From NCBI GenBank assembly GCA_043811375.1, contig JBDRNJ010000027.1, positions 15,539 through 79,538 of the forward strand: a stretch of 64,000 nt of DNA, read 5' to 3'. Of the stretch, positions 1 through 64,000 are shown piece by piece. Source of the stretch: a bacterium (GTDB lineage Bacteria; Zixibacteria; MSB-5A5; GN15; FEB-12). How positions within the stretch are numbered: the first letter of the stretch is position 1; every line of letters starts with the position of its first letter. The translations under genes and the position numbers were made by a program. Below the pieces are notes generated by a model. That model was not told where the DNA came from. It ran no database searches and saw nothing but the letters and a program-made list of their open reading frames with translations.

Positions 1-2
1 TG

Positions 3-164
3 ATTACAGTAGGAGAGCTTGGAGGATTGCCTGTGGTGAAATTCAGATCTGGCATAATCCGCCTGGACTTGAATCCATTGGCCATTTCTTATGGTGATGG
101 AGCAGAGTGCCTGATCAACGGGAACGAATATGTACACCATATGGGCAGTTGGCTTGAAAAGTGA
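3..164 (+). CDS. 3' end of a hypothetical protein entering from outside the window
   Basis: Frame 3 open from the window edge to TGA 162-164 (ITVGELGG...GSWLEK). Confidence 0.4.
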   Translation: MTVGELGGLPVVKFRSGIIRLDLNPLAISYGDGAECLINGNEYVHHMGSWLEK

Positions 165-470
165 GGTCTCAGTGCGCAGATACCATCTTTCATGTCAAGG
201 TTTTGATATCCGGATTAGAGCGTTTTTGTGTGATTAGAATGGCTCTGGCTATTAAAAGCAGTTTCTTCATAGCTGCGACAACTTAGCATGGGCTTCTTGT
301 CAGTGACTCCATGATTCTGCATCTGCCGAATTTCTCACGACATCGTGTGAATGAAAAAAGCAGCTTGACAAGGGCTATTTGGGAACTAGCTTAAATTGTG
401 CTGGAATAACCTAGGGCAGACCACAAGTGACGGTCTTGGACCGTGGTTTTGTGCCGCGATGGAGACAGAA

Positions 471-1379
471 ATGGATTGGGTAGTAGTCTGCCGCGAATGC
501 GGTAAAGGGACCAATGTTTCCGACTTACATTCAGAAGTGACAGCTTGCGAGCATTGTGGGTCCAAAAACATAAAGAAAATGATGCCGGGGCAAATACGGC
601 AAGAAAGCTTCGTCTGCTCGGAGTGCGGAGTCGAATCCGCTGGCATCGAGATGACTGGTGATCTGTATCGACACGAGGGGATCTTCCTCTACGCCAATGA
701 CCTTTCTGGTCTCACGTGCACTCTGTGTTCACGACCGCTGTGCGCGCGGTGCACCTCGGACATTCCGCTCAGTACCTTCGAAGAATCAAGGCGACAGGAG
801 AAACTCGAGCATAGCAAGATGTCGAAATGGGACAGGCCGCTATTTCTACCTGATCCGAAAATCCTTCATTTCAAATACCGACATCAGTGCAATCGATGTG
901 GCCCTGACCTAGAAGGCGGAAACATAGGTTCTGTCTTTCTGAAGGAAGACACTAATCCTCGACGAGTCATCGGTCGACCGTCCTCTACTTGGGAGATTGT
1001 CACTGATGTAATGTATGGTTTTGGTAGGGGGTTGATAGCCGGGATGCTTGGGGTGGTCGTATTCGTTGGGATACCCTCCCTCCTAAGACTTGTCACGAGC
1101 CGATCGCGTTACGCAGCTGGGCAGGAACTCCACGACCTAGCAAACAGCTATGTTGACGTAGTCTTGCCGCAGTGGCACATTGTTTTTGCAGTTTTTTTCG
1201 TTATTGGCCTCCTTACTGGTATTCCATACTTCATAAATAGGATCAGAAAAGGAATCCATAGCTGCTGGAGCTGCGGATGTTTAGAATGCCAAAAACTGGT
1301 TCCGACCGGAACACTTGCATCGCTCTTGGACAAAGAGGTCGAACTACCAGGATCTAAGAGTAGTGCAAATATCTGTTAA
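471..1379 (+). CDS. Multi zinc-ribbon membrane protein
   Basis: Many CxxC pairs (CREC, CEHC, CSEC, CTLC, CARC, CNRC, CWSC), two TM helices; GGAG before ATG 471. Confidence 0.7.
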   Translation: MDWVVVCRECGKGTNVSDLHSEVTACEHCGSKNIKKMMPGQIRQESFVCSECGVESAGIEMTGDLYRHEGIFLYANDLSGLTCTLCSRPLCARCTSDIPLSTFEESRRQEKLEHSKMSKWDRPLFLPDPKILHFKYRHQCNRCGPDLEGGNIGSVFLKEDTNPRRVIGRPSSTWEIVTDVMYGFGRGLIAGMLGVVVFVGIPSLLRLVTSRSRYAAGQELHDLANSYVDVVLPQWHIVFAVFFVIGLLTGIPYFINRIRKGIHSCWSCGCLECQKLVPTGTLASLLDKEVELPGSKSSANIC

Positions 1380-1444
1380 CAGTGTAGCCCGAGTATGATA
1401 TTTTACCGGTATCAGCCATCGGGACAGGGAAAGTAGAGGCCAAT

Positions 1445-2275
1445 ATGAGTTACAGACTTATCCTCCCAAACGTCATAATGATTCTCTTCATCCTCGTTTC
1501 AGTATCGAGTACACAAGATTTGTCCGCGCAAGGCGACCTGCATAGTGCTGCTGATGCAGGTGACCTTAAACAGGTTGAGAAGCTCATTATTGGAGGTGCC
1601 AACGTAAATGCAAGAGACACACTTGGTTGGACACCGCTTCAATCAGCCATATGGAGTGGGAACTTTGACATAGCTGAGTATTTGGTGGGTAAAGGTGCCG
1701 ATGTAAATGCCAGGAACAAGGAGGGAGTGACCGTACTAATGGTTGCTACATTCACACGTCCACTTAGATATATCTATAAACATTTTTCGAGCGTGGCTAC
1801 GCAGGATAATGCTCCTTATGAAGGCCAGTTTGAGATTGTGAAGTTCTTAGTTCAGAAGGGCGCAGACGTTAATGCGGAGAGCAAACAAGGAAAGACAGCG
1901 TTGTTTTATGGTGTAGACAAAGGGTTTTACGAAATAGTGGAGTATTTGGTTGGCAAGGGTGCTAAAGTAGACTCCAGAGATACAATTCCACAGGCCCCTT
2001 TACACTTGGCAGCATTCAATGGGGATGTTCGGATGGTGAAACTGTTGTTGACTAACGGGGCGAGGGTAGACCCCATATCTCTTGTTGAGGGGGGGGCCGA
2101 GGGGGCAACCCCGTTGATGTTTGCCGTATCATCTGGTTATGAGGAAGCTGTAAAAGTACTTATCTCTAACGGTGCTAATGTTAACGCTAAACTTGCTAAT
2201 GGTAAAAGCGTTTTAACTCTTGCCAAAAATCCAGACATGATTGATATCCTCAAACATGCCGGGGCAACTGAGTAA
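1445..2275 (+). CDS. Secreted ankyrin-repeat protein
   Basis: Signal peptide and repeated GxTPL/GADVNA ankyrin motifs. Confidence 0.95.
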   Translation: MSYRLILPNVIMILFILVSVSSTQDLSAQGDLHSAADAGDLKQVEKLIIGGANVNARDTLGWTPLQSAIWSGNFDIAEYLVGKGADVNARNKEGVTVLMVATFTRPLRYIYKHFSSVATQDNAPYEGQFEIVKFLVQKGADVNAESKQGKTALFYGVDKGFYEIVEYLVGKGAKVDSRDTIPQAPLHLAAFNGDVRMVKLLLTNGARVDPISLVEGGAEGATPLMFAVSSGYEEAVKVLISNGANVNAKLANGKSVLTLAKNPDMIDILKHAGATE

Positions 2276-2919
2276 TGAGTGAATGTAACAATAAAGACAA
2301 CGGGTGTCAATTCGTCATCGGTGATAGCACCGTGCCATGCAGCCTCCTGACGACCACGTCCATTGTCGAAGGTGGGATATTTCTTCGCGCGACGCCACCT
2401 CCTGAGAAAACCCTTTTGAGAAAGGTGATAGACCTCATACGGCCAGCGTCATCCCTTTCACCAAAGACACAAAAGACTCAGAAAGTCAGATAAAAAGTCG
2501 CAAGAAGTAGAAGAAAATCATGCTCACAGATTGAGAAGACGAGAGCTCACGCTGCCTTTGTCTAACCTCCTAAAACCTACAATCTCTTGTGATCCTACGT
2601 ACTCTTGCAGGTTTTTCGGTCTCGCAGTTTGTGCAAACTCCTTTGAGTCTCTGAATCTGAAGTCTGTTTCAGATTCCGTCAACAGATGATGTGTGTACTT
2701 AATGAGTATGATATGTACTGAATGAGAAATGATGAAACCCCATTTTGGCAACAGTCTCAAAAATAATTCTCCACGGGAATCACCATTCCTGCTTGCACCG
2801 TTCACACTTACCGATTTCGTTCTGCTTTTCTTCTCGTGCACTGATTCAGCAAGTTCTTCAGGATATCAAGCCACCCGGGCTCAGAAGCCTCAGCAGTTTT
2901 GGATCGTTCCATATGATTA

Positions 2920-3684
2920 CTACCTTGTCCGACCAGTGTGGGAATGTGCAACATCGGACAAGCCCAGCATTACTTTTTGTGTCAGGAGTTTCTTGGCAAA
3001 CCGGGCATCCCCTCCAGACTGTTCAGCTATCTCCTGAAGCTGTTTGGCGGTCGGCTTGGTCTTGTGATCAGATTTCTCCAGATCATGCTTTAAGAGCTGG
3101 ATGATTTCTTTCGTCGTATAAGGATTGAAGTTGACGAAGATCGGACTCAGGCGGGACCAGACTCTCGGCTCGATCCCGAGTTTCTGTGGTGTCTCATTGG
3201 AGATGGCTACAATCCAGAAGTTCCCCATCTCATGGAACTGGTACAACACTGCGTTGCGTTCTTTTGTGTCCAATCGGTCAATCCCGTCAATGATATAGAT
3301 GCACTGCTTCTTGTCCATGTGCTTCTTTATGCGTTCGATCTTAAACCGCGTATCCTGAAGCTCTGCCCTAAGAATGGAAAACTGGTCAACAATGTCGTTT
3401 ACGAGGGCATATAGGGAGTTTGAGTTCCAACAGTTGCTGCATGCGACAGAGGCCTGTCTGGTCTCAGCAAGCTCTGACGCGGCATACTGGGCGCAATGGG
3501 TTTTGCCGGCTCCCTGGGATCCCCAGATCCAGGTATGCAATGGTGTAGGATGTTTGCCTACATGTGAAAGTATCCGTTGGAGTGCAGTAAGCTCCCTCTG
3601 GCGTCCGACTGGTCGCTGGGGTTTTGGAATAGGCTTTTGCCATGAGGGTTCTCTAAGCTGCTCTTCAAGCTGTCTGTAGGCCAT
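2920..3684 (-). CDS. Orc1/Cdc6-like AAA+ ATPase without a C-terminal winged helix
   Basis: Walker A GSQGAGKT, SNCW, Walker B IIDGID, VAISN sensor 1, SRL arginine finger, FNPYT, GDAR sensor 2. Confidence 0.85.
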   Translation of the reverse strand: MAYRQLEEQLREPSWQKPIPKPQRPVGRQRELTALQRILSHVGKHPTPLHTWIWGSQGAGKTHCAQYAASELAETRQASVACSNCWNSNSLYALVNDIVDQFSILRAELQDTRFKIERIKKHMDKKQCIYIIDGIDRLDTKERNAVLYQFHEMGNFWIVAISNETPQKLGIEPRVWSRLSPIFVNFNPYTTKEIIQLLKHDLEKSDHKTKPTAKQLQEIAEQSGGDARFAKKLLTQKVMLGLSDVAHSHTGRTR

Positions 3685-3748
3685 ATGGATGATTATCGAA
3701 CTAAGCTTTATAAGCCTCTCGCGCGCATGGGAGTGCTGTATTGCGGTT

Positions 3749-5794
3749 TTATTGCTGGGCTAACCGGCTGGCGGATGTTAAGATGATTTTGCCGCGTTCC
3801 TTGTCTGGCAGTTGGAGAATTGCTCTGGCTATCCTTGCCTCCGCCGCCTTGGTCGTGGCCGCGATTATTCCGAGGTCGAACGGTGACATCTGCAGTTTTT
3901 TGACGGTCCTGTCAACATCACCTTTTCCGGTCTCAATTTCGACGACCCTTTTTGTCGATCCCTTCTGAATCACGATATCATATTGGTTGCCCGCATGCCG
4001 TACTTCCGTTGCCACGGTCCATCCCTGTTCCCGAAGCCGTGCTGCAATCCGGGCCTTCCAGTATTCGTGGTCAAGACCGCCTTCCAGTGGCGATTGGGGA
4101 GCTTGTTGCCTTCCCAGAACCGGATATCCAGCGGGAGTAAGTTGCAGTAGGGCCACCCTACCCTTTGACGTTGAGACTTCAGTCTGGGTGATAAGTCCTG
4201 CTTGTCGCAGGATTTCCTTGGTCTTGTCTCCCATATAGGCAGATAGACTCAGCTGTCGATATCGTTCAACGACGCTTAAGTTCGGATAGTCAGCTATACT
4301 TTCTAAAAAGCTCATCTGTGTCTCAGTCAGTTGAGTCGGCGGTGAGGATTCAGGGTCATTCTGTGAAGATTCGGCCCCTTCTACTTGCCTCTGGCGAAGA
4401 ACCCGAATAGCTTCTTTCAGCATTTGCTGGCCATTATCAAACACTGTGGCAACCGAATAACTCCACATGAGGCCGCTGAGTGCTTTATCACTGATTCTGA
4501 CGGCATTTCGTGATGATTCCGGCACCTGCGCAAGGAAAGCCTGGGGAACCCCGCTCAGCTTTACTATAGCTTCACCGGGATGCAATAACTTGAGGTATTC
4601 ACGGTCCTCCCCGTGAAGCCCAATGCTGTCGCAGATTGATCTGATATCTGCCTCGTTGTGCATGTTGAAGACGAAATGGGTGTTAAGATTCGCCAGGGCA
4701 CTGTTGGTCAGGCTGGAGGGCTGTTGATCGATGATGACAAAGCCCTCGCCTAGTTCTCTCACCTGTCTAAGTATGCCATCCATAAGAGATTCCCTGTCTT
4801 CCAGGGCTTGCTTCTGCCGTGTCAGGATGTTATGAGCTTCCTCGATGAGGAAGACATGTTCCAGTGGCTTTCGGTGACCTTGGTTCAGCCTGGCGAAGTA
4901 GGTCCAGAGGCAGAGAGCTTCGGTGAAGAACGTTTTCTCGCTGTCGGTCAGACTTTCCAAACCATACACGACCGGGACGTTTAACAATGGTCCGATTGAG
5001 AATGGAGTATTGAAGACTCGGCTGATACCACCGAACGAAAGCGCACCCAGAGCTCTTTTGGCGCTGTCAATCCACATAGCTTCACGGCCGTAGGCTTTCT
5101 TTTTTTCTATATGTGTGAGCGCCTCCTGGAAAGTAGGATACGCACACTGCGAATCCTCTCCTGCGTCGCCTGCGAGGTCGAAAAACGTCTGCTGCAGAAT
5201 CCGCTCCACCCCATGTCCGAGAAACAAAGCGTGTTTCATGGCTTCGATGAGAAGCTTCAGCCAGTCCTCCCAATCCGTGTTTGGAGGTGGCAGCAGCGGG
5301 TTCCAGTAAAACGGTGATACTTGACTCCCGACAGTGAAATACAGCACAAGCGGGTCTGTTCGAGTCTTCAAGAGCGACCGGAAATTCTGCTTCCAGTCAA
5401 AAAGTGTGAACGGAATCCTGTTTTCAAGCAACTGGTCGACCAGGATGTGGACCAGATTGGTCTTGCCCGAGCCGGTCGTGCCCCAAATGCCCATATGCCT
5501 GGTCAGTTGCTTCTGCGTGATCTGAACCGACCCATAGGGAGAATCGCGATACTTGATTGTTCCCAGTGTGAGTTCTCCGGTAGGTGTCTCAGAAGGAGGC
5601 CGCAGAATAACATCAGGTTCGGCCAAATCCGGTCGGCAGTACCTCTGATAAAGCAGGTCGATTACACCGCCGGCCTGGAGACGGTCTTTGACAGAGCTTC
5701 CCTGGTGGAATGCAGCCATTAGGCCATTGACCTGGCTGCCCAAAAGCGGTTCCAGTTTATCGAGTTTCTTGAGGTATACCTTTTCATCGGTCAT
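3749..5794 (-). CDS. HerA/FtsK/VirB4-like (DUF87-type) ATPase fused to winged helix and PD-(D/E)XK nuclease-like domain
   Basis: HMGIWGTTGSGKT, FDWK, LIEEAH, IDQQPS; C-terminal wHTH then H..W...E...D...EIET. Start placed at MTDEK. Confidence 0.85.
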   Translation of the reverse strand: MTDEKVYLKKLDKLEPLLGSQVNGLMAAFHQGSSVKDRLQAGGVIDLLYQRYCRPDLAEPDVILRPPSETPTGELTLGTIKYRDSPYGSVQITQKQLTRHMGIWGTTGSGKTNLVHILVDQLLENRIPFTLFDWKQNFRSLLKTRTDPLVLYFTVGSQVSPFYWNPLLPPPNTDWEDWLKLLIEAMKHALFLGHGVERILQQTFFDLAGDAGEDSQCAYPTFQEALTHIEKKKAYGREAMWIDSAKRALGALSFGGISRVFNTPFSIGPLLNVPVVYGLESLTDSEKTFFTEALCLWTYFARLNQGHRKPLEHVFLIEEAHNILTRQKQALEDRESLMDGILRQVRELGEGFVIIDQQPSSLTNSALANLNTHFVFNMHNEADIRSICDSIGLHGEDREYLKLLHPGEAIVKLSGVPQAFLAQVPESSRNAVRISDKALSGLMWSYSVATVFDNGQQMLKEAIRVLRQRQVEGAESSQNDPESSPPTQLTETQMSFLESIADYPNLSVVERYRQLSLSAYMGDKTKEILRQAGLITQTEVSTSKGRVALLQLTPAGYPVLGRQQAPQSPLEGGLDHEYWKARIAARLREQGWTVATEVRHAGNQYDIVIQKGSTKRVVEIETGKGDVDRTVKKLQMSPFDLGIIAATTKAAEARIARAILQLPDKERGKIILTSASRLAQQ

Positions 5795-5885
5795 AGACAA
5801 TTCCTGCTGCGCTGAACTGGTTACACAGACATACATCCGTAAGTGAGTGTGGCTGACGTGATATGCCTGATCGTAACTAACAATC

Positions 5886-6314
5886 TCACTTGAGACTTCT
5901 GCTGTTCTTTTTGGAGGAATTATTCTTTGCCTGCTGTTCCGCTCCCCTGACGGCTTCGAAAAGATCTCTGATGTCCCTGATGTCCCTCCTCAGGGTTTGA
6001 ACATCCCTCCAGAAGTTGACTTTTTGTTCTCTGGTTTCTTTGCGAATACGGCACAGCCGCTCTTCCAACTCTAAGCGGCGCTTCTCGATGATTGGATCCA
6101 CTCCAAGGGTCCATTTTGTCAGGTCATCTAGTGTGATTATGGTAGCCCGACCTTCCTCGCGTAGCGAGTCGACGCATTCTTTTTCGATACGATGCCGTTC
6201 CTTTACCTCTTTCAAGAGTTCGTCCATCTTGGTTCTTATTCTGGCTGCCACCAGGTTCTTGATTTCAGGTTCTGGGCTCCTTTGATTGGAGTTTTTTCGG
6301 GGCATAGGAATCAC
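5886..6314 (-). CDS. Coiled-coil hypothetical protein upstream of the ATPase
   Basis: Charged helical protein with FWRD motif, co-oriented with the ATPase, diverged partial homolog at 7289-7429. Confidence 0.75.
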   Translation of the reverse strand: MIPMPRKNSNQRSPEPEIKNLVAARIRTKMDELLKEVKERHRIEKECVDSLREEGRATIITLDDLTKWTLGVDPIIEKRRLELEERLCRIRKETREQKVNFWRDVQTLRRDIRDIRDLFEAVRGAEQQAKNNSSKKNSRSLK

Positions 6315-6762
6315 TGAGGTTGTTGGGGTGAATTGGTGGCAGAGTTTATATTGACTGCGGGCGAGAGCAATGTCAAAGTACGTGATTAAAGATTTGTCAG
6401 CAACATGGCGTCTGAGAATTGACGGGATTCAAGGCTTGCCAAGATGTTTTTCTCGGACGTGAGTCCGCCGGTAGTAGACACAGCTCTCCATCTGCTAATA
6501 CTCCTCACATTTTCGTGGGACTAAGCTTGACGGCTTAGGATGTTATTGTATTATTGTATCTGCTCCCTTTCTGGCTCGTCCTTTGGTTCATCTCTTGGCT
6601 CATTCTATCTTGCGATTATGAATTATGTCTCTAAGCTGGTCACGCGGGCATTTGTTTGAAAAGTGCTGATATCAAGTGGCAGGCCTAATAGGTTGAGTTT
6701 ATAAATACTAGTTTCACCAATTATAATACAGCTATGATTATTATAGCGGGTTGTTCGATAGT

Positions 6763-7173
6763 ATGATTCGGTGTTTTGAGTTTAGAATCAAAGACAAGGA
6801 AAGAATTCACGACGTCGGCCTTAGATTGAACATCATGCAAACACTTCCAGATGATCTAGAAGGAAGAGCTGACAATGTGGGAGATGTTGTAGTTGTAAGA
6901 TTGAAAGGGGAAGAAAAAAGAGTCAAGGAATTCTATAATCAGCTTAGGAGCGAACTTCCCAATAATCCTCTTGTTCTCACTCAACTTAGTACAATACCAA
7001 ATATAATAATAAAGACTGAGAGATCCTACAACAGGCTTCAATGTGAACAGATGGGCAAGTTTGTTGATATTGGTATTGAGATGAGAGATGCAATGAATGA
7101 AGGCTTCAAGGATGTTAAAAACACACTTAAAGATTTGCCAAAAGATCTAGCCAAAGCAATTAAAGAATCTTGA
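6763..7173 (+). CDS. Acylphosphatase-like protein with C-terminal helical extension
   Basis: RIHDVGLR resembles the VQGVGFR loop, ADN and V.VRLKGEE follow; tail EQMGKFVDIGIEM; AT-rich. Confidence 0.7.
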   Translation: MIRCFEFRIKDKERIHDVGLRLNIMQTLPDDLEGRADNVGDVVVVRLKGEEKRVKEFYNQLRSELPNNPLVLTQLSTIPNIIIKTERSYNRLQCEQMGKFVDIGIEMRDAMNEGFKDVKNTLKDLPKDLAKAIKES

Positions 7174-7207
7174 TTCCGGTTGCAACTTATTAAACAGATG
7201 TTACTTC

Positions 7208-7429
7208 TTAGACAAATCTGGTTATGGGAATTTTATTCAGGTCTTGCGACAGTCTTGGAGCATGCTTTTCATCATGCAGAAATTTCAGGCATCCTTTTTC
7301 GATACGGTGCCGTTCCCTTACCTCTTTCAAGAGCTCATCCATCTTGGTTCTTGTTCTGGCCGCGACCAAGTTCTTGATCTCGGGTCCGCGACTAGTCTGG
7401 TGGGAGTTCTGTCGAGGCATTGACATCAC
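7208..7429 (-). pseudogene. Truncated homolog of the 5886-6314 coiled-coil gene
   Basis: First 47 codons align ungapped with 6174-6314, then similarity stops abruptly. Confidence 0.8.
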
Positions 7430-7672
7430 ATAACTGGATTTGTATGAATTGTATCAGGGATTGAAATTGGTTGCGCGCGATGAGGTGGCCAGAAAAGCTT
7501 TCCTGCTGGTGTACTCAAAGCGGACTTTCCACAGCCCTTTAACGATCGACAGAAAGGGATTGCGCTTCTGACAGTACTTCAATATGATATTGCGAGAGGT
7601 GGTTGAGTATTCGTAATGATGTGTGCGATGGCGTAACAGAATGGTTTTCTTCTCGGTTCCTGCCAGCAGGTA

Positions 7673-7719
7673 TCCGCCTTGGAAGCAAAGGATCGTAGGT
7701 TCGAGTCCTGTTTGGGGTA
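7673..7719 (+). other. Degenerate tRNA 3'-half (Pro-TGG-like), possible old att scar
   Basis: tccgc-CTTGGAA-gcaaa-ggatc-GTAGG-TTCGAGT-CCTGT-ttggggt-a has canonical tRNA spacing; 5' half not recognisable. Confidence 0.45.
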
Positions 7720-7825
7720 GAGTATACGAGATCATATCGGTGTTGAGTTCACCGAGCAAGTCAGATTGACAAACCTTTGGTAGTGTACCGGTGTCAAACA
7801 GGTGAAGTAAGGAGGACCGCGGATA

Positions 7826-8428
7826 ATGGACAAGTGGTATCTGAGAATTTCCATGGTGCGGGGTCTTGCGATCAAAAAGGTCTTTCGGGATTTGAAGAGG
7901 GAACTGATCCGGAGATTTCCAGTCGATAAGATCAGTACATGGGATAAGGAAATCGGAGAATTCGGTGGTCCTCACGAGACGAGTTCGGACGAATTAGACA
8001 GTAAACACCGTGAACTCTCCTCCAATTATAAGGGCCGCTACTGCTACGAATCTGAGTACCATAGAAAACTACACACAGTAAAAAAGCGCTGCCGCGAGGT
8101 AAGCGAGGCAAAGACTACAGCAATGATCTTGCAGAAGTTGGCGACTCGCAGTGATGAATTCTCAGCTGAAGTGGGGAGCCCCGTCGAGCAGATTGAGTAT
8201 ACCTCTTCTTACGCGTATTTTGGTCGTTACGATTGCCGAATCACAGTATTTTCTGGACCTCATATTGATAAAGGATTTGAGCTCTTGGAGTGGTTAAATC
8301 AATTAGGACTTCCATACGACACGTACAAAAAGGCTCTGCAAATGGCAGCAAGTATTGTAGGACAGGGGGGGGATACATTGGAATGTATTGAGGAACGAAT
8401 CGAAGGGTCTTTTATGTCTCATGGATAA
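7826..8428 (+). CDS. Hypothetical protein
   Basis: 200-aa ORF with AAGGAGG RBS. Confidence 0.65.
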   Translation: MDKWYLRISMVRGLAIKKVFRDLKRELIRRFPVDKISTWDKEIGEFGGPHETSSDELDSKHRELSSNYKGRYCYESEYHRKLHTVKKRCREVSEAKTTAMILQKLATRSDEFSAEVGSPVEQIEYTSSYAYFGRYDCRITVFSGPHIDKGFELLEWLNQLGLPYDTYKKALQMAASIVGQGGDTLECIEERIEGSFMSHG

Positions 8429-8695
8429 AACAGAATGTATCAGTGTAAGCGATAGGTCGCCGATACTACGGATACGTGGCTAAGAGTTTTGGCAACAATC
8501 CTGTAGTTCACCCAACGGGTGGGTTCCTCTTCGAGCGAACTCGATACTCAGGATTCGCGAATCGTTCAGCTCGGGGTAATCGGTCAGAAACATGCAGACA
8601 ATGGAAAGTGTTGTCTATGTATGTCATCGAAAGAGCAAGGATTTGACCTATCGAACTGAATTCTCTTTTGTGAACCTCTTCTGGAGATAGATTAA

Positions 8696-8836
8696 ATGGC
8701 TTTTACACAAACCTGGGTGGCTCTCCAAGGCCACCTCAAAGTAGGTACTATCATTCCCAATTGGACCAAAGACCACGGATATCTTGGCGATTCATTCTCG
8801 ATTATATCGGTTAGGGTCCAGAATCAACGGAGTTGA
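8696..8836 (+). pseudogene. Short, probably truncated gene (MAFTQTWVALQ...NWTKDHGYLGD)
   Basis: GGAG RBS, protein-like 46 aa ending next to the convergent membrane gene. Confidence 0.4.
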
Positions 8837-8860
8837 TTGCTTGCTCGCGTGCGGCGCAAT

Positions 8861-9892
8861 CTATACTTCATCATTCTGTTCCTCATCTATGATGTCGTGC
8901 AGTTCCAGCCAGCATATGGTGCGGTAAAACCAGGTCTTGGTCAAACGAATCCCAACAGAGTCTGGCTTGAGTCGAAGGAATCTGATGAGAGCTATGACAT
9001 ATGGCGCACTGTACGCGATAACACCGACTATTATAACCTCAGATTCAAATGGAAGTGTCAGAACGTGTTTACCGACATCCGCTGGTCCTCCCCGAATGAA
9101 TTTCGCTGAGAACACTATGAATACAGCAATTGATCCCACAATTGAGACGTTGGCACTGTTGAGAAAACAGGTAGCGGCAGCCAGCAGTTTTCTCCTATCA
9201 ACCTTGGAATCACGTAGCTGGCGTGCAAAGAAGTCGGATAGGTGAAACATCAGCACAAGAGGGATGTAGCCGACGCAGAGTAGGAACACATTGACGGCAC
9301 CTTCCACAAGCTGTAACGTTCGTATTGATGCGATGCTCGAATTGCAGAAGAACGTTCCGACTATTGGCAATAGCGGTTCAGCCCGACAACTTTCTAGATA
9401 CGTGATTATGGCAATGGATATTGCAGCCGCGTAAACGACCCAGTATTCTGATTTCCATACAAGGCTGGAAGCCAGCCTCGGCTCGCAGGACTGAGGGATT
9501 CGCCTGACTGACCTGTGCATCAGCCCCACGAGTACCATAGCAGCCAATAGTATCCATAGAGTACCGTCATCCAGCCGACTGGAAACCCCCCGTCCGATGA
9601 GTCTGATACCGGTGAAATCCCTGTAATCCTCTTGCACTACAAGGCCCACGGCGTCGGCACTGATCGAGTCCCTGTTATGTTTGTCGAGTACTTGGAGTCG
9701 AACCGAAGGCCTGATGCTCCGCTTGTCAGTATCTTCGGGCATGCTTTGGCCTTCCGGTATTCCTACAATTACGACCTCGTTTGCAGCCAATAGGCAAGTC
9801 TGGGCGATCTTCAAGACAAAATGGAAGGCGACCGCCACTAGGAGGATATTGAGAACCAGTCTTGTCGTACGTTCGGCAGTATGTCTACTCAT
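8861..9892 (-). CDS. Multi-pass membrane hypothetical protein
   Basis: 343 aa with about six hydrophobic helices. Confidence 0.7.
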   Translation of the reverse strand: MSRHTAERTTRLVLNILLVAVAFHFVLKIAQTCLLAANEVVIVGIPEGQSMPEDTDKRSIRPSVRLQVLDKHNRDSISADAVGLVVQEDYRDFTGIRLIGRGVSSRLDDGTLWILLAAMVLVGLMHRSVRRIPQSCEPRLASSLVWKSEYWVVYAAAISIAIITYLESCRAEPLLPIVGTFFCNSSIASIRTLQLVEGAVNVFLLCVGYIPLVLMFHLSDFFARQLRDSKVDRRKLLAAATCFLNSANVSIVGSIAVFIVFSAKFIRGGPADVGKHVLTLPFESEVIIVGVIAYSAPYVIALIRFLRLKPDSVGIRLTKTWFYRTICWLELHDIIDEEQNDEV

Positions 9893-10001
9893 GAGTGCCC
9901 ACAGTGGATTGGCGTGACACCGAACTTACAGTCTTTAAGGCAGAGATTCAAGAGTTCGCCCAAACAGATGCAGTCAATGATCGTACATCTGGCAAGAGTT
10001 G

Positions 10002-10661
10002 TCAAGATTCTACCCACGAACACCCCCTGCCAAGTGTCCCCTCCCGAGGACTAGATTGAAACTGTTTGAGCATGATAGTCGAGGAGTCTGTCCCGTATTT
10101 TCGTGCACTGTCATAGCTGGCACTCGCTTCCTGCTTCCTACCCAGATAGCCCAGAACAGTTGACCGCAAGAACCAAGCTGTTCCAGAACTACGATTCATG
10201 AGAATCGCTCGGTCAATACTATGTAGCGCGGAATTGAGTGCTCGCATAGCACTATCATTCTGGTTTCGTTGTGCTAAGTCCTCTCCCCACATGGCCAAAG
10301 CGCCACCTTCGAGCTCAAATGCGCTTGAGCGGAGTTCCTGGCTAAGTGCGGTGTCTGCGGCGAGCCTCCGAAAACTTGTGACGGCATCACGGTATTGTCC
10401 CATTGTCAACTTGAACACCCCCTCGTCTATCAACTCTTCGTATGCGGCAGCTGACTGGTTTACTTTTGACATCTCTACTTTGATCTGCTCGAGAAAGTCA
10501 GGCCATAAGGCAACAAAGTAGAACAGGAACGGTACAGTTATCAACCAGATAAGGCGACTTCGCCTTAGTTTGATCTTCTTATAAGCTCTCCATGCACCCC
10601 TATCTGTCACCCAAAGTAGAGAGCCAAAGACAAAAATCACAAGCACTATCACTAACCACAT
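10002..10661 (-). CDS. Membrane-anchored TPR protein
   Basis: Two N-terminal TM helices, TPR-like AWFLRS.VLGYLGRKQEA; GGAGG RBS. Confidence 0.75.
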   Translation of the reverse strand: MWLVIVLVIFVFGSLLWVTDRGAWRAYKKIKLRRSRLIWLITVPFLFYFVALWPDFLEQIKVEMSKVNQSAAAYEELIDEGVFKLTMGQYRDAVTSFRRLAADTALSQELRSSAFELEGGALAMWGEDLAQRNQNDSAMRALNSALHSIDRAILMNRSSGTAWFLRSTVLGYLGRKQEASASYDSARKYGTDSSTIMLKQFQSSPREGTLGRGCSWVES

Positions 10662-11070
10662 CTCAAGCCTCCATTGGTGAGCGGCGAATGTTCAAATTCG
10701 ACGTCCATACAGCAATCAAAGACGATTCTTTCCAAAGGCGTTACCCAGAGGACTGAATCGTATGTCGTCGAACAATTCGGGCAGGTTGATACCTCAGGTT
10801 ATGACGCGCTTTGCCCGATGTCAACTGCTAATCCATTTGCATGAATGCAATAGGAAATCTCGTTTCGATGGATTGAGTTCTGTGTATTGAGTAATCCAAG
10901 TGAGCGTAAGTGAATGTTTGATAATATCTTACGACAATGGCGAGGGGCTTGGGATACATATCGAACTCTGATAGGCATAGGGGGACTTAGGATTCGAACT
11001 ATTGAGGAGTTGCCCGTTAAAGAAATCACGAGTTAGGCAGCTTCCACAGGTTGAACTTGGTCAAAGAAGG

Positions 11071-11107
11071 TCGTTTCGAAGCTGAAGCGCAGATGGGCGC
11101 CGGAGCC
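11071..11107 (+). repeat. 37-bp direct repeat, copy 1
   Basis: 35/37 identical to 11953-11989. Confidence 0.9.
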
Positions 11108-11114
11108 ATTCTAA

Positions 11115-11723
11115 TCAGCGTTGACCTTGGTGGAACAGTGCTGGACGTCCATAACCGAACGTATAGCCTAAAGGCCATTCACATCGAACATCTAAGTCGA
11201 GAGACTTGAGTAAGAAGAAAACTGTGTGCCCGGGTGTGTGAGCAAACCTGTGTGTGCTAGTATCTGTTAGTTTTCGTAGTTTTCGTTCACCCAGCTTTGC
11301 TGACAGGCGGGCACGTAGATAAAGCAGCAGCCAGTCCCGATACGCTGGAATCAGCATTGACTCGAAAGCGTGGATCAACTCATGAAGAAGAGTGCATTTC
11401 GATTCAGTATCACTTAATCCAGTTTTGACTAAGATAGTCCGCTTTTTCGAGTCACATCGCCCAAGTGTCGACGATCTAAAACGGCGGTAACGGAAAGCCC
11501 ACCGGACGATTGTGAGACTGCCAGGATCTTGGAGGTCCAACTTTTCCTCTCTTCCGTCGTCATGCTTAAAAAATGCTAACCGGTTGAGAATATACCGAGA
11601 TTGAAGAGTGAGATCGCGGAAATACCGATACTCGTATCGTTGTGCCTGGAGGTACAATTCCCACTCATCTTCCGTCCTTGAGTGGATCCATCCTTCAAAG
11701 GCGTTCTCTCTTTGATGCTTCAT
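11115..11723 (-). CDS. SprT/ImmA-like zincin metallopeptidase
   Basis: TLGRC...TLLHELIH (HExxH) and downstream GH..FF. Confidence 0.75.
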   Translation of the reverse strand: MKHQRENAFEGWIHSRTEDEWELYLQAQRYEYRYFRDLTLQSRYILNRLAFFKHDDGREEKLDLQDPGSLTIVRWAFRYRRFRSSTLGRCDSKKRTILVKTGLSDTESKCTLLHELIHAFESMLIPAYRDWLLLYLRARLSAKLGERKLRKLTDTSTHRFAHTPGHTVFFLLKSLDLDVRCEWPLGYTFGYGRPALFHQGQR

Positions 11724-11952
11724 ACCACCCAGCCTTGTATGTCATTTCTCATCAGCCACCTACGAGCATATTCGAGGCGCCCTATCGGTTTTAGCTCCCT
11801 AACCTTAGTTCAATTTGGCTCTTCTGTCAAGCTGTAGAATGTGTATGCTCGTTAAACCGTAATCCAAGAACATTTATATAATTGGGGGTAGCCACTGGCC
11901 TTCTCCATATTGACATATAGTTCTTGCAACGCCAGAACTTGGGTGCATGCTC

Positions 11953-12146
11953 TCGCTTCGAAGCTGAAACGCAGATGGGCGCCGGAGCCGCCCGCAAGGG
12001 GACGGCTCCTGTTCGGAAGTCTCCGAACCGCCACATTCTGCCTTTCCACTGCCTGTGGCAGCGGCGCTTCTCGCTCACCCTTCGGGGTTCACTGCTGACA
12101 GGAGGTAAAAGGATAGTATAGGGCGCGCGTCAGCGGGTCCTTTTAG
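11953..12146 (+). other. Structured non-coding locus (repeat copy 2, hairpins, possible pseudoknot); candidate origin/oriT or ncRNA
   Basis: GCAA- and TTCG-capped hairpins; crossing pairs gctgac/gtcagc and taaaagga/tcctttta. Confidence 0.5.
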
Positions 12147-12162
12147 ATCAAGAGGTGAAAAG

Positions 12163-12318
12163 ATGAGAGAGACGACTGAAGAATACGATGACGAATCCCA
12201 CGAATTTGCTGTGTGCGGTTTGTGTGACAACGAGTTCGTTCCCTGTGGAAACCGGCAGTGCTGGGGCAATGATTATTGCCCCGATTGTATAGAACCTAAG
12301 GAGTTGGTGAGAAAATGA
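12163..12318 (+). CDS. 51-aa zinc-finger microprotein, missing from the ORF track
   Basis: GAGGTGA RBS; MRETTEEYDDESHEFAVCGLCDNEFVPCGNRQCWGNDYCPDCIEPKELVRK; ATGA overlap with next gene. Confidence 0.7.
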   Translation: MRETTEEYDDESHEFAVCGLCDNEFVPCGNRQCWGNDYCPDCIEPKELVRK

Positions 12319-12605
12319 CCATGGGGAGAATAATCCGCAACGGTGACGGCTTCGAGTTTGTCGAGTTGGACGAGCTTGAGCAGGACGAGATTATCAGGTG
12401 TGCAATCGACAGGAACCTAAACCTCTACACGCGTGTGGAAAAGTCTGTTCAGGAGCATTTGTTGGCAACTCATATGCATGATCCCAGCGACTTGCAGAGG
12501 CAATTAGCTCTGGCCATCTTTGAAGTAGTGGCAGTTAGAGCAAATGTGCTGCTGAGAAGTGAGCTCAGCCGCAAGATACATTGGACAAAAGAAGGTCAAG
12601 GATAG
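12315..12605 (+). CDS. Small helical hypothetical protein
   Basis: 96 aa, translationally coupled to the microprotein. Confidence 0.7.
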   Translation: MTMGRIIRNGDGFEFVELDELEQDEIIRCAIDRNLNLYTRVEKSVQEHLLATHMHDPSDLQRQLALAIFEVVAVRANVLLRSELSRKIHWTKEGQG

Positions 12606-12869
12606 ACTGAGGAGTCAAAGGCTGGGCTCCGAACCGACACTTGGGCAGGAGCATAAGGTCCTCATGGCAAAGAAGGACTCATCCAACCAGAAGCTCTGTT
12701 ACAAGAGAGCCTTTCTGGTTCCAATGACTGCGAGAACGCTACGGAGTTGGCCGCGATGCAGGAGAATCGTCTGAATGTGGAAAATTGGCAGCTTGCTTTA
12801 GCTGACCGGTTGTACTATTATTGATAAGACTCTGTGAATGCGTACTTGGCACAGATGTAGGAATTTTGC

Positions 12870-15002
12870 ATGGGACGGGTACTACTAAGTGCACCTGTAG
12901 CCGACATTGCTGATGAGCTCAAGCGATTTGCACACGCTGAGGAACTTTCATTCCGGAAAGTTGACAGCTCTCTTGATTGTTCGGCCCTTGATTACGTCGG
13001 GGAGCATCCGAAGCATCCCAGCGACAGCTGGATTCGATGGGAATTACGGGAACAGGCGAATGGCGTTGTTCTAAATGTTGACGTGGGTATACTTCGGGGT
13101 GCGCTGAGATTCACAGGCGTAATTCTGCTCCTTGGTATGGGCGGTCTTTGTGTGGTTTTCCTAATGCTCTCCGGTCTTGTCCCTATTGCCTTTCAGTCTC
13201 GCCTGGGACGGCTGCTAGTCATCGGATCGCTGTGCACTGCTGCTGTTGCTGGTCCATTTGTATTGTTTCTTACGCACCGTGCACGTCGGGCTGAGTGGGA
13301 TTTCTTCTCCCATCTTGAGAAATCATTCAGTTTCCGGATCTTGGAGCCAGTTGAAGGCAAAGTGTTTGGAAGAAATACGGATGCATTGCTGTTCATGCCA
13401 GCTTCATTGGTTCTGGTCGTTTGCTTCAGTCTCTTTGTTCCTCTTGTGGGAGTGCCTTTTCTTTTGATTGCTGGGTCAATGATGCTGACCTACTTATGTA
13501 GGATTGTACTCCAGCGCGGTCAGATTTCGAGTTGGAGGGCAGATATTGCAACTAACTACTTTGAGTGGACGATACCCGTGGCAACGGCGGTAGCTTGCCT
13601 GGTGCTTGTCTGTGGCTCGCCGCTGGCTCTGGAAGTCTATGTTCAGAACTACGATGAAGAATCCACCCCACTTGGCTATCTTCGGGTTAGACGAGATCCG
13701 CTACTGCTATTCGAGCGAAGAGATGAAGATCCTGTTGAACTGAAGGCGACATGGACACAGAGGGTGGTCAGCTCGATAACAGAAGCGCCAGTGAATACCG
13801 AACCGTTGTCAGTGAACGGGCAACCGCGAAGCGGCACATCTGAGAGAAAGTTGACAGGGGAAGCCTTGCGAAAGATGGCCAGGGACATCAGGCGGCTCAT
13901 TGGTGACATGTCAGATACAAATGTGTGGATTGTGATCCTGCTCATGGGCCTTACCCTAGCCAAGGTCATTCATCTGGGAGGCAAGTGGAGACACGTATTT
14001 GTGTCCGGTACGAAGTCTCCAGGTCGCATAGGGGAGCTCTATATAGAAGATGTAAAGCTTAAGGGCCTAAGCCGGTCTTTACTGGTGACGTCAAGCGCGC
14101 TGGCAATGCTGTGTGGACTGGCCCATGGCGTTCTTATCATACAGTTGGTCGCCTACGTTTTTGGCGTGCAGTTCCTTTTGATTGATGAAGTCCATGTACT
14201 ATTTGCTCGTGTCGACGCGATGCGCATGGCTGGCCTTGAAGGTGCCAGTTTGCAATCCCAGGTCTCAAACCACACGTTGTGGTTGTGCGCGCTGACTGCT
14301 TGGTCGTTACCAACTGCCTTGATTGCAGCGAATCGGCTTATTAGAAGGCTTCGGCGTATTTACTTCAGCACCAAGCGACGGTTGCACTCATCTTGCGAGA
14401 TAGATTTACCATTCTGGCTGGGGCAAGGCATCCGCAAATGGTCGGCTGCGATTGGTGTAACTACACCGAAACTCGTAATCACAGATTCCAGAGACGTTAG
14501 AGTGCACTCGGAGTGGCGCTTGTTCCAGGGAAGCGGAGCCGTAGTCGTGACACAAGGAGCATTGACTGTACTGCGGCGGGGCGAAATGAAGGCAATTGTG
14601 TGCCACGAATTAGGACACCTGCAGCGAGATTGTCGACGCATCTCCTTGCTTACGCTGTTCTGTAGAGTGACGCTCGTGCCTTATGGCTTTGCAACACTGT
14701 TTTACGATTTCGAACGTGCAGAGGTACTAGCGGATGAAGTGGCAGTAACTGCTTGCGGTAGCAAGAGGCAACTGATTTCGGGATTGGCTAAACTTTCCAT
14801 GGTAATGCGGGTGAATCGGGAGTCTCAAAGCAGGTTTAAGGGGAGTGAATCGTGGAGCCCGTCCCTCTGGATGCGGACGGGATGGCAACAACTCAGAGTC
14901 TTGTATGATTTGTATCTGGGAGAAGAAATGGTCGGCTATTCTTATCCAACTTTTGTTGCTCGACTGAATCGCTTGCGGGTAAGTCAGGGCGAAAATACCT
15001 GA
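12870..15002 (+). CDS. Polytopic membrane protein with C-terminal M48/M56-type zinc peptidase
   Basis: Many TM helices; VVTQGAL, AIVCHELGH, EVLADE, YPT..ARL. Confidence 0.85.
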   Translation: MGRVLLSAPVADIADELKRFAHAEELSFRKVDSSLDCSALDYVGEHPKHPSDSWIRWELREQANGVVLNVDVGILRGALRFTGVILLLGMGGLCVVFLMLSGLVPIAFQSRLGRLLVIGSLCTAAVAGPFVLFLTHRARRAEWDFFSHLEKSFSFRILEPVEGKVFGRNTDALLFMPASLVLVVCFSLFVPLVGVPFLLIAGSMMLTYLCRIVLQRGQISSWRADIATNYFEWTIPVATAVACLVLVCGSPLALEVYVQNYDEESTPLGYLRVRRDPLLLFERRDEDPVELKATWTQRVVSSITEAPVNTEPLSVNGQPRSGTSERKLTGEALRKMARDIRRLIGDMSDTNVWIVILLMGLTLAKVIHLGGKWRHVFVSGTKSPGRIGELYIEDVKLKGLSRSLLVTSSALAMLCGLAHGVLIIQLVAYVFGVQFLLIDEVHVLFARVDAMRMAGLEGASLQSQVSNHTLWLCALTAWSLPTALIAANRLIRRLRRIYFSTKRRLHSSCEIDLPFWLGQGIRKWSAAIGVTTPKLVITDSRDVRVHSEWRLFQGSGAVVVTQGALTVLRRGEMKAIVCHELGHLQRDCRRISLLTLFCRVTLVPYGFATLFYDFERAEVLADEVAVTACGSKRQLISGLAKLSMVMRVNRESQSRFKGSESWSPSLWMRTGWQQLRVLYDLYLGEEMVGYSYPTFVARLNRLRVSQGENT

Positions 15003-15084
15003 GCTTGAGACCTTCAGGGTCGGCCATCCACACATGAGTCTCAATTGGTGTAGTTGACGGGAAAGGAAGTAAAGCAGTAAGGAA

Positions 15085-15933
15085 ATGCAGACTGAGGTAC
15101 TCTTACATAAAGCATGCTCAAATGCCGCGGAGATAATCTTCCCGGAGGAGGCGTTGTACTTTGAAGAAATATGGTCAGCATATGTGGACATTCGCAAGAG
15201 ATCAAGGACCGCATCCAGTCAGAGTGGTGAGGTTATTGGGCTGGATGAATCTGCTTATCTCGGAGCCATCAGCGGTGATGCCGTGGCAGCGTTTTATAGC
15301 CTGTTCTCAGTGATAGATTCCGCACTTGCAGATTTCGCCAGTAGTCAGGCAGAGCCAACCTTGAAAAGCATTGAGCACACCTTGAACAGGTACGCAGAGA
15401 AGCTCCGGATGGAGCCTTGGCTACGTCGGCTAGTCCGAATGCATATCCCAGGAATTCTTCATACTGTTCTCAGTGGTGGTGTTGAACTGCCACAAGAAAC
15501 GCTTCGCACTGAAAATGTGATTGATGAAGACGGAGAAAGTTTATGGGTACATTCCCATCACTACAAGGGGGAAGCGGACACGGACGCTGTTGAAAAGTTC
15601 CTAGAGTCACATGAGTATGATATCATCATGGATGAGCGTGTTCCGATGTGTTGGGTACGCAAGTCGGATGGAACAAAGAGACGCTTGGGCGTAGCTGGGC
15701 CACAATGGGAGCTATTGAAACAGTTTCTACTGAGTGTTGGTGGTTGTTGTACCTACCAAGCAATTGAGCAGGATGTATATGGGGGGGAGTATGTTCCCAA
15801 TAACACGATTCACGCTCTAAAAAAGAGACTCATGGAGAAACTTCCAAGCATGTTTGAAGACTCAGTTGTTGGTGATGAAGCAGGTTACTTAATTGATCCG
15901 GAGCGGCGGCTCCGCTTCCTGCTCGTGTATTAA
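15085..15933 (+). CDS. Unknown N-terminal domain plus OmpR-type winged-helix DNA-binding domain
   Basis: C-terminal WELLKQFL..CTYQAIEQDVYG..NTIHALKKRLMEKL..GYLI. Confidence 0.7.
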   Translation: MQTEVLLHKACSNAAEIIFPEEALYFEEIWSAYVDIRKRSRTASSQSGEVIGLDESAYLGAISGDAVAAFYSLFSVIDSALADFASSQAEPTLKSIEHTLNRYAEKLRMEPWLRRLVRMHIPGILHTVLSGGVELPQETLRTENVIDEDGESLWVHSHHYKGEADTDAVEKFLESHEYDIIMDERVPMCWVRKSDGTKRRLGVAGPQWELLKQFLLSVGGCCTYQAIEQDVYGGEYVPNNTIHALKKRLMEKLPSMFEDSVVGDEAGYLIDPERRLRFLLVY

Positions 15934-15952
15934 AGCACCTTATAGTCCCTTA

Positions 15953-16543
15953 TCAATCGGCAACCTGGGCTGATAACCCTCGGTTCGAGAGCATCTTTTC
16001 AGCGGCAATACTGGGGTGCGCGTAGATGTCCAGTAAGTCTCGCAGCAACTCTGCGTAGGTTGTGCAAAAGCCATCATAGTCAATGTAGAGCGGTGCATCG
16101 CTAAGGGTAATCCCCAACTCCGACACCAAGTGAGTAACAACATCTTGTTGGATGTCTGTCCTCAGATCGTCGAGCCTCTTCTGGATTCCGACCAAGTGCA
16201 CATAACGGCTAGGCTGCCGTTCAATAAGGTCTTCATGGAGTATTGGGTAATCTGCTGCATTGCCGCCGGCTAATGGCCCTAGCGCAAAGACATCAACTAC
16301 CGCAGAACTACGGTCGTGCAGGCGGAAATACTTGGCGGCCAGTGCCTTTGCAGCCGTGGCGACAAGCTCTTCATCGTCAGCTTGAAGAGGGTAGTCCTCA
16401 GCAACCCTCCCTGAGATGTTCCTCCCGCGAAGGTAGTCTGTGCAGACGTCAGATAGGTTTCTACCATTATCGCGGAAACCGTCGATAGACCACGACCTAT
16501 ATTGCCAATATCCCTTCTGATCAGGCAATTCTATTACTGTCAT
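15953..16543 (-). CDS. Hypothetical protein
   Basis: About 196-aa ORF, ATG 21 nt after a BRE-TATA-like box. Confidence 0.65.
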   Translation of the reverse strand: MTVIELPDQKGYWQYRSWSIDGFRDNGRNLSDVCTDYLRGRNISGRVAEDYPLQADDEELVATAAKALAAKYFRLHDRSSAVVDVFALGPLAGGNAADYPILHEDLIERQPSRYVHLVGIQKRLDDLRTDIQQDVVTHLVSELGITLSDAPLYIDYDGFCTTYAELLRDLLDIYAHPSIAAEKMLSNRGLSAQVAD

Positions 16544-16564
16544 GAATTGCAATGGATGAAAGCC

Positions 16565-16582
16565 TTTATAAAGTTTTTCCCC
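16565..16582 (-). promoter_or_regulatory. Archaeal-type BRE-TATA-like promoter
   Basis: GGGGAAAAAC-TTTATAAA ending 21 nt before ATG 16543; no Shine-Dalgarno. Confidence 0.45.
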
Positions 16583-16763
16583 TATGTGTACCTAGTCCAT
16601 CAGGACTCAGTCATCACCCCGTAAGCGTTTCGTCAGGTTGACCTTATTACTTGAAGGCAGGTCGCGAGGCCTGCGTGAAGCTCGTGACCTCTTGAACGGA
16701 GAAGATGAAATGATCACGAGAGAACTTCGCAAGCAATGTCTTGAATGTAAGGAGGACACCATC

Positions 16764-17321
16764 ATGCCAAATGAATTGAAGGTCTTGGTCCTTATAGACC
16801 AGGCGAATCTGCACGGGCAGGCCACTTCACTTAACAAGCGGTTCAACATAGTGAAACTCTATGAGCGCCTCCTCGGGTCTGAGAACGGTGTCGGCCGAGG
16901 CGATTGCATCGTGTATGCGCCGGTGCTGCCGGGGAATCCGGACGGTTCACATGGGAACCACGACTGGCTCAGGCATTCAGGGTTGCAGGTGGTAAGCAAG
17001 CGAGCGAAGCGCCTTCCTGATGGTACCGTGAAGTGTGATATGGACGTGATCCTTGCACTGGACGCAATGGAACTGGCTCGGGAGGCAAAGCCGGATGTCA
17101 TCATCTTGGCGTCGGGCGACGGCGATTTCTCTCCGCTGGCGATCAGGCTCCGGAGAATGGGAATAAGGGTCGAAGCGGCAAGCTGCAAAGGAAGCTTGGC
17201 AGGTGAACTCCGCGCAGCTTGTCAGCGTGTCATCGAACTGGACGAGTTTTTCTCAAAGCCTGAGAAGATGGATGAAAGCGCGGTCATCACTGCGGTTCCT
17301 AGTGTTCAGGATGTCGCATAG
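16764..17321 (+). CDS. NYN domain (LabA/DUF88, PIN-like) ribonuclease
   Basis: LIDQANL, KCDMDV.LALDA, ASGDGDF, GIRVE; AAGGAGG RBS. Confidence 0.92.
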   Translation: MPNELKVLVLIDQANLHGQATSLNKRFNIVKLYERLLGSENGVGRGDCIVYAPVLPGNPDGSHGNHDWLRHSGLQVVSKRAKRLPDGTVKCDMDVILALDAMELAREAKPDVIILASGDGDFSPLAIRLRRMGIRVEAASCKGSLAGELRAACQRVIELDEFFSKPEKMDESAVITAVPSVQDVA

Positions 17322-17349
17322 GACAATGAAACGATAGGAGGAAAAAACC

Positions 17350-18219
17350 ATGAATAGGCTTCAGATTCGGAGAATGAGGAACAGGCTGGATCAGCTTCAC
17401 GATCCTCGCCGTCTGAGGGCAGAGCTGCTTCGCTGTCGGAAGATTGCCTGGTTGGACAGGTCCAAGCTTCGTGGTGAGGAAATCAATGTAGTCAGGCAGT
17501 TCCGGAAGCAATACGGGCGATGGTTCGGGGACGAGGGGATGCCAAGGTTTCCTTCCGACGAATGGAGCGCAAAGCTGAAAGGAAAGTCAATGAAGATTGG
17601 TGGCTGGGTTGGTCTTGCGCTTGAGAGTGGTATAGCAGCGCTTGTCTCTCCCGGCGTTCTAGCAATGCCACCTGTAAGGGCGGCCGTGGTCGGAGTAGGT
17701 GTCACCTTGGCGTTCGCAATCATGGTTAAAAAGGGGCTCTTGGCCGTGGGCTATGATGAGGATGACCCGATCCGAAGCCGGAACAGGCTAGCATGGCTCG
17801 GTTCGATCGTCTTGGGGATCAGCCTTTTGATGCTTGTCCCCTTCTTCCTGGGCAGAGCGAGCGCTGAAGTTGGGAGCCTGGCAGGCTGGGCGCTGGGCAT
17901 CCTCGGCGTCTCACTCCCTGTTACCGCCGCAGGCTTGCTGGCAGCCGGTGAGCTGACGTCTTGGCCCCAGCAGCTAACTAGGCAATTCAGGTCAATCCGC
18001 GCCAGGAGAGCGCGGGTAGAGGCCTTTCTGCTTGAAGTGAACATCAAACTGGAGGATTTGAAATGCAGAGCAAAGCACTCACACTGGCGGCCGCGCAGGG
18101 GATATTGGCAACGCTCTTCATCGCGTCATGCATGGAGCAAGAACCAATTCGGCAACAACGGGAACAGGAAGCGAGCTTCGAACGGTTCCAGGTTTTCGTC
18201 GATACGTCGGGCAGTCTAG
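17350..18219 (+). CDS. Four-TM membrane protein with basic helical ends
   Basis: Four hydrophobic segments, AGGAGG RBS; tail overlaps the next gene. Confidence 0.75.
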   Translation: MNRLQIRRMRNRLDQLHDPRRLRAELLRCRKIAWLDRSKLRGEEINVVRQFRKQYGRWFGDEGMPRFPSDEWSAKLKGKSMKIGGWVGLALESGIAALVSPGVLAMPPVRAAVVGVGVTLAFAIMVKKGLLAVGYDEDDPIRSRNRLAWLGSIVLGISLLMLVPFFLGRASAEVGSLAGWALGILGVSLPVTAAGLLAAGELTSWPQQLTRQFRSIRARRARVEAFLLEVNIKLEDLKCRAKHSHWRPRRGYWQRSSSRHAWSKNQFGNNGNRKRASNGSRFSSIRRAV

Positions 18220-18929
18220 ATGAGCAGGAATACCGCACCGTGATAAACTCCGTTTGCGCCTCGCTGGATACGTTGGTGGAATTATTCAGCACTCGGTATC
18301 TATCGGTGATACCGTTTTCGGCGGGGCCGGATCTTTGGAGCGGTTCGCACGTGACGGCAGTCCTGCCGGAACCACCTCTGGTAGAGGTGAGAGCTGACGT
18401 TCAAAACGAAGCTGCGCTTCTGTTCAAGAAGTACCAAGCCAAGCTCCAAAAGGAGGCTGATAAGGAACAGAAGCAAGCGCGGCTTGCTGCTCGAGGTGCT
18501 TATATGAGTGCCGTCGGGGACTCAATTGCGCCTGTCTTGATGTTCCTCTCTGGCCTCCTTCAGGGCGACGCCGAGTGCACCTCGTTGAACGACCTCGCGG
18601 TGCGTTGCGGTTCTGACGGGAGCAACACCTTATCACTTGTCATCACCGACGGCGTGGACGATTGCGGTGCATTGTCGCGCGAATCAGTGGAGAAGCCTGA
18701 GGGCAATTCAGTAACGGTGGTTTTCCTGGTGCCTACGAAACGTGATAGGCAAAAGCACGGGGAGTACGGTGAGCTACTGAAGGCACGGAGTGAAGCCCTG
18801 AAGGTGCTTCTTCCATCGGCGATAATCCTTCCCGGATACATGAGTTCCCGCCTCGATTCATGGCTGAGCGAGATAGTGCAGAAGAGAAAGGGCACGGTTG
18901 GCTCGGATTGGGAGGACCTTGATGGCTAA
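18063..18929 (+). CDS. vWA-domain lipoprotein
   Basis: Lipobox FIASC, MIDAS DTSGS, T, VITDG; coiled insert; GGAGG RBS. Confidence 0.85.
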   Translation: MQSKALTLAAAQGILATLFIASCMEQEPIRQQREQEASFERFQVFVDTSGSLDEQEYRTVINSVCASLDTLVELFSTRYLSVIPFSAGPDLWSGSHVTAVLPEPPLVEVRADVQNEAALLFKKYQAKLQKEADKEQKQARLAARGAYMSAVGDSIAPVLMFLSGLLQGDAECTSLNDLAVRCGSDGSNTLSLVITDGVDDCGALSRESVEKPEGNSVTVVFLVPTKRDRQKHGEYGELLKARSEALKVLLPSAIILPGYMSSRLDSWLSEIVQKRKGTVGSDWEDLDG

Positions 18930-19182
18930 GCATTCATCCGGCAACCAGTTGGATCTGTTTGACAGCTTGAATAGCGAGGTTGCGAGGTCTGCGGACCTGG
19001 ACGCTGAGGAGATATCTCGGCAAGAGAGGCATCAGCCCGGGGATGGGCAAACAGTATCAACGACGGAAGCCACGATAAAGGAGGATGTGTGCGCGTGTCA
19101 TCAGTGCGGAAAGCACCGTGCTGGCGCAGACGATGAAGTGGAAGAGCTTGTCACAGCACTTTATGGCCCAGGAAATACGTGA
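18922..19182 (+). CDS. Small hypothetical protein (QLDLF motif, CxCxxC)
   Basis: GGAGG RBS, overlaps vWA stop. Confidence 0.6.
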   Translation: MAKHSSGNQLDLFDSLNSEVARSADLDAEEISRQERHQPGDGQTVSTTEATIKEDVCACHQCGKHRAGADDEVEELVTALYGPGNT

Positions 19183-19240
19183 GAGTGTTGAGTTGAACTC
19201 TCCAGTTAGGCGAGAACGGAAGATAGATGGAGGAACTGAC

Positions 19241-19630
19241 ATGGATAAAAAGAGCAAACCGGATGACGACGCCCTTGAACTGAAACGGGACGTTAGCAGG
19301 GAGCGGATAGGCCGTGACGTTGCTGAGACCGGACAGGTCAAGCAGGTGGTGAAGCGGGAGTTTGAGTTCGACGGCGTGCTTGGCAGCGAGACAATAATCG
19401 AATACGCTCAGCTTTACTGCGGTCACTTGTCGCCGGCTAGTGCTGGTGGCCTCTGTGTCTGCGGGCGAAGTTACTGTCGGGCGTGCCTGGAGTCTGCAGG
19501 AGCCAATTGCAGCGTTTGCGGCAGGCTGATCGGACCCTGCTGCGTTTCTCGATCGTGCCTGGATCAGGACCGCGTGTACTGCAAGCAGTGTCGGTTTTTT
19601 GGCTGGTTAGCTTGGCTATTTGGAGGATGA
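19241..19630 (+). CDS. Cys-rich zinc-finger protein with hydrophobic tail
   Basis: CVC, CRAC, CSVC, CC, CKQC; GGAGG RBS. Confidence 0.75.
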   Translation: MDKKSKPDDDALELKRDVSRERIGRDVAETGQVKQVVKREFEFDGVLGSETIIEYAQLYCGHLSPASAGGLCVCGRSYCRACLESAGANCSVCGRLIGPCCVSRSCLDQDRVYCKQCRFFGWLAWLFGG

Positions 19631-19635
19631 TTACA

Positions 19636-19857
19636 ATGGCTTGGATCTTACTTTTGCTCGGGCTCTTTTTCGTGTTCACCAGGATACTGCCCTCCCGAAA
19701 TGGGGCAGTTGTTACAGGGTTCCTCATGCCCGTAGTGTTTATCCTGTACTTGGCTACTGTCTCTCCCAACCTCGCGCGATTCGTTGCGATTATCATCGGC
19801 CCAATTCTCCTCGTGGCTTTTCTGAGGTTGAGGTCCAAAGGCCGGCGTGGGAAGTGA
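19636..19857 (+). CDS. Small 3-TM membrane protein
   Basis: 73 aa hydrophobic with basic tail; GGAGG RBS. Confidence 0.7.
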   Translation: MAWILLLLGLFFVFTRILPSRNGAVVTGFLMPVVFILYLATVSPNLARFVAIIIGPILLVAFLRLRSKGRRGK

Positions 19858-21178
19858 CAGTATAGGGTCCAAACTCATGTGGCGCGAACAGAGACAATTG
19901 CAGAGGTTGGTCAACCTGCTCGGAACATCTGAGCCTCGCGTGTCACGCCTGGAAAGGCTGGCGGCGCTGCATCCGGAGAAAGTCCCACAAGTCTTGAGGT
20001 CGCTGAGTCTCTTGGCAATCAGGCGAGGCCTTGACCCGACCAACATGCCTGCGTTTCCGGTCTGCCGGAATGCCTTGCCGGCTGATGGCGTGCACCTCGG
20101 AGAGCAGATGTTCGGCGAGCAACCCGTGGGCGAACTGCGGCTCGGTATTGAAGACATGCTTGGGTCACACGTTCTTGTCGCAGGGGTCACAGGCTGGGGT
20201 AAGACCTACCTGCTTATGTATATTCTCCAGCAGCTAGTCAAAATGGCATATCGCGTATGCGTCTTTGATAGCGAGTCCGAATACTGGAAGTTTGCGGAAA
20301 GAGCTGGGCTGGATCAATGCTGGTTTGTCCATCTCGAAGACGACAAGGACAACCCGCTCCAGCAACCGCCCAATGTCCCGGTAGGCAAGTGGTTCGCCGC
20401 CTGGAAACGCAGCGTGCGCGAGGTCATGTGGTGCCGGGAAGGCATGATCAATCTGCTCACCCTATGCATTGGCAACCTACTGAAGAATACAAAAGGACAG
20501 AAGCCAGAAAGGTCCCCCACCATCTCCAATCTTTACTCCCTGTTGAACAACATGAGGTTCCAGCCTGGAACCAGACGCGCTGGTTATCACGAATCGCTCT
20601 TAGACAGGGTGCAGTCGCTCCTGGACAACCTTGGCCCGATGGTGGATTGTGAGTCAGGATATCCACTGGAAGACCTTGCACGGAAAAGCCTCGTCTATGA
20701 CATTTCATCACTCAGCCAGGAAGCGCAGTTATTCGTCCTGCACCTTAAGCTCCTGAAGATGCAGCTCTATCGTGAGGCCCAACTGGAAGAGGCTGGGAAA
20801 GAGGCTGCTGCTACAGGCTCCGACGTTTTCGTTGTGGAGGAAGCTCACCGAGCAACGGCCAAGGTACTGGAGAAAAGGCCTGACCTCGGAGAGCCGCTGC
20901 TTTACGACTTGGTGAGGACGGGAAGAAAGCGCGGCGCCAAGTTCGTATTCGTCGAACAAGTGATAGCCGGAATCCCATACCAGATTCTTGGCAACATCAA
21001 CTGCAGGATCATAGGGAGAATCTCTGACGGCCGCTCTTTGATCGCACTCGCGCAGATAACGGGGTGGGACGACGATCAGCTGGATTTCATTCGGGAACTC
21101 CCGCCCAGACATTTTGTCATCCAGACGCCGCTAATACCTGATGGGGCCGTGTTCAAGGTACCGGATTTGAGTGAATGA
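19847..21178 (+). CDS. HerA/FtsK/VirB4-like ATPase
   Basis: HVLVAGVTGWGKT, VFDSESEY, VVEEAH, GRKRG, FVEQ, LGNIN. Confidence 0.88.
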   Translation: MGSDSIGSKLMWREQRQLQRLVNLLGTSEPRVSRLERLAALHPEKVPQVLRSLSLLAIRRGLDPTNMPAFPVCRNALPADGVHLGEQMFGEQPVGELRLGIEDMLGSHVLVAGVTGWGKTYLLMYILQQLVKMAYRVCVFDSESEYWKFAERAGLDQCWFVHLEDDKDNPLQQPPNVPVGKWFAAWKRSVREVMWCREGMINLLTLCIGNLLKNTKGQKPERSPTISNLYSLLNNMRFQPGTRRAGYHESLLDRVQSLLDNLGPMVDCESGYPLEDLARKSLVYDISSLSQEAQLFVLHLKLLKMQLYREAQLEEAGKEAAATGSDVFVVEEAHRATAKVLEKRPDLGEPLLYDLVRTGRKRGAKFVFVEQVIAGIPYQILGNINCRIIGRISDGRSLIALAQITGWDDDQLDFIRELPPRHFVIQTPLIPDGAVFKVPDLSE

Positions 21179-21924
21179 GTATGGATAAACAGGAATTGAG
21201 AAAACGCATGCGCGAAATCCTGGCGGAACTGGATTGGAGGGGTGCTGGAAAGGGCGGAAGTGAGGAACCAGAGACCCTGGAGGTTGCCGGAACCTCGGGA
21301 GGAGCAAATCGCTGGGTGACTGTCCGGGATGCGCATAAGAAGGTCTTGGCCAGCGTGGCGAAAAATCCCTTCTACTCGATCACTGAGCACACAGAGGCAA
21401 TCGGGAACATAAGCGCCTGGGTTATGGCCAGAGTGATTGAAGAACTGACAAAGATAGGCTTTCTGGGAGAACCTCTGCCACTCTCGCTTGGCAAACGCGG
21501 AAGCCCGAGGCGGTATCTCAAGATCACACCCAGAGGTGCAAAGCATATCGGTGTAAAATTCGAAGACTGCCGGATACCTGGCAAGGGGTCTTTCGAACAC
21601 TGTCTATACCAAGACATCGTTTACCGCTTTCTTAGAGCCAAAGGCCGGGCTGTCCTGATTGAGCAGACATATAACGGCAAGGCAGTGGATGTAGTGGAGC
21701 ACCTTGACGACGGCAAGGTCAGGGCATACGAGATCGAACTTAGAGCTATCGGGCATGTCGCTGACAATATACGTGGTGATCTAGACGCTGGGTGCATGGC
21801 GGTCATAGTGGTGACGCGGAACCGATCCGAAGAGAAGCGGATTTCCTTGGCAGTCTATGGCAGGCTTTCCGCCGAGATGCTGGAGCACGTCAGCTTCCGG
21901 ACGATTGGAGAGTTTGTTCAATGA
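21175..21924 (+). CDS. Winged helix plus PD-(D/E)XK nuclease-like protein
   Basis: Homologous to the C-terminus of 3749-5794; GSFEH, IEQ, VDVV, AYEIE; ATGA-coupled to the ATPase. Confidence 0.8.
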   Translation: MSMDKQELRKRMREILAELDWRGAGKGGSEEPETLEVAGTSGGANRWVTVRDAHKKVLASVAKNPFYSITEHTEAIGNISAWVMARVIEELTKIGFLGEPLPLSLGKRGSPRRYLKITPRGAKHIGVKFEDCRIPGKGSFEHCLYQDIVYRFLRAKGRAVLIEQTYNGKAVDVVEHLDDGKVRAYEIELRAIGHVADNIRGDLDAGCMAVIVVTRNRSEEKRISLAVYGRLSAEMLEHVSFRTIGEFVQ

Positions 21925-21952
21925 CCACAATCCACGGTAGGAGACCTTAGGC

Positions 21953-22522
21953 GTGGCACCAGGCTTTGGAAAGTATGGATGGAGAAGTGGCCTGCGCGGA
22001 TTGAGACAGAGTCGGTCCGGTCGCCTGGATTTGCGGCACATCCTTGAGCCACCGCTGCCGATGGGCGGGGACCCAAGCTTTGATTGCCCTGAGACAGGCG
22101 CCAGAGTGACCTATACCACATGTGACGAGTGTCCTTTGTACCAGCGGTGGGGGGACAGGGAGATCCGTATCTGCAGGCACAAATACGAGGAGTCTGAGGC
22201 ACTCGACAGGGAGAGCGAGAAGTGGCTTGAGAACACTCTGGAAGAAAACAGGCGGGTTGTGGAGAAGATGGGCGAGGACACGAGGCACAGCGAACATGAG
22301 TTCCAAGAGCACATGGAATACCTCGAATCCTTGAAAGAGGAGCAGGAAGAGCAACGCAAGAAGAGTCATGAAGAGTTCCATAGAGAACTGGATGAGTTGA
22401 CAGAGGCAGCTCTGAGGTCCCTGCTGGGCAGCACAGGCCGGTCCGACACATGGTCCGAGGATGATGACGAGCAGGACAGAGACTGCTGCGATGGCTATGA
22501 AGATGGTTTTGAAGAGCGCTGA
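21953..22522 (+). CDS. Cys-containing acidic coiled-coil protein
   Basis: CP..CDEC..C N-terminal half, very acidic C-terminus. Confidence 0.65.
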   Translation: MAPGFGKYGWRSGLRGLRQSRSGRLDLRHILEPPLPMGGDPSFDCPETGARVTYTTCDECPLYQRWGDREIRICRHKYEESEALDRESEKWLENTLEENRRVVEKMGEDTRHSEHEFQEHMEYLESLKEEQEEQRKKSHEEFHRELDELTEAALRSLLGSTGRSDTWSEDDDEQDRDCCDGYEDGFEER

Positions 22523-23030
22523 GAGGAAAACGCCTCAGCGGGCGAGTGTGCAGAGCAAACGGAAAATGGCTGCTGGATGGCAGCTGATGATGCAGGCAGG
22601 CTGGGAAGCCCGCCAGCAGTAGTCCGGGCAGAGTTGCAGGGTCAGCAAGCAACCTGCCGGGTCGACGGGTAGTTGTGAAGGCTGTTAGCCAAACGACGGG
22701 TTGGGAATTGGATGAATTGGATATGTGTAAACTAAACCAATTCAATTGGACAACTCAACTGGATTTATAACAACGAACGCTCGTTTGCCAGGATAGTCAC
22801 CCAACTCAGTACCGACGGAAGAGGCTGAATTGGAATTTACAACGAAATCAATGCACAGGCGAGAACAGGTGGAAGCCGATAGGTCGGCAAAGAGTGAGAA
22901 GGGGTCATGTTCGTTTCGTGCCACGTTTCTTCACCTACCGCTGCCAAATTGGCATGATCGGATGCTAAGATCAGGGAAACAACGATGTGGAGACTGACAC
23001 CAAGGGCAATTCACAGGACAGGACAAAGGC

Positions 23031-23264
23031 GTGCCACGTGACCTGTTGACGCCCCAGCAGCTTGCTGATGTGCTCGGTGTGAAACTTTCCACCATCTATT
23101 ACTGGAGCCACACGAGGTATATCCCAACAGTCAAAATGGGAAGGCTATTACGGTTTAGACGCAGTTCAATCGAGCGATGGCTTGAAAAGCGAGAGAAGCC
23201 TCCAGTCAACAGGAAACAGTTGGCCAGCTCGGCAATGAAATCGAACTCAGCAACATTGAAGTAA
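23031..23264 (+). CDS. Excisionase-like helix-turn-helix protein
   Basis: LLTPQQLADVLGVKLSTIYYW..IPTVKMGRLLRF. Confidence 0.9.
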   Translation: MPRDLLTPQQLADVLGVKLSTIYYWSHTRYIPTVKMGRLLRFRRSSIERWLEKREKPPVNRKQLASSAMKSNSATLK

Positions 23265-23309
23265 CGTTTGAGATGTCGACCAAGAACAAAGTGTCAGCAG
23301 CAGCCATAT

Positions 23310-24359
23310 CTAGTCAGATTCACTCAAGTAATTCAAGTTTTCTACTGCTCTCCTATGAGCGTCCTGAGTTGTGTGAACATAGGTCATTGTCATGCGTATG
23401 TCTGAGTGTCCCAGAAGCTCCTTGACCACAGGCAGTGGCACACCTGAGTCAACTAAGAAGCTGCCGAATGTGTGTCGAAGAGAGTGAACAGATGTTAGAT
23501 TGGCAATTCCTGCACGTCTCGCAATCAGGATTAGTCGCTTTCTGATTTCACCGTGAAATGTTGGTCTACCTTCAAGGGTGAAAACGTACGGGTGCTCGTC
23601 GCCACGATTGACGCAAAGGGACCGTAGGACGTGCTTCAACTCGGGACTCATGGCAATATCTCTTTCACCTGTTTTCGGTTTCCAATCATCTTTGTGGCGA
23701 ATATAGATGACTTCTTTCTCAAAATCGACATCTTGCCAGGTCAGGTGCTCCAATTCACCGCGACGCATACCCGAGTGCAAGAATCCCAAGATCACTGACC
23801 TCATATCTGGGGGGCTCGCGTCCAGAAGGACTGACACTTCGTCCTTTGTCAGGATACGATGAGGCTTAGCGTCCATCACTCGTTGGAACCTAATGCCATC
23901 AGTCGGGTTCTTCTCGGCCAAATCCCACTTGATAGCATAATTGAAAATCGTCCTCAGAGTTTTGATTTCAAAATTCATACTCTTCGTCATTGGAGGTTGC
24001 GTGCCCGCGAGCCGAGATTGGCGGTACCTCTCTATGACTCCAAGATTGACTTGCGAACAGAGCCTTATTCTCGGTTCGGTAACGAGGAATTCTTGAAACC
24101 GGTCTATCACATTCTGATAACGCTGGCTGGAAGCACATGCCATGTTCATCTTGGCGAAACTGGCAAATTGGACGAACACGTCTGAGATTAGAGAATCGTT
24201 TCGGTCAAGGCCATACTCCCCACGCACAAGGCGTCCCTCGATGTCGGCTAGGACTTCAAGGGCCAGCCTCTTACTGGGTCCCACGATCTTGCGAACCCGA
24301 ATGCCTTTTCGGCAGACGTCGATCTGATAATTCTTCCCTATCTTCCGCAAGGAACCCAT
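23310..24359 (-). CDS. Tyrosine recombinase/integrase
   Basis: SGMRRGEL, KPKT, HSLRH, LLGH, Y catalytic set intact. Confidence 0.96.
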   Translation of the reverse strand: MGSLRKIGKNYQIDVCRKGIRVRKIVGPSKRLALEVLADIEGRLVRGEYGLDRNDSLISDVFVQFASFAKMNMACASSQRYQNVIDRFQEFLVTEPRIRLCSQVNLGVIERYRQSRLAGTQPPMTKSMNFEIKTLRTIFNYAIKWDLAEKNPTDGIRFQRVMDAKPHRILTKDEVSVLLDASPPDMRSVILGFLHSGMRRGELEHLTWQDVDFEKEVIYIRHKDDWKPKTGERDIAMSPELKHVLRSLCVNRGDEHPYVFTLEGRPTFHGEIRKRLILIARRAGIANLTSVHSLRHTFGSFLVDSGVPLPVVKELLGHSDIRMTMTYVHTTQDAHRRAVENLNYLSESD

Positions 24360-24466
24360 TACATCTCACGCTGTTTTCGTGTCAAATCCTTGTCAAAAAG
24401 ATACAAAAAGGTTGGCGTCGTGTCAATAACTTATTGGTAATTAAAGGGATAAAGTCAAAACAAATG

Positions 24467-24540
24467 CGGGGTTGACGAGACTCGAACTCGCGGCCTCCTG
24501 CGTGACAGGCAGGCGTTCTAACCAACTGAACTACAACCCC
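24467..24540 (-). tRNA. tRNA-Asp(GTC)
   Basis: Full cloverleaf GGGGTTG...CTGTCAC...GTTCGAG...CAACCCCG; CCA not encoded. Confidence 0.97.
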
Positions 24541-24615
24541 GACTTCTACTTTACTATCGACGAGCCCGTCAACAGACTTCACCCGGCGGCCAACTCTCAT
24601 CCAGCGCCCTTCAAA

Positions 24616-24689
24616 TGGGCGATACTGGATTCGAACCAGTGACCCCCTGCGTGTAAAGCAGGTGCTCTAACCAGCTGAGCTAACCGCCC
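24616..24689 (-). tRNA. tRNA-Val(TAC)
   Basis: Full cloverleaf GGGCGGT...TTTACAC...GTTCGAA...ATCGCCCA. Confidence 0.97.
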
Positions 24690-24952
24690 ATCGCCGTCTG
24701 TCACCTCTCGTCAGACCGACATACTACAACAAAACTGAGAAAAAGCAAGCATTATCCAGCGTCGGCCATGCCCCCCTCCTGAAGACAAACCAGTTTTTTC
24801 TTTTGCCCCGGTTGCATGTCTATCGTATTATTAATCAAGCTGTTCCACGACAGCAGTGCCCCGGGTCGGAGGAGCGCTGGTTGATTTTACCGGTTACCGA
24901 CCAGGTCGGCTAATTTCTGCTGTCTGCAGAGAAACGCTGGGAAAGGAGAGAG

Positions 24953-25516
24953 ATGATGGCAGACAAGAAAGGCAAATTTGCCACTCCCGAGTGGCTGGTT
25001 GGGTCCAAAGTTTATCTGCGCCCGGCGACACCTGAAGATGTAGCCACTTTTCAATATTGGTCGGAGCAAAGCAACCCGGAGATGTTAAGTTGTCACGCCC
25101 AACCGTTTCTGACACCGACCCAGGCAGCGGAAAAGTATAAGAACCGGGAAGTGTCGACTTCGCACCAGAAGTTCGCCGTAATCAGAAAAGATGACCAGAT
25201 GCTGGTCGGTTCGGTGGTGTTTTTCAACTACAACGAGTTGAATCGGTCGGCGGAACTGGGACTGTTGATCGACCCCGATGAGCGCAAGAATGGCCATGGT
25301 AAAGAGGCTTTGCAGCTGCTCGCCAGCTATCTGTTTAAGCAGCGCGGCCTGAACAAAGTCTATGCCCAGACAGCCGAACCGAATGAAGCTACTGTGGCGT
25401 TGCTGGAGGGGCTGGGTTTCAAGAAAGACGCCACCCTCCGTGACCACTATTTTTTCAACAGTGAGTTCCACAACGGCGTCATATATTCGTTACTACTGTT
25501 TGAACTGCACTGGTAG
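24953..25516 (+). CDS. RimJ/RimL-family GNAT acetyltransferase
   Basis: LRP, AELG, G.G.EAL, N.A..ALLE.LGF. Confidence 0.9.
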   Translation: MMADKKGKFATPEWLVGSKVYLRPATPEDVATFQYWSEQSNPEMLSCHAQPFLTPTQAAEKYKNREVSTSHQKFAVIRKDDQMLVGSVVFFNYNELNRSAELGLLIDPDERKNGHGKEALQLLASYLFKQRGLNKVYAQTAEPNEATVALLEGLGFKKDATLRDHYFFNSEFHNGVIYSLLLFELHW

Positions 25517-25566
25517 CTGCGGCAGCAACTGACACACTGGTGTCCCCGTTATGCAAGGAGGTCAGG

Positions 25567-26793
25567 ATGGATGACGATAGATCGAGATTGAGCCGTCGCC
25601 GGTTTCTGTCCGGTTCTGCGGCAGCGATGGTTACCGCCGGATTGGCCGGTGTTCCGCTTCGGGAAGCGTTGGCCGACGATACCACCAAACAGGCCAAAGA
25701 GAAGCCCGGGGAAATCATCTATCGCACTTTGGGCAAGACCGGTATCAAGATGCCGATTGTCGGCATGGGTGTCATGAACGCCGACAATCCCGGCGTCGTG
25801 CAGGCATCCTATGAACTGGGCGTCCGGCATTTCGATACCGCTGCCTACTACCAGTCGGGACGCAACGAAGAAATGGTCGGCCGGGTGATCAAGAAGTTGG
25901 GCGTGAGGGACAAGGTGATCATTGGTACCAAAATCTTTACACCTGACATGTACGGCGACCTGGAACCGGACGCCACCAAAAAGACCATTCTCGCTCAGTT
26001 CGACGGTTGTCTCAAACGTCTGCAGATGGACTACGTGGATATACTTTATCTGCATAACGTCAAGGATCCGGCTATTCTCACGCATCCAGCCGTGCAGAAG
26101 ACCTTTGCCGCCATCAAAAAGCAGGGCAAGGCGCGGTTTATCGGCTTGACCACGCACACCCGCATGGCCGAGCCGATCAAGGCGGCCTTACAGACTAATC
26201 TCTGGGAGGTTATCCTGACAGCGGTGAACTTCACCCTGGTTGATTATACCGATCTCTATGCCGCTATGGCCCAGGCGGCCGAAAAGGGAGTCGGCCTGAT
26301 CGCCATGAAGACGCAGGCAGGAGGGCCAAACCTGCCGGACCAGGACAGCGCCGAAAAATACTCCAGCGCCACCATGACCACCGCAGCCTTGAAATGGGCG
26401 CTCCATCTGGAGCATATCACGACCGCGATCCCCGGTTACACTAACTACGAGCATATGAGGCAGGATTTCTCGGTCGCGTCAGATTTTGCTTACACCAAAG
26501 AGGAATCGCAATTCCTGACCGACAACAAGGTCAAACTGGGTTATGGGTTCTGTCGTCAGTGTTACAGTTGTCTGGCCAGTTGTCCGCGTGGGGTCGAGGT
26601 ACCTGGCCTGATGCGGACCTGGATGTACACCCGACAGTATGCCAACTTCCACCAGGCGCGCGCTACCTACGATGAAATCCCGCGTAGCAAATCACTGGCT
26701 GCCTGCTCCGATTGTTCCGAGTGCACCGCACGATGCGTCCATACAGTGGATATCCCTCGCCGCGTGGAGGAGCTCAAGCTGGTCTATGCGTGA
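25567..26793 (+). CDS. Aldo/keto reductase with Tat-like leader and C-terminal Fe-S domain
   Basis: SRRRFL, YRTLGKTG, FDTAAYY, CRQCYSC...CP, CSDCSEC...C. Confidence 0.92.
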   Translation: MDDDRSRLSRRRFLSGSAAAMVTAGLAGVPLREALADDTTKQAKEKPGEIIYRTLGKTGIKMPIVGMGVMNADNPGVVQASYELGVRHFDTAAYYQSGRNEEMVGRVIKKLGVRDKVIIGTKIFTPDMYGDLEPDATKKTILAQFDGCLKRLQMDYVDILYLHNVKDPAILTHPAVQKTFAAIKKQGKARFIGLTTHTRMAEPIKAALQTNLWEVILTAVNFTLVDYTDLYAAMAQAAEKGVGLIAMKTQAGGPNLPDQDSAEKYSSATMTTAALKWALHLEHITTAIPGYTNYEHMRQDFSVASDFAYTKEESQFLTDNKVKLGYGFCRQCYSCLASCPRGVEVPGLMRTWMYTRQYANFHQARATYDEIPRSKSLAACSDCSECTARCVHTVDIPRRVEELKLVYA

Positions 26794-26893
26794 AGTGGGA
26801 GAGGGGGTGGAAGAAGTCAATGTTACCCACACCGATGAATTGCTGTCTGAGATGATCTGTCATGACTGTGCTGCGGAATAGAGGACAGGCGTT

Positions 26894-28228
26894 ATGAACT
26901 CTGAAATAGCTTTGAAAAAGCTCTGCAAGAGTATCCTGTTTGATCGAAAGAAACCGGATACCGCGATATCCACTTTATCTGCTCACAGGAGTGGACCTAT
27001 CCCTTCGGAATATCTTACTCCAAAGATGCTTGCATTAGAACATACATTTCTTGAAATCTCAGGATCGCACTATGATGCTTATGTAAAAGCACTTGCAGTT
27101 CTCGAAACCGATATGGAGGTAGAATACCTCTCTCAAAATGAACTGGATGATAGTCTTTGGAACCTAGTCTGTGATGTTTGGACTAAATCAAAAGAACACT
27201 CACTAAAACAGCGCCCGCACCAACGGATTGATGAGTTCCTTAAGCAAGTTCGCAGACCTCTTACAGAGTTTGTAATCGCTTTCTCGATTGAGAATTTAGA
27301 AGGTGATCTGCCTCCTACCGAATGTTGGAGAGCACAAATAAAGAAATACACACTCGCAGAACTGGAGGAGATCAGTATAGATTGTGACCCGTACATAATA
27401 AGAGGACTTAAACGTGATTTCGAGAACAAGCTAGCTGTCCAGGTTACCGAGACCGGAACTAGTTGGAAGCTCGCTTTGGAACGAAGTCGGCCGAAGGCTA
27501 TCGAGTGTCTCAACATTCTCAAGACATACTTCTCTGAGTCCCGGCGGCTAACAGACGAGAATCTCCTTTTCCATTTGTCAGGGTCAGCCATGATCGTCAG
27601 TAAAGATCAATCGAAGCTTGTAGCGACAAATTTTGATTCACCGCGAGGATCGATAGGCCTCAGGCAAATTGAAGATTTCGATACTACATTTATCGATATT
27701 CAGTCGCAGTATAACAATTTAACTACTCTTGGTCCCGGTATCCAGGCTGCTGTTTCCAGGGCATTCCACTGGACCGCTCGCTCTTTCGAAGCCGAAGAGA
27801 CTGATGAAAAGGTTCTCTACCTGTGTATTGCGCTTGAGTGTATCCTTACCACCAAAGCAGACCGTAAAAAAGGTGAATCCTTGGCATATCGCGTAGTCCT
27901 ACTACATTCAGTTTGCGGTGAACCCTTCGTTGACCCTTCGACCTTACTTCGAATCTACGAATTGCGCTCCAATGTTACTCATGGTGCGGAGTTAATGGTG
28001 TTAGGGCTGAAAGACTACGGGACGATGCGGTTCGCGACACGGACGACAATCTTTCACTTCCTGAGTTTCGTGAACAAGTACAGTCTCAGGAGCGTATCGG
28101 CCGCCATTAGCAAACTAGAGGAATCAGACAAAACGAACCAACTCCTGAAATGGTTGCGGAATAGCCCCTATACGTATCACAAGTTGATATATGAAGCACT
28201 AGAAACGGCTGTTAAACAGCCATCCTAA
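26894..28228 (+). CDS. ApeA-like HEPN domain protein
   Basis: L.IALE.IL and IYELRSNVTHG (RxxxxH); AT-richer than neighbours. Confidence 0.8.
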   Translation: MNSEIALKKLCKSILFDRKKPDTAISTLSAHRSGPIPSEYLTPKMLALEHTFLEISGSHYDAYVKALAVLETDMEVEYLSQNELDDSLWNLVCDVWTKSKEHSLKQRPHQRIDEFLKQVRRPLTEFVIAFSIENLEGDLPPTECWRAQIKKYTLAELEEISIDCDPYIIRGLKRDFENKLAVQVTETGTSWKLALERSRPKAIECLNILKTYFSESRRLTDENLLFHLSGSAMIVSKDQSKLVATNFDSPRGSIGLRQIEDFDTTFIDIQSQYNNLTTLGPGIQAAVSRAFHWTARSFEAEETDEKVLYLCIALECILTTKADRKKGESLAYRVVLLHSVCGEPFVDPSTLLRIYELRSNVTHGAELMVLGLKDYGTMRFATRTTIFHFLSFVNKYSLRSVSAAISKLEESDKTNQLLKWLRNSPYTYHKLIYEALETAVKQPS

Positions 28229-28259
28229 GCTATCTACCGAGTTTGAACAGACCCCCTCT

Positions 28260-29489
28260 TTACTCCCTACCCACCCCCAGCTCCCGCAAATACTCCACCG
28301 CCGCATCTTTGCAACAGGCGTTCGGGTTTTCGGTGTGGCGGGTGAGGTAGTCGATTGCCACCGCACGTTCCTGAACGTCCGGTGTCAGGCGGGCGATTTC
28401 GTAATAGCTGCGCAAAAGCTGTCTCTCAACGTCGTCGATTGATACTTCAGGTCGTATCCGCCGTGCCTTGGCGTCGGCCAGCTCTCGATGAGGAGATGTC
28501 AGGTCGGCGTGCAGAGTTTGTAGAGAGTCCCGTCGCTGACGCCAGCCGGCCAGGCTGGTGTCGGTCGGTGGGATGACAACCCAACTGACAACTGTCTCAG
28601 CGGCAGCGTCGGTCTCGACCGCCTTTTCGGTAATACGCATCGGTACGACGGATACAGGTTTCATCGCTACCTGTGACTTGGCCGAGGCGGTGACTGAAAC
28701 TTCCTCCACCGCATGTGGCTCGGTCTTCTTACTTCCGACATCTCCCGGTTCAGGCGAAACCGAATCAATCTTAGTCGAAGTAGCTTCTGAGTAAACCTGG
28801 CCTGATCGTCCTTTGGCCACACCGGACACATCCTGCAGAAGTTCCTGCACCGTTTTTGCTTCCGGCGTCAGTTGGGTGTCCACAGCCATCAGGTTGGTCT
28901 GTGGCGCGACCTCGACTGCTTCTATCAACTCCGCCTCGTTAAAGTCAACCTCGATTTTGGGCGCTGGCGGTATCTCTATGGCGACGGTCTCATCGTCAGC
29001 TTTGCTTTCGACATCACCCCGGCGAGACATCTTCGGTTCCGATGCCTGTTTTTCAACTGTTTCGTCGTCTTTGGTTGCCGGTGTTTCCAAAATCCGTGGC
29101 GTTTGCTGAACATCTTTCAGGATGTCCGATTGATACAGTCCGATAAACGCCAGTACCGCCACCGAGGCGGCGACTGCAACGATCTTGCCGGTCATGCCCG
29201 TCCACCGGAAACGGGAAACATCAGTGATCTTCGTCTCCGCCAGTGTATCCAACCGCTGTTCGATAGCCTGCGCCGATTGTTCCCAGTAATCACCGTCCGG
29301 AAGCGAAGCCTTGTCCGCTACGAGTTGGTCCAGTCTTTCGATCTCACCCAGCAACTGTCGGCATTGCTCACATTCGTCGAGATGACGCCGAACAGCTTCT
29401 TTTTCCATAGGTGAAAGCTCACCATCTGCGTAGGCTGATATGCGGTCGCGGTAGTATGAATGATCCATTCTTGTCACCGTTGCAGGCAA
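28260..29489 (-). CDS. zf-HC2 anti-sigma factor
   Basis: ISAYADGEL..HLDECEQC, TM helix, downstream of ECF sigma. Confidence 0.88.
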   Translation of the reverse strand: MPATVTRMDHSYYRDRISAYADGELSPMEKEAVRRHLDECEQCRQLLGEIERLDQLVADKASLPDGDYWEQSAQAIEQRLDTLAETKITDVSRFRWTGMTGKIVAVAASVAVLAFIGLYQSDILKDVQQTPRILETPATKDDETVEKQASEPKMSRRGDVESKADDETVAIEIPPAPKIEVDFNEAELIEAVEVAPQTNLMAVDTQLTPEAKTVQELLQDVSGVAKGRSGQVYSEATSTKIDSVSPEPGDVGSKKTEPHAVEEVSVTASAKSQVAMKPVSVVPMRITEKAVETDAAAETVVSWVVIPPTDTSLAGWRQRRDSLQTLHADLTSPHRELADAKARRIRPEVSIDDVERQLLRSYYEIARLTPDVQERAVAIDYLTRHTENPNACCKDAAVEYLRELGVGRE

Positions 29490-29499
29490 TTATTGCCCA

Positions 29500-30102
29500 T
29501 TATAACAAGTCTTTCAATGATTGAAGCAACATCTGTCGCGCCCGGTAGAGTCGCGAGTCGACAGTGCCGGGGGGGATCTTCAAGTGAGAGGCAATCTCCG
29601 CATAATCCATTTCTTCGAAATGCCGTAGCGTGAACACCACCCGATATTTCTCCGGAAGCGCCGCCACCTCCCGGTAAAAGCGTTTCTGGGCCTGGTCCGT
29701 CAGCAGTTTATCCAGCGGTCCCAGGTCGGCTGACTGCGGATCGAAACCTTTTTCGCGCAAATTGTCCAGGGAGTCCTTTTTCTCTTCTCGCCGCATAAGG
29801 TTGAAAGCCAGGTTGCGGGCAATAGTTGCCAGCCAGGGGTAGAAGGCATACTCAGGTCGAAAACTGTCCAGAGCGGTATATGTTTTTACGAATGCTTCCT
29901 GCACAATATCCTCAGCCGTATCAAATGATCCCACCAGTCCGAGCACAAACCTCATCAGGCGCTTCTGGTGTTGCCGAATCAGGCGTCCAAAAGCTTGCCG
30001 GTCACCTCGCTGGGCGGCCTCGATTATAAGGCGCTCGGAATTTTTCTCTCCACCATTAGATACCGCCCGGCAGCCTAATTCTTCCCGACTGTTTTCAGCC
30101 AT
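29500..30102 (-). CDS. ECF sigma-70 factor
   Basis: AEDIVQEAF, WLATIARN, EIA..L.IPPGTVDSRLYRAR. Confidence 0.95.
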   Translation of the reverse strand: MAENSREELGCRAVSNGGEKNSERLIIEAAQRGDRQAFGRLIRQHQKRLMRFVLGLVGSFDTAEDIVQEAFVKTYTALDSFRPEYAFYPWLATIARNLAFNLMRREEKKDSLDNLREKGFDPQSADLGPLDKLLTDQAQKRFYREVAALPEKYRVVFTLRHFEEMDYAEIASHLKIPPGTVDSRLYRARQMLLQSLKDLL

Positions 30103-31087
30103 TTGCCTGGCGACCGCCGCCGGTCAGAGTAAGCGCCAGTATCTGAAGCGCCATAGCCGGTTTGAATCTTCCCCGGCGCAATTCAGCTTCGGCTTCTGCG
30201 ATTTCAATAATTATCTGCTCCAGGCGCCGATTATCATACCGGGCGGCCTGTTCTGAAAACTTGGCCGTCAGGAAACCCCGCTTGCCCAGCGGCTTCTTGC
30301 CGTTCTTGACCAGGTACAGCGATATAAAATGCTGCAGCATCAGTGATATCAGGTTGGACGGATACGTTCCGGTCGCCACCAGCGTTTCGATCGCTCGAAG
30401 CACTTTGGCGGTATCTCCGGCTACTACCACGTCGGCGACTTGAAAGATATTATGTACTTCGTAACCGGCGGTAAGTTGGCGGATGTCGTCTATGGTGACT
30501 GTTTCGCCTTTCTGCCGGTAGTTGACCAGTTTGCTCGTTTCGGCCACCAGCGCGCCGCGGTTACCCGCCACCAGTTCCGCCAGCAGTTCGGCCGCCGGCG
30601 GTTCGATACTGATTTCCTCGGCACTTAAAGCTCGATGAATCTGGCTCTGCACATCGCGTTTACTAAGCCGCCTGAATTCGACCGGCTCGGCCGCTTTTGT
30701 AACGGTTGTGAAAAAACTGGAATTGCGCCGGGGAGTCTTCGATGACGGGCTGCTCATAATCACCAGCCGGTTCGGTTGCGGCGGGTCCAGCAGGCTCAGG
30801 ATAGATTTCAGTTCTTTGGCGGAAAAGCTCTGGATACTGCTCACGGCGAACGCCTGCCGCTTCCCTAACATCGGCAGACTTGACAGTTCGGCCAGCAGAT
30901 CGGCACAGGAGGTACGGTTGCCGTCGATCTTGTAGTAATTGGTGAGCAGTTGTTTGTCGGGCAGAAACTGTCTGACGAGGTATTTTACCGCCTCGGTCTT
31001 GCGGTAATCCTCGGTGCCGAAAAAGTAGTAGACCGGGCGAAACTTGCCGTCTGACACATCCTCAAAAAGTTTCCGGGGAGAAGTCAT
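30095..31087 (-). CDS. holA: DNA polymerase III delta subunit
   Basis: PVYYFFGTEDY, SLPMLG, E..KL..Y, IF...D. Confidence 0.9.
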   Translation of the reverse strand: MTSPRKLFEDVSDGKFRPVYYFFGTEDYRKTEAVKYLVRQFLPDKQLLTNYYKIDGNRTSCADLLAELSSLPMLGKRQAFAVSSIQSFSAKELKSILSLLDPPQPNRLVIMSSPSSKTPRRNSSFFTTVTKAAEPVEFRRLSKRDVQSQIHRALSAEEISIEPPAAELLAELVAGNRGALVAETSKLVNYRQKGETVTIDDIRQLTAGYEVHNIFQVADVVVAGDTAKVLRAIETLVATGTYPSNLISLMLQHFISLYLVKNGKKPLGKRGFLTAKFSEQAARYDNRRLEQIIIEIAEAEAELRRGRFKPAMALQILALTLTGGGRQANG

Positions 31088-31119
31088 CGACGACAGTATA
31101 TATCGCCGACTCCGAAGCG

Positions 31120-31503
31120 TCAATCAAAAAGGGAATCCAAAGCGGGGTTCCTGTCGCTGGGCACCCACTCCAGTGAGAAACCATACTTATCGCGGTAGAT
31201 ATGCGTCCTGTCCAGAAGTTTGGCAAATTTATCGTCCAGCGGCTGCCGCCGGTTGACACCATTGACGATCTTGAGATTGTTGCCGTAAATCTGGTAGGTG
31301 TGTTTCGAGGAGAAGTACTTCTGATTGCTGTCTATGAACTCCAGCAGGGCCAGCAATGCCGCCAGGTCGCCATGATCGGTGTCCACGGCCGCAAAAGGGG
31401 CTTTGAAACGGATACCGATATCCGGGATATTAAACATGACCACAGCCGATTTGTCCGGCCGGCTGTCTTCAGGAAGCTCACGTGAACCAAAGTAACATTC
31501 CAT
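31120..31503 (-). CDS. Degenerate RNase H-like protein
   Basis: ALLALLE, IYGNN..IVN.VN, LEWVP..RN.A pattern without catalytic acids. Confidence 0.55.
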   Translation of the reverse strand: MECYFGSRELPEDSRPDKSAVVMFNIPDIGIRFKAPFAAVDTDHGDLAALLALLEFIDSNQKYFSSKHTYQIYGNNLKIVNGVNRRQPLDDKFAKLLDRTHIYRDKYGFSLEWVPSDRNPALDSLFD

Positions 31504-31914
31504 AGAGGTTCCCTGATGCAATCCCTGTGCCCTGACCGGCGACGAGTAGTATCTTGTTGCCGGGCAACAGGTTGATTTCCGGTGGGTAATCGAACATCAT
31601 GCAAGAGTGCAACCGGGTTCATAAAGGGGGAATGACTGTGGTGATAAGTATCACTTGATATCCCTGGTCCGAATTGAAATCTGGTAATGCACGGACAGGG
31701 GAGGACATCTTTGTCCGGGTTTTACCTGGTGTCGTAACCTCAATGTTGTTGGGATTGTGCCGGGGAATCATCCTCTTTGAGCCCATACTTCTTGTTGACA
31801 GCCACAAATAATTCTGTATATTGTAACGAGTTAGGGGTATTGAAGAGTAATGTCATACCCCCGGTTACTACTATGGTCTTAGACTTGACGATTATTACAA
31901 CTTCTGGAGGAAAC

Positions 31915-34512
31915 ATGAGAAGGCATCTGGTAACGATGGCAGTGGCTTTGTTGATTATCTCATCTACGGCCCTGTCGGCCGAACGGGTATCAGTGGAGTA
32001 CACGTTTGAACGGCCGCAGATTCAGTCGGTCACGATTGAGGGCAACCTGTACGACCGGCTGGTAATGCCGGAAGCGCCCAATTCGGGACAGATCGGCTAT
32101 CCGGCTCTCCCGGCGACCGGCGCTCAGATATTGCTCCCCTTCGGTACCCAGGTAAAAAGTATCGATATCATCACCGGCGAGAAAGTTTCACTGGGTCGGG
32201 ATTACCTGGTAGAACCGGTGGGACAACCGGTACCGCTGTCGGCTGCTCCCGGTACTGCCGTGCCGCCTACTCCGGATGCCGTTGTTTACTCACTGGGCAC
32301 CCCGGTTCCGGAAGCACTTTTTGAGTCGATCGGCACTCAGAGCTTCCGGGGTTACCAGATACTGACTCTAAAGCTCCAGCCGGTTCAGTATATCCCAACG
32401 ACCGGCGAGTTGTACTACTATACCATACTGACAGTCAACGTCGAGACGGAAGATGCCGATCAACCGGCAGCACTGTTGAGAGGATTGCCCGAAGACCAAC
32501 AGGATGTCCGGCTCCGGGTTGATAACCCGGAAGCTGCCGACGGATACGCTTCGGCGGCGATGCGCGGCCGGGCGAACTTCGAATTGCTGATTTTGACCAC
32601 TCCGGCTTTGGCCGCCACTTTCCAGCGTTTGAAAGATTACCACGACACTACCGGTATCCTGACCGAAATCCGCACCACCACCGACGTCGGCAGCACCAAC
32701 CCGGGCGATATCCGGGACTATATACGTGGCCTCTATCTGAGCGATGGCATCAAGTACGTCTTGATCGGCGGCGATGATGACATTATTCCCGCCCGTGATC
32801 TCTGGGTGCGCGCTTTTCCCGGTGGCGCCGAGACGGTGGACATGCCGGGCGACTTGTACTTCGGATGTCTGGATGGCACCTACAACTACGACGGTGACGG
32901 CTACTGGGGCGAACCGTACGATGGTGAAGGCGGGGGAGAGGTTGACCTGATCGCCGAGGTTTACGTTGGTCGGGCGGCTGTCAATACCGAGGACGAGGCC
33001 AACCGGTTCATCGACAAGATATTCACTTACGTTAACAGCAGCGGCGCTTATCTGCAGAAGATCCTGCTGGTAGGAGAATATCTCGGTTTTGGCGGCGACT
33101 CTGAGTACGCCGGCAATTCCATGGATGAGTTCGAAGATGGGTCGAGCGCTCATGGGTACTCAACGGTCGGCTTCTCGGGTGCGACGTATGTTATCGACAA
33201 ACTGTATGACCGGGACTGGGCCGGAAATGACTGGCCGTTCTCGGAACTGGTCACCCGCATCAACAGCGGCCTGCACGTGGTCAACCACCTGGGTCATGCC
33301 AACACCAACTACGCTCTAAAATCTTACAAGACCTCCTTCACCGGCTCGGTAACCAACACCGACCTCTGCTTTATTTATTCACAGGGTTGTTACGCCGGCC
33401 GCTTTGACGGCGCCGACTGCTGGGCGGAGTATGCGCACATCAAGTGCGACTACGGGCCGTTCGCAACGATTATGAATGCTCGCTATGGTTACGGATCTTA
33501 TGAGAGTACCGATGGTCCTTCTCAGCGATTTAACCGCGAGTTCTGGGATGCCGTGTTCAATCCGGCCGAATCCAAGACCCGGATGGGGAAGGCCAACCAG
33601 ATATCCAAAGAAGAAAACCTTTACCGCCTTAACGAATCGTGCATGAGGTGGTGCACCTACCAGTTGAACCTGTTTGGCGATCCCACTATAGCGTTTATCG
33701 GGGTTGACACCTGTGTCGACGTCGATAGCGATGAGGTGTGCGACGTCGGCGACAACTGCCCGGCCATCTACAATGCTGATCAGGCGGATGCCGACGGCGA
33801 CGGTATCGGTGACGTCTGCGATGATTGCACTGATATTGACGGCGATGGCTTTGGCGATCCGGGATATCCGGGCAACACCTGCCCCGAGGACAACTGCCCT
33901 GACATCCCGGCTTCTCAGAAAGACTATGATGGGGACGGCCTTGGAGATGCCTGCGATGACTGCACTGACAGCGACGGTGACGGTTTTGGGAATTCAGGAT
34001 TTTGGGCCAACACCTGCCCGGATGACAACTGTCCCGACCATGCCAATCCCGGTCAGGAGGATTTGGATGAGGACGGATTTGGTGATGTCTGCGACCAGTG
34101 CATGGATTTCGACCACGATGGCTTTGGCGATCCCGGCTATCCGGACAATACATGTCCTGAGGATAACTGCCCGGACATCCCCAACCCTGATCAGGATGAT
34201 CCCGATGGCGACAACCTGGGCGCTGTCTGTGACAATTGTCCGTCGGCTTACAATCCCGACCAGGCGGACGCCGATGAGGACGGCGTTGGCGATGCCTGCT
34301 GCTGTGTTAACGGCGGCAATGTCGATCGCAACGGCGGGATCGATGTGGCTGATCTCACCTGTCTGATAGCTTTCATGTTCCAGGGTGGCACGTCACCTCC
34401 CTGCCCGGCGGAAGGCGATGTCGACGGGACGGGAAATATCGACGTGGCTGATGTGACTTTTCTGGTGAGTTACCTGTTCCAGGGCGGCACGGCACCGCCG
34501 GCCTGCCAATAA
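31915..34512 (+). CDS. Secreted C25 (gingipain-like) cysteine peptidase with TSP type-3 repeats and dockerin-like tail
   Basis: Signal peptide, propeptide, NHLGH, SQGC, LFGDP, DNCP/DxDGDG repeats, duplicated IDVAD..L..F.GG. Confidence 0.92.
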   Translation: MRRHLVTMAVALLIISSTALSAERVSVEYTFERPQIQSVTIEGNLYDRLVMPEAPNSGQIGYPALPATGAQILLPFGTQVKSIDIITGEKVSLGRDYLVEPVGQPVPLSAAPGTAVPPTPDAVVYSLGTPVPEALFESIGTQSFRGYQILTLKLQPVQYIPTTGELYYYTILTVNVETEDADQPAALLRGLPEDQQDVRLRVDNPEAADGYASAAMRGRANFELLILTTPALAATFQRLKDYHDTTGILTEIRTTTDVGSTNPGDIRDYIRGLYLSDGIKYVLIGGDDDIIPARDLWVRAFPGGAETVDMPGDLYFGCLDGTYNYDGDGYWGEPYDGEGGGEVDLIAEVYVGRAAVNTEDEANRFIDKIFTYVNSSGAYLQKILLVGEYLGFGGDSEYAGNSMDEFEDGSSAHGYSTVGFSGATYVIDKLYDRDWAGNDWPFSELVTRINSGLHVVNHLGHANTNYALKSYKTSFTGSVTNTDLCFIYSQGCYAGRFDGADCWAEYAHIKCDYGPFATIMNARYGYGSYESTDGPSQRFNREFWDAVFNPAESKTRMGKANQISKEENLYRLNESCMRWCTYQLNLFGDPTIAFIGVDTCVDVDSDEVCDVGDNCPAIYNADQADADGDGIGDVCDDCTDIDGDGFGDPGYPGNTCPEDNCPDIPASQKDYDGDGLGDACDDCTDSDGDGFGNSGFWANTCPDDNCPDHANPGQEDLDEDGFGDVCDQCMDFDHDGFGDPGYPDNTCPEDNCPDIPNPDQDDPDGDNLGAVCDNCPSAYNPDQADADEDGVGDACCCVNGGNVDRNGGIDVADLTCLIAFMFQGGTSPPCPAEGDVDGTGNIDVADVTFLVSYLFQGGTAPPACQ
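33712..34305 (+). repeat. Coding tandem repeats (thrombospondin type-3 calcium-binding)
   Basis: Repeated CDDCTD.DGDGFGDPGYP.NTCPEDNCP units. Confidence 0.85.
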
Positions 34513-34563
34513 CCTGAATGTTATCCGGCGTATGTTTGGCGTCGGATGATTACTATAAAAGGT

Positions 34564-34590
34564 AACGGGGTCCCCAAAAGGGATCCCGTT
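34564..34590. terminator. Hairpin between convergent genes
   Basis: aacggggtccc-caaaa-gggatcccgtt. Confidence 0.65.
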
Positions 34591-34621
34591 CCTATCTTCG
34601 ATACTGCCCGATTGTGAACCA

Positions 34622-35911
34622 CTACGGCATGATGTGCGGTGTGATCAGGATTATCAAGTCAGTGGTTGTTTTTTCGGTCGATTTGTTGCTGAACAAAAGC
34701 TTACCCAGCACTGGTATCCGGCCCAGCAGCGGCACTCTCTGCACCTGGACGATTTCACCTTCCTTGAGCAGACCGCCCAGGGCCGCCGTCTCACCATTGG
34801 CGACGGTGATGGTGGTGCTGATTGAGCGAGAAGCCGTAATAGGTTTCTGGTTTTCGATGGGACCGGTGTACCCGATGATGTCCTCGACCTTGGGATGAAC
34901 CTCCATCGTTATGTTGCCGTCACCGGTGATCCGCGGCGTTACGCTGAGGGAGATGCCAACTTCTTCATCCTGGAAGGTGATAATATCCTGAACGGCGGCT
35001 CCTTCGGTAAAGCGATTGAGGGTGGCGATGGGTATGATCGTTTGCACTCGTATCTCAGCCGTGTGATTCTCCAGAGTGGTGATATGGGGGTTGGATACCA
35101 GTTTGGAGTTGCCGTTCTGGTTGAGCAGATCAAGCACGGTTCCAAGCTGTGCCACAGACAGTGTGCCCCAGGTCCAGTCAAGCGTCTCGGCGTTGAGGTC
35201 CACCTGGCCTGCCGGGTTGTTGTTGCCGGAAGACTCACTCGATGAACCTGTAGAATTGTCACCGCCAAGACTGGTTTGGATCGTGGTGGGCCATGAGAAG
35301 CCGAGCTTGGTCTTGTTGTCGACCGTGCTTTCAATGATCCGCACCTCAATTGAGACCATTCGTTCCGGTTGGTCAATTTCGGAAACCAGGGCGACCAGAT
35401 CGGTTACCACCGCAGGGAAATCGGTTATCATAATGCGATTGGCCCGGTAGCCATCCGTACTGTTGCCGCCCTGATCCCCCTGATCCAGTATGACCACATT
35501 GCCGCGAGCGGAAAGTTGTGCTTCCAGCGCCTTCTGTGCCGTCACCGGATTCAAATACTTTAGCCTCACTGTTTGCGATATCAATTCCCCGGGCGCTTTA
35601 ATTTCGGATGATTTAACAACGATGATATCATCTTTGAGATAGTAGTTATACCCGTTAGGGGAGAGGATAGCATCCAGCGCTGTCGGTAGAGCTACCTGAT
35701 AGAGGCGCAGCGTGACCTCACCGCTGATATCTCCGGAGATGAGCAGATTGAGATCGTTTTGCTGAGCTATCATCTGCAGGACCATAGTAATCGGGACCGC
35801 TTCCAGTTCCAGTGACAGGCTGTCGGAACTGTCCAGTTGATAGGCTGCGACAGGTCCGATGAACAGTGCCAATGCCAGGATCAATGCTGCCGCAATATAT
35901 TTTGTTCTCAT
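34622..35911 (-). CDS. Secretin (PilQ/GspD family)
   Basis: STN/N3 domains, P.ITTLEN, GI.L.VTP.I, VPLLGRIPVLGKLLF, ILITPHI. Confidence 0.93.
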   Translation of the reverse strand: MRTKYIAAALILALALFIGPVAAYQLDSSDSLSLELEAVPITMVLQMIAQQNDLNLLISGDISGEVTLRLYQVALPTALDAILSPNGYNYYLKDDIIVVKSSEIKAPGELISQTVRLKYLNPVTAQKALEAQLSARGNVVILDQGDQGGNSTDGYRANRIMITDFPAVVTDLVALVSEIDQPERMVSIEVRIIESTVDNKTKLGFSWPTTIQTSLGGDNSTGSSSESSGNNNPAGQVDLNAETLDWTWGTLSVAQLGTVLDLLNQNGNSKLVSNPHITTLENHTAEIRVQTIIPIATLNRFTEGAAVQDIITFQDEEVGISLSVTPRITGDGNITMEVHPKVEDIIGYTGPIENQKPITASRSISTTITVANGETAALGGLLKEGEIVQVQRVPLLGRIPVLGKLLFSNKSTEKTTTDLIILITPHIMP

Positions 35912-35916
35912 ACAAC

Positions 35917-36351
35917 CTATCCTTTGGAAACGGTTAACGTCAGCTTCGAGCCGTTATGCTCAAGGGTGACGGAATTGGCGTCTATTGAAAGTACTCTGGC
36001 GTTATCGATGGTGTCACCAGTGTGTACCGGCTTGTTGTTGATGATAGCTGAAGGTTGCTGACGGCCGAATACGATTCCGGACAACCGCCACGTTTGTGTG
36101 CGTTGCGGACGGCTGATCTGCGGTTGGTGCCGGCGAAACGGGTCGCCCCCCCAGGTTGCAGCCTGCCGTTCTTCGATGTTGATCAGATCAGACCCCGGTC
36201 GTTTTGCGACTGGTGCGCTCACCGGAGCAATGGTGCTGGGTTTCTCCACTGCCGCCGGTTTGTTTTTTTCGGTCGGGAAATTGAACGCCGCCCAGGTGAT
36301 CGCCACCGGCAGCGTCAGGTATACCAGCCATTTACGGGTTCGTTCCGTCAT
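35917..36351 (-). CDS. PilP/GspC-like pilus assembly protein
   Basis: DPF, LSGIV, AIIN, GDTI motifs. Confidence 0.7.
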   Translation of the reverse strand: MTERTRKWLVYLTLPVAITWAAFNFPTEKNKPAAVEKPSTIAPVSAPVAKRPGSDLINIEERQAATWGGDPFRRHQPQISRPQRTQTWRLSGIVFGRQQPSAIINNKPVHTGDTIDNARVLSIDANSVTLEHNGSKLTLTVSKG

Positions 36352-36911
36352 ACACCCTCCGGAAAACTACCCAGCAAAGCGTTAAAACTGAACTGAAGCT
36401 GTAATTCCCCGATGCCGTCTCTGGTTCCGAGAATCCGGCACTCTTTCACTCCCTGGAAAAAATCGGCCTGCTCGATAGCGCCCACAAATCTGCCAAAATT
36501 AACATAACCTCCTTGCAGTCGAAGGCTGATGCTGAGAATCTGGGTCTGGTTGGAATCGGGAACTATGCTGTTGAGATACAATAACTCTTCCACCGGTGGC
36601 GTTATCTCCGTGATGCCAACGTGGTACCTGTCGGCCTGATCATGCAGACGTCGAAACAACAGCAGAACGTCATCTTTCGCATAAAGACGCGAACTCAAAG
36701 CACTCCTCTCGGCGGACAGCCGGCTGCGTTTTTCAAGAAACTCGGGCAACTGGTTCATGATTTTCCGGAAATCCTGTAGTTGTTCTCTGGCCTGGGTTAC
36801 CTCGTTACTGGTGGCTGCCATTTGCCTGCGAACTGGCATATACAACAGCGTAAACCAGACGGCTGTGATTGCCGGAAGAATGACTACATAAATAGTCAGC
36901 CGCTTGTACAT
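36348..36911 (-). CDS. pilO: PilO-like protein
   Basis: TM, coiled coil, ferredoxin-like L.GGY..FGRF; cluster position. Confidence 0.75.
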   Translation of the reverse strand: MYKRLTIYVVILPAITAVWFTLLYMPVRRQMAATSNEVTQAREQLQDFRKIMNQLPEFLEKRSRLSAERSALSSRLYAKDDVLLLFRRLHDQADRYHVGITEITPPVEELLYLNSIVPDSNQTQILSISLRLQGGYVNFGRFVGAIEQADFFQGVKECRILGTRDGIGELQLQFSFNALLGSFPEGV

Positions 36912-38527
36912 ACCGTTCCCTGCATGTCAATCCGGAACTCTATCTCAAAATGGTCGTCAAAACGACTTTTGACATGTTTGCTGAGTTTGACGTTGTCGAA
37001 AAAAGCCGAGCTTTTCAAACTCTCTACGAACTCGGCCAGGAGTACTTCCGGTGGAACCGAGGTCGATTTGATTATGCCCCGGACCGTCAAATTATGATCG
37101 GAATGCTCTGAATCGTATACCAGATCAAGTAACTGCACTGACGATGGAGTTAACAGCGAAAGTTCCTTGAGGTTAAGGGTGAGATAACTGGGTTCATGGT
37201 GTGCTTTGTCCAGGAAGGCCTGGTATCCGACGATCTGCCTTTTCAGCACATGGTATGTGCCGTAAGCCTCAGAGTTCTTAATTCTGTCCACCTGCCGGTT
37301 CAGGGACAACAGGCTTTCTTCCTTTGCGACAGCTTCTTGTTTCATCAGCATCCATCCACCGAACAACGCCAGGGTTACCAGAATCAGGGCTACCCGTGAC
37401 AGGCGATCGACTCTCCTGGTCTGGTACTGGGATCGATCCTCAGCCGGCAGGAGATTGGCCACATCGGTATCGTATGACGCCGATGCCAGGGCCGCCAGAC
37501 AGACCGGCAGGGTGTCGGTAAAACGATTGTTGTCGCCGGATATAAAATCCAGGTTTTCGGCCGGAAATCGCTCAAAGAGAATGTTACCGTAACCGTTGAG
37601 CAGTTCCAACAGATCGCTGGAATAGGCCAGATCGCCGCAGATCAGTACCCGGTCAGCCGACCCGTGCTGAAACTGACCGGTGTAGTAGTCCATCGAGGTC
37701 TGAAGTTCGGCAGCCATTGAGCGAGCGAAGGCCGCAAAAGACTCAATATCACCGGTTGACCCCAACTGTAACGACCCCACTGGACTGATCTGGAAGAATT
37801 CCAGGCAGGCGCCGTGATAGAAGGCGATTTCGGAATGTTCTCGGGTGATGTTCACCACGATCGTATGCCCGAACGGATCGAAATCGGGCAGGTGCGGCAG
37901 GAGCCGACCGATCACATCCTGACTGTGGTGAATAGCTCTCAGACAGACGTTCTGCTGACGGAAAGGCTGAAGGACTTCATTAATCAGACGCTTTGTCGCC
38001 GCATGCAAACCGACCTTGTAGCGGTTCTGCCCGTTACTGGTGAACTTTGATGACAGACGGTAATCGTAGATACAGTCTTCCGGTGGAAACGGCACCTGCT
38101 TACGGACCTCGAAAGCCACGGCAGCATCCAGATCACGCCGTTTCAGGGCCGGCATGGAGAAAGTGCGAAAAGCCGTCTCCCGACCGGACACGACTACAGA
38201 TATCCGGCTTGAGCGCCGGCCAAATCGTTTAAGGAATTCACCGACCGTCTCGGCAATGAAATTAACCTGATCGGAAGTACCGACCATGCTCGAGGGAACA
38301 TACACTTTTCCAATGTCCAGAATCTTTTTCCTGCGGCCGAAACGGGAGACAGCAGCCATATGAACGGAATTCTCATCGACACAGAAGGCAATATGGCGCC
38401 CGATGCCGGATCGGTGTCGCACGGGCAGCACAACTTCCGATACCGGCAAGGCTTCATCGCTGGAAGGCGTCCGGCGACTGCGCAAAGCCAGTTTGACCTT
38501 CTGCGAGTAAGCCTTGAGGTCAAGCAC
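36896..38527 (-). CDS. PilM-PilN fusion-like assembly protein
   Basis: Actin-like PilM part (FRTFSMP, QVPFP, YDY), TM, then PilN-like domain. Confidence 0.75.
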   Translation of the reverse strand: MLDLKAYSQKVKLALRSRRTPSSDEALPVSEVVLPVRHRSGIGRHIAFCVDENSVHMAAVSRFGRRKKILDIGKVYVPSSMVGTSDQVNFIAETVGEFLKRFGRRSSRISVVVSGRETAFRTFSMPALKRRDLDAAVAFEVRKQVPFPPEDCIYDYRLSSKFTSNGQNRYKVGLHAATKRLINEVLQPFRQQNVCLRAIHHSQDVIGRLLPHLPDFDPFGHTIVVNITREHSEIAFYHGACLEFFQISPVGSLQLGSTGDIESFAAFARSMAAELQTSMDYYTGQFQHGSADRVLICGDLAYSSDLLELLNGYGNILFERFPAENLDFISGDNNRFTDTLPVCLAALASASYDTDVANLLPAEDRSQYQTRRVDRLSRVALILVTLALFGGWMLMKQEAVAKEESLLSLNRQVDRIKNSEAYGTYHVLKRQIVGYQAFLDKAHHEPSYLTLNLKELSLLTPSSVQLLDLVYDSEHSDHNLTVRGIIKSTSVPPEVLLAEFVESLKSSAFFDNVKLSKHVKSRFDDHFEIEFRIDMQGTVCTSG

Positions 38528-38539
38528 TGTTACCTCGGA

Positions 38540-39007
38540 TCAGAATGTTATAGTGATGGTATCGCTGCTTCCGGTGGACCTGATTCGCCGATTGGAAGGC
38601 TCATAGACATACGCCGTTTCCCAGGCGTCGGAAAGGTAGGTACCACCGGAACTATCGATATATGGCCCATTCCACCCCAGTCGAGTCAGTTTGTTGTACA
38701 CCGGGACTGAGTCAGGTTTAATTGTCAGGTCGACCAGTTGTGAAGGCGCATAACCGACGTCACCTTCAAACCCGCGTTCAACGTATTCTCCCCCTGATAC
38801 AACTTCCGGGTTGCCGGCAATTGCTCGCTTGAGCGCCATCATTTCTTTTTTTGTGGCGTTGGCCTTCGATCCCTCGGTCATATCTGCGAACCTGGGTATT
38901 GCCACTGCAGCGAGTATCCCCAGAACGACAATAATGATCACCAACTCGACCAGGGTGAATCCTCCTTGGTCGGTTGATGTTTGCAGGTCATCTGGACGGA
39001 CACTCAT
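38540..39007 (-). CDS. Type IV (pseudo)pilin, GspG-like
   Basis: GFTLVEL prepilin site, W.GPY, DAW. Confidence 0.92.
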   Translation of the reverse strand: MSVRPDDLQTSTDQGGFTLVELVIIIVVLGILAAVAIPRFADMTEGSKANATKKEMMALKRAIAGNPEVVSGGEYVERGFEGDVGYAPSQLVDLTIKPDSVPVYNKLTRLGWNGPYIDSSGGTYLSDAWETAYVYEPSNRRIRSTGSSDTITITF

Positions 39008-39030
39008 TTTTTGCAGTCAGCTCCGTTGTC

Positions 39031-39456
39031 TTACCAATCGTTCTCGCCGGAGCCGCTGGTATTGGGCCAGATCTGACCGTTCAGGTAGGCCCAACCACCG
39101 CGTGTGCCTTCGATAGTACCCTTGGTGACTCCGGTGACAATGGAATCGGGGGCGTTGGTGTCCAACTGGTATGGGTTCTTGGGGATACTATATTCCATCA
39201 CCGTACCGGAGGTTTCCAGTTCGGCCAGTGATGGCCAGGTAGCGGTTCCAGTCGTGACTGCTTCATTGGCATAAAAAATCGTGATCCCGGACCTGATGCC
39301 TCCTAAAGCTGCTCGGCAGGACGCTTCTTTGGCCTCGGAAGTGATATTCTGGTACTTGGGAATAGCTACCGCAGCCAGGATGCCCAGCACCACGATGATA
39401 ATTACCAGTTCGATGAGCGTAAAGCCACCTTGTCGAGTCAATCTCAGACACCTCAT
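39031..39456 (-). CDS. Type IV pilin
   Basis: GFTLIEL..LAAVAIPKY. Confidence 0.93.
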   Translation of the reverse strand: MRCLRLTRQGGFTLIELVIIIVVLGILAAVAIPKYQNITSEAKEASCRAALGGIRSGITIFYANEAVTTGTATWPSLAELETSGTVMEYSIPKNPYQLDTNAPDSIVTGVTKGTIEGTRGGWAYLNGQIWPNTSGSGENDW

Positions 39457-39502
39457 GAGTACCCTCCGTGTAAATTAATGTAGTTTTCGGTTTTCGTATA
39501 TT

Positions 39503-39530
39503 TTATCGGAAAACTCAGCCGTTTTTTTAG
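39503..39530 (-). promoter_or_regulatory. Sigma28-like promoter of the pilin genes
   Basis: CTAAA-N15-TCCGATAA. Confidence 0.65.
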
Positions 39531-39534
39531 TGTC

Positions 39535-40752
39535 CTAACCGCCCCTGAAAACCGAGATGAGGTTCCACATCGGCATGAAAATCGCCAGTGCCATTATGAG
39601 GATGAAAACACCCAGCACCAGGGTCAGAATTGGCTCCAGAATAGCAGTCAACTGGCGGGAGGTATAATGGACTTCCTTACTGTAGTGTTGCCCCACTTCG
39701 TAAAGCATCTTATCGAGCGAACCGGATTCCAGCCCGATGCTCACCATCTGTAATGCCATCTCCGGGAAAAACTGAAACTCCCGCTGGGCAAGAATATCAT
39801 CTTTGCCCTCCCGAAAAAGCTCCCCCAACTTCCTTATTTCCAGGGCGATCATGCTGTTTTTTATGGCTCCTTGCAGGATATCCAGTGACTTGACGATGGG
39901 CAGACCGGATTTGAAAAGTATGCGAAACATTATCACAAAACGCGCTACGTTGCCCTTGATGATGAGATTCCCGAAAACCGGCACCCTCAGCATTTGGTGG
40001 TCTATCCAGAGCTTGCCTGACCTGGTGCTGGCCAGCTTGGCGAAGGCCAGCGTCAGAATCACTACAACAGCAAGAACTATCGCCCAGTAGTGTGTGAAAA
40101 AGTTGCTGGTGCCTAAGAGAATCCTGGTCGGCAGCGGGAGCTGGGCGCCCATGCCCTCATAGAAACCTACAAACCGGGGTACTACATACGTTATCAGCAC
40201 TATGAAGGCAGCGACGATGGCAGTGATTACGATGAGAGGGTAGCGAATACCGGACTTGATCTGACGGGACAGTTCCATTTCCTGTTCCAGCATGATCGCC
40301 AGTTCTTCCAGGATTTCATCCAGTTTACCGGACTCCTCTCCGGCGGCGATGCAGGTGGTATAAACCCTGGGAAAGAGGTCGTCCAATTGAGCCATAGCCT
40401 GCGACAGGGCTTTTCCGGATTGCACCTCGAGCCTGATCCGGTCGATCGCCAGATTAAACCGGCTGCCCGGTGGGCCTACCCGCATCACGGTAAGAGCTCT
40501 CAGAAGCGGGATACCTGCCCGGTACATCGTGACCAGGTTGTTGGTAAACAGGATCAGGTTCTCGTAGTCGGTTTTCTTGAAAAAACCCCAGAGCGAAAAC
40601 GACCGGCGTTCACCGACAGCTGCCACCACGAGCGGCGTCAGTTTCTGTTTCGCCAAATAGTCCAGCACCTGACTGTCACTGTCGGCAGTGATGACGCCTA
40701 CCCGGAAGGCTCCGTCCGGCGCTATAGCACGGTACTTATACTGAACCGACAC
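39535..40752 (-). CDS. pilC: PilC/GspF platform protein
   Basis: AGEESGKLD, YP, LPLPT, GLESGSLD, LEP. Confidence 0.93.
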   Translation of the reverse strand: MSVQYKYRAIAPDGAFRVGVITADSDSQVLDYLAKQKLTPLVVAAVGERRSFSLWGFFKKTDYENLILFTNNLVTMYRAGIPLLRALTVMRVGPPGSRFNLAIDRIRLEVQSGKALSQAMAQLDDLFPRVYTTCIAAGEESGKLDEILEELAIMLEQEMELSRQIKSGIRYPLIVITAIVAAFIVLITYVVPRFVGFYEGMGAQLPLPTRILLGTSNFFTHYWAIVLAVVVILTLAFAKLASTRSGKLWIDHQMLRVPVFGNLIIKGNVARFVIMFRILFKSGLPIVKSLDILQGAIKNSMIALEIRKLGELFREGKDDILAQREFQFFPEMALQMVSIGLESGSLDKMLYEVGQHYSKEVHYTSRQLTAILEPILTLVLGVFILIMALAIFMPMWNLISVFRGG

Positions 40753-42472
40753 TGGTCACCGTTACAATCATTTCGGAGTCGGGATGGGAGTAATCATCGA
40801 TATTAAAAGTTTCTTTGAGTAGTTCTTCCAGACAGATGATTCCCAGCTGGAGTTTCTCCAGGCCCATCTCGAATAACGGGATATAACCGCTCTTGCGAGC
40901 TTCCTCCCTCAGTTCTGTCAGAGAGGCGTTACGCATGATCATATCGGAGATGTGGGGTGTAATTTCGACGAACTCGAATACCCCGATCTGCCCCTTGAAC
41001 CCGGTTCCCTTACATACCGGGCAGCCCACGCCACGCTGAAACTTGAAAACATCGGCCAGTTCCAGCAGCCCGGCCTGGCGCAACACCGGTTCCGACGGTC
41101 GGTATTGCTCACGGCATTCGGGACAGTTGACCCGTACCAGCCGCTGTGCCAGAATACCCTTGAGAGCGGCGCCTACCAGGTAGGTCTCCAAACCCATATC
41201 CACCAGACGAGTTACCGCCGAGGGAGCATCGTTGGTGTGAATGGTCGAAAAAACCAGATGACCGGTCAATGCCGAACGTACCCCCATCTGCGCCGTTTCC
41301 CGGTCACGGATTTCGCCAATCATGATGATATCCGGATTCTGCCGCAGGATTGCACGAAGTGTTGAAGGAAACGTAAGACCGGCCCGCTCATTTATCTGGA
41401 CTTGTATGATCAACGGCAGAGAGTATTCCACCGGGTCTTCCACGGTGATGATATTTTTCTCAATCGAGTTGATGCTTTGCAGCGTGGCATACAATGTCGA
41501 AGTCTTGCCACTGGAGGTGGGACCGGAGATCAGAATCAGCCCTTCCGGTTTATGAACAGTGGCACTCCATGCTCGCTCAAGCGATTCGGTTAAACCGAGT
41601 TGCTTGAACGATTGCAGCAGATTACGCCGGTCAAGTATCCGGACTACGATCTTCTCGCCGTGAATCGTCGGCAAAGTGGATACTCTCAGATCGACATTGG
41701 CGCCATCGACATTCATGAGGAATCGTCCATCCTGGGGCAATCGCTTTTCCGAAACGTCCAGATTTGAGGCAATCTTGATACGAGAGATCAACTCGTTCTG
41801 CATCGATTTAGGAGGAGCCGCTTCCTCTTTCATGACACCACTTACCCGGTAACGAATGCGCAGGCGTGATTCCTCCGGCTCGATATGGATATCTGAAGCC
41901 CGATCCCGGATAGCCTTGGCGATTGTCAGATTAACCAGCTTGACAACAGAGCTTTCGGATTCAGCCTCATCAACAGAGGACGACTCAATTGCGGCGGGTC
42001 CTTCCTCGTCCCGTCTGTCGCCAATCATCTGGTTCAGTGAATCGGCTACCGAGTAATACTGGTCAATGGCCTCCTTGATCTCCGTGGCGCCGGCAACAGC
42101 TCTCTTGATGTTGCGACCGGTAAGATATTTGATCTCTTCAATAGCAATGATATTCAGCGGATCAGCCATGGCCAGGGTCACAGCATTGCCGATCTCAAAA
42201 ACCGGAATAAGCGTATAGCGGCGGGCCAGCTCGACCGACACCAGATGAATTACCTGGGGGGCGATAGCCATCGATGACAGCACCACTTTGGGGATAGAGA
42301 GGCGTTCAGAGATGGTGTCGGTTAATTGGTCCTCGGTCAGGTATCTTTTTTTTAGGAGGATTTCTCCCAGCCGTTGGCCGGATATAGCTTGCTCTTTCAG
42401 GGCTGTTTCCAACTGGAGAGGTGTGATCAACCCCTTATCCAGCAACAGTTCTCCTATTCTTTTCTTGGCCAT
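40736..42472 (-). CDS. pilB: PilB/GspE assembly ATPase with MshEN-like N-terminus
   Basis: RIGELL..RLGEIL, GPTSSGKT, EDPVEY, LRQNPD, GEIRD, TGHLV. Confidence 0.93.
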   Translation of the reverse strand: MAKKRIGELLLDKGLITPLQLETALKEQAISGQRLGEILLKKRYLTEDQLTDTISERLSIPKVVLSSMAIAPQVIHLVSVELARRYTLIPVFEIGNAVTLAMADPLNIIAIEEIKYLTGRNIKRAVAGATEIKEAIDQYYSVADSLNQMIGDRRDEEGPAAIESSSVDEAESESSVVKLVNLTIAKAIRDRASDIHIEPEESRLRIRYRVSGVMKEEAAPPKSMQNELISRIKIASNLDVSEKRLPQDGRFLMNVDGANVDLRVSTLPTIHGEKIVVRILDRRNLLQSFKQLGLTESLERAWSATVHKPEGLILISGPTSSGKTSTLYATLQSINSIEKNIITVEDPVEYSLPLIIQVQINERAGLTFPSTLRAILRQNPDIIMIGEIRDRETAQMGVRSALTGHLVFSTIHTNDAPSAVTRLVDMGLETYLVGAALKGILAQRLVRVNCPECREQYRPSEPVLRQAGLLELADVFKFQRGVGCPVCKGTGFKGQIGVFEFVEITPHISDMIMRNASLTELREEARKSGYIPLFEMGLEKLQLGIICLEELLKETFNIDDYSHPDSEMIVTVTSVGSV

Positions 42473-42507
42473 TACCGCTAACTCCAGGAAAAAGTGGTGT
42501 CAGTATA

Positions 42508-42534
42508 TTATCGGTATGGTCTGGTGACGACTGA
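42508..42534 (-). promoter_or_regulatory. Sigma28-like promoter of pilB
   Basis: TCAG-N15-ACCGATAA. Confidence 0.55.
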
Positions 42535-42642
42535 AGCAACGGACAAGAGACAGATGTGGAAGGGGTGGAGGACGGCAGCCGTTTACGGAATCCTGTCGGA
42601 CGATACTTGTCAGACCGGTGAAATCCGGGGAATGTCGTAACG

Positions 42643-43104
42643 TTATTGTTTTTTAGACAGGGATGATGAAAGCAGCCACCGACGGGAGCGGCTGAAAAGC
42701 AATTGCAGAGCGAAGACGATCAAGACCAGGTTAAAGGTCAAACTTCTCCAGGCGGCATCGCCGGAAGCTGTGGAAGCCTTGAAGCAGCCACAGTCGATAT
42801 CAATACCGCGGACGATGGTCGATCCCAGCGCTACTATAAAAATGACGGTCATTGCGTTCACCAGCACCACGGCGCCATTGTAAAATAAACCCAGGATCAG
42901 CGCCAGTCCGCACAGCAGTTCAACCCAGGGGAGAATCAGGGCCATCAGGTTTATCACCTCCCCGGGGACCAGGTGGTAGTACCAGATCGACTTGGCAAAA
43001 GTGTAAGGGTCGGTAATCTTGTAATATGCTGCAAAGATGAAAGTGAAGCCGATAAACACGCGGGACAACACCATCAGCCAGTCGCTGTCGATTATTCGTC
43101 GCAC
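42643..43104 (-). CDS. MauE/DoxX family membrane protein
   Basis: KI.DP..FA..I..Y, LPWVE, RGIDIDCGCF; GTG start. Confidence 0.88.
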   Translation of the reverse strand: MRRIIDSDWLMVLSRVFIGFTFIFAAYYKITDPYTFAKSIWYYHLVPGEVINLMALILPWVELLCGLALILGLFYNGAVVLVNAMTVIFIVALGSTIVRGIDIDCGCFKASTASGDAAWRSLTFNLVLIVFALQLLFSRSRRWLLSSSLSKKQ

Positions 43105-43610
43105 GCCGCCCTCTTTTCCATCTGAAGCCCGGACTCCTCCCATTCCCGGGCTCCCCCGAAGAATATCGATATCGATTTGTAACCGAGCGACTGCATGTTC
43201 CGGGCCAGATGCAGCGACAGATCGCACTCATCGCCGGAACAAAACGTTATGAGAGGATGATCAAGCTTCATACCGTCCAGGGCTGAGTCAATATAGGTCC
43301 CAAGTCCTTCATCAGGAAGGTAATCAAAGGGAATATTGATGGCCCCGGGGATAGTCCCGCACTCGAATACTTCCGGCTCTCGAGTATCAATGAAAGCAGA
43401 TCGGCCCGAAGAAAACTCCATCTGGGCTTCGGCCAGCCCTATGAAAGGAGGATCGCCCTTTTCCGCATCCGGCGTGATAATCGGATCATTGCCCGATGCC
43501 AGGGAGCGATACTGACCGATATAAGGGATTCGGTTAGGGGAAAACAGGTTCAGTCCCAACCCGATTATCACTGATAAAACCAGTATGAATACAACCTGCT
43601 TAACTACCAT
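43092..43610 (-). CDS. Membrane-anchored rhodanese domain protein
   Basis: IDTR, G.IPGAINIP, FCSGDEC, GG..EW. Confidence 0.88.
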   Translation of the reverse strand: MVVKQVVFILVLSVIIGLGLNLFSPNRIPYIGQYRSLASGNDPIITPDAEKGDPPFIGLAEAQMEFSSGRSAFIDTREPEVFECGTIPGAINIPFDYLPDEGLGTYIDSALDGMKLDHPLITFCSGDECDLSLHLARNMQSLGYKSISIFFGGAREWEESGLQMEKRAACDE

Positions 43611-43808
43611 TCCGAAGTCGTCATCTCTGCTGTTTCTTTTCCGTTATACCCATGGATATATCAATTGTTTACATCTGTTAATCGAAAACAGATAAAATGT
43701 TCCTTTTCGACGAGTGTCAAGACCAATATGCCGCCCGCTGGCTGTGGCCACATTGGCTATCTGTTATTTCTCGTCGACTGAATGATCAGAAACTGATGGA
43801 CCTTCCCC

Positions 43809-43844
43809 AAAAAAAAGTCGGGATCCGCAGTTTTGCGGATCCCG
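43809..43844 (-). terminator. Rho-independent terminator
   Basis: cgggatccgca stem followed by a T-tract on the minus strand. Confidence 0.75.
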
Positions 43845-43907
43845 CTGGATCAGTAAGCTTCTCCGACAGTTTTCTCTTCCTTTTTCGGAAGAGTCTCTGT
43901 TCGTCCT

Positions 43908-44093
43908 TCAGATAATACGCACTTGCTGCATACCCGTGTCACCACGTGACGAAATCAATTCATATTTCCCCATCAGAATCTTGCCAACTACTACAGCAAA
44001 CCTCTTGGGGTTAAGTGGTTGCAGGCTATACGGGTGCCAGCAGTCTTTTTCTCCTTTGATAGCGAACGCCTTTTTTGATTCTCTCTTTGGCAT
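43908..44093 (-). CDS. Small basic hypothetical protein
   Basis: AAAGGAG RBS, terminator downstream. Confidence 0.5.
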   Translation of the reverse strand: MPKRESKKAFAIKGEKDCWHPYSLQPLNPKRFAVVVGKILMGKYELISSRGDTGMQQVRII

Positions 44094-44324
44094 GGCACAA
44101 CTCCTTTAGTCCAGTTCCCCCCTTAGAAACCTACGTACATTGCTCACAATTCGAGTGAGACCGGTAAGGGAACCGGGGAGTTTCTAAAAAAATGCTAATA
44201 GTGTGAGGTATCACCTCCTTCAGGTGTGTTTTATGCTGTACAATTCTACCAGCTCGTGAGATGACAAGTAGCGAGTACTTTTGCTGATTATGGTCTTCTC
44301 ATATAATAGCGGTATTACATACAC

Positions 44325-44642
44325 CTATGTAGTCAGTAGTCTATTTAACTTTTTGATTGCCCGATGCTTATAGATATTCACCACTTGTTGCTTGATGCCC
44401 AGAATATCTGCTATCTCTCTCTCTTTTTTCCCCGATAAATAGTGTTTGATTACCTGTTTCTGTCGTGGTGACAGCGAATGGTTGATATGCCACTTTAGTC
44501 GAGAGCGGAGTCTGCCGGCAAACGTCCCACGCGGTTGCTCGTCGCCGGTTATATGATAAGCTGATTGTTCGTTGGCAAAGGATTCTAAAAACAGTTTGTC
44601 GACCAGAACCTCGGCAAATTCAAATTCTTTCCGAGCAGCCAT
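44325..44642 (-). CDS. Stand-alone sigma region-4/LuxR-type HTH protein
   Basis: LSPRQKQVI..G..EREIADILGI. Confidence 0.8.
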   Translation of the reverse strand: MAARKEFEFAEVLVDKLFLESFANEQSAYHITGDEQPRGTFAGRLRSRLKWHINHSLSPRQKQVIKHYLSGKKEREIADILGIKQQVVNIYKHRAIKKLNRLLTT

Positions 44643-44656
44643 AGCTTACCGCTGGA

Positions 44657-45205
44657 TTAATTGTCCAAGTGGTTGTCTTTTCGAATCTTGTCCAGATCCC
44701 GCATCGATATCGAAAACTTCTGAACGGTTTCCCCCCTGATTTCCCTGAGAGCAACATTTTTCTCGTATGGTGACAGATCACCCGGAAGGTTCTTCAGGCG
44801 CTTTCGATAATAACTCAGGATCTGTTCGTGTTTGGTGGCTTTGCGCCTGGAGACCTGCTCTGTCGATTCAGGTTCTTTTGCCGGCGACCGGGCCTGGTCG
44901 AGCTGGTGGCTGAGCGTGTCCATTTTCTCCTGGTTAGTGGTAATAATTCCCTGTAGCGAATCAAAAGCATTCCGGTATGCCAGTTCTCTGACCCATAGCG
45001 ACTCCGCTACTTCATGTTGTTGTTGCTGAATAACTTGACGCTGAGAATCCAAACGCGAGTCGTATTCCTCGACGACATGCGAAGTCTCATCAAGTCCCAA
45101 CTGGTAGGCACTTTCCTTCTGTTGTTTTTGTGTGTTTGCTCTGTAGTAGCATACAGCCGTAAGCAAACCCAGGAAAACGATCGCCAGTACAGCTTTTTTC
45201 ACCAA
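44657..45205 (-). CDS. Exported coiled-coil hypothetical protein
   Basis: N-terminal hydrophobic helix, GAGG RBS. Confidence 0.7.
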   Translation of the reverse strand: MVKKAVLAIVFLGLLTAVCYYRANTQKQQKESAYQLGLDETSHVVEEYDSRLDSQRQVIQQQQHEVAESLWVRELAYRNAFDSLQGIITTNQEKMDTLSHQLDQARSPAKEPESTEQVSRRKATKHEQILSYYRKRLKNLPGDLSPYEKNVALREIRGETVQKFSISMRDLDKIRKDNHLDN

Positions 45206-45285
45206 CCTAACCTCGTAGTTTTAACCCAGAATGTCGGACGTGACATCTGGTGTCAAGTTTGAACATAAACGATACTGACCGACAT

Positions 45286-45319
45286 AAAAAAAGGCGCCCG
45301 GCCAAAAAGCCGGACGCCC
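45286..45319 (-). terminator. Rho-independent terminator after the ncRNA
   Basis: gggcgtccggc/gccgggcgcc stem plus T-tract. Confidence 0.8.
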
Positions 45320-45327
45320 TGTTATTC

Positions 45328-45488
45328 GGTGAAAAACGCCCTGTCAGGCTATCGCCCGCTGCTTTCGGTAATACAACCAAGCGCTGCTGGTCAGGAGCAG
45401 ATGTGCGTGTCCTGCTGCTGCTCGCGATAGGTGTGCAACGCAGGTTTATCAACTGACCCGGAAGTAAACTTGACGGTCATCCACCTGT
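45328..45488 (-). ncRNA. Probable 6S RNA
   Basis: About 160-nt rod-like fold with internal bubbles, own promoter-like sequence and terminator, no credible ORF. Confidence 0.6.
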
Positions 45489-45804
45489 GCAATTATTGTA
45501 CAGTATTGCCGTCAGGTTCAATTTCATTTTGCATTTTCGGATAAACGTCTTATATTGTTATCATAGTACTAAGTATACATCTTTGTTTTGAGCAGACGGT
45601 CACGCAAAAATTACCTGTCAGGTGTCCTCAGGGACGAGAAACCTGCATTAAGTAAATTAACTGTTGAAGCGCTGTCCTTTGAGGCATTGGAAACCTCTAT
45701 AAGGGAAGCCGCAATTCGCGGAGGACTTGGCCGTGCCGATTTCGAATCACACGCGGATGTACTCGCCGTTCCGAGAGAATTCGGTGAAACGGCGCCCCGG
45801 CGTG

Positions 45805-46422
45805 ATGCTGAAAGCAGTGTTTTGGCTGTTTCCTCTGCTGTTAGTGATTTCGCAAAGTTGTTCTACGAACTTCCAGGCTCCTTATCGTTTTGTCGGGCCG
45901 ACAACAGAAGAATATCACAACCATCGAACTGACACCAATCCACCTGAGGAGCGTTACCGGGAGCAGGCAGACGGGTCAAGCAGGCAATCGTCAACAGACA
46001 CCTCCGAGTCTGCTCATCCATATTCCTCATACGATAAAATCACGGAGATCCCCCAGTCTGGTGGTGGAGCGGCGACAATGTCCACCCTGTCGGAACCGGC
46101 CACCTTCGGTAATTCCACCCCATTACGAACCAGCGTGGTCGGAAGGGCGCTGGAGGGGAAGATAGAATTCTTCCTGATGTTGGTAATACCGATTATCATC
46201 CCGAGTCCGTTCTACCGAACACCCCTGATGGTAGCTGCTCCCCATATTGAGGATGCCATTCTGGACCTGATCGACTGGCTTCTGACCGAGCCGGCACCAC
46301 AAACACTTGAAGAGAATTCCGGTATAGCCTGTTCCGGACCGGTGATTTCTCGGGATCAGCGTATCGGCCCGGTGACCGTAACCGATCCCAGGCATGAACT
46401 GACCGGTACCAGGTCACAATAA
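45805..46422 (+). CDS. Putative lipoprotein
   Basis: MLKAVFWLFPLLLVISQSC signal; remainder low complexity. Confidence 0.5.
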   Translation: MLKAVFWLFPLLLVISQSCSTNFQAPYRFVGPTTEEYHNHRTDTNPPEERYREQADGSSRQSSTDTSESAHPYSSYDKITEIPQSGGGAATMSTLSEPATFGNSTPLRTSVVGRALEGKIEFFLMLVIPIIIPSPFYRTPLMVAAPHIEDAILDLIDWLLTEPAPQTLEENSGIACSGPVISRDQRIGPVTVTDPRHELTGTRSQ

Positions 46423-46506
46423 GTCGGCGTCAGCATTCACATCATTACGGTGACAACCATCGATTGTCCCGGCGAGTTTCGTTTGGAATAAATCGACCGG
46501 ATAAGA

Positions 46507-46767
46507 CTAATCGGCGTTCCGATTATCTGTAAGCTGCCGAAAGTAGTCGGATCGTTCACCTTTGGCCACTGAGCTGGATGGTATCGCCAGTACTTCGGCA
46601 GCCAATGCTCGCTTCCCCTTGATGGCAATAATATCATTGACGCCCACCTGATAGGCGGGTTTGACGGTACGGCCGTTGACGGCAATCATGCCATTGGCGG
46701 CCAGATCCTTGGCGATAGTGCGGCGTTTAACCAGGCCGACCGTGGAGAGGAAATCGTCAATACGCAT
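46507..46767 (-). CDS. S4-domain RNA-binding protein (Hsp15/YabO-like)
   Basis: MRIDDFL..LVKRRTIAK..VNG..KP. Confidence 0.9.
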   Translation of the reverse strand: MRIDDFLSTVGLVKRRTIAKDLAANGMIAVNGRTVKPAYQVGVNDIIAIKGKRALAAEVLAIPSSSVAKGERSDYFRQLTDNRNAD

Positions 46768-46773
46768 GGGGAG

Positions 46774-48075
46774 TTACAGACGGTTGTCGATATAGGTCTG
46801 TTCTTTGATCTGAGAAATCCACTTGTCCACCAGGCGCGAGGTTTTCTCCTGACGGGCCATCTCTTTGATACGGTCGAAGTCTTCCTCCAGCGTAAATTGT
46901 CGCGGTGCCTGATATTCCAGCAACTTTAAAAGGTGCAGGCCGAATTGGGAGTAAACAGGTCCTCGAATCTCACCCGGTGTCTGCCAACCGATCACTTCCG
47001 AGGCGAATCCCGGTGGCAGTTCAGTAACCGCAAACCAGCCCAGCTCACCGCCTTGAGCGCGTGTCTCATCGTCAAACGAGAATGTCTTGGCCAGTTGCCG
47101 AAAATCAGCACCTGCGGCCACTTCCGCCTGGAGTGAGTCAGCCAGTGCCGCCACCCTCTGGGTGTCTTCAGGATTGGGCTGAACGGCCAGCAGAATATGA
47201 CGCAGCTTCAGCCGATCGCCCATCTTCCCTTCACATTTAATCACGTGATAGCCAAACTGTGTGCGGATGACGCCGGAGATGTCTCCCGGCGAGAGGTTGA
47301 AAGCGGCCCGGGCGAATTCCGGGACCACGTCGGAACGCGATATGTAACCAAGGTCGCCACCATTGGCTCCGGCGCCGAGGCTGGAGTGGTTGGTGGAGAG
47401 GGTGGCAAAGTCGGCTCCTTCCAATACCTGGCGTCGCAACTCGGCAGTAAGTTCTTTAACGGAGTCTTCCAACTCCGGCGATGGTTCCACCGGCATCAGA
47501 ATATGGGCCAGTTTGACTGCCTCCGGTTGTCCCGGGAGAGAGTCCTGGAAGTTACGGAAAAACTCCTCCACCTCGTGACGTGATACCGCCACCGAATACA
47601 GCTTCTTCTGTATGTAACGCTGCTTGAGGATTTGGTTTTCCACATCGTCGCGAAACCTTTTCCTTAACTCACGAATAGTAAGGCCCTCAGCCGCAAGAGC
47701 ATCGAGAAATGCTTCGTTCGACTCAAAATTGCGCGCAATACCGGCCAGGTGGTCATCCAGTGCCTGTTCGATCTCTTCCGCACGCAGGTTGATGGTGGTA
47801 TCCTTACGGGCCGCAATCAGGAACAACTGGTCGGATATCATCTGCTCCAGTACGTCCGAGTTCAACTGCATAAGTTCCTGTTCGTTCCCGGGCTGCATTC
47901 CCCCCTGCAATACCATCAACTGTGCCTGGCTGGCCAACTCTGAGGCCAGTATAACTCGATCATCCACGACAGCCACGATGCGATCAACGGCCTCACGTTC
48001 AGCTTCGACGCCGACCGCCAGCAGACACCACAGGCAGGGGATGAAAAGATTTCTTATCATGGGCCGCAATCTCAT
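46774..48075 (-). CDS. surA: SurA-like chaperone with two parvulin domains
   Basis: VDRIVAVV, HIL, GGDLG, FGYHVIK twice. Confidence 0.88.
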   Translation of the reverse strand: MRLRPMIRNLFIPCLWCLLAVGVEAEREAVDRIVAVVDDRVILASELASQAQLMVLQGGMQPGNEQELMQLNSDVLEQMISDQLFLIAARKDTTINLRAEEIEQALDDHLAGIARNFESNEAFLDALAAEGLTIRELRKRFRDDVENQILKQRYIQKKLYSVAVSRHEVEEFFRNFQDSLPGQPEAVKLAHILMPVEPSPELEDSVKELTAELRRQVLEGADFATLSTNHSSLGAGANGGDLGYISRSDVVPEFARAAFNLSPGDISGVIRTQFGYHVIKCEGKMGDRLKLRHILLAVQPNPEDTQRVAALADSLQAEVAAGADFRQLAKTFSFDDETRAQGGELGWFAVTELPPGFASEVIGWQTPGEIRGPVYSQFGLHLLKLLEYQAPRQFTLEEDFDRIKEMARQEKTSRLVDKWISQIKEQTYIDNRL

Positions 48076-48084
48076 AGTCGGCTA

Positions 48085-49818
48085 TTACTCGGAAGCGCCG
48101 GTGGTGTCGACAGTGGTATACTTACTCATATCAATTGTCGACCAGAGGACATCCTCGTTGACGATGATTTCCGTTGATTGTCGACGGTCCTCCACCCAGG
48201 CTGCAAAAACTTCTTTTTTACGCTCATCCGTCAAACTCTGGATAATACTTCGCTTCTGCCCCAGGTAATCCTTCAGTTGCGAATCTACCTTGTCAACGAC
48301 GTAAAAGAGCACGTATTTTCCATCTTGATTGTGTACCGGACCACCGATGCCGCCAATAGGAGTTTTCCAAGCTGCGTCAAAAACGGCCGGAAACCATCGT
48401 CTCTCGATATAACCTAAATCACCGCCGCCAATGCGTTTGCCCGACCGTTCGGTATTATTGGAAGCAATTTCCTTAAAGGCTTCCAGTGACCGCACTCCCT
48501 TCTTGAGACGTTTAGCCTTGAGTTCATCACTGAGAAGCATCTCGTGGATATGAATCTTGGCCTGTTCCGTAAAAAGCTCCTGATTATCATCGTAGTATTG
48601 ACGCACAGTAGCTTCGTCAGGTGCAGGGGGAGCCGGCAATGAGTCGTCTTTCATTATCTCCGCCATAGCCAGTTCCTTGAAAAAGCGGATCTGATCAACA
48701 TAGTCAGGGTCGTTGTCTATTCCCTCCCGATGGGCTTCAACAATCAGGATGTTATTGACATTCAGCCGGAAGATAGTGGCTGCCAGGGAATCATAGTCAT
48801 CGAAATCCGGCCGCACATTGAGAGGAATACTCTTTCCGGCCAGGTCAAGGTACTTCCCCAGAGACATCTGACCGCCATCCCAGGTCCCCAGAATGAGCTC
48901 CTTTTCATTACGGTCAAGTTGTTCCTGATCGAAATCGTTGCGAGGCAGGCCGGCCAGCACTGTCGGGGGATAGAGAACTTCACGCTTGTGCATCAGGTAC
49001 TCACAAGTGGAATTATCAATAGTGACCTGATAGCGAGTCTTGATTTCTTCAAAGTACTGTTCACCGAAACGATTAGATTTCTGCCGTGTTACCTGATCCA
49101 CCAGCGAGGATCTCATAGCTTCGTAGCTGGATCGTTGTTCATTGGGAAGTCGATCCACTACTTTGATGATATGGTAACCATACCTGGATTTCACCGGCGG
49201 CGACACCTCGCCGGGCTCCATGGCAAAGGCAGCCCGCTGAAACTCATCAATCATCGTGCCCCAAATAAAGAAACCGAGATCGCCACGGTTTTTCTGGGCA
49301 GATTTATCCTCGGAATGGTTGTAGGCCAGCATCTCAAAACTCTCACCGTTGCTGATCTGTTCCACCAGTTGGGCGGCCAGCCCCGAATCCTTCACGAGGA
49401 TATGGGAAGCCTTAACCTTATATTCGAGGCGATTGTAATATTCCTTCAACTCCGCTTCCGACGGCACCGAGCGGTCACCAATCTTGCGCTCCAGGAGCGT
49501 GGCGATCAGGAACTTGTCCTTGTTGGCCAGAACTACCCGTGATAGTTCCTCCAATTGGTCGATGTTCTTTTCGTAGGCGGTCTGAATCAGAAGCCGGGTA
49601 ATTATGGCGCTGTCGAGCGCCATTTGTCGAGTTGAGAATTCATCTTCGGCAGTGGGAAACTGGAAGCTGAACCCGTACGTTTTTTCGAACTCCTCCAGCC
49701 TGATTTCATAATCTCCAACTACCGCCACAACGTCGCCGCCCGATTTGCCGCATCCGGTCAGCAGGCTGCCGGCCATGATGCCGATCACAATTAAATAATG
49801 AAAATATCTAAAGCACAT
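48085..49818 (-). CDS. Parvulin-type PPIase lipoprotein
   Basis: Lipobox LTGC, ASHILV, RGDLG, YGYHIIKV. Confidence 0.88.
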   Translation of the reverse strand: MCFRYFHYLIVIGIMAGSLLTGCGKSGGDVVAVVGDYEIRLEEFEKTYGFSFQFPTAEDEFSTRQMALDSAIITRLLIQTAYEKNIDQLEELSRVVLANKDKFLIATLLERKIGDRSVPSEAELKEYYNRLEYKVKASHILVKDSGLAAQLVEQISNGESFEMLAYNHSEDKSAQKNRGDLGFFIWGTMIDEFQRAAFAMEPGEVSPPVKSRYGYHIIKVVDRLPNEQRSSYEAMRSSLVDQVTRQKSNRFGEQYFEEIKTRYQVTIDNSTCEYLMHKREVLYPPTVLAGLPRNDFDQEQLDRNEKELILGTWDGGQMSLGKYLDLAGKSIPLNVRPDFDDYDSLAATIFRLNVNNILIVEAHREGIDNDPDYVDQIRFFKELAMAEIMKDDSLPAPPAPDEATVRQYYDDNQELFTEQAKIHIHEMLLSDELKAKRLKKGVRSLEAFKEIASNNTERSGKRIGGGDLGYIERRWFPAVFDAAWKTPIGGIGGPVHNQDGKYVLFYVVDKVDSQLKDYLGQKRSIIQSLTDERKKEVFAAWVEDRRQSTEIIVNEDVLWSTIDMSKYTTVDTTGASE

Positions 49819-49960
49819 TGGCTATAAATCCTCCAGGGTTTTCAGTTTGTACCTTTTATCCATCGTCCGGTTCCTATAGAATGTCACCCGAACTCGCTAT
49901 TATAACTGATGAGGGAAGTTGCAACAAGTGCTTTGTGGCAGCCGTGATCGCCACCGGTGC

Positions 49961-50932
49961 CTACTCAAAGTCTGATTCAAGGTACTCCAGGGAGGAAGAA
50001 TGGCGACTCAGGCGCTGCGATAGCTTCTCAGAAAACTCTATAGCCGAGTTTTTGCCGTAGACCTTCAGCATATGGTCCATGGCAATCACCTCGGATATCA
50101 CAGTGATATTTTTGCCGGGGGAGACCGGAACGCGTACATAGGGAATTTCAACTCCCAGGTGGGAGGTTCGTTTATCCTCAACCCCCAGCCGCTCATATTC
50201 TTCCGTTTCCGACCACAGGGCCAGATTCACCTCCACTTCGATTCGCTTCTGCAACCGAATGGACCGGATACCGAACAACTCCTGAACATCGATAATGCCG
50301 ACCCCGCGAATCTCCATGTGGTGTCCTAACAGCTCAGCGCCGGTGCCGATGATGACGTCGGCACCTCGCTTATAGATCCTGACAACGTCATCAGCTACCA
50401 GGCGGTGGCCGCGTTCCACCAGGTCGAGTGCCACCTCTGATTTCCCAACCCCCGACTTGCCGGTGTAAAGTAAGCCTACTCCGTAAACATCAACCAGAGT
50501 GCCATGTACCGTGATGGACGGAGCGAATATCTGGTCCAGATGTGCCGAAAGTCGGTTGATTAGCTCCACGGTAGTAAGTCGGCTGGAGAATATCACCGTG
50601 TGCAGAGCGTTTGCGGCATCCATAAATTCCTGGCGAGGTATGATGCCCTTTGAAATGAGTACCATCGGGATGTCGCGCTCGAACAACTGGCGGGATATTT
50701 CCGTCAGACGCTCACTCGACAGCCGGCTCAGGTAAGCCATCTCGGTCTCTCCCAGAACCTGGATGCGTTTGTGCGAAAAACGTTCAAAGAACCCAGTCAG
50801 AGCCAGTCCCGGTCGATGCAGGTCAGGATGCTGAATGACCTTCTTCATCCCGGCCTGGTCACTGTTGAGAACCGTCAGTTCCAGTTCCTGGATGCGAATA
50901 CTAAACAGTTTTTCAACGGCAATGCCTGGCAT
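49961..50932 (-). CDS. hprK: HPr kinase/phosphorylase
   Basis: RPGLALTGF, GKSGVGKSE, LVADD, EIRGVGII. Confidence 0.96.
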   Translation of the reverse strand: MPGIAVEKLFSIRIQELELTVLNSDQAGMKKVIQHPDLHRPGLALTGFFERFSHKRIQVLGETEMAYLSRLSSERLTEISRQLFERDIPMVLISKGIIPRQEFMDAANALHTVIFSSRLTTVELINRLSAHLDQIFAPSITVHGTLVDVYGVGLLYTGKSGVGKSEVALDLVERGHRLVADDVVRIYKRGADVIIGTGAELLGHHMEIRGVGIIDVQELFGIRSIRLQKRIEVEVNLALWSETEEYERLGVEDKRTSHLGVEIPYVRVPVSPGKNITVISEVIAMDHMLKVYGKNSAIEFSEKLSQRLSRHSSSLEYLESDFE

Positions 50933-51090
50933 AGTAGAATCAATATACGGATATTGAACTGAGTCGGACAACAAACAAAATTGACAAAAAAAGACCCGGT
51001 TTCAAACCGAGCCTTGCCGCCCGCTCGGCGGCCGCCGAGCGGGTATCTGTTCACCACCGGCAGGGCGTTTTTCGTCGGGCCGGACTCCGT

Positions 51091-52107
51091 TCAATCGAGC
51101 TTCTCGCGTATCTCCTGTATCTCTTTGCTGAGAGCTTTCAATTCCTTCTTCAGTTGTTTCAGCTCAATTTTAAGATCATCCTTTATTTCTTTCTTCAGAT
51201 GCACGTTGTCATCGGAGTCAATGTAATAACGCAGGGCCGGGACAGACTTCGGAATGTGTCGGAGCCGGGACAGATCAGGCAGGTCGATGTCAATATCGGG
51301 GATGTCAAAATCAAAGTCTATGTTGTGTTTCAGAGTAGTCGTCAGATCATCACTTTCACCCACTTCGACGGTGAGTTCGGTTTTCTTGCGGTCGCGGAGA
51401 ACCGTTAACTTGACCTTGTCACCAGCTTCCCGCTCCAGAATTGCCTTCTGAACATTTTCAGAATCGAATATCCTCTCGTCGTCAACGGCCACAATCACGT
51501 CCCCGGCTTTCAAACCGGCTTCTTCTGACGGGGACCCCTCGATGATTTCAGTTATCAGGGCACCGCGTCCCTTGTCGGCGCCGAAGAAATCACCCAGTTG
51601 TTGGCTGAGATCGGACAGCTGGACTCCGATATATGGATGTTCTTTAGTACCAGAGCGATAGATAAAGAAATCCTTATCATCAGGAGTCTTCGAATGCCAC
51701 TTTAACTTTTTGAAGCTGCGGGCCGGTTTTTTACCCAGCGTGACCTTCAGTTCCATCTTGTCGTTATCGCGAATAATTTGAAACGTCACATCATCTCCGG
51801 GATAAGCATCGGTGATGGCTTCGATAAGGTCGTCGGAATCCCTGATTTTCGATCCATTAAAGCCGATAATGATGTCATCCTCCCGCAAACCGGCCTTTTC
51901 GGCAGGTGAATCCTCGACAATGCCGTTGACAAAGGCGCCGTTTTTGACCGAAAGGTCATTGTCACTGGCCAGGTTTCTGTCGACGGTCTGTGTGTAGACA
52001 CCCAGCCAGGCGGTTTTACTTCCTTTGGATGACTTGGCTGTCAGCGGGCTGACCAACAGCGCTGCTACCACTACGACAGCAATGGACAGGTAGCATAGTT
52101 TCTTCAT
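51091..52107 (-). CDS. Secreted tandem-PDZ protein
   Basis: Signal peptide, [16 protein letters not shown] twice. Confidence 0.88.
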
Positions 52108-52356
52108 CTTGACCTCCATTCTGAATTACTCTTTATACTTATGTTGCTTATACGTCAAGAAATGATGCTGGGTTTCAGATCACTGTCTTTCTGCCGTGAT
52201 GGGCAGAAGCTGCCGACCCGAATAAAACAGACACAAACCGGCATCAATCCAAGGAGCAGACCGGCGGCACCGGAAGATTCACTCAATAGTCGCCATCCCG
52301 TTGACGGCGACCGGGCGGAGGTGTATATTCGGCTTTTGGGATTGACAGGAGGTAGT

Positions 52357-54597
52357 GTGGAGACAGCATATCAACAACCGGCAGTGACCGAGGGAATGGT
52401 CCGTCAGCACGGGCTGAGTGAATCGGAGTATCAGCGTATTAAGGAGATTCTCGGCCGCCGACCGAGTTACACAGAGTTAGGCATTTTCTCCGTCATGTGG
52501 TCGGAGCATTGTTCATATAAGAGCTCGATTGCCCTGTTGAAGACCCTGCCGCGAGAAGGCGACAGCCTGCTGGCCAAAGCCGGTGAAGAGAACGCCGGCG
52601 CGGTGGATATTGGTGACGGTCTGGCGGTTGTGTTTAAGATCGAATCGCACAACAATCCTTCAGCGGTGGAACCCTACCAGGGCGCCGCCACCGGTGTGGG
52701 CGGTATCCTGCGGGACATCTTCACGATGGGCGCCCGCCCGATAGCCTGCCTGAACTCACTGCGCTTTGGATCACCGGAGAATCCACGGGTTCGGTACCTT
52801 ATTGACGGCGTCGTACGCGGTATCGGCGACTACGGCAACTCTTTCGGGGTGCCGACCGTTGCCGGGGAAGTCTATTTCGACGAAGCCTACACCGGCAACC
52901 CGCTGATCAACGCTATGGCAGTGGGCATTGTCAGGACCGATCGCATGGCTTCCGCCGTGGCTCGCGGCGCCGGCAATTCACTCATGATTGTCGGTTCCAA
53001 AACCGGCCGGGACGGTATCCATGGGGCGACTTTCGCTTCCGAAGAACTCACTGAGGCGTCGCAGGAAAAACGGCCATCCGTGCAGATAGGTGATCCCTTC
53101 ACCGAGAAGCTGCTGGTGGAAGCCACTCTCGAAATCATAGAGAAAGATCTTATTGTTGGTATCCAGGATATGGGGGCAGCCGGGATTACTTGCTCCAGTG
53201 CGGAGATGTCGGCCAAGGGTGAGTCGGGGGTAATGATTGACATAGACAAAGTCCCGGTTCGTGAGCCGGGTATGACCCCCTATGAGATTCTGTTGTCGGA
53301 GTCTCAGGAGCGGATGCTGGTCTGTGTCAAGGAGGGTCGGGAGGACGATATTCGCCGTGTTTTCGACAAATGGGACCTTAATTCCACCGTCATCGGCCAT
53401 GTTACCGACGATGGTTTGATGACGGTCCGTCTCCACGGCGAAATTGTAGCGCAGATTCCATCTGAAGTACTGGTTCTGGGTGGCGGCGCGCCGGTCTATC
53501 ACCTCGATACAAAACGTCCAACCGACAGCGAAAGAACCGCTGATCTTGATCTGAGTGAACTCTCCCCGGACCAGAATTTCAACGACGTCCTGCGCAGGAT
53601 GCTGGCGGCGCCCAACATCTGCCACAAGGGATGGGTTTTCGACCAGTATGATTCCATGGTGCGTACCAACACGGCGGTTGGTCCCGGATCGGACGCGGCG
53701 GTGCTGCGCCTTCGCAAGACCGGCAAGGCGCTGGCTATGGCCACCGACTGCAACGGCCGTTACTGCTACCTTAACCCGCGCCTCGGCGCTGTCGGCGCGG
53801 TGGCGGAGGCGGCCCGCAACATTGTCTGTTCCGGTGGACGTCCGCTGGCCGTGACCAATTGTCTCAATTTCGGCAACCCTTACAAACCGGAAATTTACTA
53901 CGCTTTCGCCGAGGCGGTGGCCGGTATGGGTGAAGCTTGCCGGGTGCTTGACACTCCCGTGACCGGCGGCAATGTCTCTTTTTACAATGAAGATCCCCAA
54001 ACAGCCGTCTTCCCGACACCGACCATCGGTATGGTGGGGCTGATTGATGATGTCAGACATATAACCACCCAGTGGTTTAAGGACGAACAGGACGTCGTCC
54101 TCCTGCTGGGGCGAAACCTGGAGCATTTGGGCGCGTCCGAGTACCTGTATACGGTATTTGGCCGTTCTGTCGGCAGTGTGCCGCCACTTGACCTGGAGTT
54201 TGAGAAACGCCTGCAGGAGGTACTGCTTTCAGCCATCAGGTCGGGACTGGTCAGGTCTGCTCATGATTGCTCCGACGGCGGAATGGCGGTGGCCTTGGCC
54301 GAATGCTGTATCTCCAACCGCGAACGGCAACAGGGGGCGACTATCAAGTTGAGTGACGACATTCGCACCGACTGCCTGCTGTTTGGCGAGGCACAGTCAC
54401 GTGTTATCATCAGTGTCCCTCCCGACCAGGCTGAGGCTGCAACCAGGCTCTTCTCTGAAAAAGAGGTTCCCTGTACTCGCATCGGGACTGTCGGTGGAAC
54501 CCGCCTGACCATTAACGGTTGGATAGACGCCGATCTGTCTGAGCTGTCTGAGGCTTATTTTGATGCTTTACCGCGCCTGATGGAAGCAGTGCGCTAG
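52357..54597 (+). CDS. purL: Phosphoribosylformylglycinamidine synthase II
   Basis: [48 protein letters not shown]. Confidence 0.97.
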
Positions 54598-54608
54598 GCA
54601 GTACGACG

Positions 54609-56354
54609 TTACAGGCGTTTCAGGACAATCATTGTAAGATCGTCGAAAGTATGTTCGGGTGACGCGAAACGCTTCACTTCATCGTGCACGATATCCAGGA
54701 TTTCCTGCGACGTCCGCTCCCGACACTTCCGCACCACTGTAATCAACTGCTTGACGCCGAATTCGCCTCCTTCGCTGTCAAATACTTCGGTGACACCGTC
54801 GGTGTAGAAGATTACCACGTCACCCGACTGCAGCACCAGTGGTCGTTCTTCGTAAACGGCGTTCGGGCTGATACCCAGTACCTGACCGCCCTCTTTGAGA
54901 TACTCAATCTCGCCGTTGCCGTGGAGCAACACCGGGCGATCGTGACCGCAATTGGCAAAGGTGAGGATGTGGTTCTTGGAGTCCAGCACGCCATAGACAG
55001 CGGTGACGAAGTTGCCCAGTTGCATCGATTCACATAACAGGTTGTTGACCTTGCCGCATATGGTGCGGATGGCGTAGTTGTTGCGAATCTCGGCAATCAT
55101 CGAAGCCCGAAACGAAGCCATTATGAGCGCTGCCGGAATACCCTTGCCGGAGACGTCAGCAATGGCAATACCGGTGTGGTGGTCGACAATATTGATGAAG
55201 TCGTAGTAGTCGCCACCGACCTGCTCGGACGATATATTGCGTCCTGCTATATCGTAGCCGGGGATGGACGGGTCGGATACGGGCAGGAAGCTGCGCTGAA
55301 TCTCGCGGGCTATATTAAGTTGCTGCTTGAGCTTCTGACCGGAAAGAAGCTGTTCGTGGAGACGGGCTCGTTCAATTGAAATTGCCGCCTGCGAAGCAAA
55401 AGCCGACAACGCCGATACATGGTAGCCGTTGTAAGCGTTAAGCGAATCCGATTCCAGGTTGATACCGCCAATAACCCGATCATCCAGTATCACCGGTACG
55501 GTAACCTCACTGCGGGTGGCCGGCCGGGCGTTGTAGTAGCGATCATCTGCCGCAACGTCGGGAACGATAACCGGCTCACCGGAATCGGCCACGTGCCCCA
55601 CCAGCCCCTGGCCAACTTTGAGGTGCAAGTGGGATTCGCGATCAGGATCATAACCCACCGCAAACACGGAGTCGATGTTGCTGGTGTCCGGATCGACCAG
55701 ATAGATCCCGCCGGCATCGTAGTCGACCACACGCTTGAGTGAACTGAGTATCTCGCGCAGCACTTCATCGAGGGTCAGTGAGCTGGAGAGTTTCTTGCCG
55801 ATCTCGTAAAGGAGATTCTTTTCCAGGGCCTCCCGTTTTACCGCGCGATACAGGGCGGCGTTGTCGATCGCCACCGCGATCTGGTTGGCCAGACCGATCA
55901 GGACATCGAGATCACTGTCGGTAAACTCGCCCTCCCGTTTGTTGACGGCCTCGATAACGCCGATCATCTGGCCTTTGCCGATCAACGGCACCGTCACCAG
56001 TGATCGCATGTTGATACCGCTCTGCCTTTCGATCTCCTGATCGGTTCTCGGGTCGCTGGCAGTGTCGTTGACAATCACCGGTTCGCGAAAACGGGCCACC
56101 CAACCGAGCACACCCTGGCCAACTTCACGGTTGAACCTGGTTACCGTGTCGTCGCCGGCGCGCAGGAAGCGGATTTTCATATCGGTGCGATTATGATCGA
56201 CCCGGAAGACCAGGGCCGCCTCGGCATCGACCGCCGCCATTGCCAGTCGCAGCACCTGCTCGATAAGTTCCTCGTAGTCGAGCGTGGAGTTGAACCGCCG
56301 GGCCGCTTCCAATAGCAGCTTTTCGGTTTTGGTATGGTGCGATGAATCGGTCAT
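54609..56354 (-). CDS. GAF-GAF-PP2C (SpoIIE/RsbU-like) phosphatase
   Basis: VGGDYYD, IADVSGKG, YTDGVTE, DDLT. Confidence 0.93.
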   Translation of the reverse strand: MTDSSHHTKTEKLLLEAARRFNSTLDYEELIEQVLRLAMAAVDAEAALVFRVDHNRTDMKIRFLRAGDDTVTRFNREVGQGVLGWVARFREPVIVNDTASDPRTDQEIERQSGINMRSLVTVPLIGKGQMIGVIEAVNKREGEFTDSDLDVLIGLANQIAVAIDNAALYRAVKREALEKNLLYEIGKKLSSSLTLDEVLREILSSLKRVVDYDAGGIYLVDPDTSNIDSVFAVGYDPDRESHLHLKVGQGLVGHVADSGEPVIVPDVAADDRYYNARPATRSEVTVPVILDDRVIGGINLESDSLNAYNGYHVSALSAFASQAAISIERARLHEQLLSGQKLKQQLNIAREIQRSFLPVSDPSIPGYDIAGRNISSEQVGGDYYDFINIVDHHTGIAIADVSGKGIPAALIMASFRASMIAEIRNNYAIRTICGKVNNLLCESMQLGNFVTAVYGVLDSKNHILTFANCGHDRPVLLHGNGEIEYLKEGGQVLGISPNAVYEERPLVLQSGDVVIFYTDGVTEVFDSEGGEFGVKQLITVVRKCRERTSQEILDIVHDEVKRFASPEHTFDDLTMIVLKRL

Positions 56355-56375
56355 TTGGATGGGTAAGGTAATGGT

Positions 56376-58481
56376 TTACGGGGATTTGTCAAACGGGATG
56401 GGGTAAAGATTCAGGAACTGTTTGAGCTGCGGGTGGAAGTTGAGCAGACTGTCGATGTAGCTGCTGTCGAGACCTCTATTCAAAGCAAGTTTATACACTT
56501 CACCAGCTCTGGCATAATCTCCACGCTCCAAGTGCAGGCTCGCCAATGTCTTGATGTCGCCGAGAGGCACATCGGAACGAGTAATCACTTTCGAGTAATA
56601 ATGGGAGTACTCACTCCACCGTTTTCTTAGCGCATAAAAGTGAACCAGGTTAAATAGTGGCTGATACCGAGCGGTATCGAGAGCTACCGCCTTGATTAAG
56701 GGTTTCTCGGCTTTGTCCAGATTGCCTGACATCATATATGCGACCCCCAGATCACTCAGGAAGCCTGCGTTATAAGGATTCAAGCCATTGGCTATTGTCA
56801 TGTACTCAAGTGCTTCATCGAATCGTCCCAGGTACCAGTTACACTTACCCAGATTCTGCCAGGCATCAGCGTACAGGGCGTTTGCTGCTAAAACACGACC
56901 GAGGAGTGGAATCGCCTGACGGACGCGGCCACGGTTTAGAAGTACACGGGCACTGTCGCTGAGGCTCATTTCTGGAAAGTCGTCATACCATCGCTGATTC
57001 TCAGCCTGTGCTTGTGCTAGGTCACCAGCTTTCTCGAAGAAGTCGATTAGCAGCCACCTGGACGTTCTGTTCTTCACCCTGTCTAGTTGGCAGTGGTGCT
57101 TGAAATGGGCAATGGAAACACTCGACATTAACTGACCTACGGCCCTCGGGTAGAGGGACAATAGACCCAAAACTGACAGCATGACACATGTCAAAGCGTA
57201 TGACCGAACAAGCTGACGGTTCTCCAGTATCAGGTGAAAGCTGAGGAGGACCAGCGGCACTCCTGCAAAAGCAAATAAATCCCAGTCGCGCGGCATACCG
57301 AGTTTGGGGTCAAAAATAAAAACTGCTCCAATGCATGAAGCGGCCAAAATCAGCAGATATCGGAAGTCTTCTCGACGAGCTATCTTCCTCAAGGGTACGG
57401 AGAATAACGCTGCAATCACGACGGGCAAACCGGGCAGCAACAACACAAGGAGATTGATCAAGTCCACGAGGTGCCTCAGGGAGAACAGAGTGTAACCTTC
57501 AGCAGTAAATCTGTTTTGGACTATAGGCAGAAGGGCAAGCTGGAAGTAGAAGCTGACTGAGTAATAGTGGTACATGACTGTCAGCAGTATGAGGCCAACA
57601 ACAAACGACATTAGCACTTTTGTCTTAATACTCAAGCGACGAATGGCGTTGCCAACCGGTGAATCCAGAAGTAGCAGGTAAGCAGCACTTGGGATCAGTG
57701 TCACACCGAGAATGTGAAGGAACACTGCCAGCATCAGTGGCGGCAAGATTAACCATTTACTGATCTTTTTCCGGGTTGCCAGTAACCCGAGTAACGAATA
57801 GACAGCTACCGATAACACAAAGAGTGAGTAGTTTTCTACGTAGCCAAAAAAGAGCAACATGTAGCCGCCTGAACAAAGTCCAAGCCAGAACAGCAGCCGG
57901 TCCGTCGTCCGCTCAAACAGTGATTTGCCAACCGCACCCACGGTAATCAGAAACAAGATACCGGATGAAATTGAAATGATCTGGAAACTAAGGAGGGCAG
58001 CGTTTTCACCACCTACCCCAACAGCGGATTTCATCCAGATATGCGCAAGAGCTTCGCCCAATTCTCTGGTTTTTACGAGCGGATTCTCCTGAGCGAGAAG
58101 CGACAGTACAGTATAGCCATCCCCCAGAAAATGTGTCCGGGCACGCAGGAAATAGAAGGCCAGCCCAAAGAGCAGAGTCAGGCCGAGTACCAGCCAGACG
58201 TATTTCTTGTTATTCTTACTCGTCTGATCCCGTCCGGGAATCCAACTGACAGCGAAAGGAATGACAGCCCCCAAGCCAAACAGCACCAGAGGGACGTAAG
58301 TCGGGAAGTAGGCCCAGATGTTAATCCCCCACACCCGGTACTGCGGGAAGAACGATGCCACCAGGAAGGCCGTCAGGATGGCGTAGTAGGCCACGAGCAC
58401 TGCGGTCGTTGGCATTCTTGTCTGGCGAGTCGAGTCAGTCATCTGGATAATCAATGTAAGGAGTCGGACATTTATGTCCAA
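56376..58481 (-). CDS. Polytopic membrane protein with C-terminal TPRs
   Basis: HFLGDG, GYVENY, RDWDLF, TPR repeats; start uncertain. Confidence 0.8.
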   Translation of the reverse strand: MDINVRLLTLIIQMTDSTRQTRMPTTAVLVAYYAILTAFLVASFFPQYRVWGINIWAYFPTYVPLVLFGLGAVIPFAVSWIPGRDQTSKNNKKYVWLVLGLTLLFGLAFYFLRARTHFLGDGYTVLSLLAQENPLVKTRELGEALAHIWMKSAVGVGGENAALLSFQIISISSGILFLITVGAVGKSLFERTTDRLLFWLGLCSGGYMLLFFGYVENYSLFVLSVAVYSLLGLLATRKKISKWLILPPLMLAVFLHILGVTLIPSAAYLLLLDSPVGNAIRRLSIKTKVLMSFVVGLILLTVMYHYYSVSFYFQLALLPIVQNRFTAEGYTLFSLRHLVDLINLLVLLLPGLPVVIAALFSVPLRKIARREDFRYLLILAASCIGAVFIFDPKLGMPRDWDLFAFAGVPLVLLSFHLILENRQLVRSYALTCVMLSVLGLLSLYPRAVGQLMSSVSIAHFKHHCQLDRVKNRTSRWLLIDFFEKAGDLAQAQAENQRWYDDFPEMSLSDSARVLLNRGRVRQAIPLLGRVLAANALYADAWQNLGKCNWYLGRFDEALEYMTIANGLNPYNAGFLSDLGVAYMMSGNLDKAEKPLIKAVALDTARYQPLFNLVHFYALRKRWSEYSHYYSKVITRSDVPLGDIKTLASLHLERGDYARAGEVYKLALNRGLDSSYIDSLLNFHPQLKQFLNLYPIPFDKSP

Positions 58482-58564
58482 AGTATTAGTAGCTGCGGAG
58501 GCAGTGGGTGTAGTTTATTTTCCATTGTTGCCAATGTAAAGGTACGGTATTACATTAGCTCGGT

Positions 58565-59620
58565 ATGGATGATAAGCGTCGTGAAACACAGATTAAGCTC
58601 ACCGCCGAAGTAAGTTGCTCCGGTTGAGCGTCTAAACTGGCGCCAAAGTTTTTGGCGGAGGCATTAGAGAAACTGCCCCCGGTGTACCATCCGGATTTGC
58701 TGGTTGGTTTCAGTCAGGCCGACGATGCCGGGGTGTATCGCATCAATGACCGGCAGGCGCTGGTGCAGACGGTTGACTTCTTCCCGCCAATCGTGGATGA
58801 TCCGTATGATTTCGGACGCATCGCCGCCGCCAACGCGCTGTCGGATATTTATGCCATGGGTGGAAGGCCGTTGACAGCGCTGAACATCGTCTGTTTCCCG
58901 TCATCGGATATGCCGTCAGAAATACTGGTGCAATTGTTACGGGGCGCGGGGGAGAAGATCGAGGAGGCCGGAGCGGTGGTGGTTGGCGGTCATTCGATCA
59001 AGGACAAGGAACTCAAGTACGGCATTGCCGTTACCGGGCTGATTGATCCGGAGAAAATCATCACCAACTCCCGGGCGCGCGCTGGAGACCGGCTGTACCT
59101 GACCAAACCGCTGGGGACCGGCCTGATAACTACCGGCATCAAGAAAAACGCCGTCGATCGTGAACTGATCGCCATTGTCACAGCCCAGATGGCGCAGTTG
59201 AACAGTAAAGCATCAGAGTTGATGATCGCTATGAGTGTTCAGGCCGCCACCGATGTCACCGGTTACGGTTTGTTGGGGCATGCCCTGGAGATAGCGCGGG
59301 CGTCGCGAGTGACTATCAGGATTGATTCCGATTCTCTGCCACTGATGCCGCAGGCGCTGGAACTGGCAGCGGCCGGTATGGCCCCGGGAGGGACCAAAGC
59401 CAACCAGCAGTTCCTTGAGGGACATATCCGGGTCTCTGAGAACGTCGGTGAGCATCTGCTGACGGTGATGTTTGATCCGCAGACTTCCGGCGGTCTTCTG
59501 ATGGCAGTGCCGCAAGACCGGGCAAAGCGATTTGAGCAGGAAGCGGCGAAACGAAAAATCTTCGCTCAGTGCATCGGTCAGGTGGAATCTCCGGGTGAAG
59601 TCCCCATTTTGGTAGAGTGA
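58565..59620 (+). CDS. selD: Selenide, water dikinase; selenoprotein form with in-frame UGA at 58625-58627
   Basis: [17 protein letters not shown] in frame with [31 protein letters not shown]. Confidence 0.95.
58641..58657 (+). promoter_or_regulatory. Candidate bacterial SECIS hairpin
   Basis: CGCCAAA-GTT-TTTGGCG beginning 13 nt after the UGA. Confidence 0.6.
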
Positions 59621-59639
59621 GCCTTACAGGGATTAACGG

Positions 59640-61745
59640 ATGCCTCGTTTTCGGCGGCAACATCTTTGGTATCTGCTGACAGCAATCATACTCGTCGTCG
59701 GCTTTGTTTTCTGGCAGTCCGATCTTCGGTCCGATCCCCCGATGCACTATACCGGCCTCGGGCAATCGTTATCAACTGATCCCGCTCAGTACGTCTTTCA
59801 TGCCCGCAACAACGCTCTCTTCGGTGACTCTGACCCGTACGATTACCCGCGCTGGACAGTCTACCAGCACTCGCTGGTATCTCTGACGGCTTACCTCTGG
59901 TTTGCTGTCGCCGGTGTCTCAATGGAACAGGCCGGGATGGTCGGTGTCATACTCTGTCTGGGGGGACTGGTTCTGCTCGTACTGGGGCTGATCCGTCGTC
60001 ACAGCCCGTGGGTTGTGGCGGCGCTGGCTGTTTGTTATCTGCTCAACGTGACGCTGTATACATACGGACGGTTATCCTATCTTGAAAGTGGGTTGGTTTT
60101 CCTGGCCGCACTGACGTTCCTGATCTATTCCCGATGGGGAGATCGTCTCTGGGGAATCGCCCTGGCCGGAGTTGTTGTGGGGCTGGCGACCATATCCGGG
60201 AAATTGTTCGGAGCCTTACTGATGCCGGCTCTGGTGGCCGCTGTCCTCCTTTCGGGGCAGCCTTCCCGTTGGCGATTCAGCTTGACGGCAGTGACGGCTT
60301 TCGTTCTGAGCGTTGCAGGCTGCGCGTTGCTGTTTTACGGAACTGAGGCTGGGGCCGCGATGGGCTATGTACACGAGCAGACATATGGCCTGCGGGGATT
60401 TCCGGAAGGTCTCAGTTCGCCGTGGGCACTGATTGAAAGACTGGTCTCATACGGTTTTAAGGGGCACCTGTACTACCTTGATATCGACCTGCTGCTGTTT
60501 TTGGTGGTGGGGCTGCTGTTGCTGACCGTATACCTTGAGCGGGAGCACCTGGCAGCACTTCCACGCTCGACCATATTCTCATTGTGCTGGATGGCGATAG
60601 CAATGGCGGGGCTGGCGCCGTTGAACTACTCGCCGCTGCGCTATGCCATTTTCATTATACCGGCGATTGTGATCTTCTGCCTGACGATGCTGGAGGTGTT
60701 ATCGAAGCGGGGAGAAGTTCAGGTGTCGATTACCGGCAAGGGCAATTTCATTCTGCTAACGGTTATCTTCTGGCTGGTTTTGTTTCACGGACTGGGAATA
60801 GTAATTTTTCTCAACACCGTACCGCGCCCGATCCGGCTTCTGACATGGGCCACGCTGCCCGGAGCGGTGGTGCTGGCCTACGCCGTTAAGCAGGCTCTCA
60901 AGCAGCGGGCGATTAAAGTAACCGGAAGGACACTGGCAGTGTTGAGCCTGATCCTGGTCCTGATTTCCGCAGCCTTCAACTGGTACCAGATCCGCCGCCA
61001 CCACTGGGTGGAGCACAATTTCAACATTATGGAAGCCAATGCAGACCTGGCAGCCATAGTCTCCGACGGGGCAGTAGTGTCCGGCCCATACGGACCGTGT
61101 TTGACGTTGGACAATCAGGTGAAATCATTCATACACCTTTTTGGAGTAGCCACTGTTGACTCGACTCTGTTTGATCGCCAGCCGATCACCCACCTGGCTG
61201 TTGATGCCTCCAACTGGGTCAAAGCGGTCGAAGACTACCCGCAACTGGCCGACATGAACCCGATTACCATCTACTGGATACGCGATGTTGAGGTGCGACT
61301 ATACAATATCAGCCAGGTCTTCGACAACGAAGAAGCGCATCGCTATCAGGAAACACCGTTCGAAGAAGCGATGCGATACTACCAAGAGGGGCAGTTTGTC
61401 GAAGCTCTGAAGCTGGTCGACACTTTCTATCGGGAGCATCCCCAATCCAAATCAGCAGGATTGCTGCTGGGGAGCTTGTTGGCCATGTCGGGTCGGTCGG
61501 AGGAAGCGTATCACGTACTGACAACTGCAGCCGAGAGATTTCCAACCGATTTCTGGGTACAACTCCAGTGCGGGCGATTCATTCAAATGGTGGCTGAAAG
61601 CAGAAGGGACAGATACCATCTCAATATCGCTGAGCAATACTATTACCGGGCCTCAAAGGTGAATCCCTTTCAACTCGATCTTTTACGCCAAGTATGGTTC
61701 CAGGTGGCTAACCAATATGGCGAAGGCAGTGGTACGCCGCCATAG
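59640..61745 (+). CDS. GT-C-like polytopic membrane protein with TPR tail
   Basis: TD..Y.F.ARN, R.SYLE, PLRY, many TMs. Confidence 0.7.
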   Translation: MPRFRRQHLWYLLTAIILVVGFVFWQSDLRSDPPMHYTGLGQSLSTDPAQYVFHARNNALFGDSDPYDYPRWTVYQHSLVSLTAYLWFAVAGVSMEQAGMVGVILCLGGLVLLVLGLIRRHSPWVVAALAVCYLLNVTLYTYGRLSYLESGLVFLAALTFLIYSRWGDRLWGIALAGVVVGLATISGKLFGALLMPALVAAVLLSGQPSRWRFSLTAVTAFVLSVAGCALLFYGTEAGAAMGYVHEQTYGLRGFPEGLSSPWALIERLVSYGFKGHLYYLDIDLLLFLVVGLLLLTVYLEREHLAALPRSTIFSLCWMAIAMAGLAPLNYSPLRYAIFIIPAIVIFCLTMLEVLSKRGEVQVSITGKGNFILLTVIFWLVLFHGLGIVIFLNTVPRPIRLLTWATLPGAVVLAYAVKQALKQRAIKVTGRTLAVLSLILVLISAAFNWYQIRRHHWVEHNFNIMEANADLAAIVSDGAVVSGPYGPCLTLDNQVKSFIHLFGVATVDSTLFDRQPITHLAVDASNWVKAVEDYPQLADMNPITIYWIRDVEVRLYNISQVFDNEEAHRYQETPFEEAMRYYQEGQFVEALKLVDTFYREHPQSKSAGLLLGSLLAMSGRSEEAYHVLTTAAERFPTDFWVQLQCGRFIQMVAESRRDRYHLNIAEQYYYRASKVNPFQLDLLRQVWFQVANQYGEGSGTPP

Positions 61746-61795
61746 GCCATCAAGTGTTGAAGGCTAAGTCAACCGGCCACTGGCTGAGATTCGGA

Positions 61796-62212
61796 TCAGA
61801 ACGGCAGATCATCGTCGTTGCCGGAACTATCCGAAGGAGCCGGGGCGGCTTCCGCTGATGGCGAAGGTGCCCCGGAGGCAGTGTCCTTGCTGCCCAGGAA
61901 CTGGAAGTTCTGAACGACTACTTCTGAGACATAGCGTTTGTTGCCGTCTTTGTCGTCGTAGCTCCGATTCTGGATGCGGCCTTCGATATAGACCTGCTTA
62001 CCTTTGGATAAGTATTCCTTGATCACCTCTGCCTGGCGACCCCAGGCGACGATGTTGTGCCACACCGTCGATTCCTTCTGCTGGCCATCCTCGCTTTTCC
62101 ACCGTTCGTTGGTGGCCAGGGTGAAACTGGCGACCGCTTTGCCACTCTGTGTGTAACGCAACTCCGGGTCCTTACCCAGGTTTCCGATCAGGATAGCTTT
62201 GTTGACGCTCAT
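61796..62212 (-). CDS. ssb: Single-stranded DNA-binding protein
   Basis: MSVNKAILIGNLGKDPE ... DDDLPF. Confidence 0.97.
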   Translation of the reverse strand: MSVNKAILIGNLGKDPELRYTQSGKAVASFTLATNERWKSEDGQQKESTVWHNIVAWGRQAEVIKEYLSKGKQVYIEGRIQNRSYDDKDGNKRYVSEVVVQNFQFLGSKDTASGAPSPSAEAAPAPSDSSGNDDDLPF

Positions 62213-62300
62213 AATTCCCCTTCCGAATAAATTCCAACTTTCTGCAATATAGGATACATCGGGCCGGTCTGTCAAGGACACCGTGCCAGGATGTGATATT

Positions 62301-62951
62301 TCATCGGCGTCGACAGCACACCACCAGGGCGTTGCCTTCGACCTTGAAAACGGCCCGGTGAGCGCATATCCGGTTGCTGATACCACGCGTGTCGCCTCGC
62401 CGAATAGAGGTATTGCTGACATCGAATTCGGTTCCTCGGCATGTCAGCCGGATTCGGTGCGAAAGTGGAATTACCGAGACAATTTCTCCGGAACGACCGA
62501 CAAACCTTACCTGGCCATCGTGCACGAAGGTGATTTCGTGGCGTTGATCGAGAAACCGAATCAGTGGGAGCGAACTCCTGCGACGCAACCTGTCCACCAG
62601 GTGGACCAGCATCACGTTTCCCATAAAGTGGTCCGGGCGACCGCAGTTGGGAACCACGATGTCAATACCGGCAGCACGGCTTTCCAGGCAGTATTCCAGC
62701 GCCAGTTGCAGGTCGGTTTTGTTCTTGCGGGCCGGAAAGGAGATCACCTGTGACTGTTTGACAAGCGGTCGTGTCGCAGCCGGTAAAGAGTCAAGGTCGC
62801 CGATAAGAATGTCCGGTGCTAGACGAGCTTTCGCGAAGAACTTCATGCCGCCATCGGCGGCTACCTTAACCCGTGATCGGCACAGCCGTCGATAGAACGC
62901 CAGGTGTTCGGTGCGATAGGTGCCGTTGACAAATATGATATAGTTCTTCAT
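62301..62951 (-). CDS. thiN: Thiamine diphosphokinase
   Basis: AADGG, GDLDS, KNKTDLQLAL, GRPDH, GISN. Confidence 0.92.
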   Translation of the reverse strand: MKNYIIFVNGTYRTEHLAFYRRLCRSRVKVAADGGMKFFAKARLAPDILIGDLDSLPAATRPLVKQSQVISFPARKNKTDLQLALEYCLESRAAGIDIVVPNCGRPDHFMGNVMLVHLVDRLRRRSSLPLIRFLDQRHEITFVHDGQVRFVGRSGEIVSVIPLSHRIRLTCRGTEFDVSNTSIRRGDTRGISNRICAHRAVFKVEGNALVVCCRRR

Positions 62952-62966
62952 TCGAAAGAGATAGCT

Positions 62967-63644
62967 CTAACCGGAGGTGTTGCGGGTCGGCGGATAATGA
63001 TACTCATGCACCTGACTGACCAGATCGCGGCGGTCCGTGCTGCCGAAAAAGGCGGTACCTATTACCAGTATGTCCGCCCCGGCCCCGGCTACCGTTTCCG
63101 CATTGTGGTTGTCGATACCGCCGTCCACTTGAATTTTAGCCGACAAACCTTCAGAATCGATATAACGGCGCGCGGCTGTGATTTTCGGCAACGTCGCTTC
63201 TATGAACTCCTGGCCTCCAAAACCGGGGAATACCGACATTATCAGCAGGTAGTCAAACAGTTGCAAATATGGCAGGACCTTCTCGACAGGCATGTCCGGG
63301 TTGAGGGAAATGCCCGCTTTGAGTCCCAGGTTCCTGATACGGCGCACGATCTCGGTCGGATCGGGGTGAATCTCGATGTGAAACGTTATGCTGTCGGCAC
63401 CGGCCCGGTGGAAGGCATCGAAGTACTCTTCCGGCCGTGACAGCATCAGGTGAACATCGAGGAAGCGATCGGTCAGCCGGTCGATGGTTTTGACGATACC
63501 CGGCCCGAACGAGATATTGGGCGCAAAACGCCCGTCCATGATGTCGAGATGAAACATGTCGACACCCAGTCGATCGGCATCGACTATCTCTTCTGCCAGA
63601 CGTGAAAAGTCGGCGCCTAACACCGAGGGAGCAATCTCAGCCAT
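62967..63644 (-). CDS. rpe: Ribulose-phosphate 3-epimerase
   Basis: IAPS, HLDIMDG, DVHLM, PGFGGQ, VDGG. Confidence 0.97.
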   Translation of the reverse strand: MAEIAPSVLGADFSRLAEEIVDADRLGVDMFHLDIMDGRFAPNISFGPGIVKTIDRLTDRFLDVHLMLSRPEEYFDAFHRAGADSITFHIEIHPDPTEIVRRIRNLGLKAGISLNPDMPVEKVLPYLQLFDYLLIMSVFPGFGGQEFIEATLPKITAARRYIDSEGLSAKIQVDGGIDNHNAETVAGAGADILVIGTAFFGSTDRRDLVSQVHEYHYPPTRNTSG

Positions 63645-63721
63645 GCATGTAATGTCTCGATTCCCGGTCGGCGGCGCAAGGTCAAAGATAACATGGAGAG
63701 CATTGTGGTGGCCGGTCCGGT

Positions 63722-64000
63722 TTACGGCTTCAGGTTCTGGTTTTGCAGTACAATACGGGCGTTGTTCTGAAGACCGGCCAGCTTGGGGCGGGTCAACGAA
63801 GTACCTTCCGTCAACTCCAGGAACTCATAGTCGTCTTGCAGATTGAGAATTCGGCGAGCATCGAGCGATTCACCGACGCCGTTTTCCGGTAGGAAATCCC
63901 GGTGGCCGATTACGATGGCTCGTTCGTTGTGCGGGCAGACTTCCTGGCAGATGTCGCAGCCGAAAATGAGATTACCCATCCGGGCCGCCAGTTCCTCTGG
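63722..64000 (-). CDS. queG: Epoxyqueuosine reductase, 3' part
   Basis: [16 protein letters not shown] runs off the window edge. Confidence 0.8.

What the first reader, a model, noticed from the sequence alone, without database searches (positions are those of the whole stretch)
2920..21924. Twin ATPase-wHTH-nuclease modules, one fused and one split, define a candidate new integrative element machinery
Seen: 3749-5794 (minus) encodes a HerA/FtsK/VirB4-type ATPase followed by a winged helix and a nuclease-like domain (GGLDHEYW..TEV..YDIV..VEIET). 19847-21178 plus 21175-21924 (plus) encode the same architecture as two ATGA-coupled genes (GSFEH..IEQ..VDVV..AYEIE). Known: this ATPase superfamily includes DNA pumps and coupling proteins, and wHTH plus His plus PD-(D/E)XK is reminiscent of the replication-relaxation family (PF13814). 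Inference: the fusion/fission pair shows ATPase and nuclease act as one unit, plausibly a minimal DNA nicking and pumping (transfer) machine. No canonical T4SS, HUH relaxase or capsid is visible. A HerA-nuclease defence role is the alternative.
Basis: partly seen in the sequence, partly recalled or inferred. Interest (0 to 1): 0.85.

Follow-up and report, generated by a model that had tools for sequence, protein, structure and literature searches.

The report
Twin-motor integrative island core
Two DNA-pump-plus-nuclease gene modules form the recurring core of an apparently undescribed family of tRNA-inserted mobile islands in many bacteria and some archaea, probably moving the island between cells without standard mating machinery.

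Summary
Both modules are a HerA/VirB4/TrwB-type ATPase plus winged helix plus PD-(D/E)XK nuclease, and are old paralogues (21% identity) inside a tRNA-Asp island. The pair recurs: 9 of 10 loci in close relatives, and 10 of 15 loci on long contigs in other phyla. Two relatives are bounded by 48-50 bp att repeats.

The twins differ. Module B (split here) is diverse, follows a Cys-rich gene and points at the excisionase/integrase (recombinase within 10 kb in 20 of 22), like the coupling protein-relaxase-integrase block of mobilizable elements. Module A (fused here) is one conserved clade behind a helical-hairpin gene (75 of 80), often with Orc1/Cdc6, and has lost its nuclease in some lineages.

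The nuclease is not a PF13814/MOBC member, only a distant relative. No secretion channel, primase or capsid was recognised.

New here: 21 of 71 relatives, all filed as bacteria, keep an archaeal-type BRE-TATA promoter before module A; five bacterial genomes tested have no TBP or TFB.

Best reading (0.5): a cut-and-pump transfer core of a cross-domain integrative element family. Nothing functional is shown.

The parts
2920..3684 (-). Orc1/Cdc6-like initiator, truncated (AAA+ part only, no C-terminal winged helix)
   Evidence: TIGR02928 E 3e-24; covers positions 23-241 of a 349-position profile of its relatives, no convincing remnant downstream; relatives in 28 of 80 A loci
3696..3715 (.). TATA-like motif between module A and cdc6; on the minus strand TTATAAAG lies about 20 nt before the cdc6 start
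   Evidence: meaning inferred
3749..5794 (-). Module A: HerA/VirB4/TrwB-type ATPase fused to winged helix and PD-(D/E)XK nuclease, 681 aa
   Evidence: A clade SH-aLRT 100
5886..6314 (-). Helical-hairpin (coiled-coil) partner gene of module A
   Evidence: homologue directly upstream of A in 75 of 80 loci; no Pfam family
7208..7429 (-). Partial second copy of the helical-hairpin gene
   Evidence: 162 nt at 78% identity; 65% over 63 aa
7826..18929 (.). Variable cargo: TPR protein, SprT-like and M48 metallopeptidase domains, NYN nuclease, membrane proteins of no known family
   Evidence: these ORFs formed no shared cluster with other elements
19085..19630 (+). Cys-rich (zinc-finger-like) partner of module B; true start probably further downstream
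   Evidence: similar gene upstream of B in 20 of 24 B modules (counted by eye)
19627..19857 (+). Small membrane protein, 76 aa, 2-3 predicted helices, overlapping the B ATPase start; candidate separate membrane anchor
   Evidence: hydropathy; similar small membrane gene in 7 of 24 B modules
19847..21178 (+). Module B ATPase, 443 aa
21175..21924 (+). Module B winged helix plus PD-(D/E)XK nuclease, 249 aa (H142, E163, D172, E186, E188)
21953..22522 (+). Unassigned acidic ORF after B
   Evidence: no family
22706..22952 (.). Cluster of six AATTGG/CCAATT hexamers in the non-coding gap before the excisionase; candidate binding site, untested
   Evidence: 6 of 20 such hexamers in window 1-24400 lie in this 0.5 kb gap
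23031..23264 (+). Excisionase-type HTH protein
   Evidence: HTH_17 E 5e-14; conserved in 10 regions
23310..24359 (-). Tyrosine integrase
   Evidence: Phage_integrase E 3e-29
24463..24540 (-). tRNA-Asp gene (24466-24540); its 3' end is the near attachment site
   Evidence: 28-bp copies of this 3' end at C32:1499 and about C32:17850; far att of this island not assigned

Best explanation
The two modules are the conserved core of a family of site-specific integrative elements (46 and 54 kb in two att-bounded examples) that insert at tRNA 3' ends. SHOWN by comparison: the layout att - integrase - excisionase - module B ... cargo ... helical hairpin - module A (often Orc1/Cdc6). INFERRED steps: (1) integrase and excisionase release a circle; (2) the winged helix of B binds a site on the circle and its nuclease cuts it, as MOBC relaxases do; (3) the B ATPase, brought to the membrane by separately encoded small membrane/Cys-rich partners, pumps the DNA as a coupling protein does; (4) module A is a second cut-and-pump motor that either completes a two-ATPase minimal transfer apparatus (as VirB4 plus VirD4 on archaeal plasmids, or CedB plus CedD) or prepares the circle together with Orc1/Cdc6; a conserved inverted repeat just downstream of A in one subclade is its candidate target. 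Module A and its signals are of archaeal type and have spread through bacteria. Island core: about 0.9. Transfer role for at least B: about 0.5. A and B in one machine: about 0.2.
For: Pairing: 9 of 10 strong loci in relatives; 21 of 46 A loci in 35 other genomes, 10 of 15 with at least 50 kb of contig on both sides; 14 of the 21 partners were inspected and all scored as non-A. att repeats of 48 and 50 bp bound two elements. Recombinase within 10 kb of B's 3' end in 20 of 22, tRNA beside it in 13 of those 22. The same order (coupling protein, relaxase, excisionase, integrase) is described for streptococcal IMEs; the class with VirD4 plus PF13814/MobC has a like compact block with a serine integrase (PMC5357655, passages). 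MOBC TraX has an N-terminal winged helix and a restriction-type active site (PMC12857230) with a DEE metal site (PMC6736028), as here. Weak MobC_subf hits: one B protein E 6e-6, 3 of 76 rows E 0.002 at best. Atlas structure neighbours at TM 0.50 are Replic_Relax proteins and long TrwB_AAD_bind proteins. None of the 7 loci with a true PF13814 gene has B on its contig, against 21 of 39 without (Fisher p 0.011, kin not independent). Best NCBIfam hit of the A ATPase is the DNA-translocating CedD (E 4e-23, far below cut-off). Patchy, broad spread: 28 of 251 genomes in the host phylum; 80 loci across many phyla.
Against: No channel or pilin genes (VirB2, VirB6 and the like) recognised in the two complete elements (66 ORFs) or the window. 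No helper T4SS in 5 host genomes (TrbL 0 of 5; only marginal T4SS-DNA_transf and TraG hits). No N-terminal membrane helix in 0 of 60 A and 0 of 36 B-alignment ATPases. The closest solved folds are HerA repair and defence motors as much as VirB4/TrwB. The third acidic residue is often lost in B-type nucleases (E in 14 of 76). A lacks its nuclease in 9 relatives and 12 Nanobdellota homologues; 5 of 15 A loci on long contigs have no B within 70 kb. B is not shown to be one clade. No transfer origin shared across the family, no circle or transfer observed. Not found full length on plasmids or phages.
Confidence: 0.5

Rival explanations
1. Replication and resolution core: after excision the circle replicates from an archaeal-type Orc1/Cdc6 origin; module A (and B) nick, unwind, translocate or resolve the circle, and spread between cells is passive (transformation, vesicles, transduction).
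For: Cdc6 in 28 of 80 A loci; ORB-like boxes upstream of cdc6 in 7 of 29, shuffles 1.2, max 3; small conserved genes resembling single-strand binding proteins (17 loci) and Holliday-junction resolvases (10 loci; resemblance by eye, no Pfam hit); no primase or helicase core recognised; MOBC-type nucleases can act in replication (PMC5714925).
Against: 52 of 80 loci show no cdc6 within 10 kb; the window's cdc6 is truncated while A is intact; it does not explain B's membrane partners or its fixed place beside the integrase.
Confidence: 0.25
2. Terminase-like packaging: ATPase plus nuclease cuts the element at a pac/cos-like site and pumps it into a borrowed virus capsid or a membrane vesicle.
For: Motor-plus-nuclease layout; inverted repeat 75-170 bp after A in 13 of 73 loci (control 2 of 146); PHROG 2666, labelled terminase large subunit, hits both ATPases (E 2e-12, 2e-14).
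Against: That hit covers only short ATPase stretches; no capsid or portal gene; 1 marginal hit in viral contigs; element sizes vary widely.
Confidence: 0.1
3. Anti-phage defence: a HerA-nuclease system carried as island cargo.
For: PADLOC HerA and mad8 profiles hit the ATPases (best E 3e-17); Sir2-HerA, DUF4297-HerA, DndH and Card1/Can2 are among fold neighbours; the islands carry real defence cargo (restriction-modification, ABC-3C).
Against: Hits are partial and superfamily-level; no PADLOC hit for the nuclease or either partner; fixed position and orientation beside excisionase/integrase while cargo turns over is the pattern of core genes.
Confidence: 0.1
4. Two unrelated mobile elements or gene cassettes that merely accumulate at the same tRNA hot spot.
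For: A occurs without B (5 of 15) and as a lone pair in Nanobdellota; orientation and distance vary (3-69 kb); a second short tyrosine recombinase often lies near A.
Against: A and B lie inside one pair of att repeats in two complete elements; one A plus one non-A partner in all 14 inspected pairs; shared gene order across nine relatives.
Confidence: 0.05

Closest known systems
IMEs with a MOBC/PF13814 relaxase and VirD4 coupling protein (streptococcal IME class 8; CloDF13 MobB/MobC; pAD1 TraX)
   Same: Winged helix plus PD-(D/E)XK nuclease directly after an FtsK/HerA-superfamily ATPase, in a compact block ending at the recombinase; no T4SS of its own.
   Different: Fails PF13814 (0 of 76) and the MobC_subf cut-off (26 bits against 200); ATPase has no membrane helix and no T4SS-DNA_transf match; frequent fusion; a second paralogous module; Cys-rich and helical-hairpin partners; archaeal-type initiator and promoters.
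Minimal two-ATPase archaeal transfer systems (pNOB8-type and pT33-3 plasmids, thaumarchaeal ICEs, Ced with CedB and CedD)
   Same: Two HerA/VirB4-like ATPases per element, no recognised relaxase, Orc1/Cdc6 in some ICEs (PMC12857230, PMC6563490, PMC11868833; passages).
   Different: No VirB6/CedA-like channel or pilin recognised; each ATPase carries its own winged helix-nuclease; hosts mostly bacteria; far below CedB/CedD cut-offs (82 against 600).
HerA-NurA and HerA-based defence systems (Sir2-HerA, DUF4297-HerA, DndH, MADS mad8)
   Same: HerA-clade motor working with a nuclease; top fold matches.
   Different: Profile matches start near residue 90; the N-terminus is a short helical bundle; nuclease is C-terminal PD-(D/E)XK behind a winged helix; no Sir2, NurA or Dnd neighbours; mobile-element core context.
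Cryptic integrated elements (Krupovic et al. 2019, PMC6563490)
   Same: att-bounded integrase elements without conjugation or virus genes, some with Orc1/Cdc6.
   Different: That class has no signature genes (passage); this family has two signature modules and lies mostly in bacteria.

Membership tests
MOBC relaxase / Replic_Relax (PF13814, NF041423) | Match to the family profile above cut-off | tested here: not met
   PF13814 0 of 12 and 0 of 76; NF041423 best 25.8 bits against 200, 3 of 76 weak, none in the host genome
MOBC relaxase / Replic_Relax (PF13814, NF041423) | N-terminal winged helix plus PD-(D/E)XK domain with DEE metal site | tested here: met
   D..ExE in both window copies, third acid often lost in other B copies
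MOBC relaxase / Replic_Relax (PF13814, NF041423) | Profile-profile or structural homology over the catalytic domain | tested here: inconclusive
   hhalign against 5 true PF13814 proteins: 27.7%, winged helix only; Atlas TM 0.50 over 165 residues
MOBC relaxase / Replic_Relax (PF13814, NF041423) | Site-specific nicking at an oriT | not testable with these tools
   candidates only: inverted repeat after A in a subclade, AATTGG cluster in the window
Type IV coupling protein (VirD4/TrwB) | FtsK/HerA-superfamily ATPase with Walker A/B and conserved Arg and Gln | tested here: met
Type IV coupling protein (VirD4/TrwB) | N-terminal membrane anchor and family profile match | tested here: not met
   0 of 60 and 0 of 36 with an N-terminal hydrophobic helix; PF02534 does not hit the modules; PF10412 only over about 40 residues
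Integrative mobile element | Site-specific recombinase, excisionase, att repeats at a tRNA 3' end | tested here: met
   window: integrase, excisionase, tRNA-Asp, far att not assigned; both att repeats in G071 and G091
ICE (self-transmissible) | Own mating-pair genes (VirB4 with VirB6, pilin and others) | tested here: not met
   none among 66 ORFs of two complete elements or 24 window ORFs; remote homologues could be missed
IME (mobilizable) | Mobilisation by a helper conjugative element | tested here: inconclusive
   no helper T4SS found in 5 host genomes; helpers can be transient
Ced / archaeal minimal T4SS | CedB/CedD-class ATPases with CedA/VirB6 channel and pilin | tested here: not met
   CedD 82 bits against 600, CedB 36 at best against 700; no channel gene recognised
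HerA-type defence systems (PADLOC) | Full-length HerA match plus cognate effector gene | tested here: not met
   partial hits only, partners unmatched
Provirus or phage satellite | Capsid, portal, terminase or primase genes | tested here: not met
   one ATPase-only hit to a PHROG labelled terminase

The most novel reading that the evidence does not exclude
A self-transmissible integrative element class that shuttles between archaea and bacteria, using two motor-nuclease fusions instead of a relaxase and type IV secretion channel, and that keeps archaeal transcription and replication signals (BRE-TATA promoters, Orc1/Cdc6 with ORB boxes) under selection inside bacterial chromosomes that lack TBP and TFB.
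Probability: 0.22. Interest if true: 0.92.

Novelty: new variant of a known kind. Interest (0 to 1): 0.74.

Why it matters
Most genomic islands have no known means of transfer, and archaeal conjugative elements have no identified relaxase (PMC12857230). This family offers a concrete, widespread candidate: a MOBC-like nuclease carried on, or beside, its own DNA motor, twice per element (2,718 nuclease clusters at 50% identity). It names residues, partner genes and cis sites to test. Archaeal promoters kept upstream of a core operon in at least 15 divergent bacterial lineages suggest traffic across the domain boundary, or an unknown way of reading such signals in bacteria.

Tried and rejected
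Far att site of the window's island: no repeat on its contig, which begins in an insertion sequence; two 28-bp copies on contig C32 lie beside a serine recombinase gene and a possible remnant of one and cannot be assigned. Circle or excision evidence: one run with 5% of words, a related strain as contigs, no informative joint; no RNA holder listed. Direct comparison with CloDF13 MobB/MobC: the record's mob region is broken into short frames, so the comparison is void. Complex prediction of the helical hairpin with the A ATPase: tool not available, binding untested. Shared non-coding DNA between the window and other elements: nothing convincing in the part of the output shown; the subclade inverted repeat is not in the window's copy by position, since cdc6 follows A directly. 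An element-encoded TBP/TFB: none by Pfam in 5 genomes; a small HTH gene (7 loci) resembles TFB/sigma helices by eye only and was not pursued. 'Near-identical elements in different phyla' was dropped: two genomes titled otherwise fall in the host's own GTDB class (same coordinates). MOBC is not listed among solved-structure matches, which excludes nothing. Literature searches that found no description of this family: 0 papers; only the known systems cited. The library lacks most subscription papers; no supplements were read.
Full report
OBSERVATION. Module A, 3749-5794 (-), is a 681-aa protein with DUF87, HerA_C and a short TrwB_AAD_bind match. Module B is a 443-aa ATPase (19847-21178, +) joined by ATGA to a 249-aa protein (21175-21924). 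The ATPases are 21% identical. The C-terminal domains are homologous (hhalign 99.95%). Models match HerA, DndH, VirB4 and TrwB for the motor; MarR-type winged helices (Z up to 11.0, rmsd 5.1, 99 aligned); and restriction-like nucleases such as AF1548 (Z 10.1, rmsd 2.8, 100 aligned) and a Pyrococcus repair endonuclease, 2vld (Z 9.3, rmsd 3.4, 97 aligned). Walker A/B residues and the H, E, D, E nuclease residues are invariant or nearly so.

SETTING. Right of B lie an excisionase-type HTH gene, a tyrosine integrase and the 3' end of tRNA-Asp. Left of the window the contig carries ArdC, MoxR/vWA and a short tyrosine recombinase shared with related elements, so the island spans at least 33 kb; its far end was not assigned. 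The host is probably a Zixibacteria-type bacterium (inference from nearest homologues).

THE PAIR RECURS. Of 61 related genomes, 15 match A, the host included. Of 10 strong loci in other genomes, 9 have a second, distant ATPase on the same contig; the tenth is on a short contig. There the pattern is reversed: A is about 440 aa without nuclease in all 9, and B is fused in 5 and split in 4. A scan of one genome per species gave 219 relatives; the best 80 span many bacterial phyla and 5 archaeal records. I searched the genomes of 35 of these loci, chosen for long contigs, which together hold 46 of the 80 loci: 21 of 46 have a second ATPase-nuclease module within 70 kb, and 10 of 15 with at least 50 kb of contig on both sides (positions entered by hand). 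With one to three modules per 3-8 Mb genome, chance would give a few percent (my arithmetic). 14 of the 21 partners were inspected and all scored as non-A. Two elements are closed by direct repeats of a tRNA 3' end: G071 (48 bp, tRNA-Arg, 54 kb) and G091 (50 bp, tRNA-Ala, 46 kb). In the host phylum 28 of 251 genomes carry the nuclease, up to 4 matches each. No full-length match in plasmids or phages.

THE TWINS ARE SPECIALISED. A forms one branch (SH-aLRT 100; the label came from an A profile, so this is partly circular; quick tree, the careful search did not finish) with short branches; B is long-branched and not shown to be one clade. A follows a helical-hairpin gene in 75 of 80 loci; cdc6 lies within 10 kb in 28, a true PF13814 gene in 7, a recombinase in 24 (16 of 41 loci over 20 kb). 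B follows a Cys-rich gene in 20 of 24 cases and a small membrane gene in 7 of 24. A recombinase lies within 10 kb of B's 3' end in 20 of 22 (the others 10.4 and 12.0 kb; four B copies at region edges were left out), in one case 12 bp away, with a tRNA beside it in 13. In two of five further contigs examined, a different 930-1000-aa HerA-type ATPase lies between A and the tRNA end in place of B.

RELATION TO KNOWN SYSTEMS. MOBC relaxases are PD-(D/E)XK enzymes with a winged helix and a DEE site (PMC12857230, PMC6736028, PMC5714925; passages), and PF13814 is the MobC class in streptococcal IMEs, where it sits with VirD4 in a compact block beside the recombinase (PMC5357655; passages). B has that anatomy, but membership fails: PF13814 0 of 76; MobC_subf at most 26 bits against 200; only the winged helix aligns with true PF13814 proteins; Atlas TM 0.50. 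Archaeal plasmids and ICEs transfer with two recognisable ATPases and no known relaxase (PMC12857230, PMC6563490), and Ced uses CedB plus CedD (PMC11868833; passages), but they have channel proteins that I did not recognise among 66 ORFs of the two complete elements (ORFs under 90 aa, across stretch borders or already assigned were not scanned). PADLOC gave only partial HerA and mad8 hits. Francia 2013 and Garcillan-Barcia 2009 were not read.

CIS SIGNALS. (a) An inverted repeat, GAATCTTGGAAT-N13-32-ATTCCAAGATTC with variants, lies 75-170 bp after A. A perfect-arm score of 12 or more was found in 13 of 73 loci (12 of this family) against 2 of 146 control windows; they belong to one subclade, so they are not independent. 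(b) AA-NN-TTTATAW lies about 40-70 bp before the helical-hairpin start in 21 of 71 loci, against 0.7 in dinucleotide shuffles (max 3) and 2 on the other strand; the unconstrained bases before it read C at -3 in 18 of 21 and a purine at -2 in 21 of 21, and the loci form 15 groups at 70% protein identity. The pattern was drawn from these same loci, which inflates the contrast. That it equals the archaeal BRE-TATA consensus is my recall, backed by the same motif within 1 kb upstream of the ATPase in 8 of 15 Nanobdellota loci. All 21 records are titled as bacteria, four on contigs over 1 Mb. In one 8.3-Mb genome the only strict match is this one; in another 3 of 8 lie within 3 kb of it. TBP and TFB were absent from 5 of 5 genomes tested and present in the 4 archaeal controls. 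(c) ORB-like boxes (recalled pattern) precede cdc6 in 7 of 29, shuffles 1.2. Against a simple archaeal source: the 29-member subclade holding 16 of the 21 motifs has no archaeal member, and A relatives are rare in archaea except Nanobdellota: 15 of 201, against 9 of 301 (mostly distant), 2 of 201, 2 of 128 and 2 of 201. The window's own hairpin gene lacks the motif; TTGACA-N17-CAATAT is seen by eye but not listed by the scan. Three of 23 loose matches in the host genome fall in this island.

MECHANISM. Shown: a conserved two-module core in att-bounded integrase islands. Inferred: excision; site-specific cutting by B; pumping by the B motor at the membrane through separately encoded anchors; A as a second motor for transfer or for handling the circle with Orc1/Cdc6. 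In favour of B as the mobilisation block, B is absent from the contigs of all 7 loci that carry a true PF13814 gene, against 21 of 39 others (p 0.011; short contigs and kinship weaken this). Against: no channel, no helper T4SS in 5 hosts, frequent loss of the third acidic residue in B-type nucleases, and nuclease loss in some A lineages. Odds: transfer 0.5, replication/resolution 0.25, packaging 0.1, defence 0.1, chance co-location 0.05. Whether the hairpin binds A remains untested.

EARLIER NOTES. Two unchecked notes of this scan describe the hairpin-ATPase pair in DPANN archaea and archaeal-type origins and promoters in bacterial islands. They agree with what I found but are not independent support. 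The pairing with B and B's place beside the integrase are not in the lines shown.

VERDICT. Real, widespread, not found in the papers searched. It works like a mobilizable integrative element with a MOBC-like nuclease and coupling motor, but is not a member of those families. New variant of a known kind; interest 0.74.

Noticed in passing
G000:C32:1499 and about 17850; G000:C28:1223-3124: A second tRNA-Val/tRNA-Asp pair with a serine recombinase overlapping the tRNA end, and two partial tRNA-Asp copies 16 kb apart: a tandem array of serine-recombinase islands at tRNA-Asp.
   Followed up: partly
G000:C83:24309-25406 and C84:102171-103268: Two more integrases, 39-40% identical to the window's, beside tRNA-Ser genes; tblastn found no A or B module there.
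   Followed up: no
L015:9566-11551 and others (8 of 80 loci): Prokaryotic ubiquitin-like cassettes (ThiF/E1, E2, JAB) recur as cargo, often between B and the excisionase.
   Followed up: partly
G000:C27:9430-13766 and 10 of 80 loci: MoxR ATPase, vWA/metallopeptidase and a third 460-aa gene travel together in these islands.
   Followed up: no
L038:17927-19482, L052, L064, L070, L073: A three-gene operon (zinc-ribbon protein, small HTH protein, winged-helix protein) of no known family recurs in the subclade with the inverted repeat; a strict promoter motif lies just before it in at least two contigs.
   Followed up: partly
L042:7930-9399, L063, L072, L108: A 380-490-aa membrane plus coiled-coil protein lies next to cdc6 in several loci; candidate channel component, no Pfam family.
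   Followed up: no
L173-L184: A 12-member Nanobdellota clade keeps hairpin, ATPase and mostly the winged helix but has lost the nuclease; possibly domesticated.
   Followed up: partly
L185:16677-19475, L191:9011-12019: A different 930-1000-aa HerA-type ATPase takes the place of B in some elements.
   Followed up: partly
window 6153-6314 and 7268-7429: Partial duplication of the helical-hairpin gene flanking a low-GC 140-aa ORF with a weak acylphosphatase match.
   Followed up: partly
L055, L088, L098, L101, L102, L106 and G091: A Cas4/PDDEXK_1 nuclease gene is inserted between the hairpin gene and A.
   Followed up: no

Follow-up and report, generated by a model that had tools for sequence, protein, structure and literature searches.

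A nine-gene operon beside a tRNA-adjacent integrase in Zixibacteria combines a conserved ATPase-nuclease core, possibly for DNA export, with a variable slot

The nine genes at positions 16764-22522 of the window, the 64,000-nucleotide stretch of Zixibacteria DNA analysed here, are tentatively best explained as part of a mobile element integrated at a tRNA gene. In this leading reading, the last five genes (g5-g9) form with an excisionase gene (xis) and an integrase gene (int) the backbone of the element, a backbone likely to export DNA independently of any type IV secretion system (T4SS), while g1-g4 occupy a variable slot whose 4TM + vWA module likely acts at the surface. The original prediction had described nine closely spaced, co-oriented genes upstream of xis/int, and the window's ORF list bears this out, with all nine ORFs on the + strand. 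They comprise two modules, a core (g5, g6, g7 and g8) and an add-on (g2 and g3). As originally stated, the system is not a named one: none of the models in PADLOC, Pfam and NCBIfam gives it a name, no defence or conjugation model exceeded its cut-off for the operon, PADLOC gave only partial ATPase and NYN matches, and a literature search, mainly of openly readable papers, found no description of the gene set. The strong GGAGG sites ascribed to most genes are present as GGAGG or AGGAGG 5′ of g1-g6 and as AGGAG 5′ of g9, which starts with GTG; overlaps occur between g6 and g7 and between g8 and the g7 stop. Scans of the window for promoters, terminators and repeats gave nothing beyond chance and revealed no oriT-like site.

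Downstream of the operon lie an excisionase-like HTH gene on the same strand (23031..23264; PF12728 (HTH_17), 5e-14) and a tyrosine integrase gene on the - strand (23310..24359; PF00589, 3e-29). The integrase is followed 3′ of the operon by tRNA-Asp and tRNA-Val, and the recombinase adjoins a tRNA 3′ end, with tRNA-Asp (24466..24540, - strand) as the likely integration site. Among 21 core loci, a co-oriented xis occurs within 9 kb of the core in 14 and an integrase within 12 kb in 10, several misses in both counts falling at contig or locus ends; integrase and tRNA occur together in 8. No second att site or flanking direct repeats were found on contig C27, whose start lies in an IS. Contig C32 carries two 28-bp copies, which cannot be attributed to this element because the second tRNA-Asp (on C28) is also occupied. 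The same island contains an ArdC-type gene.

Comparison across the phylum shows that the core, usually near xis/int and often near a tRNA, keeps its order in Zixibacteria loci. In loci selected by the ATPase, the ATPase gene comes after g5 in 21/21 and the nuclease gene does so in 20/21, the single miss being a truncated locus; in loci chosen by g5 alone the ATPase comes next in 8/9, the exception being the weakest match (3e-6). All of these loci come from one phylum and are not independent samples. The 4TM + vWA pair is missing from 28 of 29 readable core loci.

The first core gene, g5 (19241..19630, +), encodes a multi-Cys Zn-finger protein with 12 Cys, four of them invariant in a 21-member alignment, and a C-terminus that is amphipathic or hydrophobic. 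It matches RING, B-box and FYVE domains weakly (best, RNF4 at 6e-5), and an Atlas search gave leads only, all under 0.9. An assignment of g5 as an E3 ligase was rejected, given the weak RING matches and the retention of g5 where the ubiquitin module is absent. Next to it, g6 (19636..19857, +; 73 aa) has three hydrophobic segments and, with the four of g2, accounts for the two predicted membrane proteins; its homologue in locus L006 is 60% identical. The core has a small TM gene next to it in 15/21 loci, compared with 84/533 small ORFs overall (several positions were tried per locus), and three of the six loci that lack one have a strongly hydrophobic g5 tail. It is likely that g6 is a membrane anchor of the ATPase.

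The expected P-loop pump-type ATPase is g7 (19847..21178, +), a HerA/FtsK-superfamily protein (DUF87, 2.8e-10) without a TM segment. Its motifs are intact (Walker A GxTGxGKT, Walker B EE, conserved Q and R), and because its closest homologues begin at MWR its start is probably position 19877 rather than 19847. Profile comparison with the PDB places the ATPase family closest to HerA (4d2i, 7.5e-31), ahead of VirB4 (4ag5, 2e-10) and TrwB (2e-3). In several relatives the ATPase gene is split in pieces; such genes were excluded from the ATPase tree, a quick, midpoint-rooted version. A complex prediction for g7 with g5 scored 0.00 and carries no weight either way.

The DNA nuclease of the original prediction corresponds to g8 (21175..21924, +), whose model (pLDDT 85.5) combines a MarR-like winged helix (wHTH; Z 11) with a restriction-endonuclease fold (Z 9.9 to 1y88), consistent with a predicted PD-(D/E)xK nuclease; the nuclease part also has weak Foldseek matches to EndoMS, Hjc and Card1. 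Residues D172 and E186 are invariant across 35 domains, and many relatives have the g8-type nuclease fused to the ATPase. Context searches returned no relatives in viral contigs and, for the ATPase, none in genome or metagenome contigs; plasmid and phage collections yielded distant DUF87 ATPases only and no g8 relatives.

The gene content and order, folds, motifs and co-occurrence described here are observed, and each functional step that follows is inferred. Excision of the element would fall to the integrase and DNA cleavage to the winged-helix nuclease, while the HerA-type ATPase, which g6 and g5 likely hold at the membrane, would pump the DNA out; that uptake would proceed via the neighbour's competence machinery, as for ICETh1, is a guess. 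The genes g1-g4 fill a variable slot of the same operon, in which relatives have Bub-like or TerY-P modules. Against DNA export, no channel spanning both membranes was recognised.

The best analogue, judged by comparison, is ICETh1 of Thermus thermophilus, which transfers DNA by TdtA transjugation. In the accessible part of its description (PMC5365140), ICETh1 is tRNA-integrated, the HerA-like, membrane-associated TdtA is needed for DNA donation and nucleases are needed for efficient transfer. The two share tRNA integration, a tyrosine recombinase and a HerA-like ATPase, likely membrane-associated here, with nucleases in one operon; a competence channel in the host is common to both, ComEC being present in genome G000. 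TdtA is likened to g7 by its description in that source. As far as the source extends, the ICETh1 operon has NurA, a type IIG enzyme and a methylase, none of which has a Pfam, PADLOC or NCBIfam match among the nine genes, whereas here a wHTH-PD-(D/E)xK protein, encoded 3′ of the ATPase or joined to it, serves as the nuclease, and the core also includes Zn-finger, small TM and xis genes. A canonical ICE with a T4SS requires a VirB4 ATPase, and VirB4 (PF03135, PF19044) is missing from the 95%-complete genome G000.

We consider it unlikely that the island is instead a mobilizable element (IME) using a helper T4SS, with g7 as coupling protein and g8 as a relaxase like MOBC/Replic_Relax. The streptococcal IME_Class_8 has the order VirD4, MobC, xis, int and, in the text available (PMC5357655), shares with the window the compact succession of ATPase, HTH-PD-(D/E)xK nuclease, xis and int and the lack of VirB4; Replic_Relax is likewise an HTH-fused PD-(D/E)xK family, linked to plasmid replication in the available part of its description (PMC3424549). 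Structure rows of the Atlas search include Replic_Relax and TrwB_AAD fusions (borderline, TM 0.50), and 22/39 ATPases match TrwB_AAD_bind, weakly (E<=1e-3). The D-x13-E-x-E of g8 presumably resembles the MOBC signature, but its second Glu is not kept across the family, and 0/35 nuclease domains match the relaxase family PF13814 of IME_Class_8/MOBC at E<=0.1. The family profile is far nearer HerA than TrwB. The window further differs from IME_Class_8/MOBC in its HerA-like, TM-less ATPase, its tyrosine rather than serine integrase and a phylum in which helper VirB4 is rare.

The nearness to HerA also counts against DNA export, since the ATPase profile finds its top PDB matches among HerA-type proteins, several of which we take to be anti-phage. 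The core could be an anti-phage HerA-nuclease system with sensors or effectors (NYN, 4TM + vWA, Bub-like, TerY-P) in the variable slot, a reading we regard as improbable. Like such systems and archaeal HerA-NurA, the core pairs a HerA-closest ATPase with a partner nuclease; g7 weakly matches the PADLOC mad8 and HerA models (2e-13 to 4e-12), and g5 is weakly RING-like. Bub-like genes in 14/29 core loci and TerY-P-like genes in at least three fit a defence setting and speak against DNA export, and ubiquitin-like and TerY-P modules are co-transcribed with the core in about half of the loci. However, scores fall far under curated cut-offs (best NCBIfam match of g7, HerA_antiphage NF042943, 1e-10 and 40.6 bits where the cut-off is 800), no Sir2, DUF4297 or NurA gene is present, and membrane partners and xis linkage set the core apart. 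A fixed place by xis/int, on the strand that xis occupies, is what one more typically sees with mobility genes, and four loci (L025, L031, L033 and L049) keep the core without any NYN, 4TM + vWA, Bub-like or TerY-P module.

The Bub-like genes of the relatives resemble the Type I Bub pathway (PMC11601596) in their ThiF/E1, JAB motif and small protein with an invariant S-x-H, the last with BubB as its best, weak PDB match (E 1.4). The pathway is absent from the window; in relatives it differs in being co-transcribed with the core and xis.

Quite unlikely, in our estimate, is a core that replicates or resolves the excised circle, as nickase plus translocase, with no role in transfer. Replic_Relax proteins are tied to plasmid replication in the available part of their description (PMC3424549), and the operon in the window contains no further gene for replication. 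The island also holds a second, divergent DUF87 ATPase fused to a wHTH-nuclease (3749..5836, -; DUF87, 4e-11), followed by an AAA_22/Cdc6-like ATPase (2920-3684). Against a purely replicative role, membrane genes consistently adjoin the core, and L030 and L038 have separate primase genes next to it, so that replication need not depend on the core.

The second ATPase shares 21% with g7 and falls in a separate clade of the tree, one without g5. Its best NCBIfam match is CedD (4e-23; 4e-23 to 4e-27 across this paralogous clade), far under the cut-off. The archaeal Ced system (CedD/CedB), in the portion of its account available (PMC11823120), shares FtsK-HerA ATPases that move DNA between cells and small membrane proteins; it differs in importing chromosomal DNA and is not described there with xis/int. 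No CedD match was obtained for g7, and no CedA-like protein was recognised.

Upstream of the core, g2 (17350..18219, +) and g3 (18063..18929, +) overlap by 157 nt, covering the last ~50 residues of g2. The MIDAS vWA lipoprotein of the original prediction is recovered in g3, a predicted exported protein: its N-terminal hydrophobic stretch ends at a lipobox-like IASC, and its model (pLDDT 87.6; long inserted helix 116-164) shows the vWA fold (Z about 13), with Z 11-13 against integrin I and further vWA domains. MIDAS-like columns are kept in the g3 family (D 75/75, S 75/75, T 75/84, D 85/85), so that the predicted Rossmann fold and DxSxS...T...D are both present, identifying a vWA domain with MIDAS. 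Its partner g2 was scored at 3e-40 by a profile of 23 fusion N-termini made without g2, the two parts often being fused in relatives. It has no Pfam, PADLOC or NCBIfam match, and its profile no meaningful PDB match. Together, 4TM + vWA form a separate unnamed family of 85 representatives at 50% identity without a Pfam model. No 4TM-vWA fusion was found in plasmid and phage collections, and a vWA context search of further contigs returned two short fragments only. The pair is likely a self-contained membrane module with a cell-surface role in contact or exclusion.

The proposal that all nine genes form one contact-dependent DNA transfer machine, with the vWA lipoprotein as adhesin, is very unlikely in our view, even if confined to this subgroup. 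The contig sizes of the three closest vWA relatives coincide with those of close core homologues (longest contigs; P0008 with P0004, 121,026 bp; P0009 with P0002/P0097, 5,584 bp; P0010 with P0098, 72,298 bp), which suggests that each lies on one contig with a closest relative of the ATPase or the nuclease. In L008 a different TM + vWA pair fills the same slot; both proteins were missed by the g2 and g3 profiles, and the pair is therefore treated as a separate family. However, the two closest readable relatives, L006 and L007, have a ubiquitin-like module in place of 4TM + vWA, and the pair occurs without the core in all three other genomes, of 285 in the phylum, that carry it. Given these and the 28/29 core loci lacking the pair, the nine genes do not constitute a single obligate machine. 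DNA transfer, the role originally suggested for the ATPase, the nuclease and a small membrane protein, remains the leading reading.

Within the phylum, VirB4-type conjugation is found in 3/285 genomes, compared with 34 for the ATPase-nuclease family and 25 for the Zn-finger partner. A core that does export DNA would account for the spread of these islands and extend TdtA-type transfer well beyond Thermus. A broader proposal, which we hold doubtful, is that these are widespread, undescribed self-transmissible integrative elements, in which a Zn-finger protein, small membrane protein, HerA-type pump and winged-helix nuclease move DNA without a T4SS, and an exchangeable co-transcribed module (4TM + vWA, Bub-like or TerY-P) picks the partner cell or gates transfer. 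The placement of Bub-like ubiquitination and TerY-P modules within a mobility operon gives both a testable role.

At the head of the operon, g1 (16764..17321, +) is a member of the NYN family by its match to PF01936 (3e-22; 80 bits, cut-off 24.2), in line with the PIN-like RNase gene originally assigned, the activity being predicted. A homologue 57-60% identical heads the same operon in L006, the only other locus with a close NYN in this slot; L045 has a more distant NYN 5 kb upstream, and an NYN context search returned only the G113 locus. Because NYN is so rare in the slot, there is little support for the alternative first proposed, a conflict system whose effector is NYN. The orphan g4 (18922..19182, +; 86 aa) has a good ribosome-binding site, a single CxxC and three Cys, and no homologue in any locus scanned, so that of the three Cys-rich proteins originally listed only g5 and g9 clearly qualify. 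The last gene, g9 (21953..22522, +), encodes a Cys-rich N-terminus (6 Cys) followed by an acidic tail and has homologues in L006, L007 and L032, that is, only in the window's subgroup.

The nine plus-strand genes predicted at window 16764..22522 (g1–g9: NYN, 4TM, vWA lipoprotein, orphan, Zn-finger, 3TM, ATPase, nuclease and Cys-rich) were found in place upstream of xis/int, together with the integrase and two tRNA genes. The GC content of the operon is 0.553, vs. 0.536 for the genome and 0.486 for the island to its left. Only g1 (NYN) and g7 (DUF87) reach Pfam cut-offs among the nine. The claim that this is not a named system is supported by PADLOC, which returned partial matches only, and by NCBIfam, which gave no match at cut-off for the nine genes; a literature search turned up no account of the gene set. 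The locus is real and composite: it joins a mobile-element core (g5–g8), conserved and apparently undescribed, to an unnamed 4TM–vWA module (g2–g3). It is best classed with the HerA-driven integrative elements as a new variant, and not with ICETh1, the MOBC IMEs or any defence system already known.

A profile of the ATPase and nuclease (A6) matched 34 of the 285 genomes in our Zixibacteria set, and 34 further regions were taken from the stronger of its 59 matches, the weakest being left out. A g5 homologue is present in 21 of the loci collected, with the ATPase ≤500 bp downstream in 21/21 and the nuclease in 20. Because these loci had been selected by their ATPase, the search was reversed: a g5 profile matched 25/285 genomes, and the ATPase lies directly downstream in eight of the nine new g5-picked loci, followed by the nuclease in seven of those eight. 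The single locus lacking the ATPase is the weakest match of the nine fetched; three other weak g5 matches were not freshly fetched. In 15/21 loci the core has a small TM gene next to it, xis lies on the core strand within 9 kb in 14/21, and an integrase is found within 12 kb in 10/21; an integrase together with a tRNA is present in 8/21.

The order of the core genes recurs across loci; among 29 readable core loci, g2–g3 are present in the window alone. A single nine-gene machine is the least probable reading. The g2–g3 module occurs in 4/285 phylum genomes, and no core genes were found in the 8–30 kb read around it in the other three (L013; L014 and L015, fused; L016). Among 1.84 billion representatives searched by profile, 85 vWA proteins matched at E ≤ 0.001, g3 itself included. 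A model of the family of g3, which had been proposed to hold a MIDAS-containing vWA domain, was folded from 39 of these (pLDDT 87.6): it is a vWA domain into which a long helix is inserted, and the MIDAS columns are conserved. A g2-like N-terminus is present in 28 of the 85, and a profile built from 23 of these, with g2 left out, scored g2 at 3e-40; g2 and g3 are therefore one module, fused or split. In a metagenome fragment (L054), g2 precedes g3, as in the window. For three of 28 vWA matches checked, the three best non-self ones, the longest contig (121,026, 5,584 and 72,298 bp) is exactly the same size as that for close ATPase or nuclease homologues. Indirectly, these equal sizes suggest a recurring subtype in which the vWA gene accompanies the core; a 5.6 kb contig leaves little room for any arrangement other than vWA beside core. 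Contact, exclusion and sensing are candidate roles for the module.

The g7 ATPase has intact Walker motifs, and a 39-member ATPase profile is much closer to HerA than to VirB4 or TrwB. The g8 model combines a MarR-like wHTH with a restriction-endonuclease fold; across 35 domains, D172 and E186 never vary, and H142, E163 and N198 hardly do (full-length g8 numbering). In many relatives, the g7 and g8 equivalents are fused into one gene. In the Atlas, g8 belongs to unnamed clusters whose recorded members include proteins from Planctomycetota and archaea, and one Replic_Relax row there is borderline. A role of the core in replication is improbable. The nearest HerA structures to the ATPase profile include anti-phage proteins, in line with a defence system, as are the defence-type modules on about half of the cores; we consider this reading unlikely. 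A MOBC-like IME (PMC5357655, PMC3424549) is about equally unlikely, and none of the 35 nuclease domains matches PF13814.

We tentatively favour the core as a DNA export device operating without a T4SS, because of the xis strand, the integrase and tRNA proximity, the membrane partners and a phylum poor in VirB4 (3/285 genomes). VirB4 was not found in the source genome, and ComEC is present there. The tested precedent is ICETh1, likewise tRNA-integrated and with a HerA-like ATPase: its membrane-associated TdtA is needed for DNA donation to competent cells, and two nucleases are required for efficient transfer (PMC5365140). HerA-like helicases are listed as genes frequent in archaeal dark-matter islands (PMC4158269). 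Against DNA export, no outer-membrane route is evident at the locus, and both the anti-phage proteins among the nearest HerA structures and the defence-type modules count here too.

These modules occupy a variable slot in the core operon. ThiF/E1 and/or JAB-motif genes lie on the core strand in 11/21 loci and 3/8 new loci (the JAB motif of L007 and L035 being identified by eye). Many of these loci also encode a small protein with an invariant S-x-H, whose top PDB match is BubB (E 1.4); this motif matches the S/H pair reported to be catalytic in type I Bub (PMC11601596). Such type I Bub-like genes (BubB-like, JAB, E1) lie directly 3' of the nuclease, several running straight into xis, in L040 (15023-17938), L041, L043, L024, L045, L028, L051, L055, L058 and L060. 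Presumably TerY-P-like sets occupy the slot elsewhere, with vWA, PP2C and kinase genes in L034 (3-2419) and L057 (7981-10939) and PP2C and kinase in L063 (951-3150); a further such set lies in L047 (1768-5587). L008 (357-2973) carries a distinct TM and vWA-like lipoprotein pair and a 277-aa protein without family match, immediately 5' of g5. None of the three module types was found in L025, L031, L033 or L049.

A second, divergent DUF87 ATPase clade without g5 often shares an island with the g5 core, as at window 3749-5836 (−), where an ATPase–wHTH–nuclease fusion and an upstream 142-aa gene span 3749-6314 (−), with an AAA_22/Cdc6-like ATPase downstream (2920-3684, −). This clade lies close to the g5 core in many islands, often without a nuclease and as part of a conserved seven-gene block. 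One complete genome (G148) holds two identical nuclease-free ATPase genes, at C1:25727 and 3082547, each by a different g5 core, pointing to recent movement.

The tRNA-Asp 3' end recurs in the source genome as two 28-bp copies on contig C32 (1499-1526 and 17850-17877), and a recombinase-like ORF ends within one of them. A second tRNA-Asp and the serine-recombinase-like gene that abuts it lie on contig C28 (1480-3094), which suggests a tandem array. To the left of the window on its contig, L001 (8204-13766) carries genes for an ArdC-type protein, a MoxR-like AAA ATPase and a vWA-like protein; L037 and L038 have comparable blocks. Window 12315-12605 (+) encodes a 96-aa protein similar by eye to the product of the L032 gene between nuclease and g9. 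The 710-aa product of window 12870-15002 (+) is a membrane protein whose C-terminus resembles M48 peptidases, and a related architecture (M48/M56 plus prenyltransferase) lies 5' of the core in L007.
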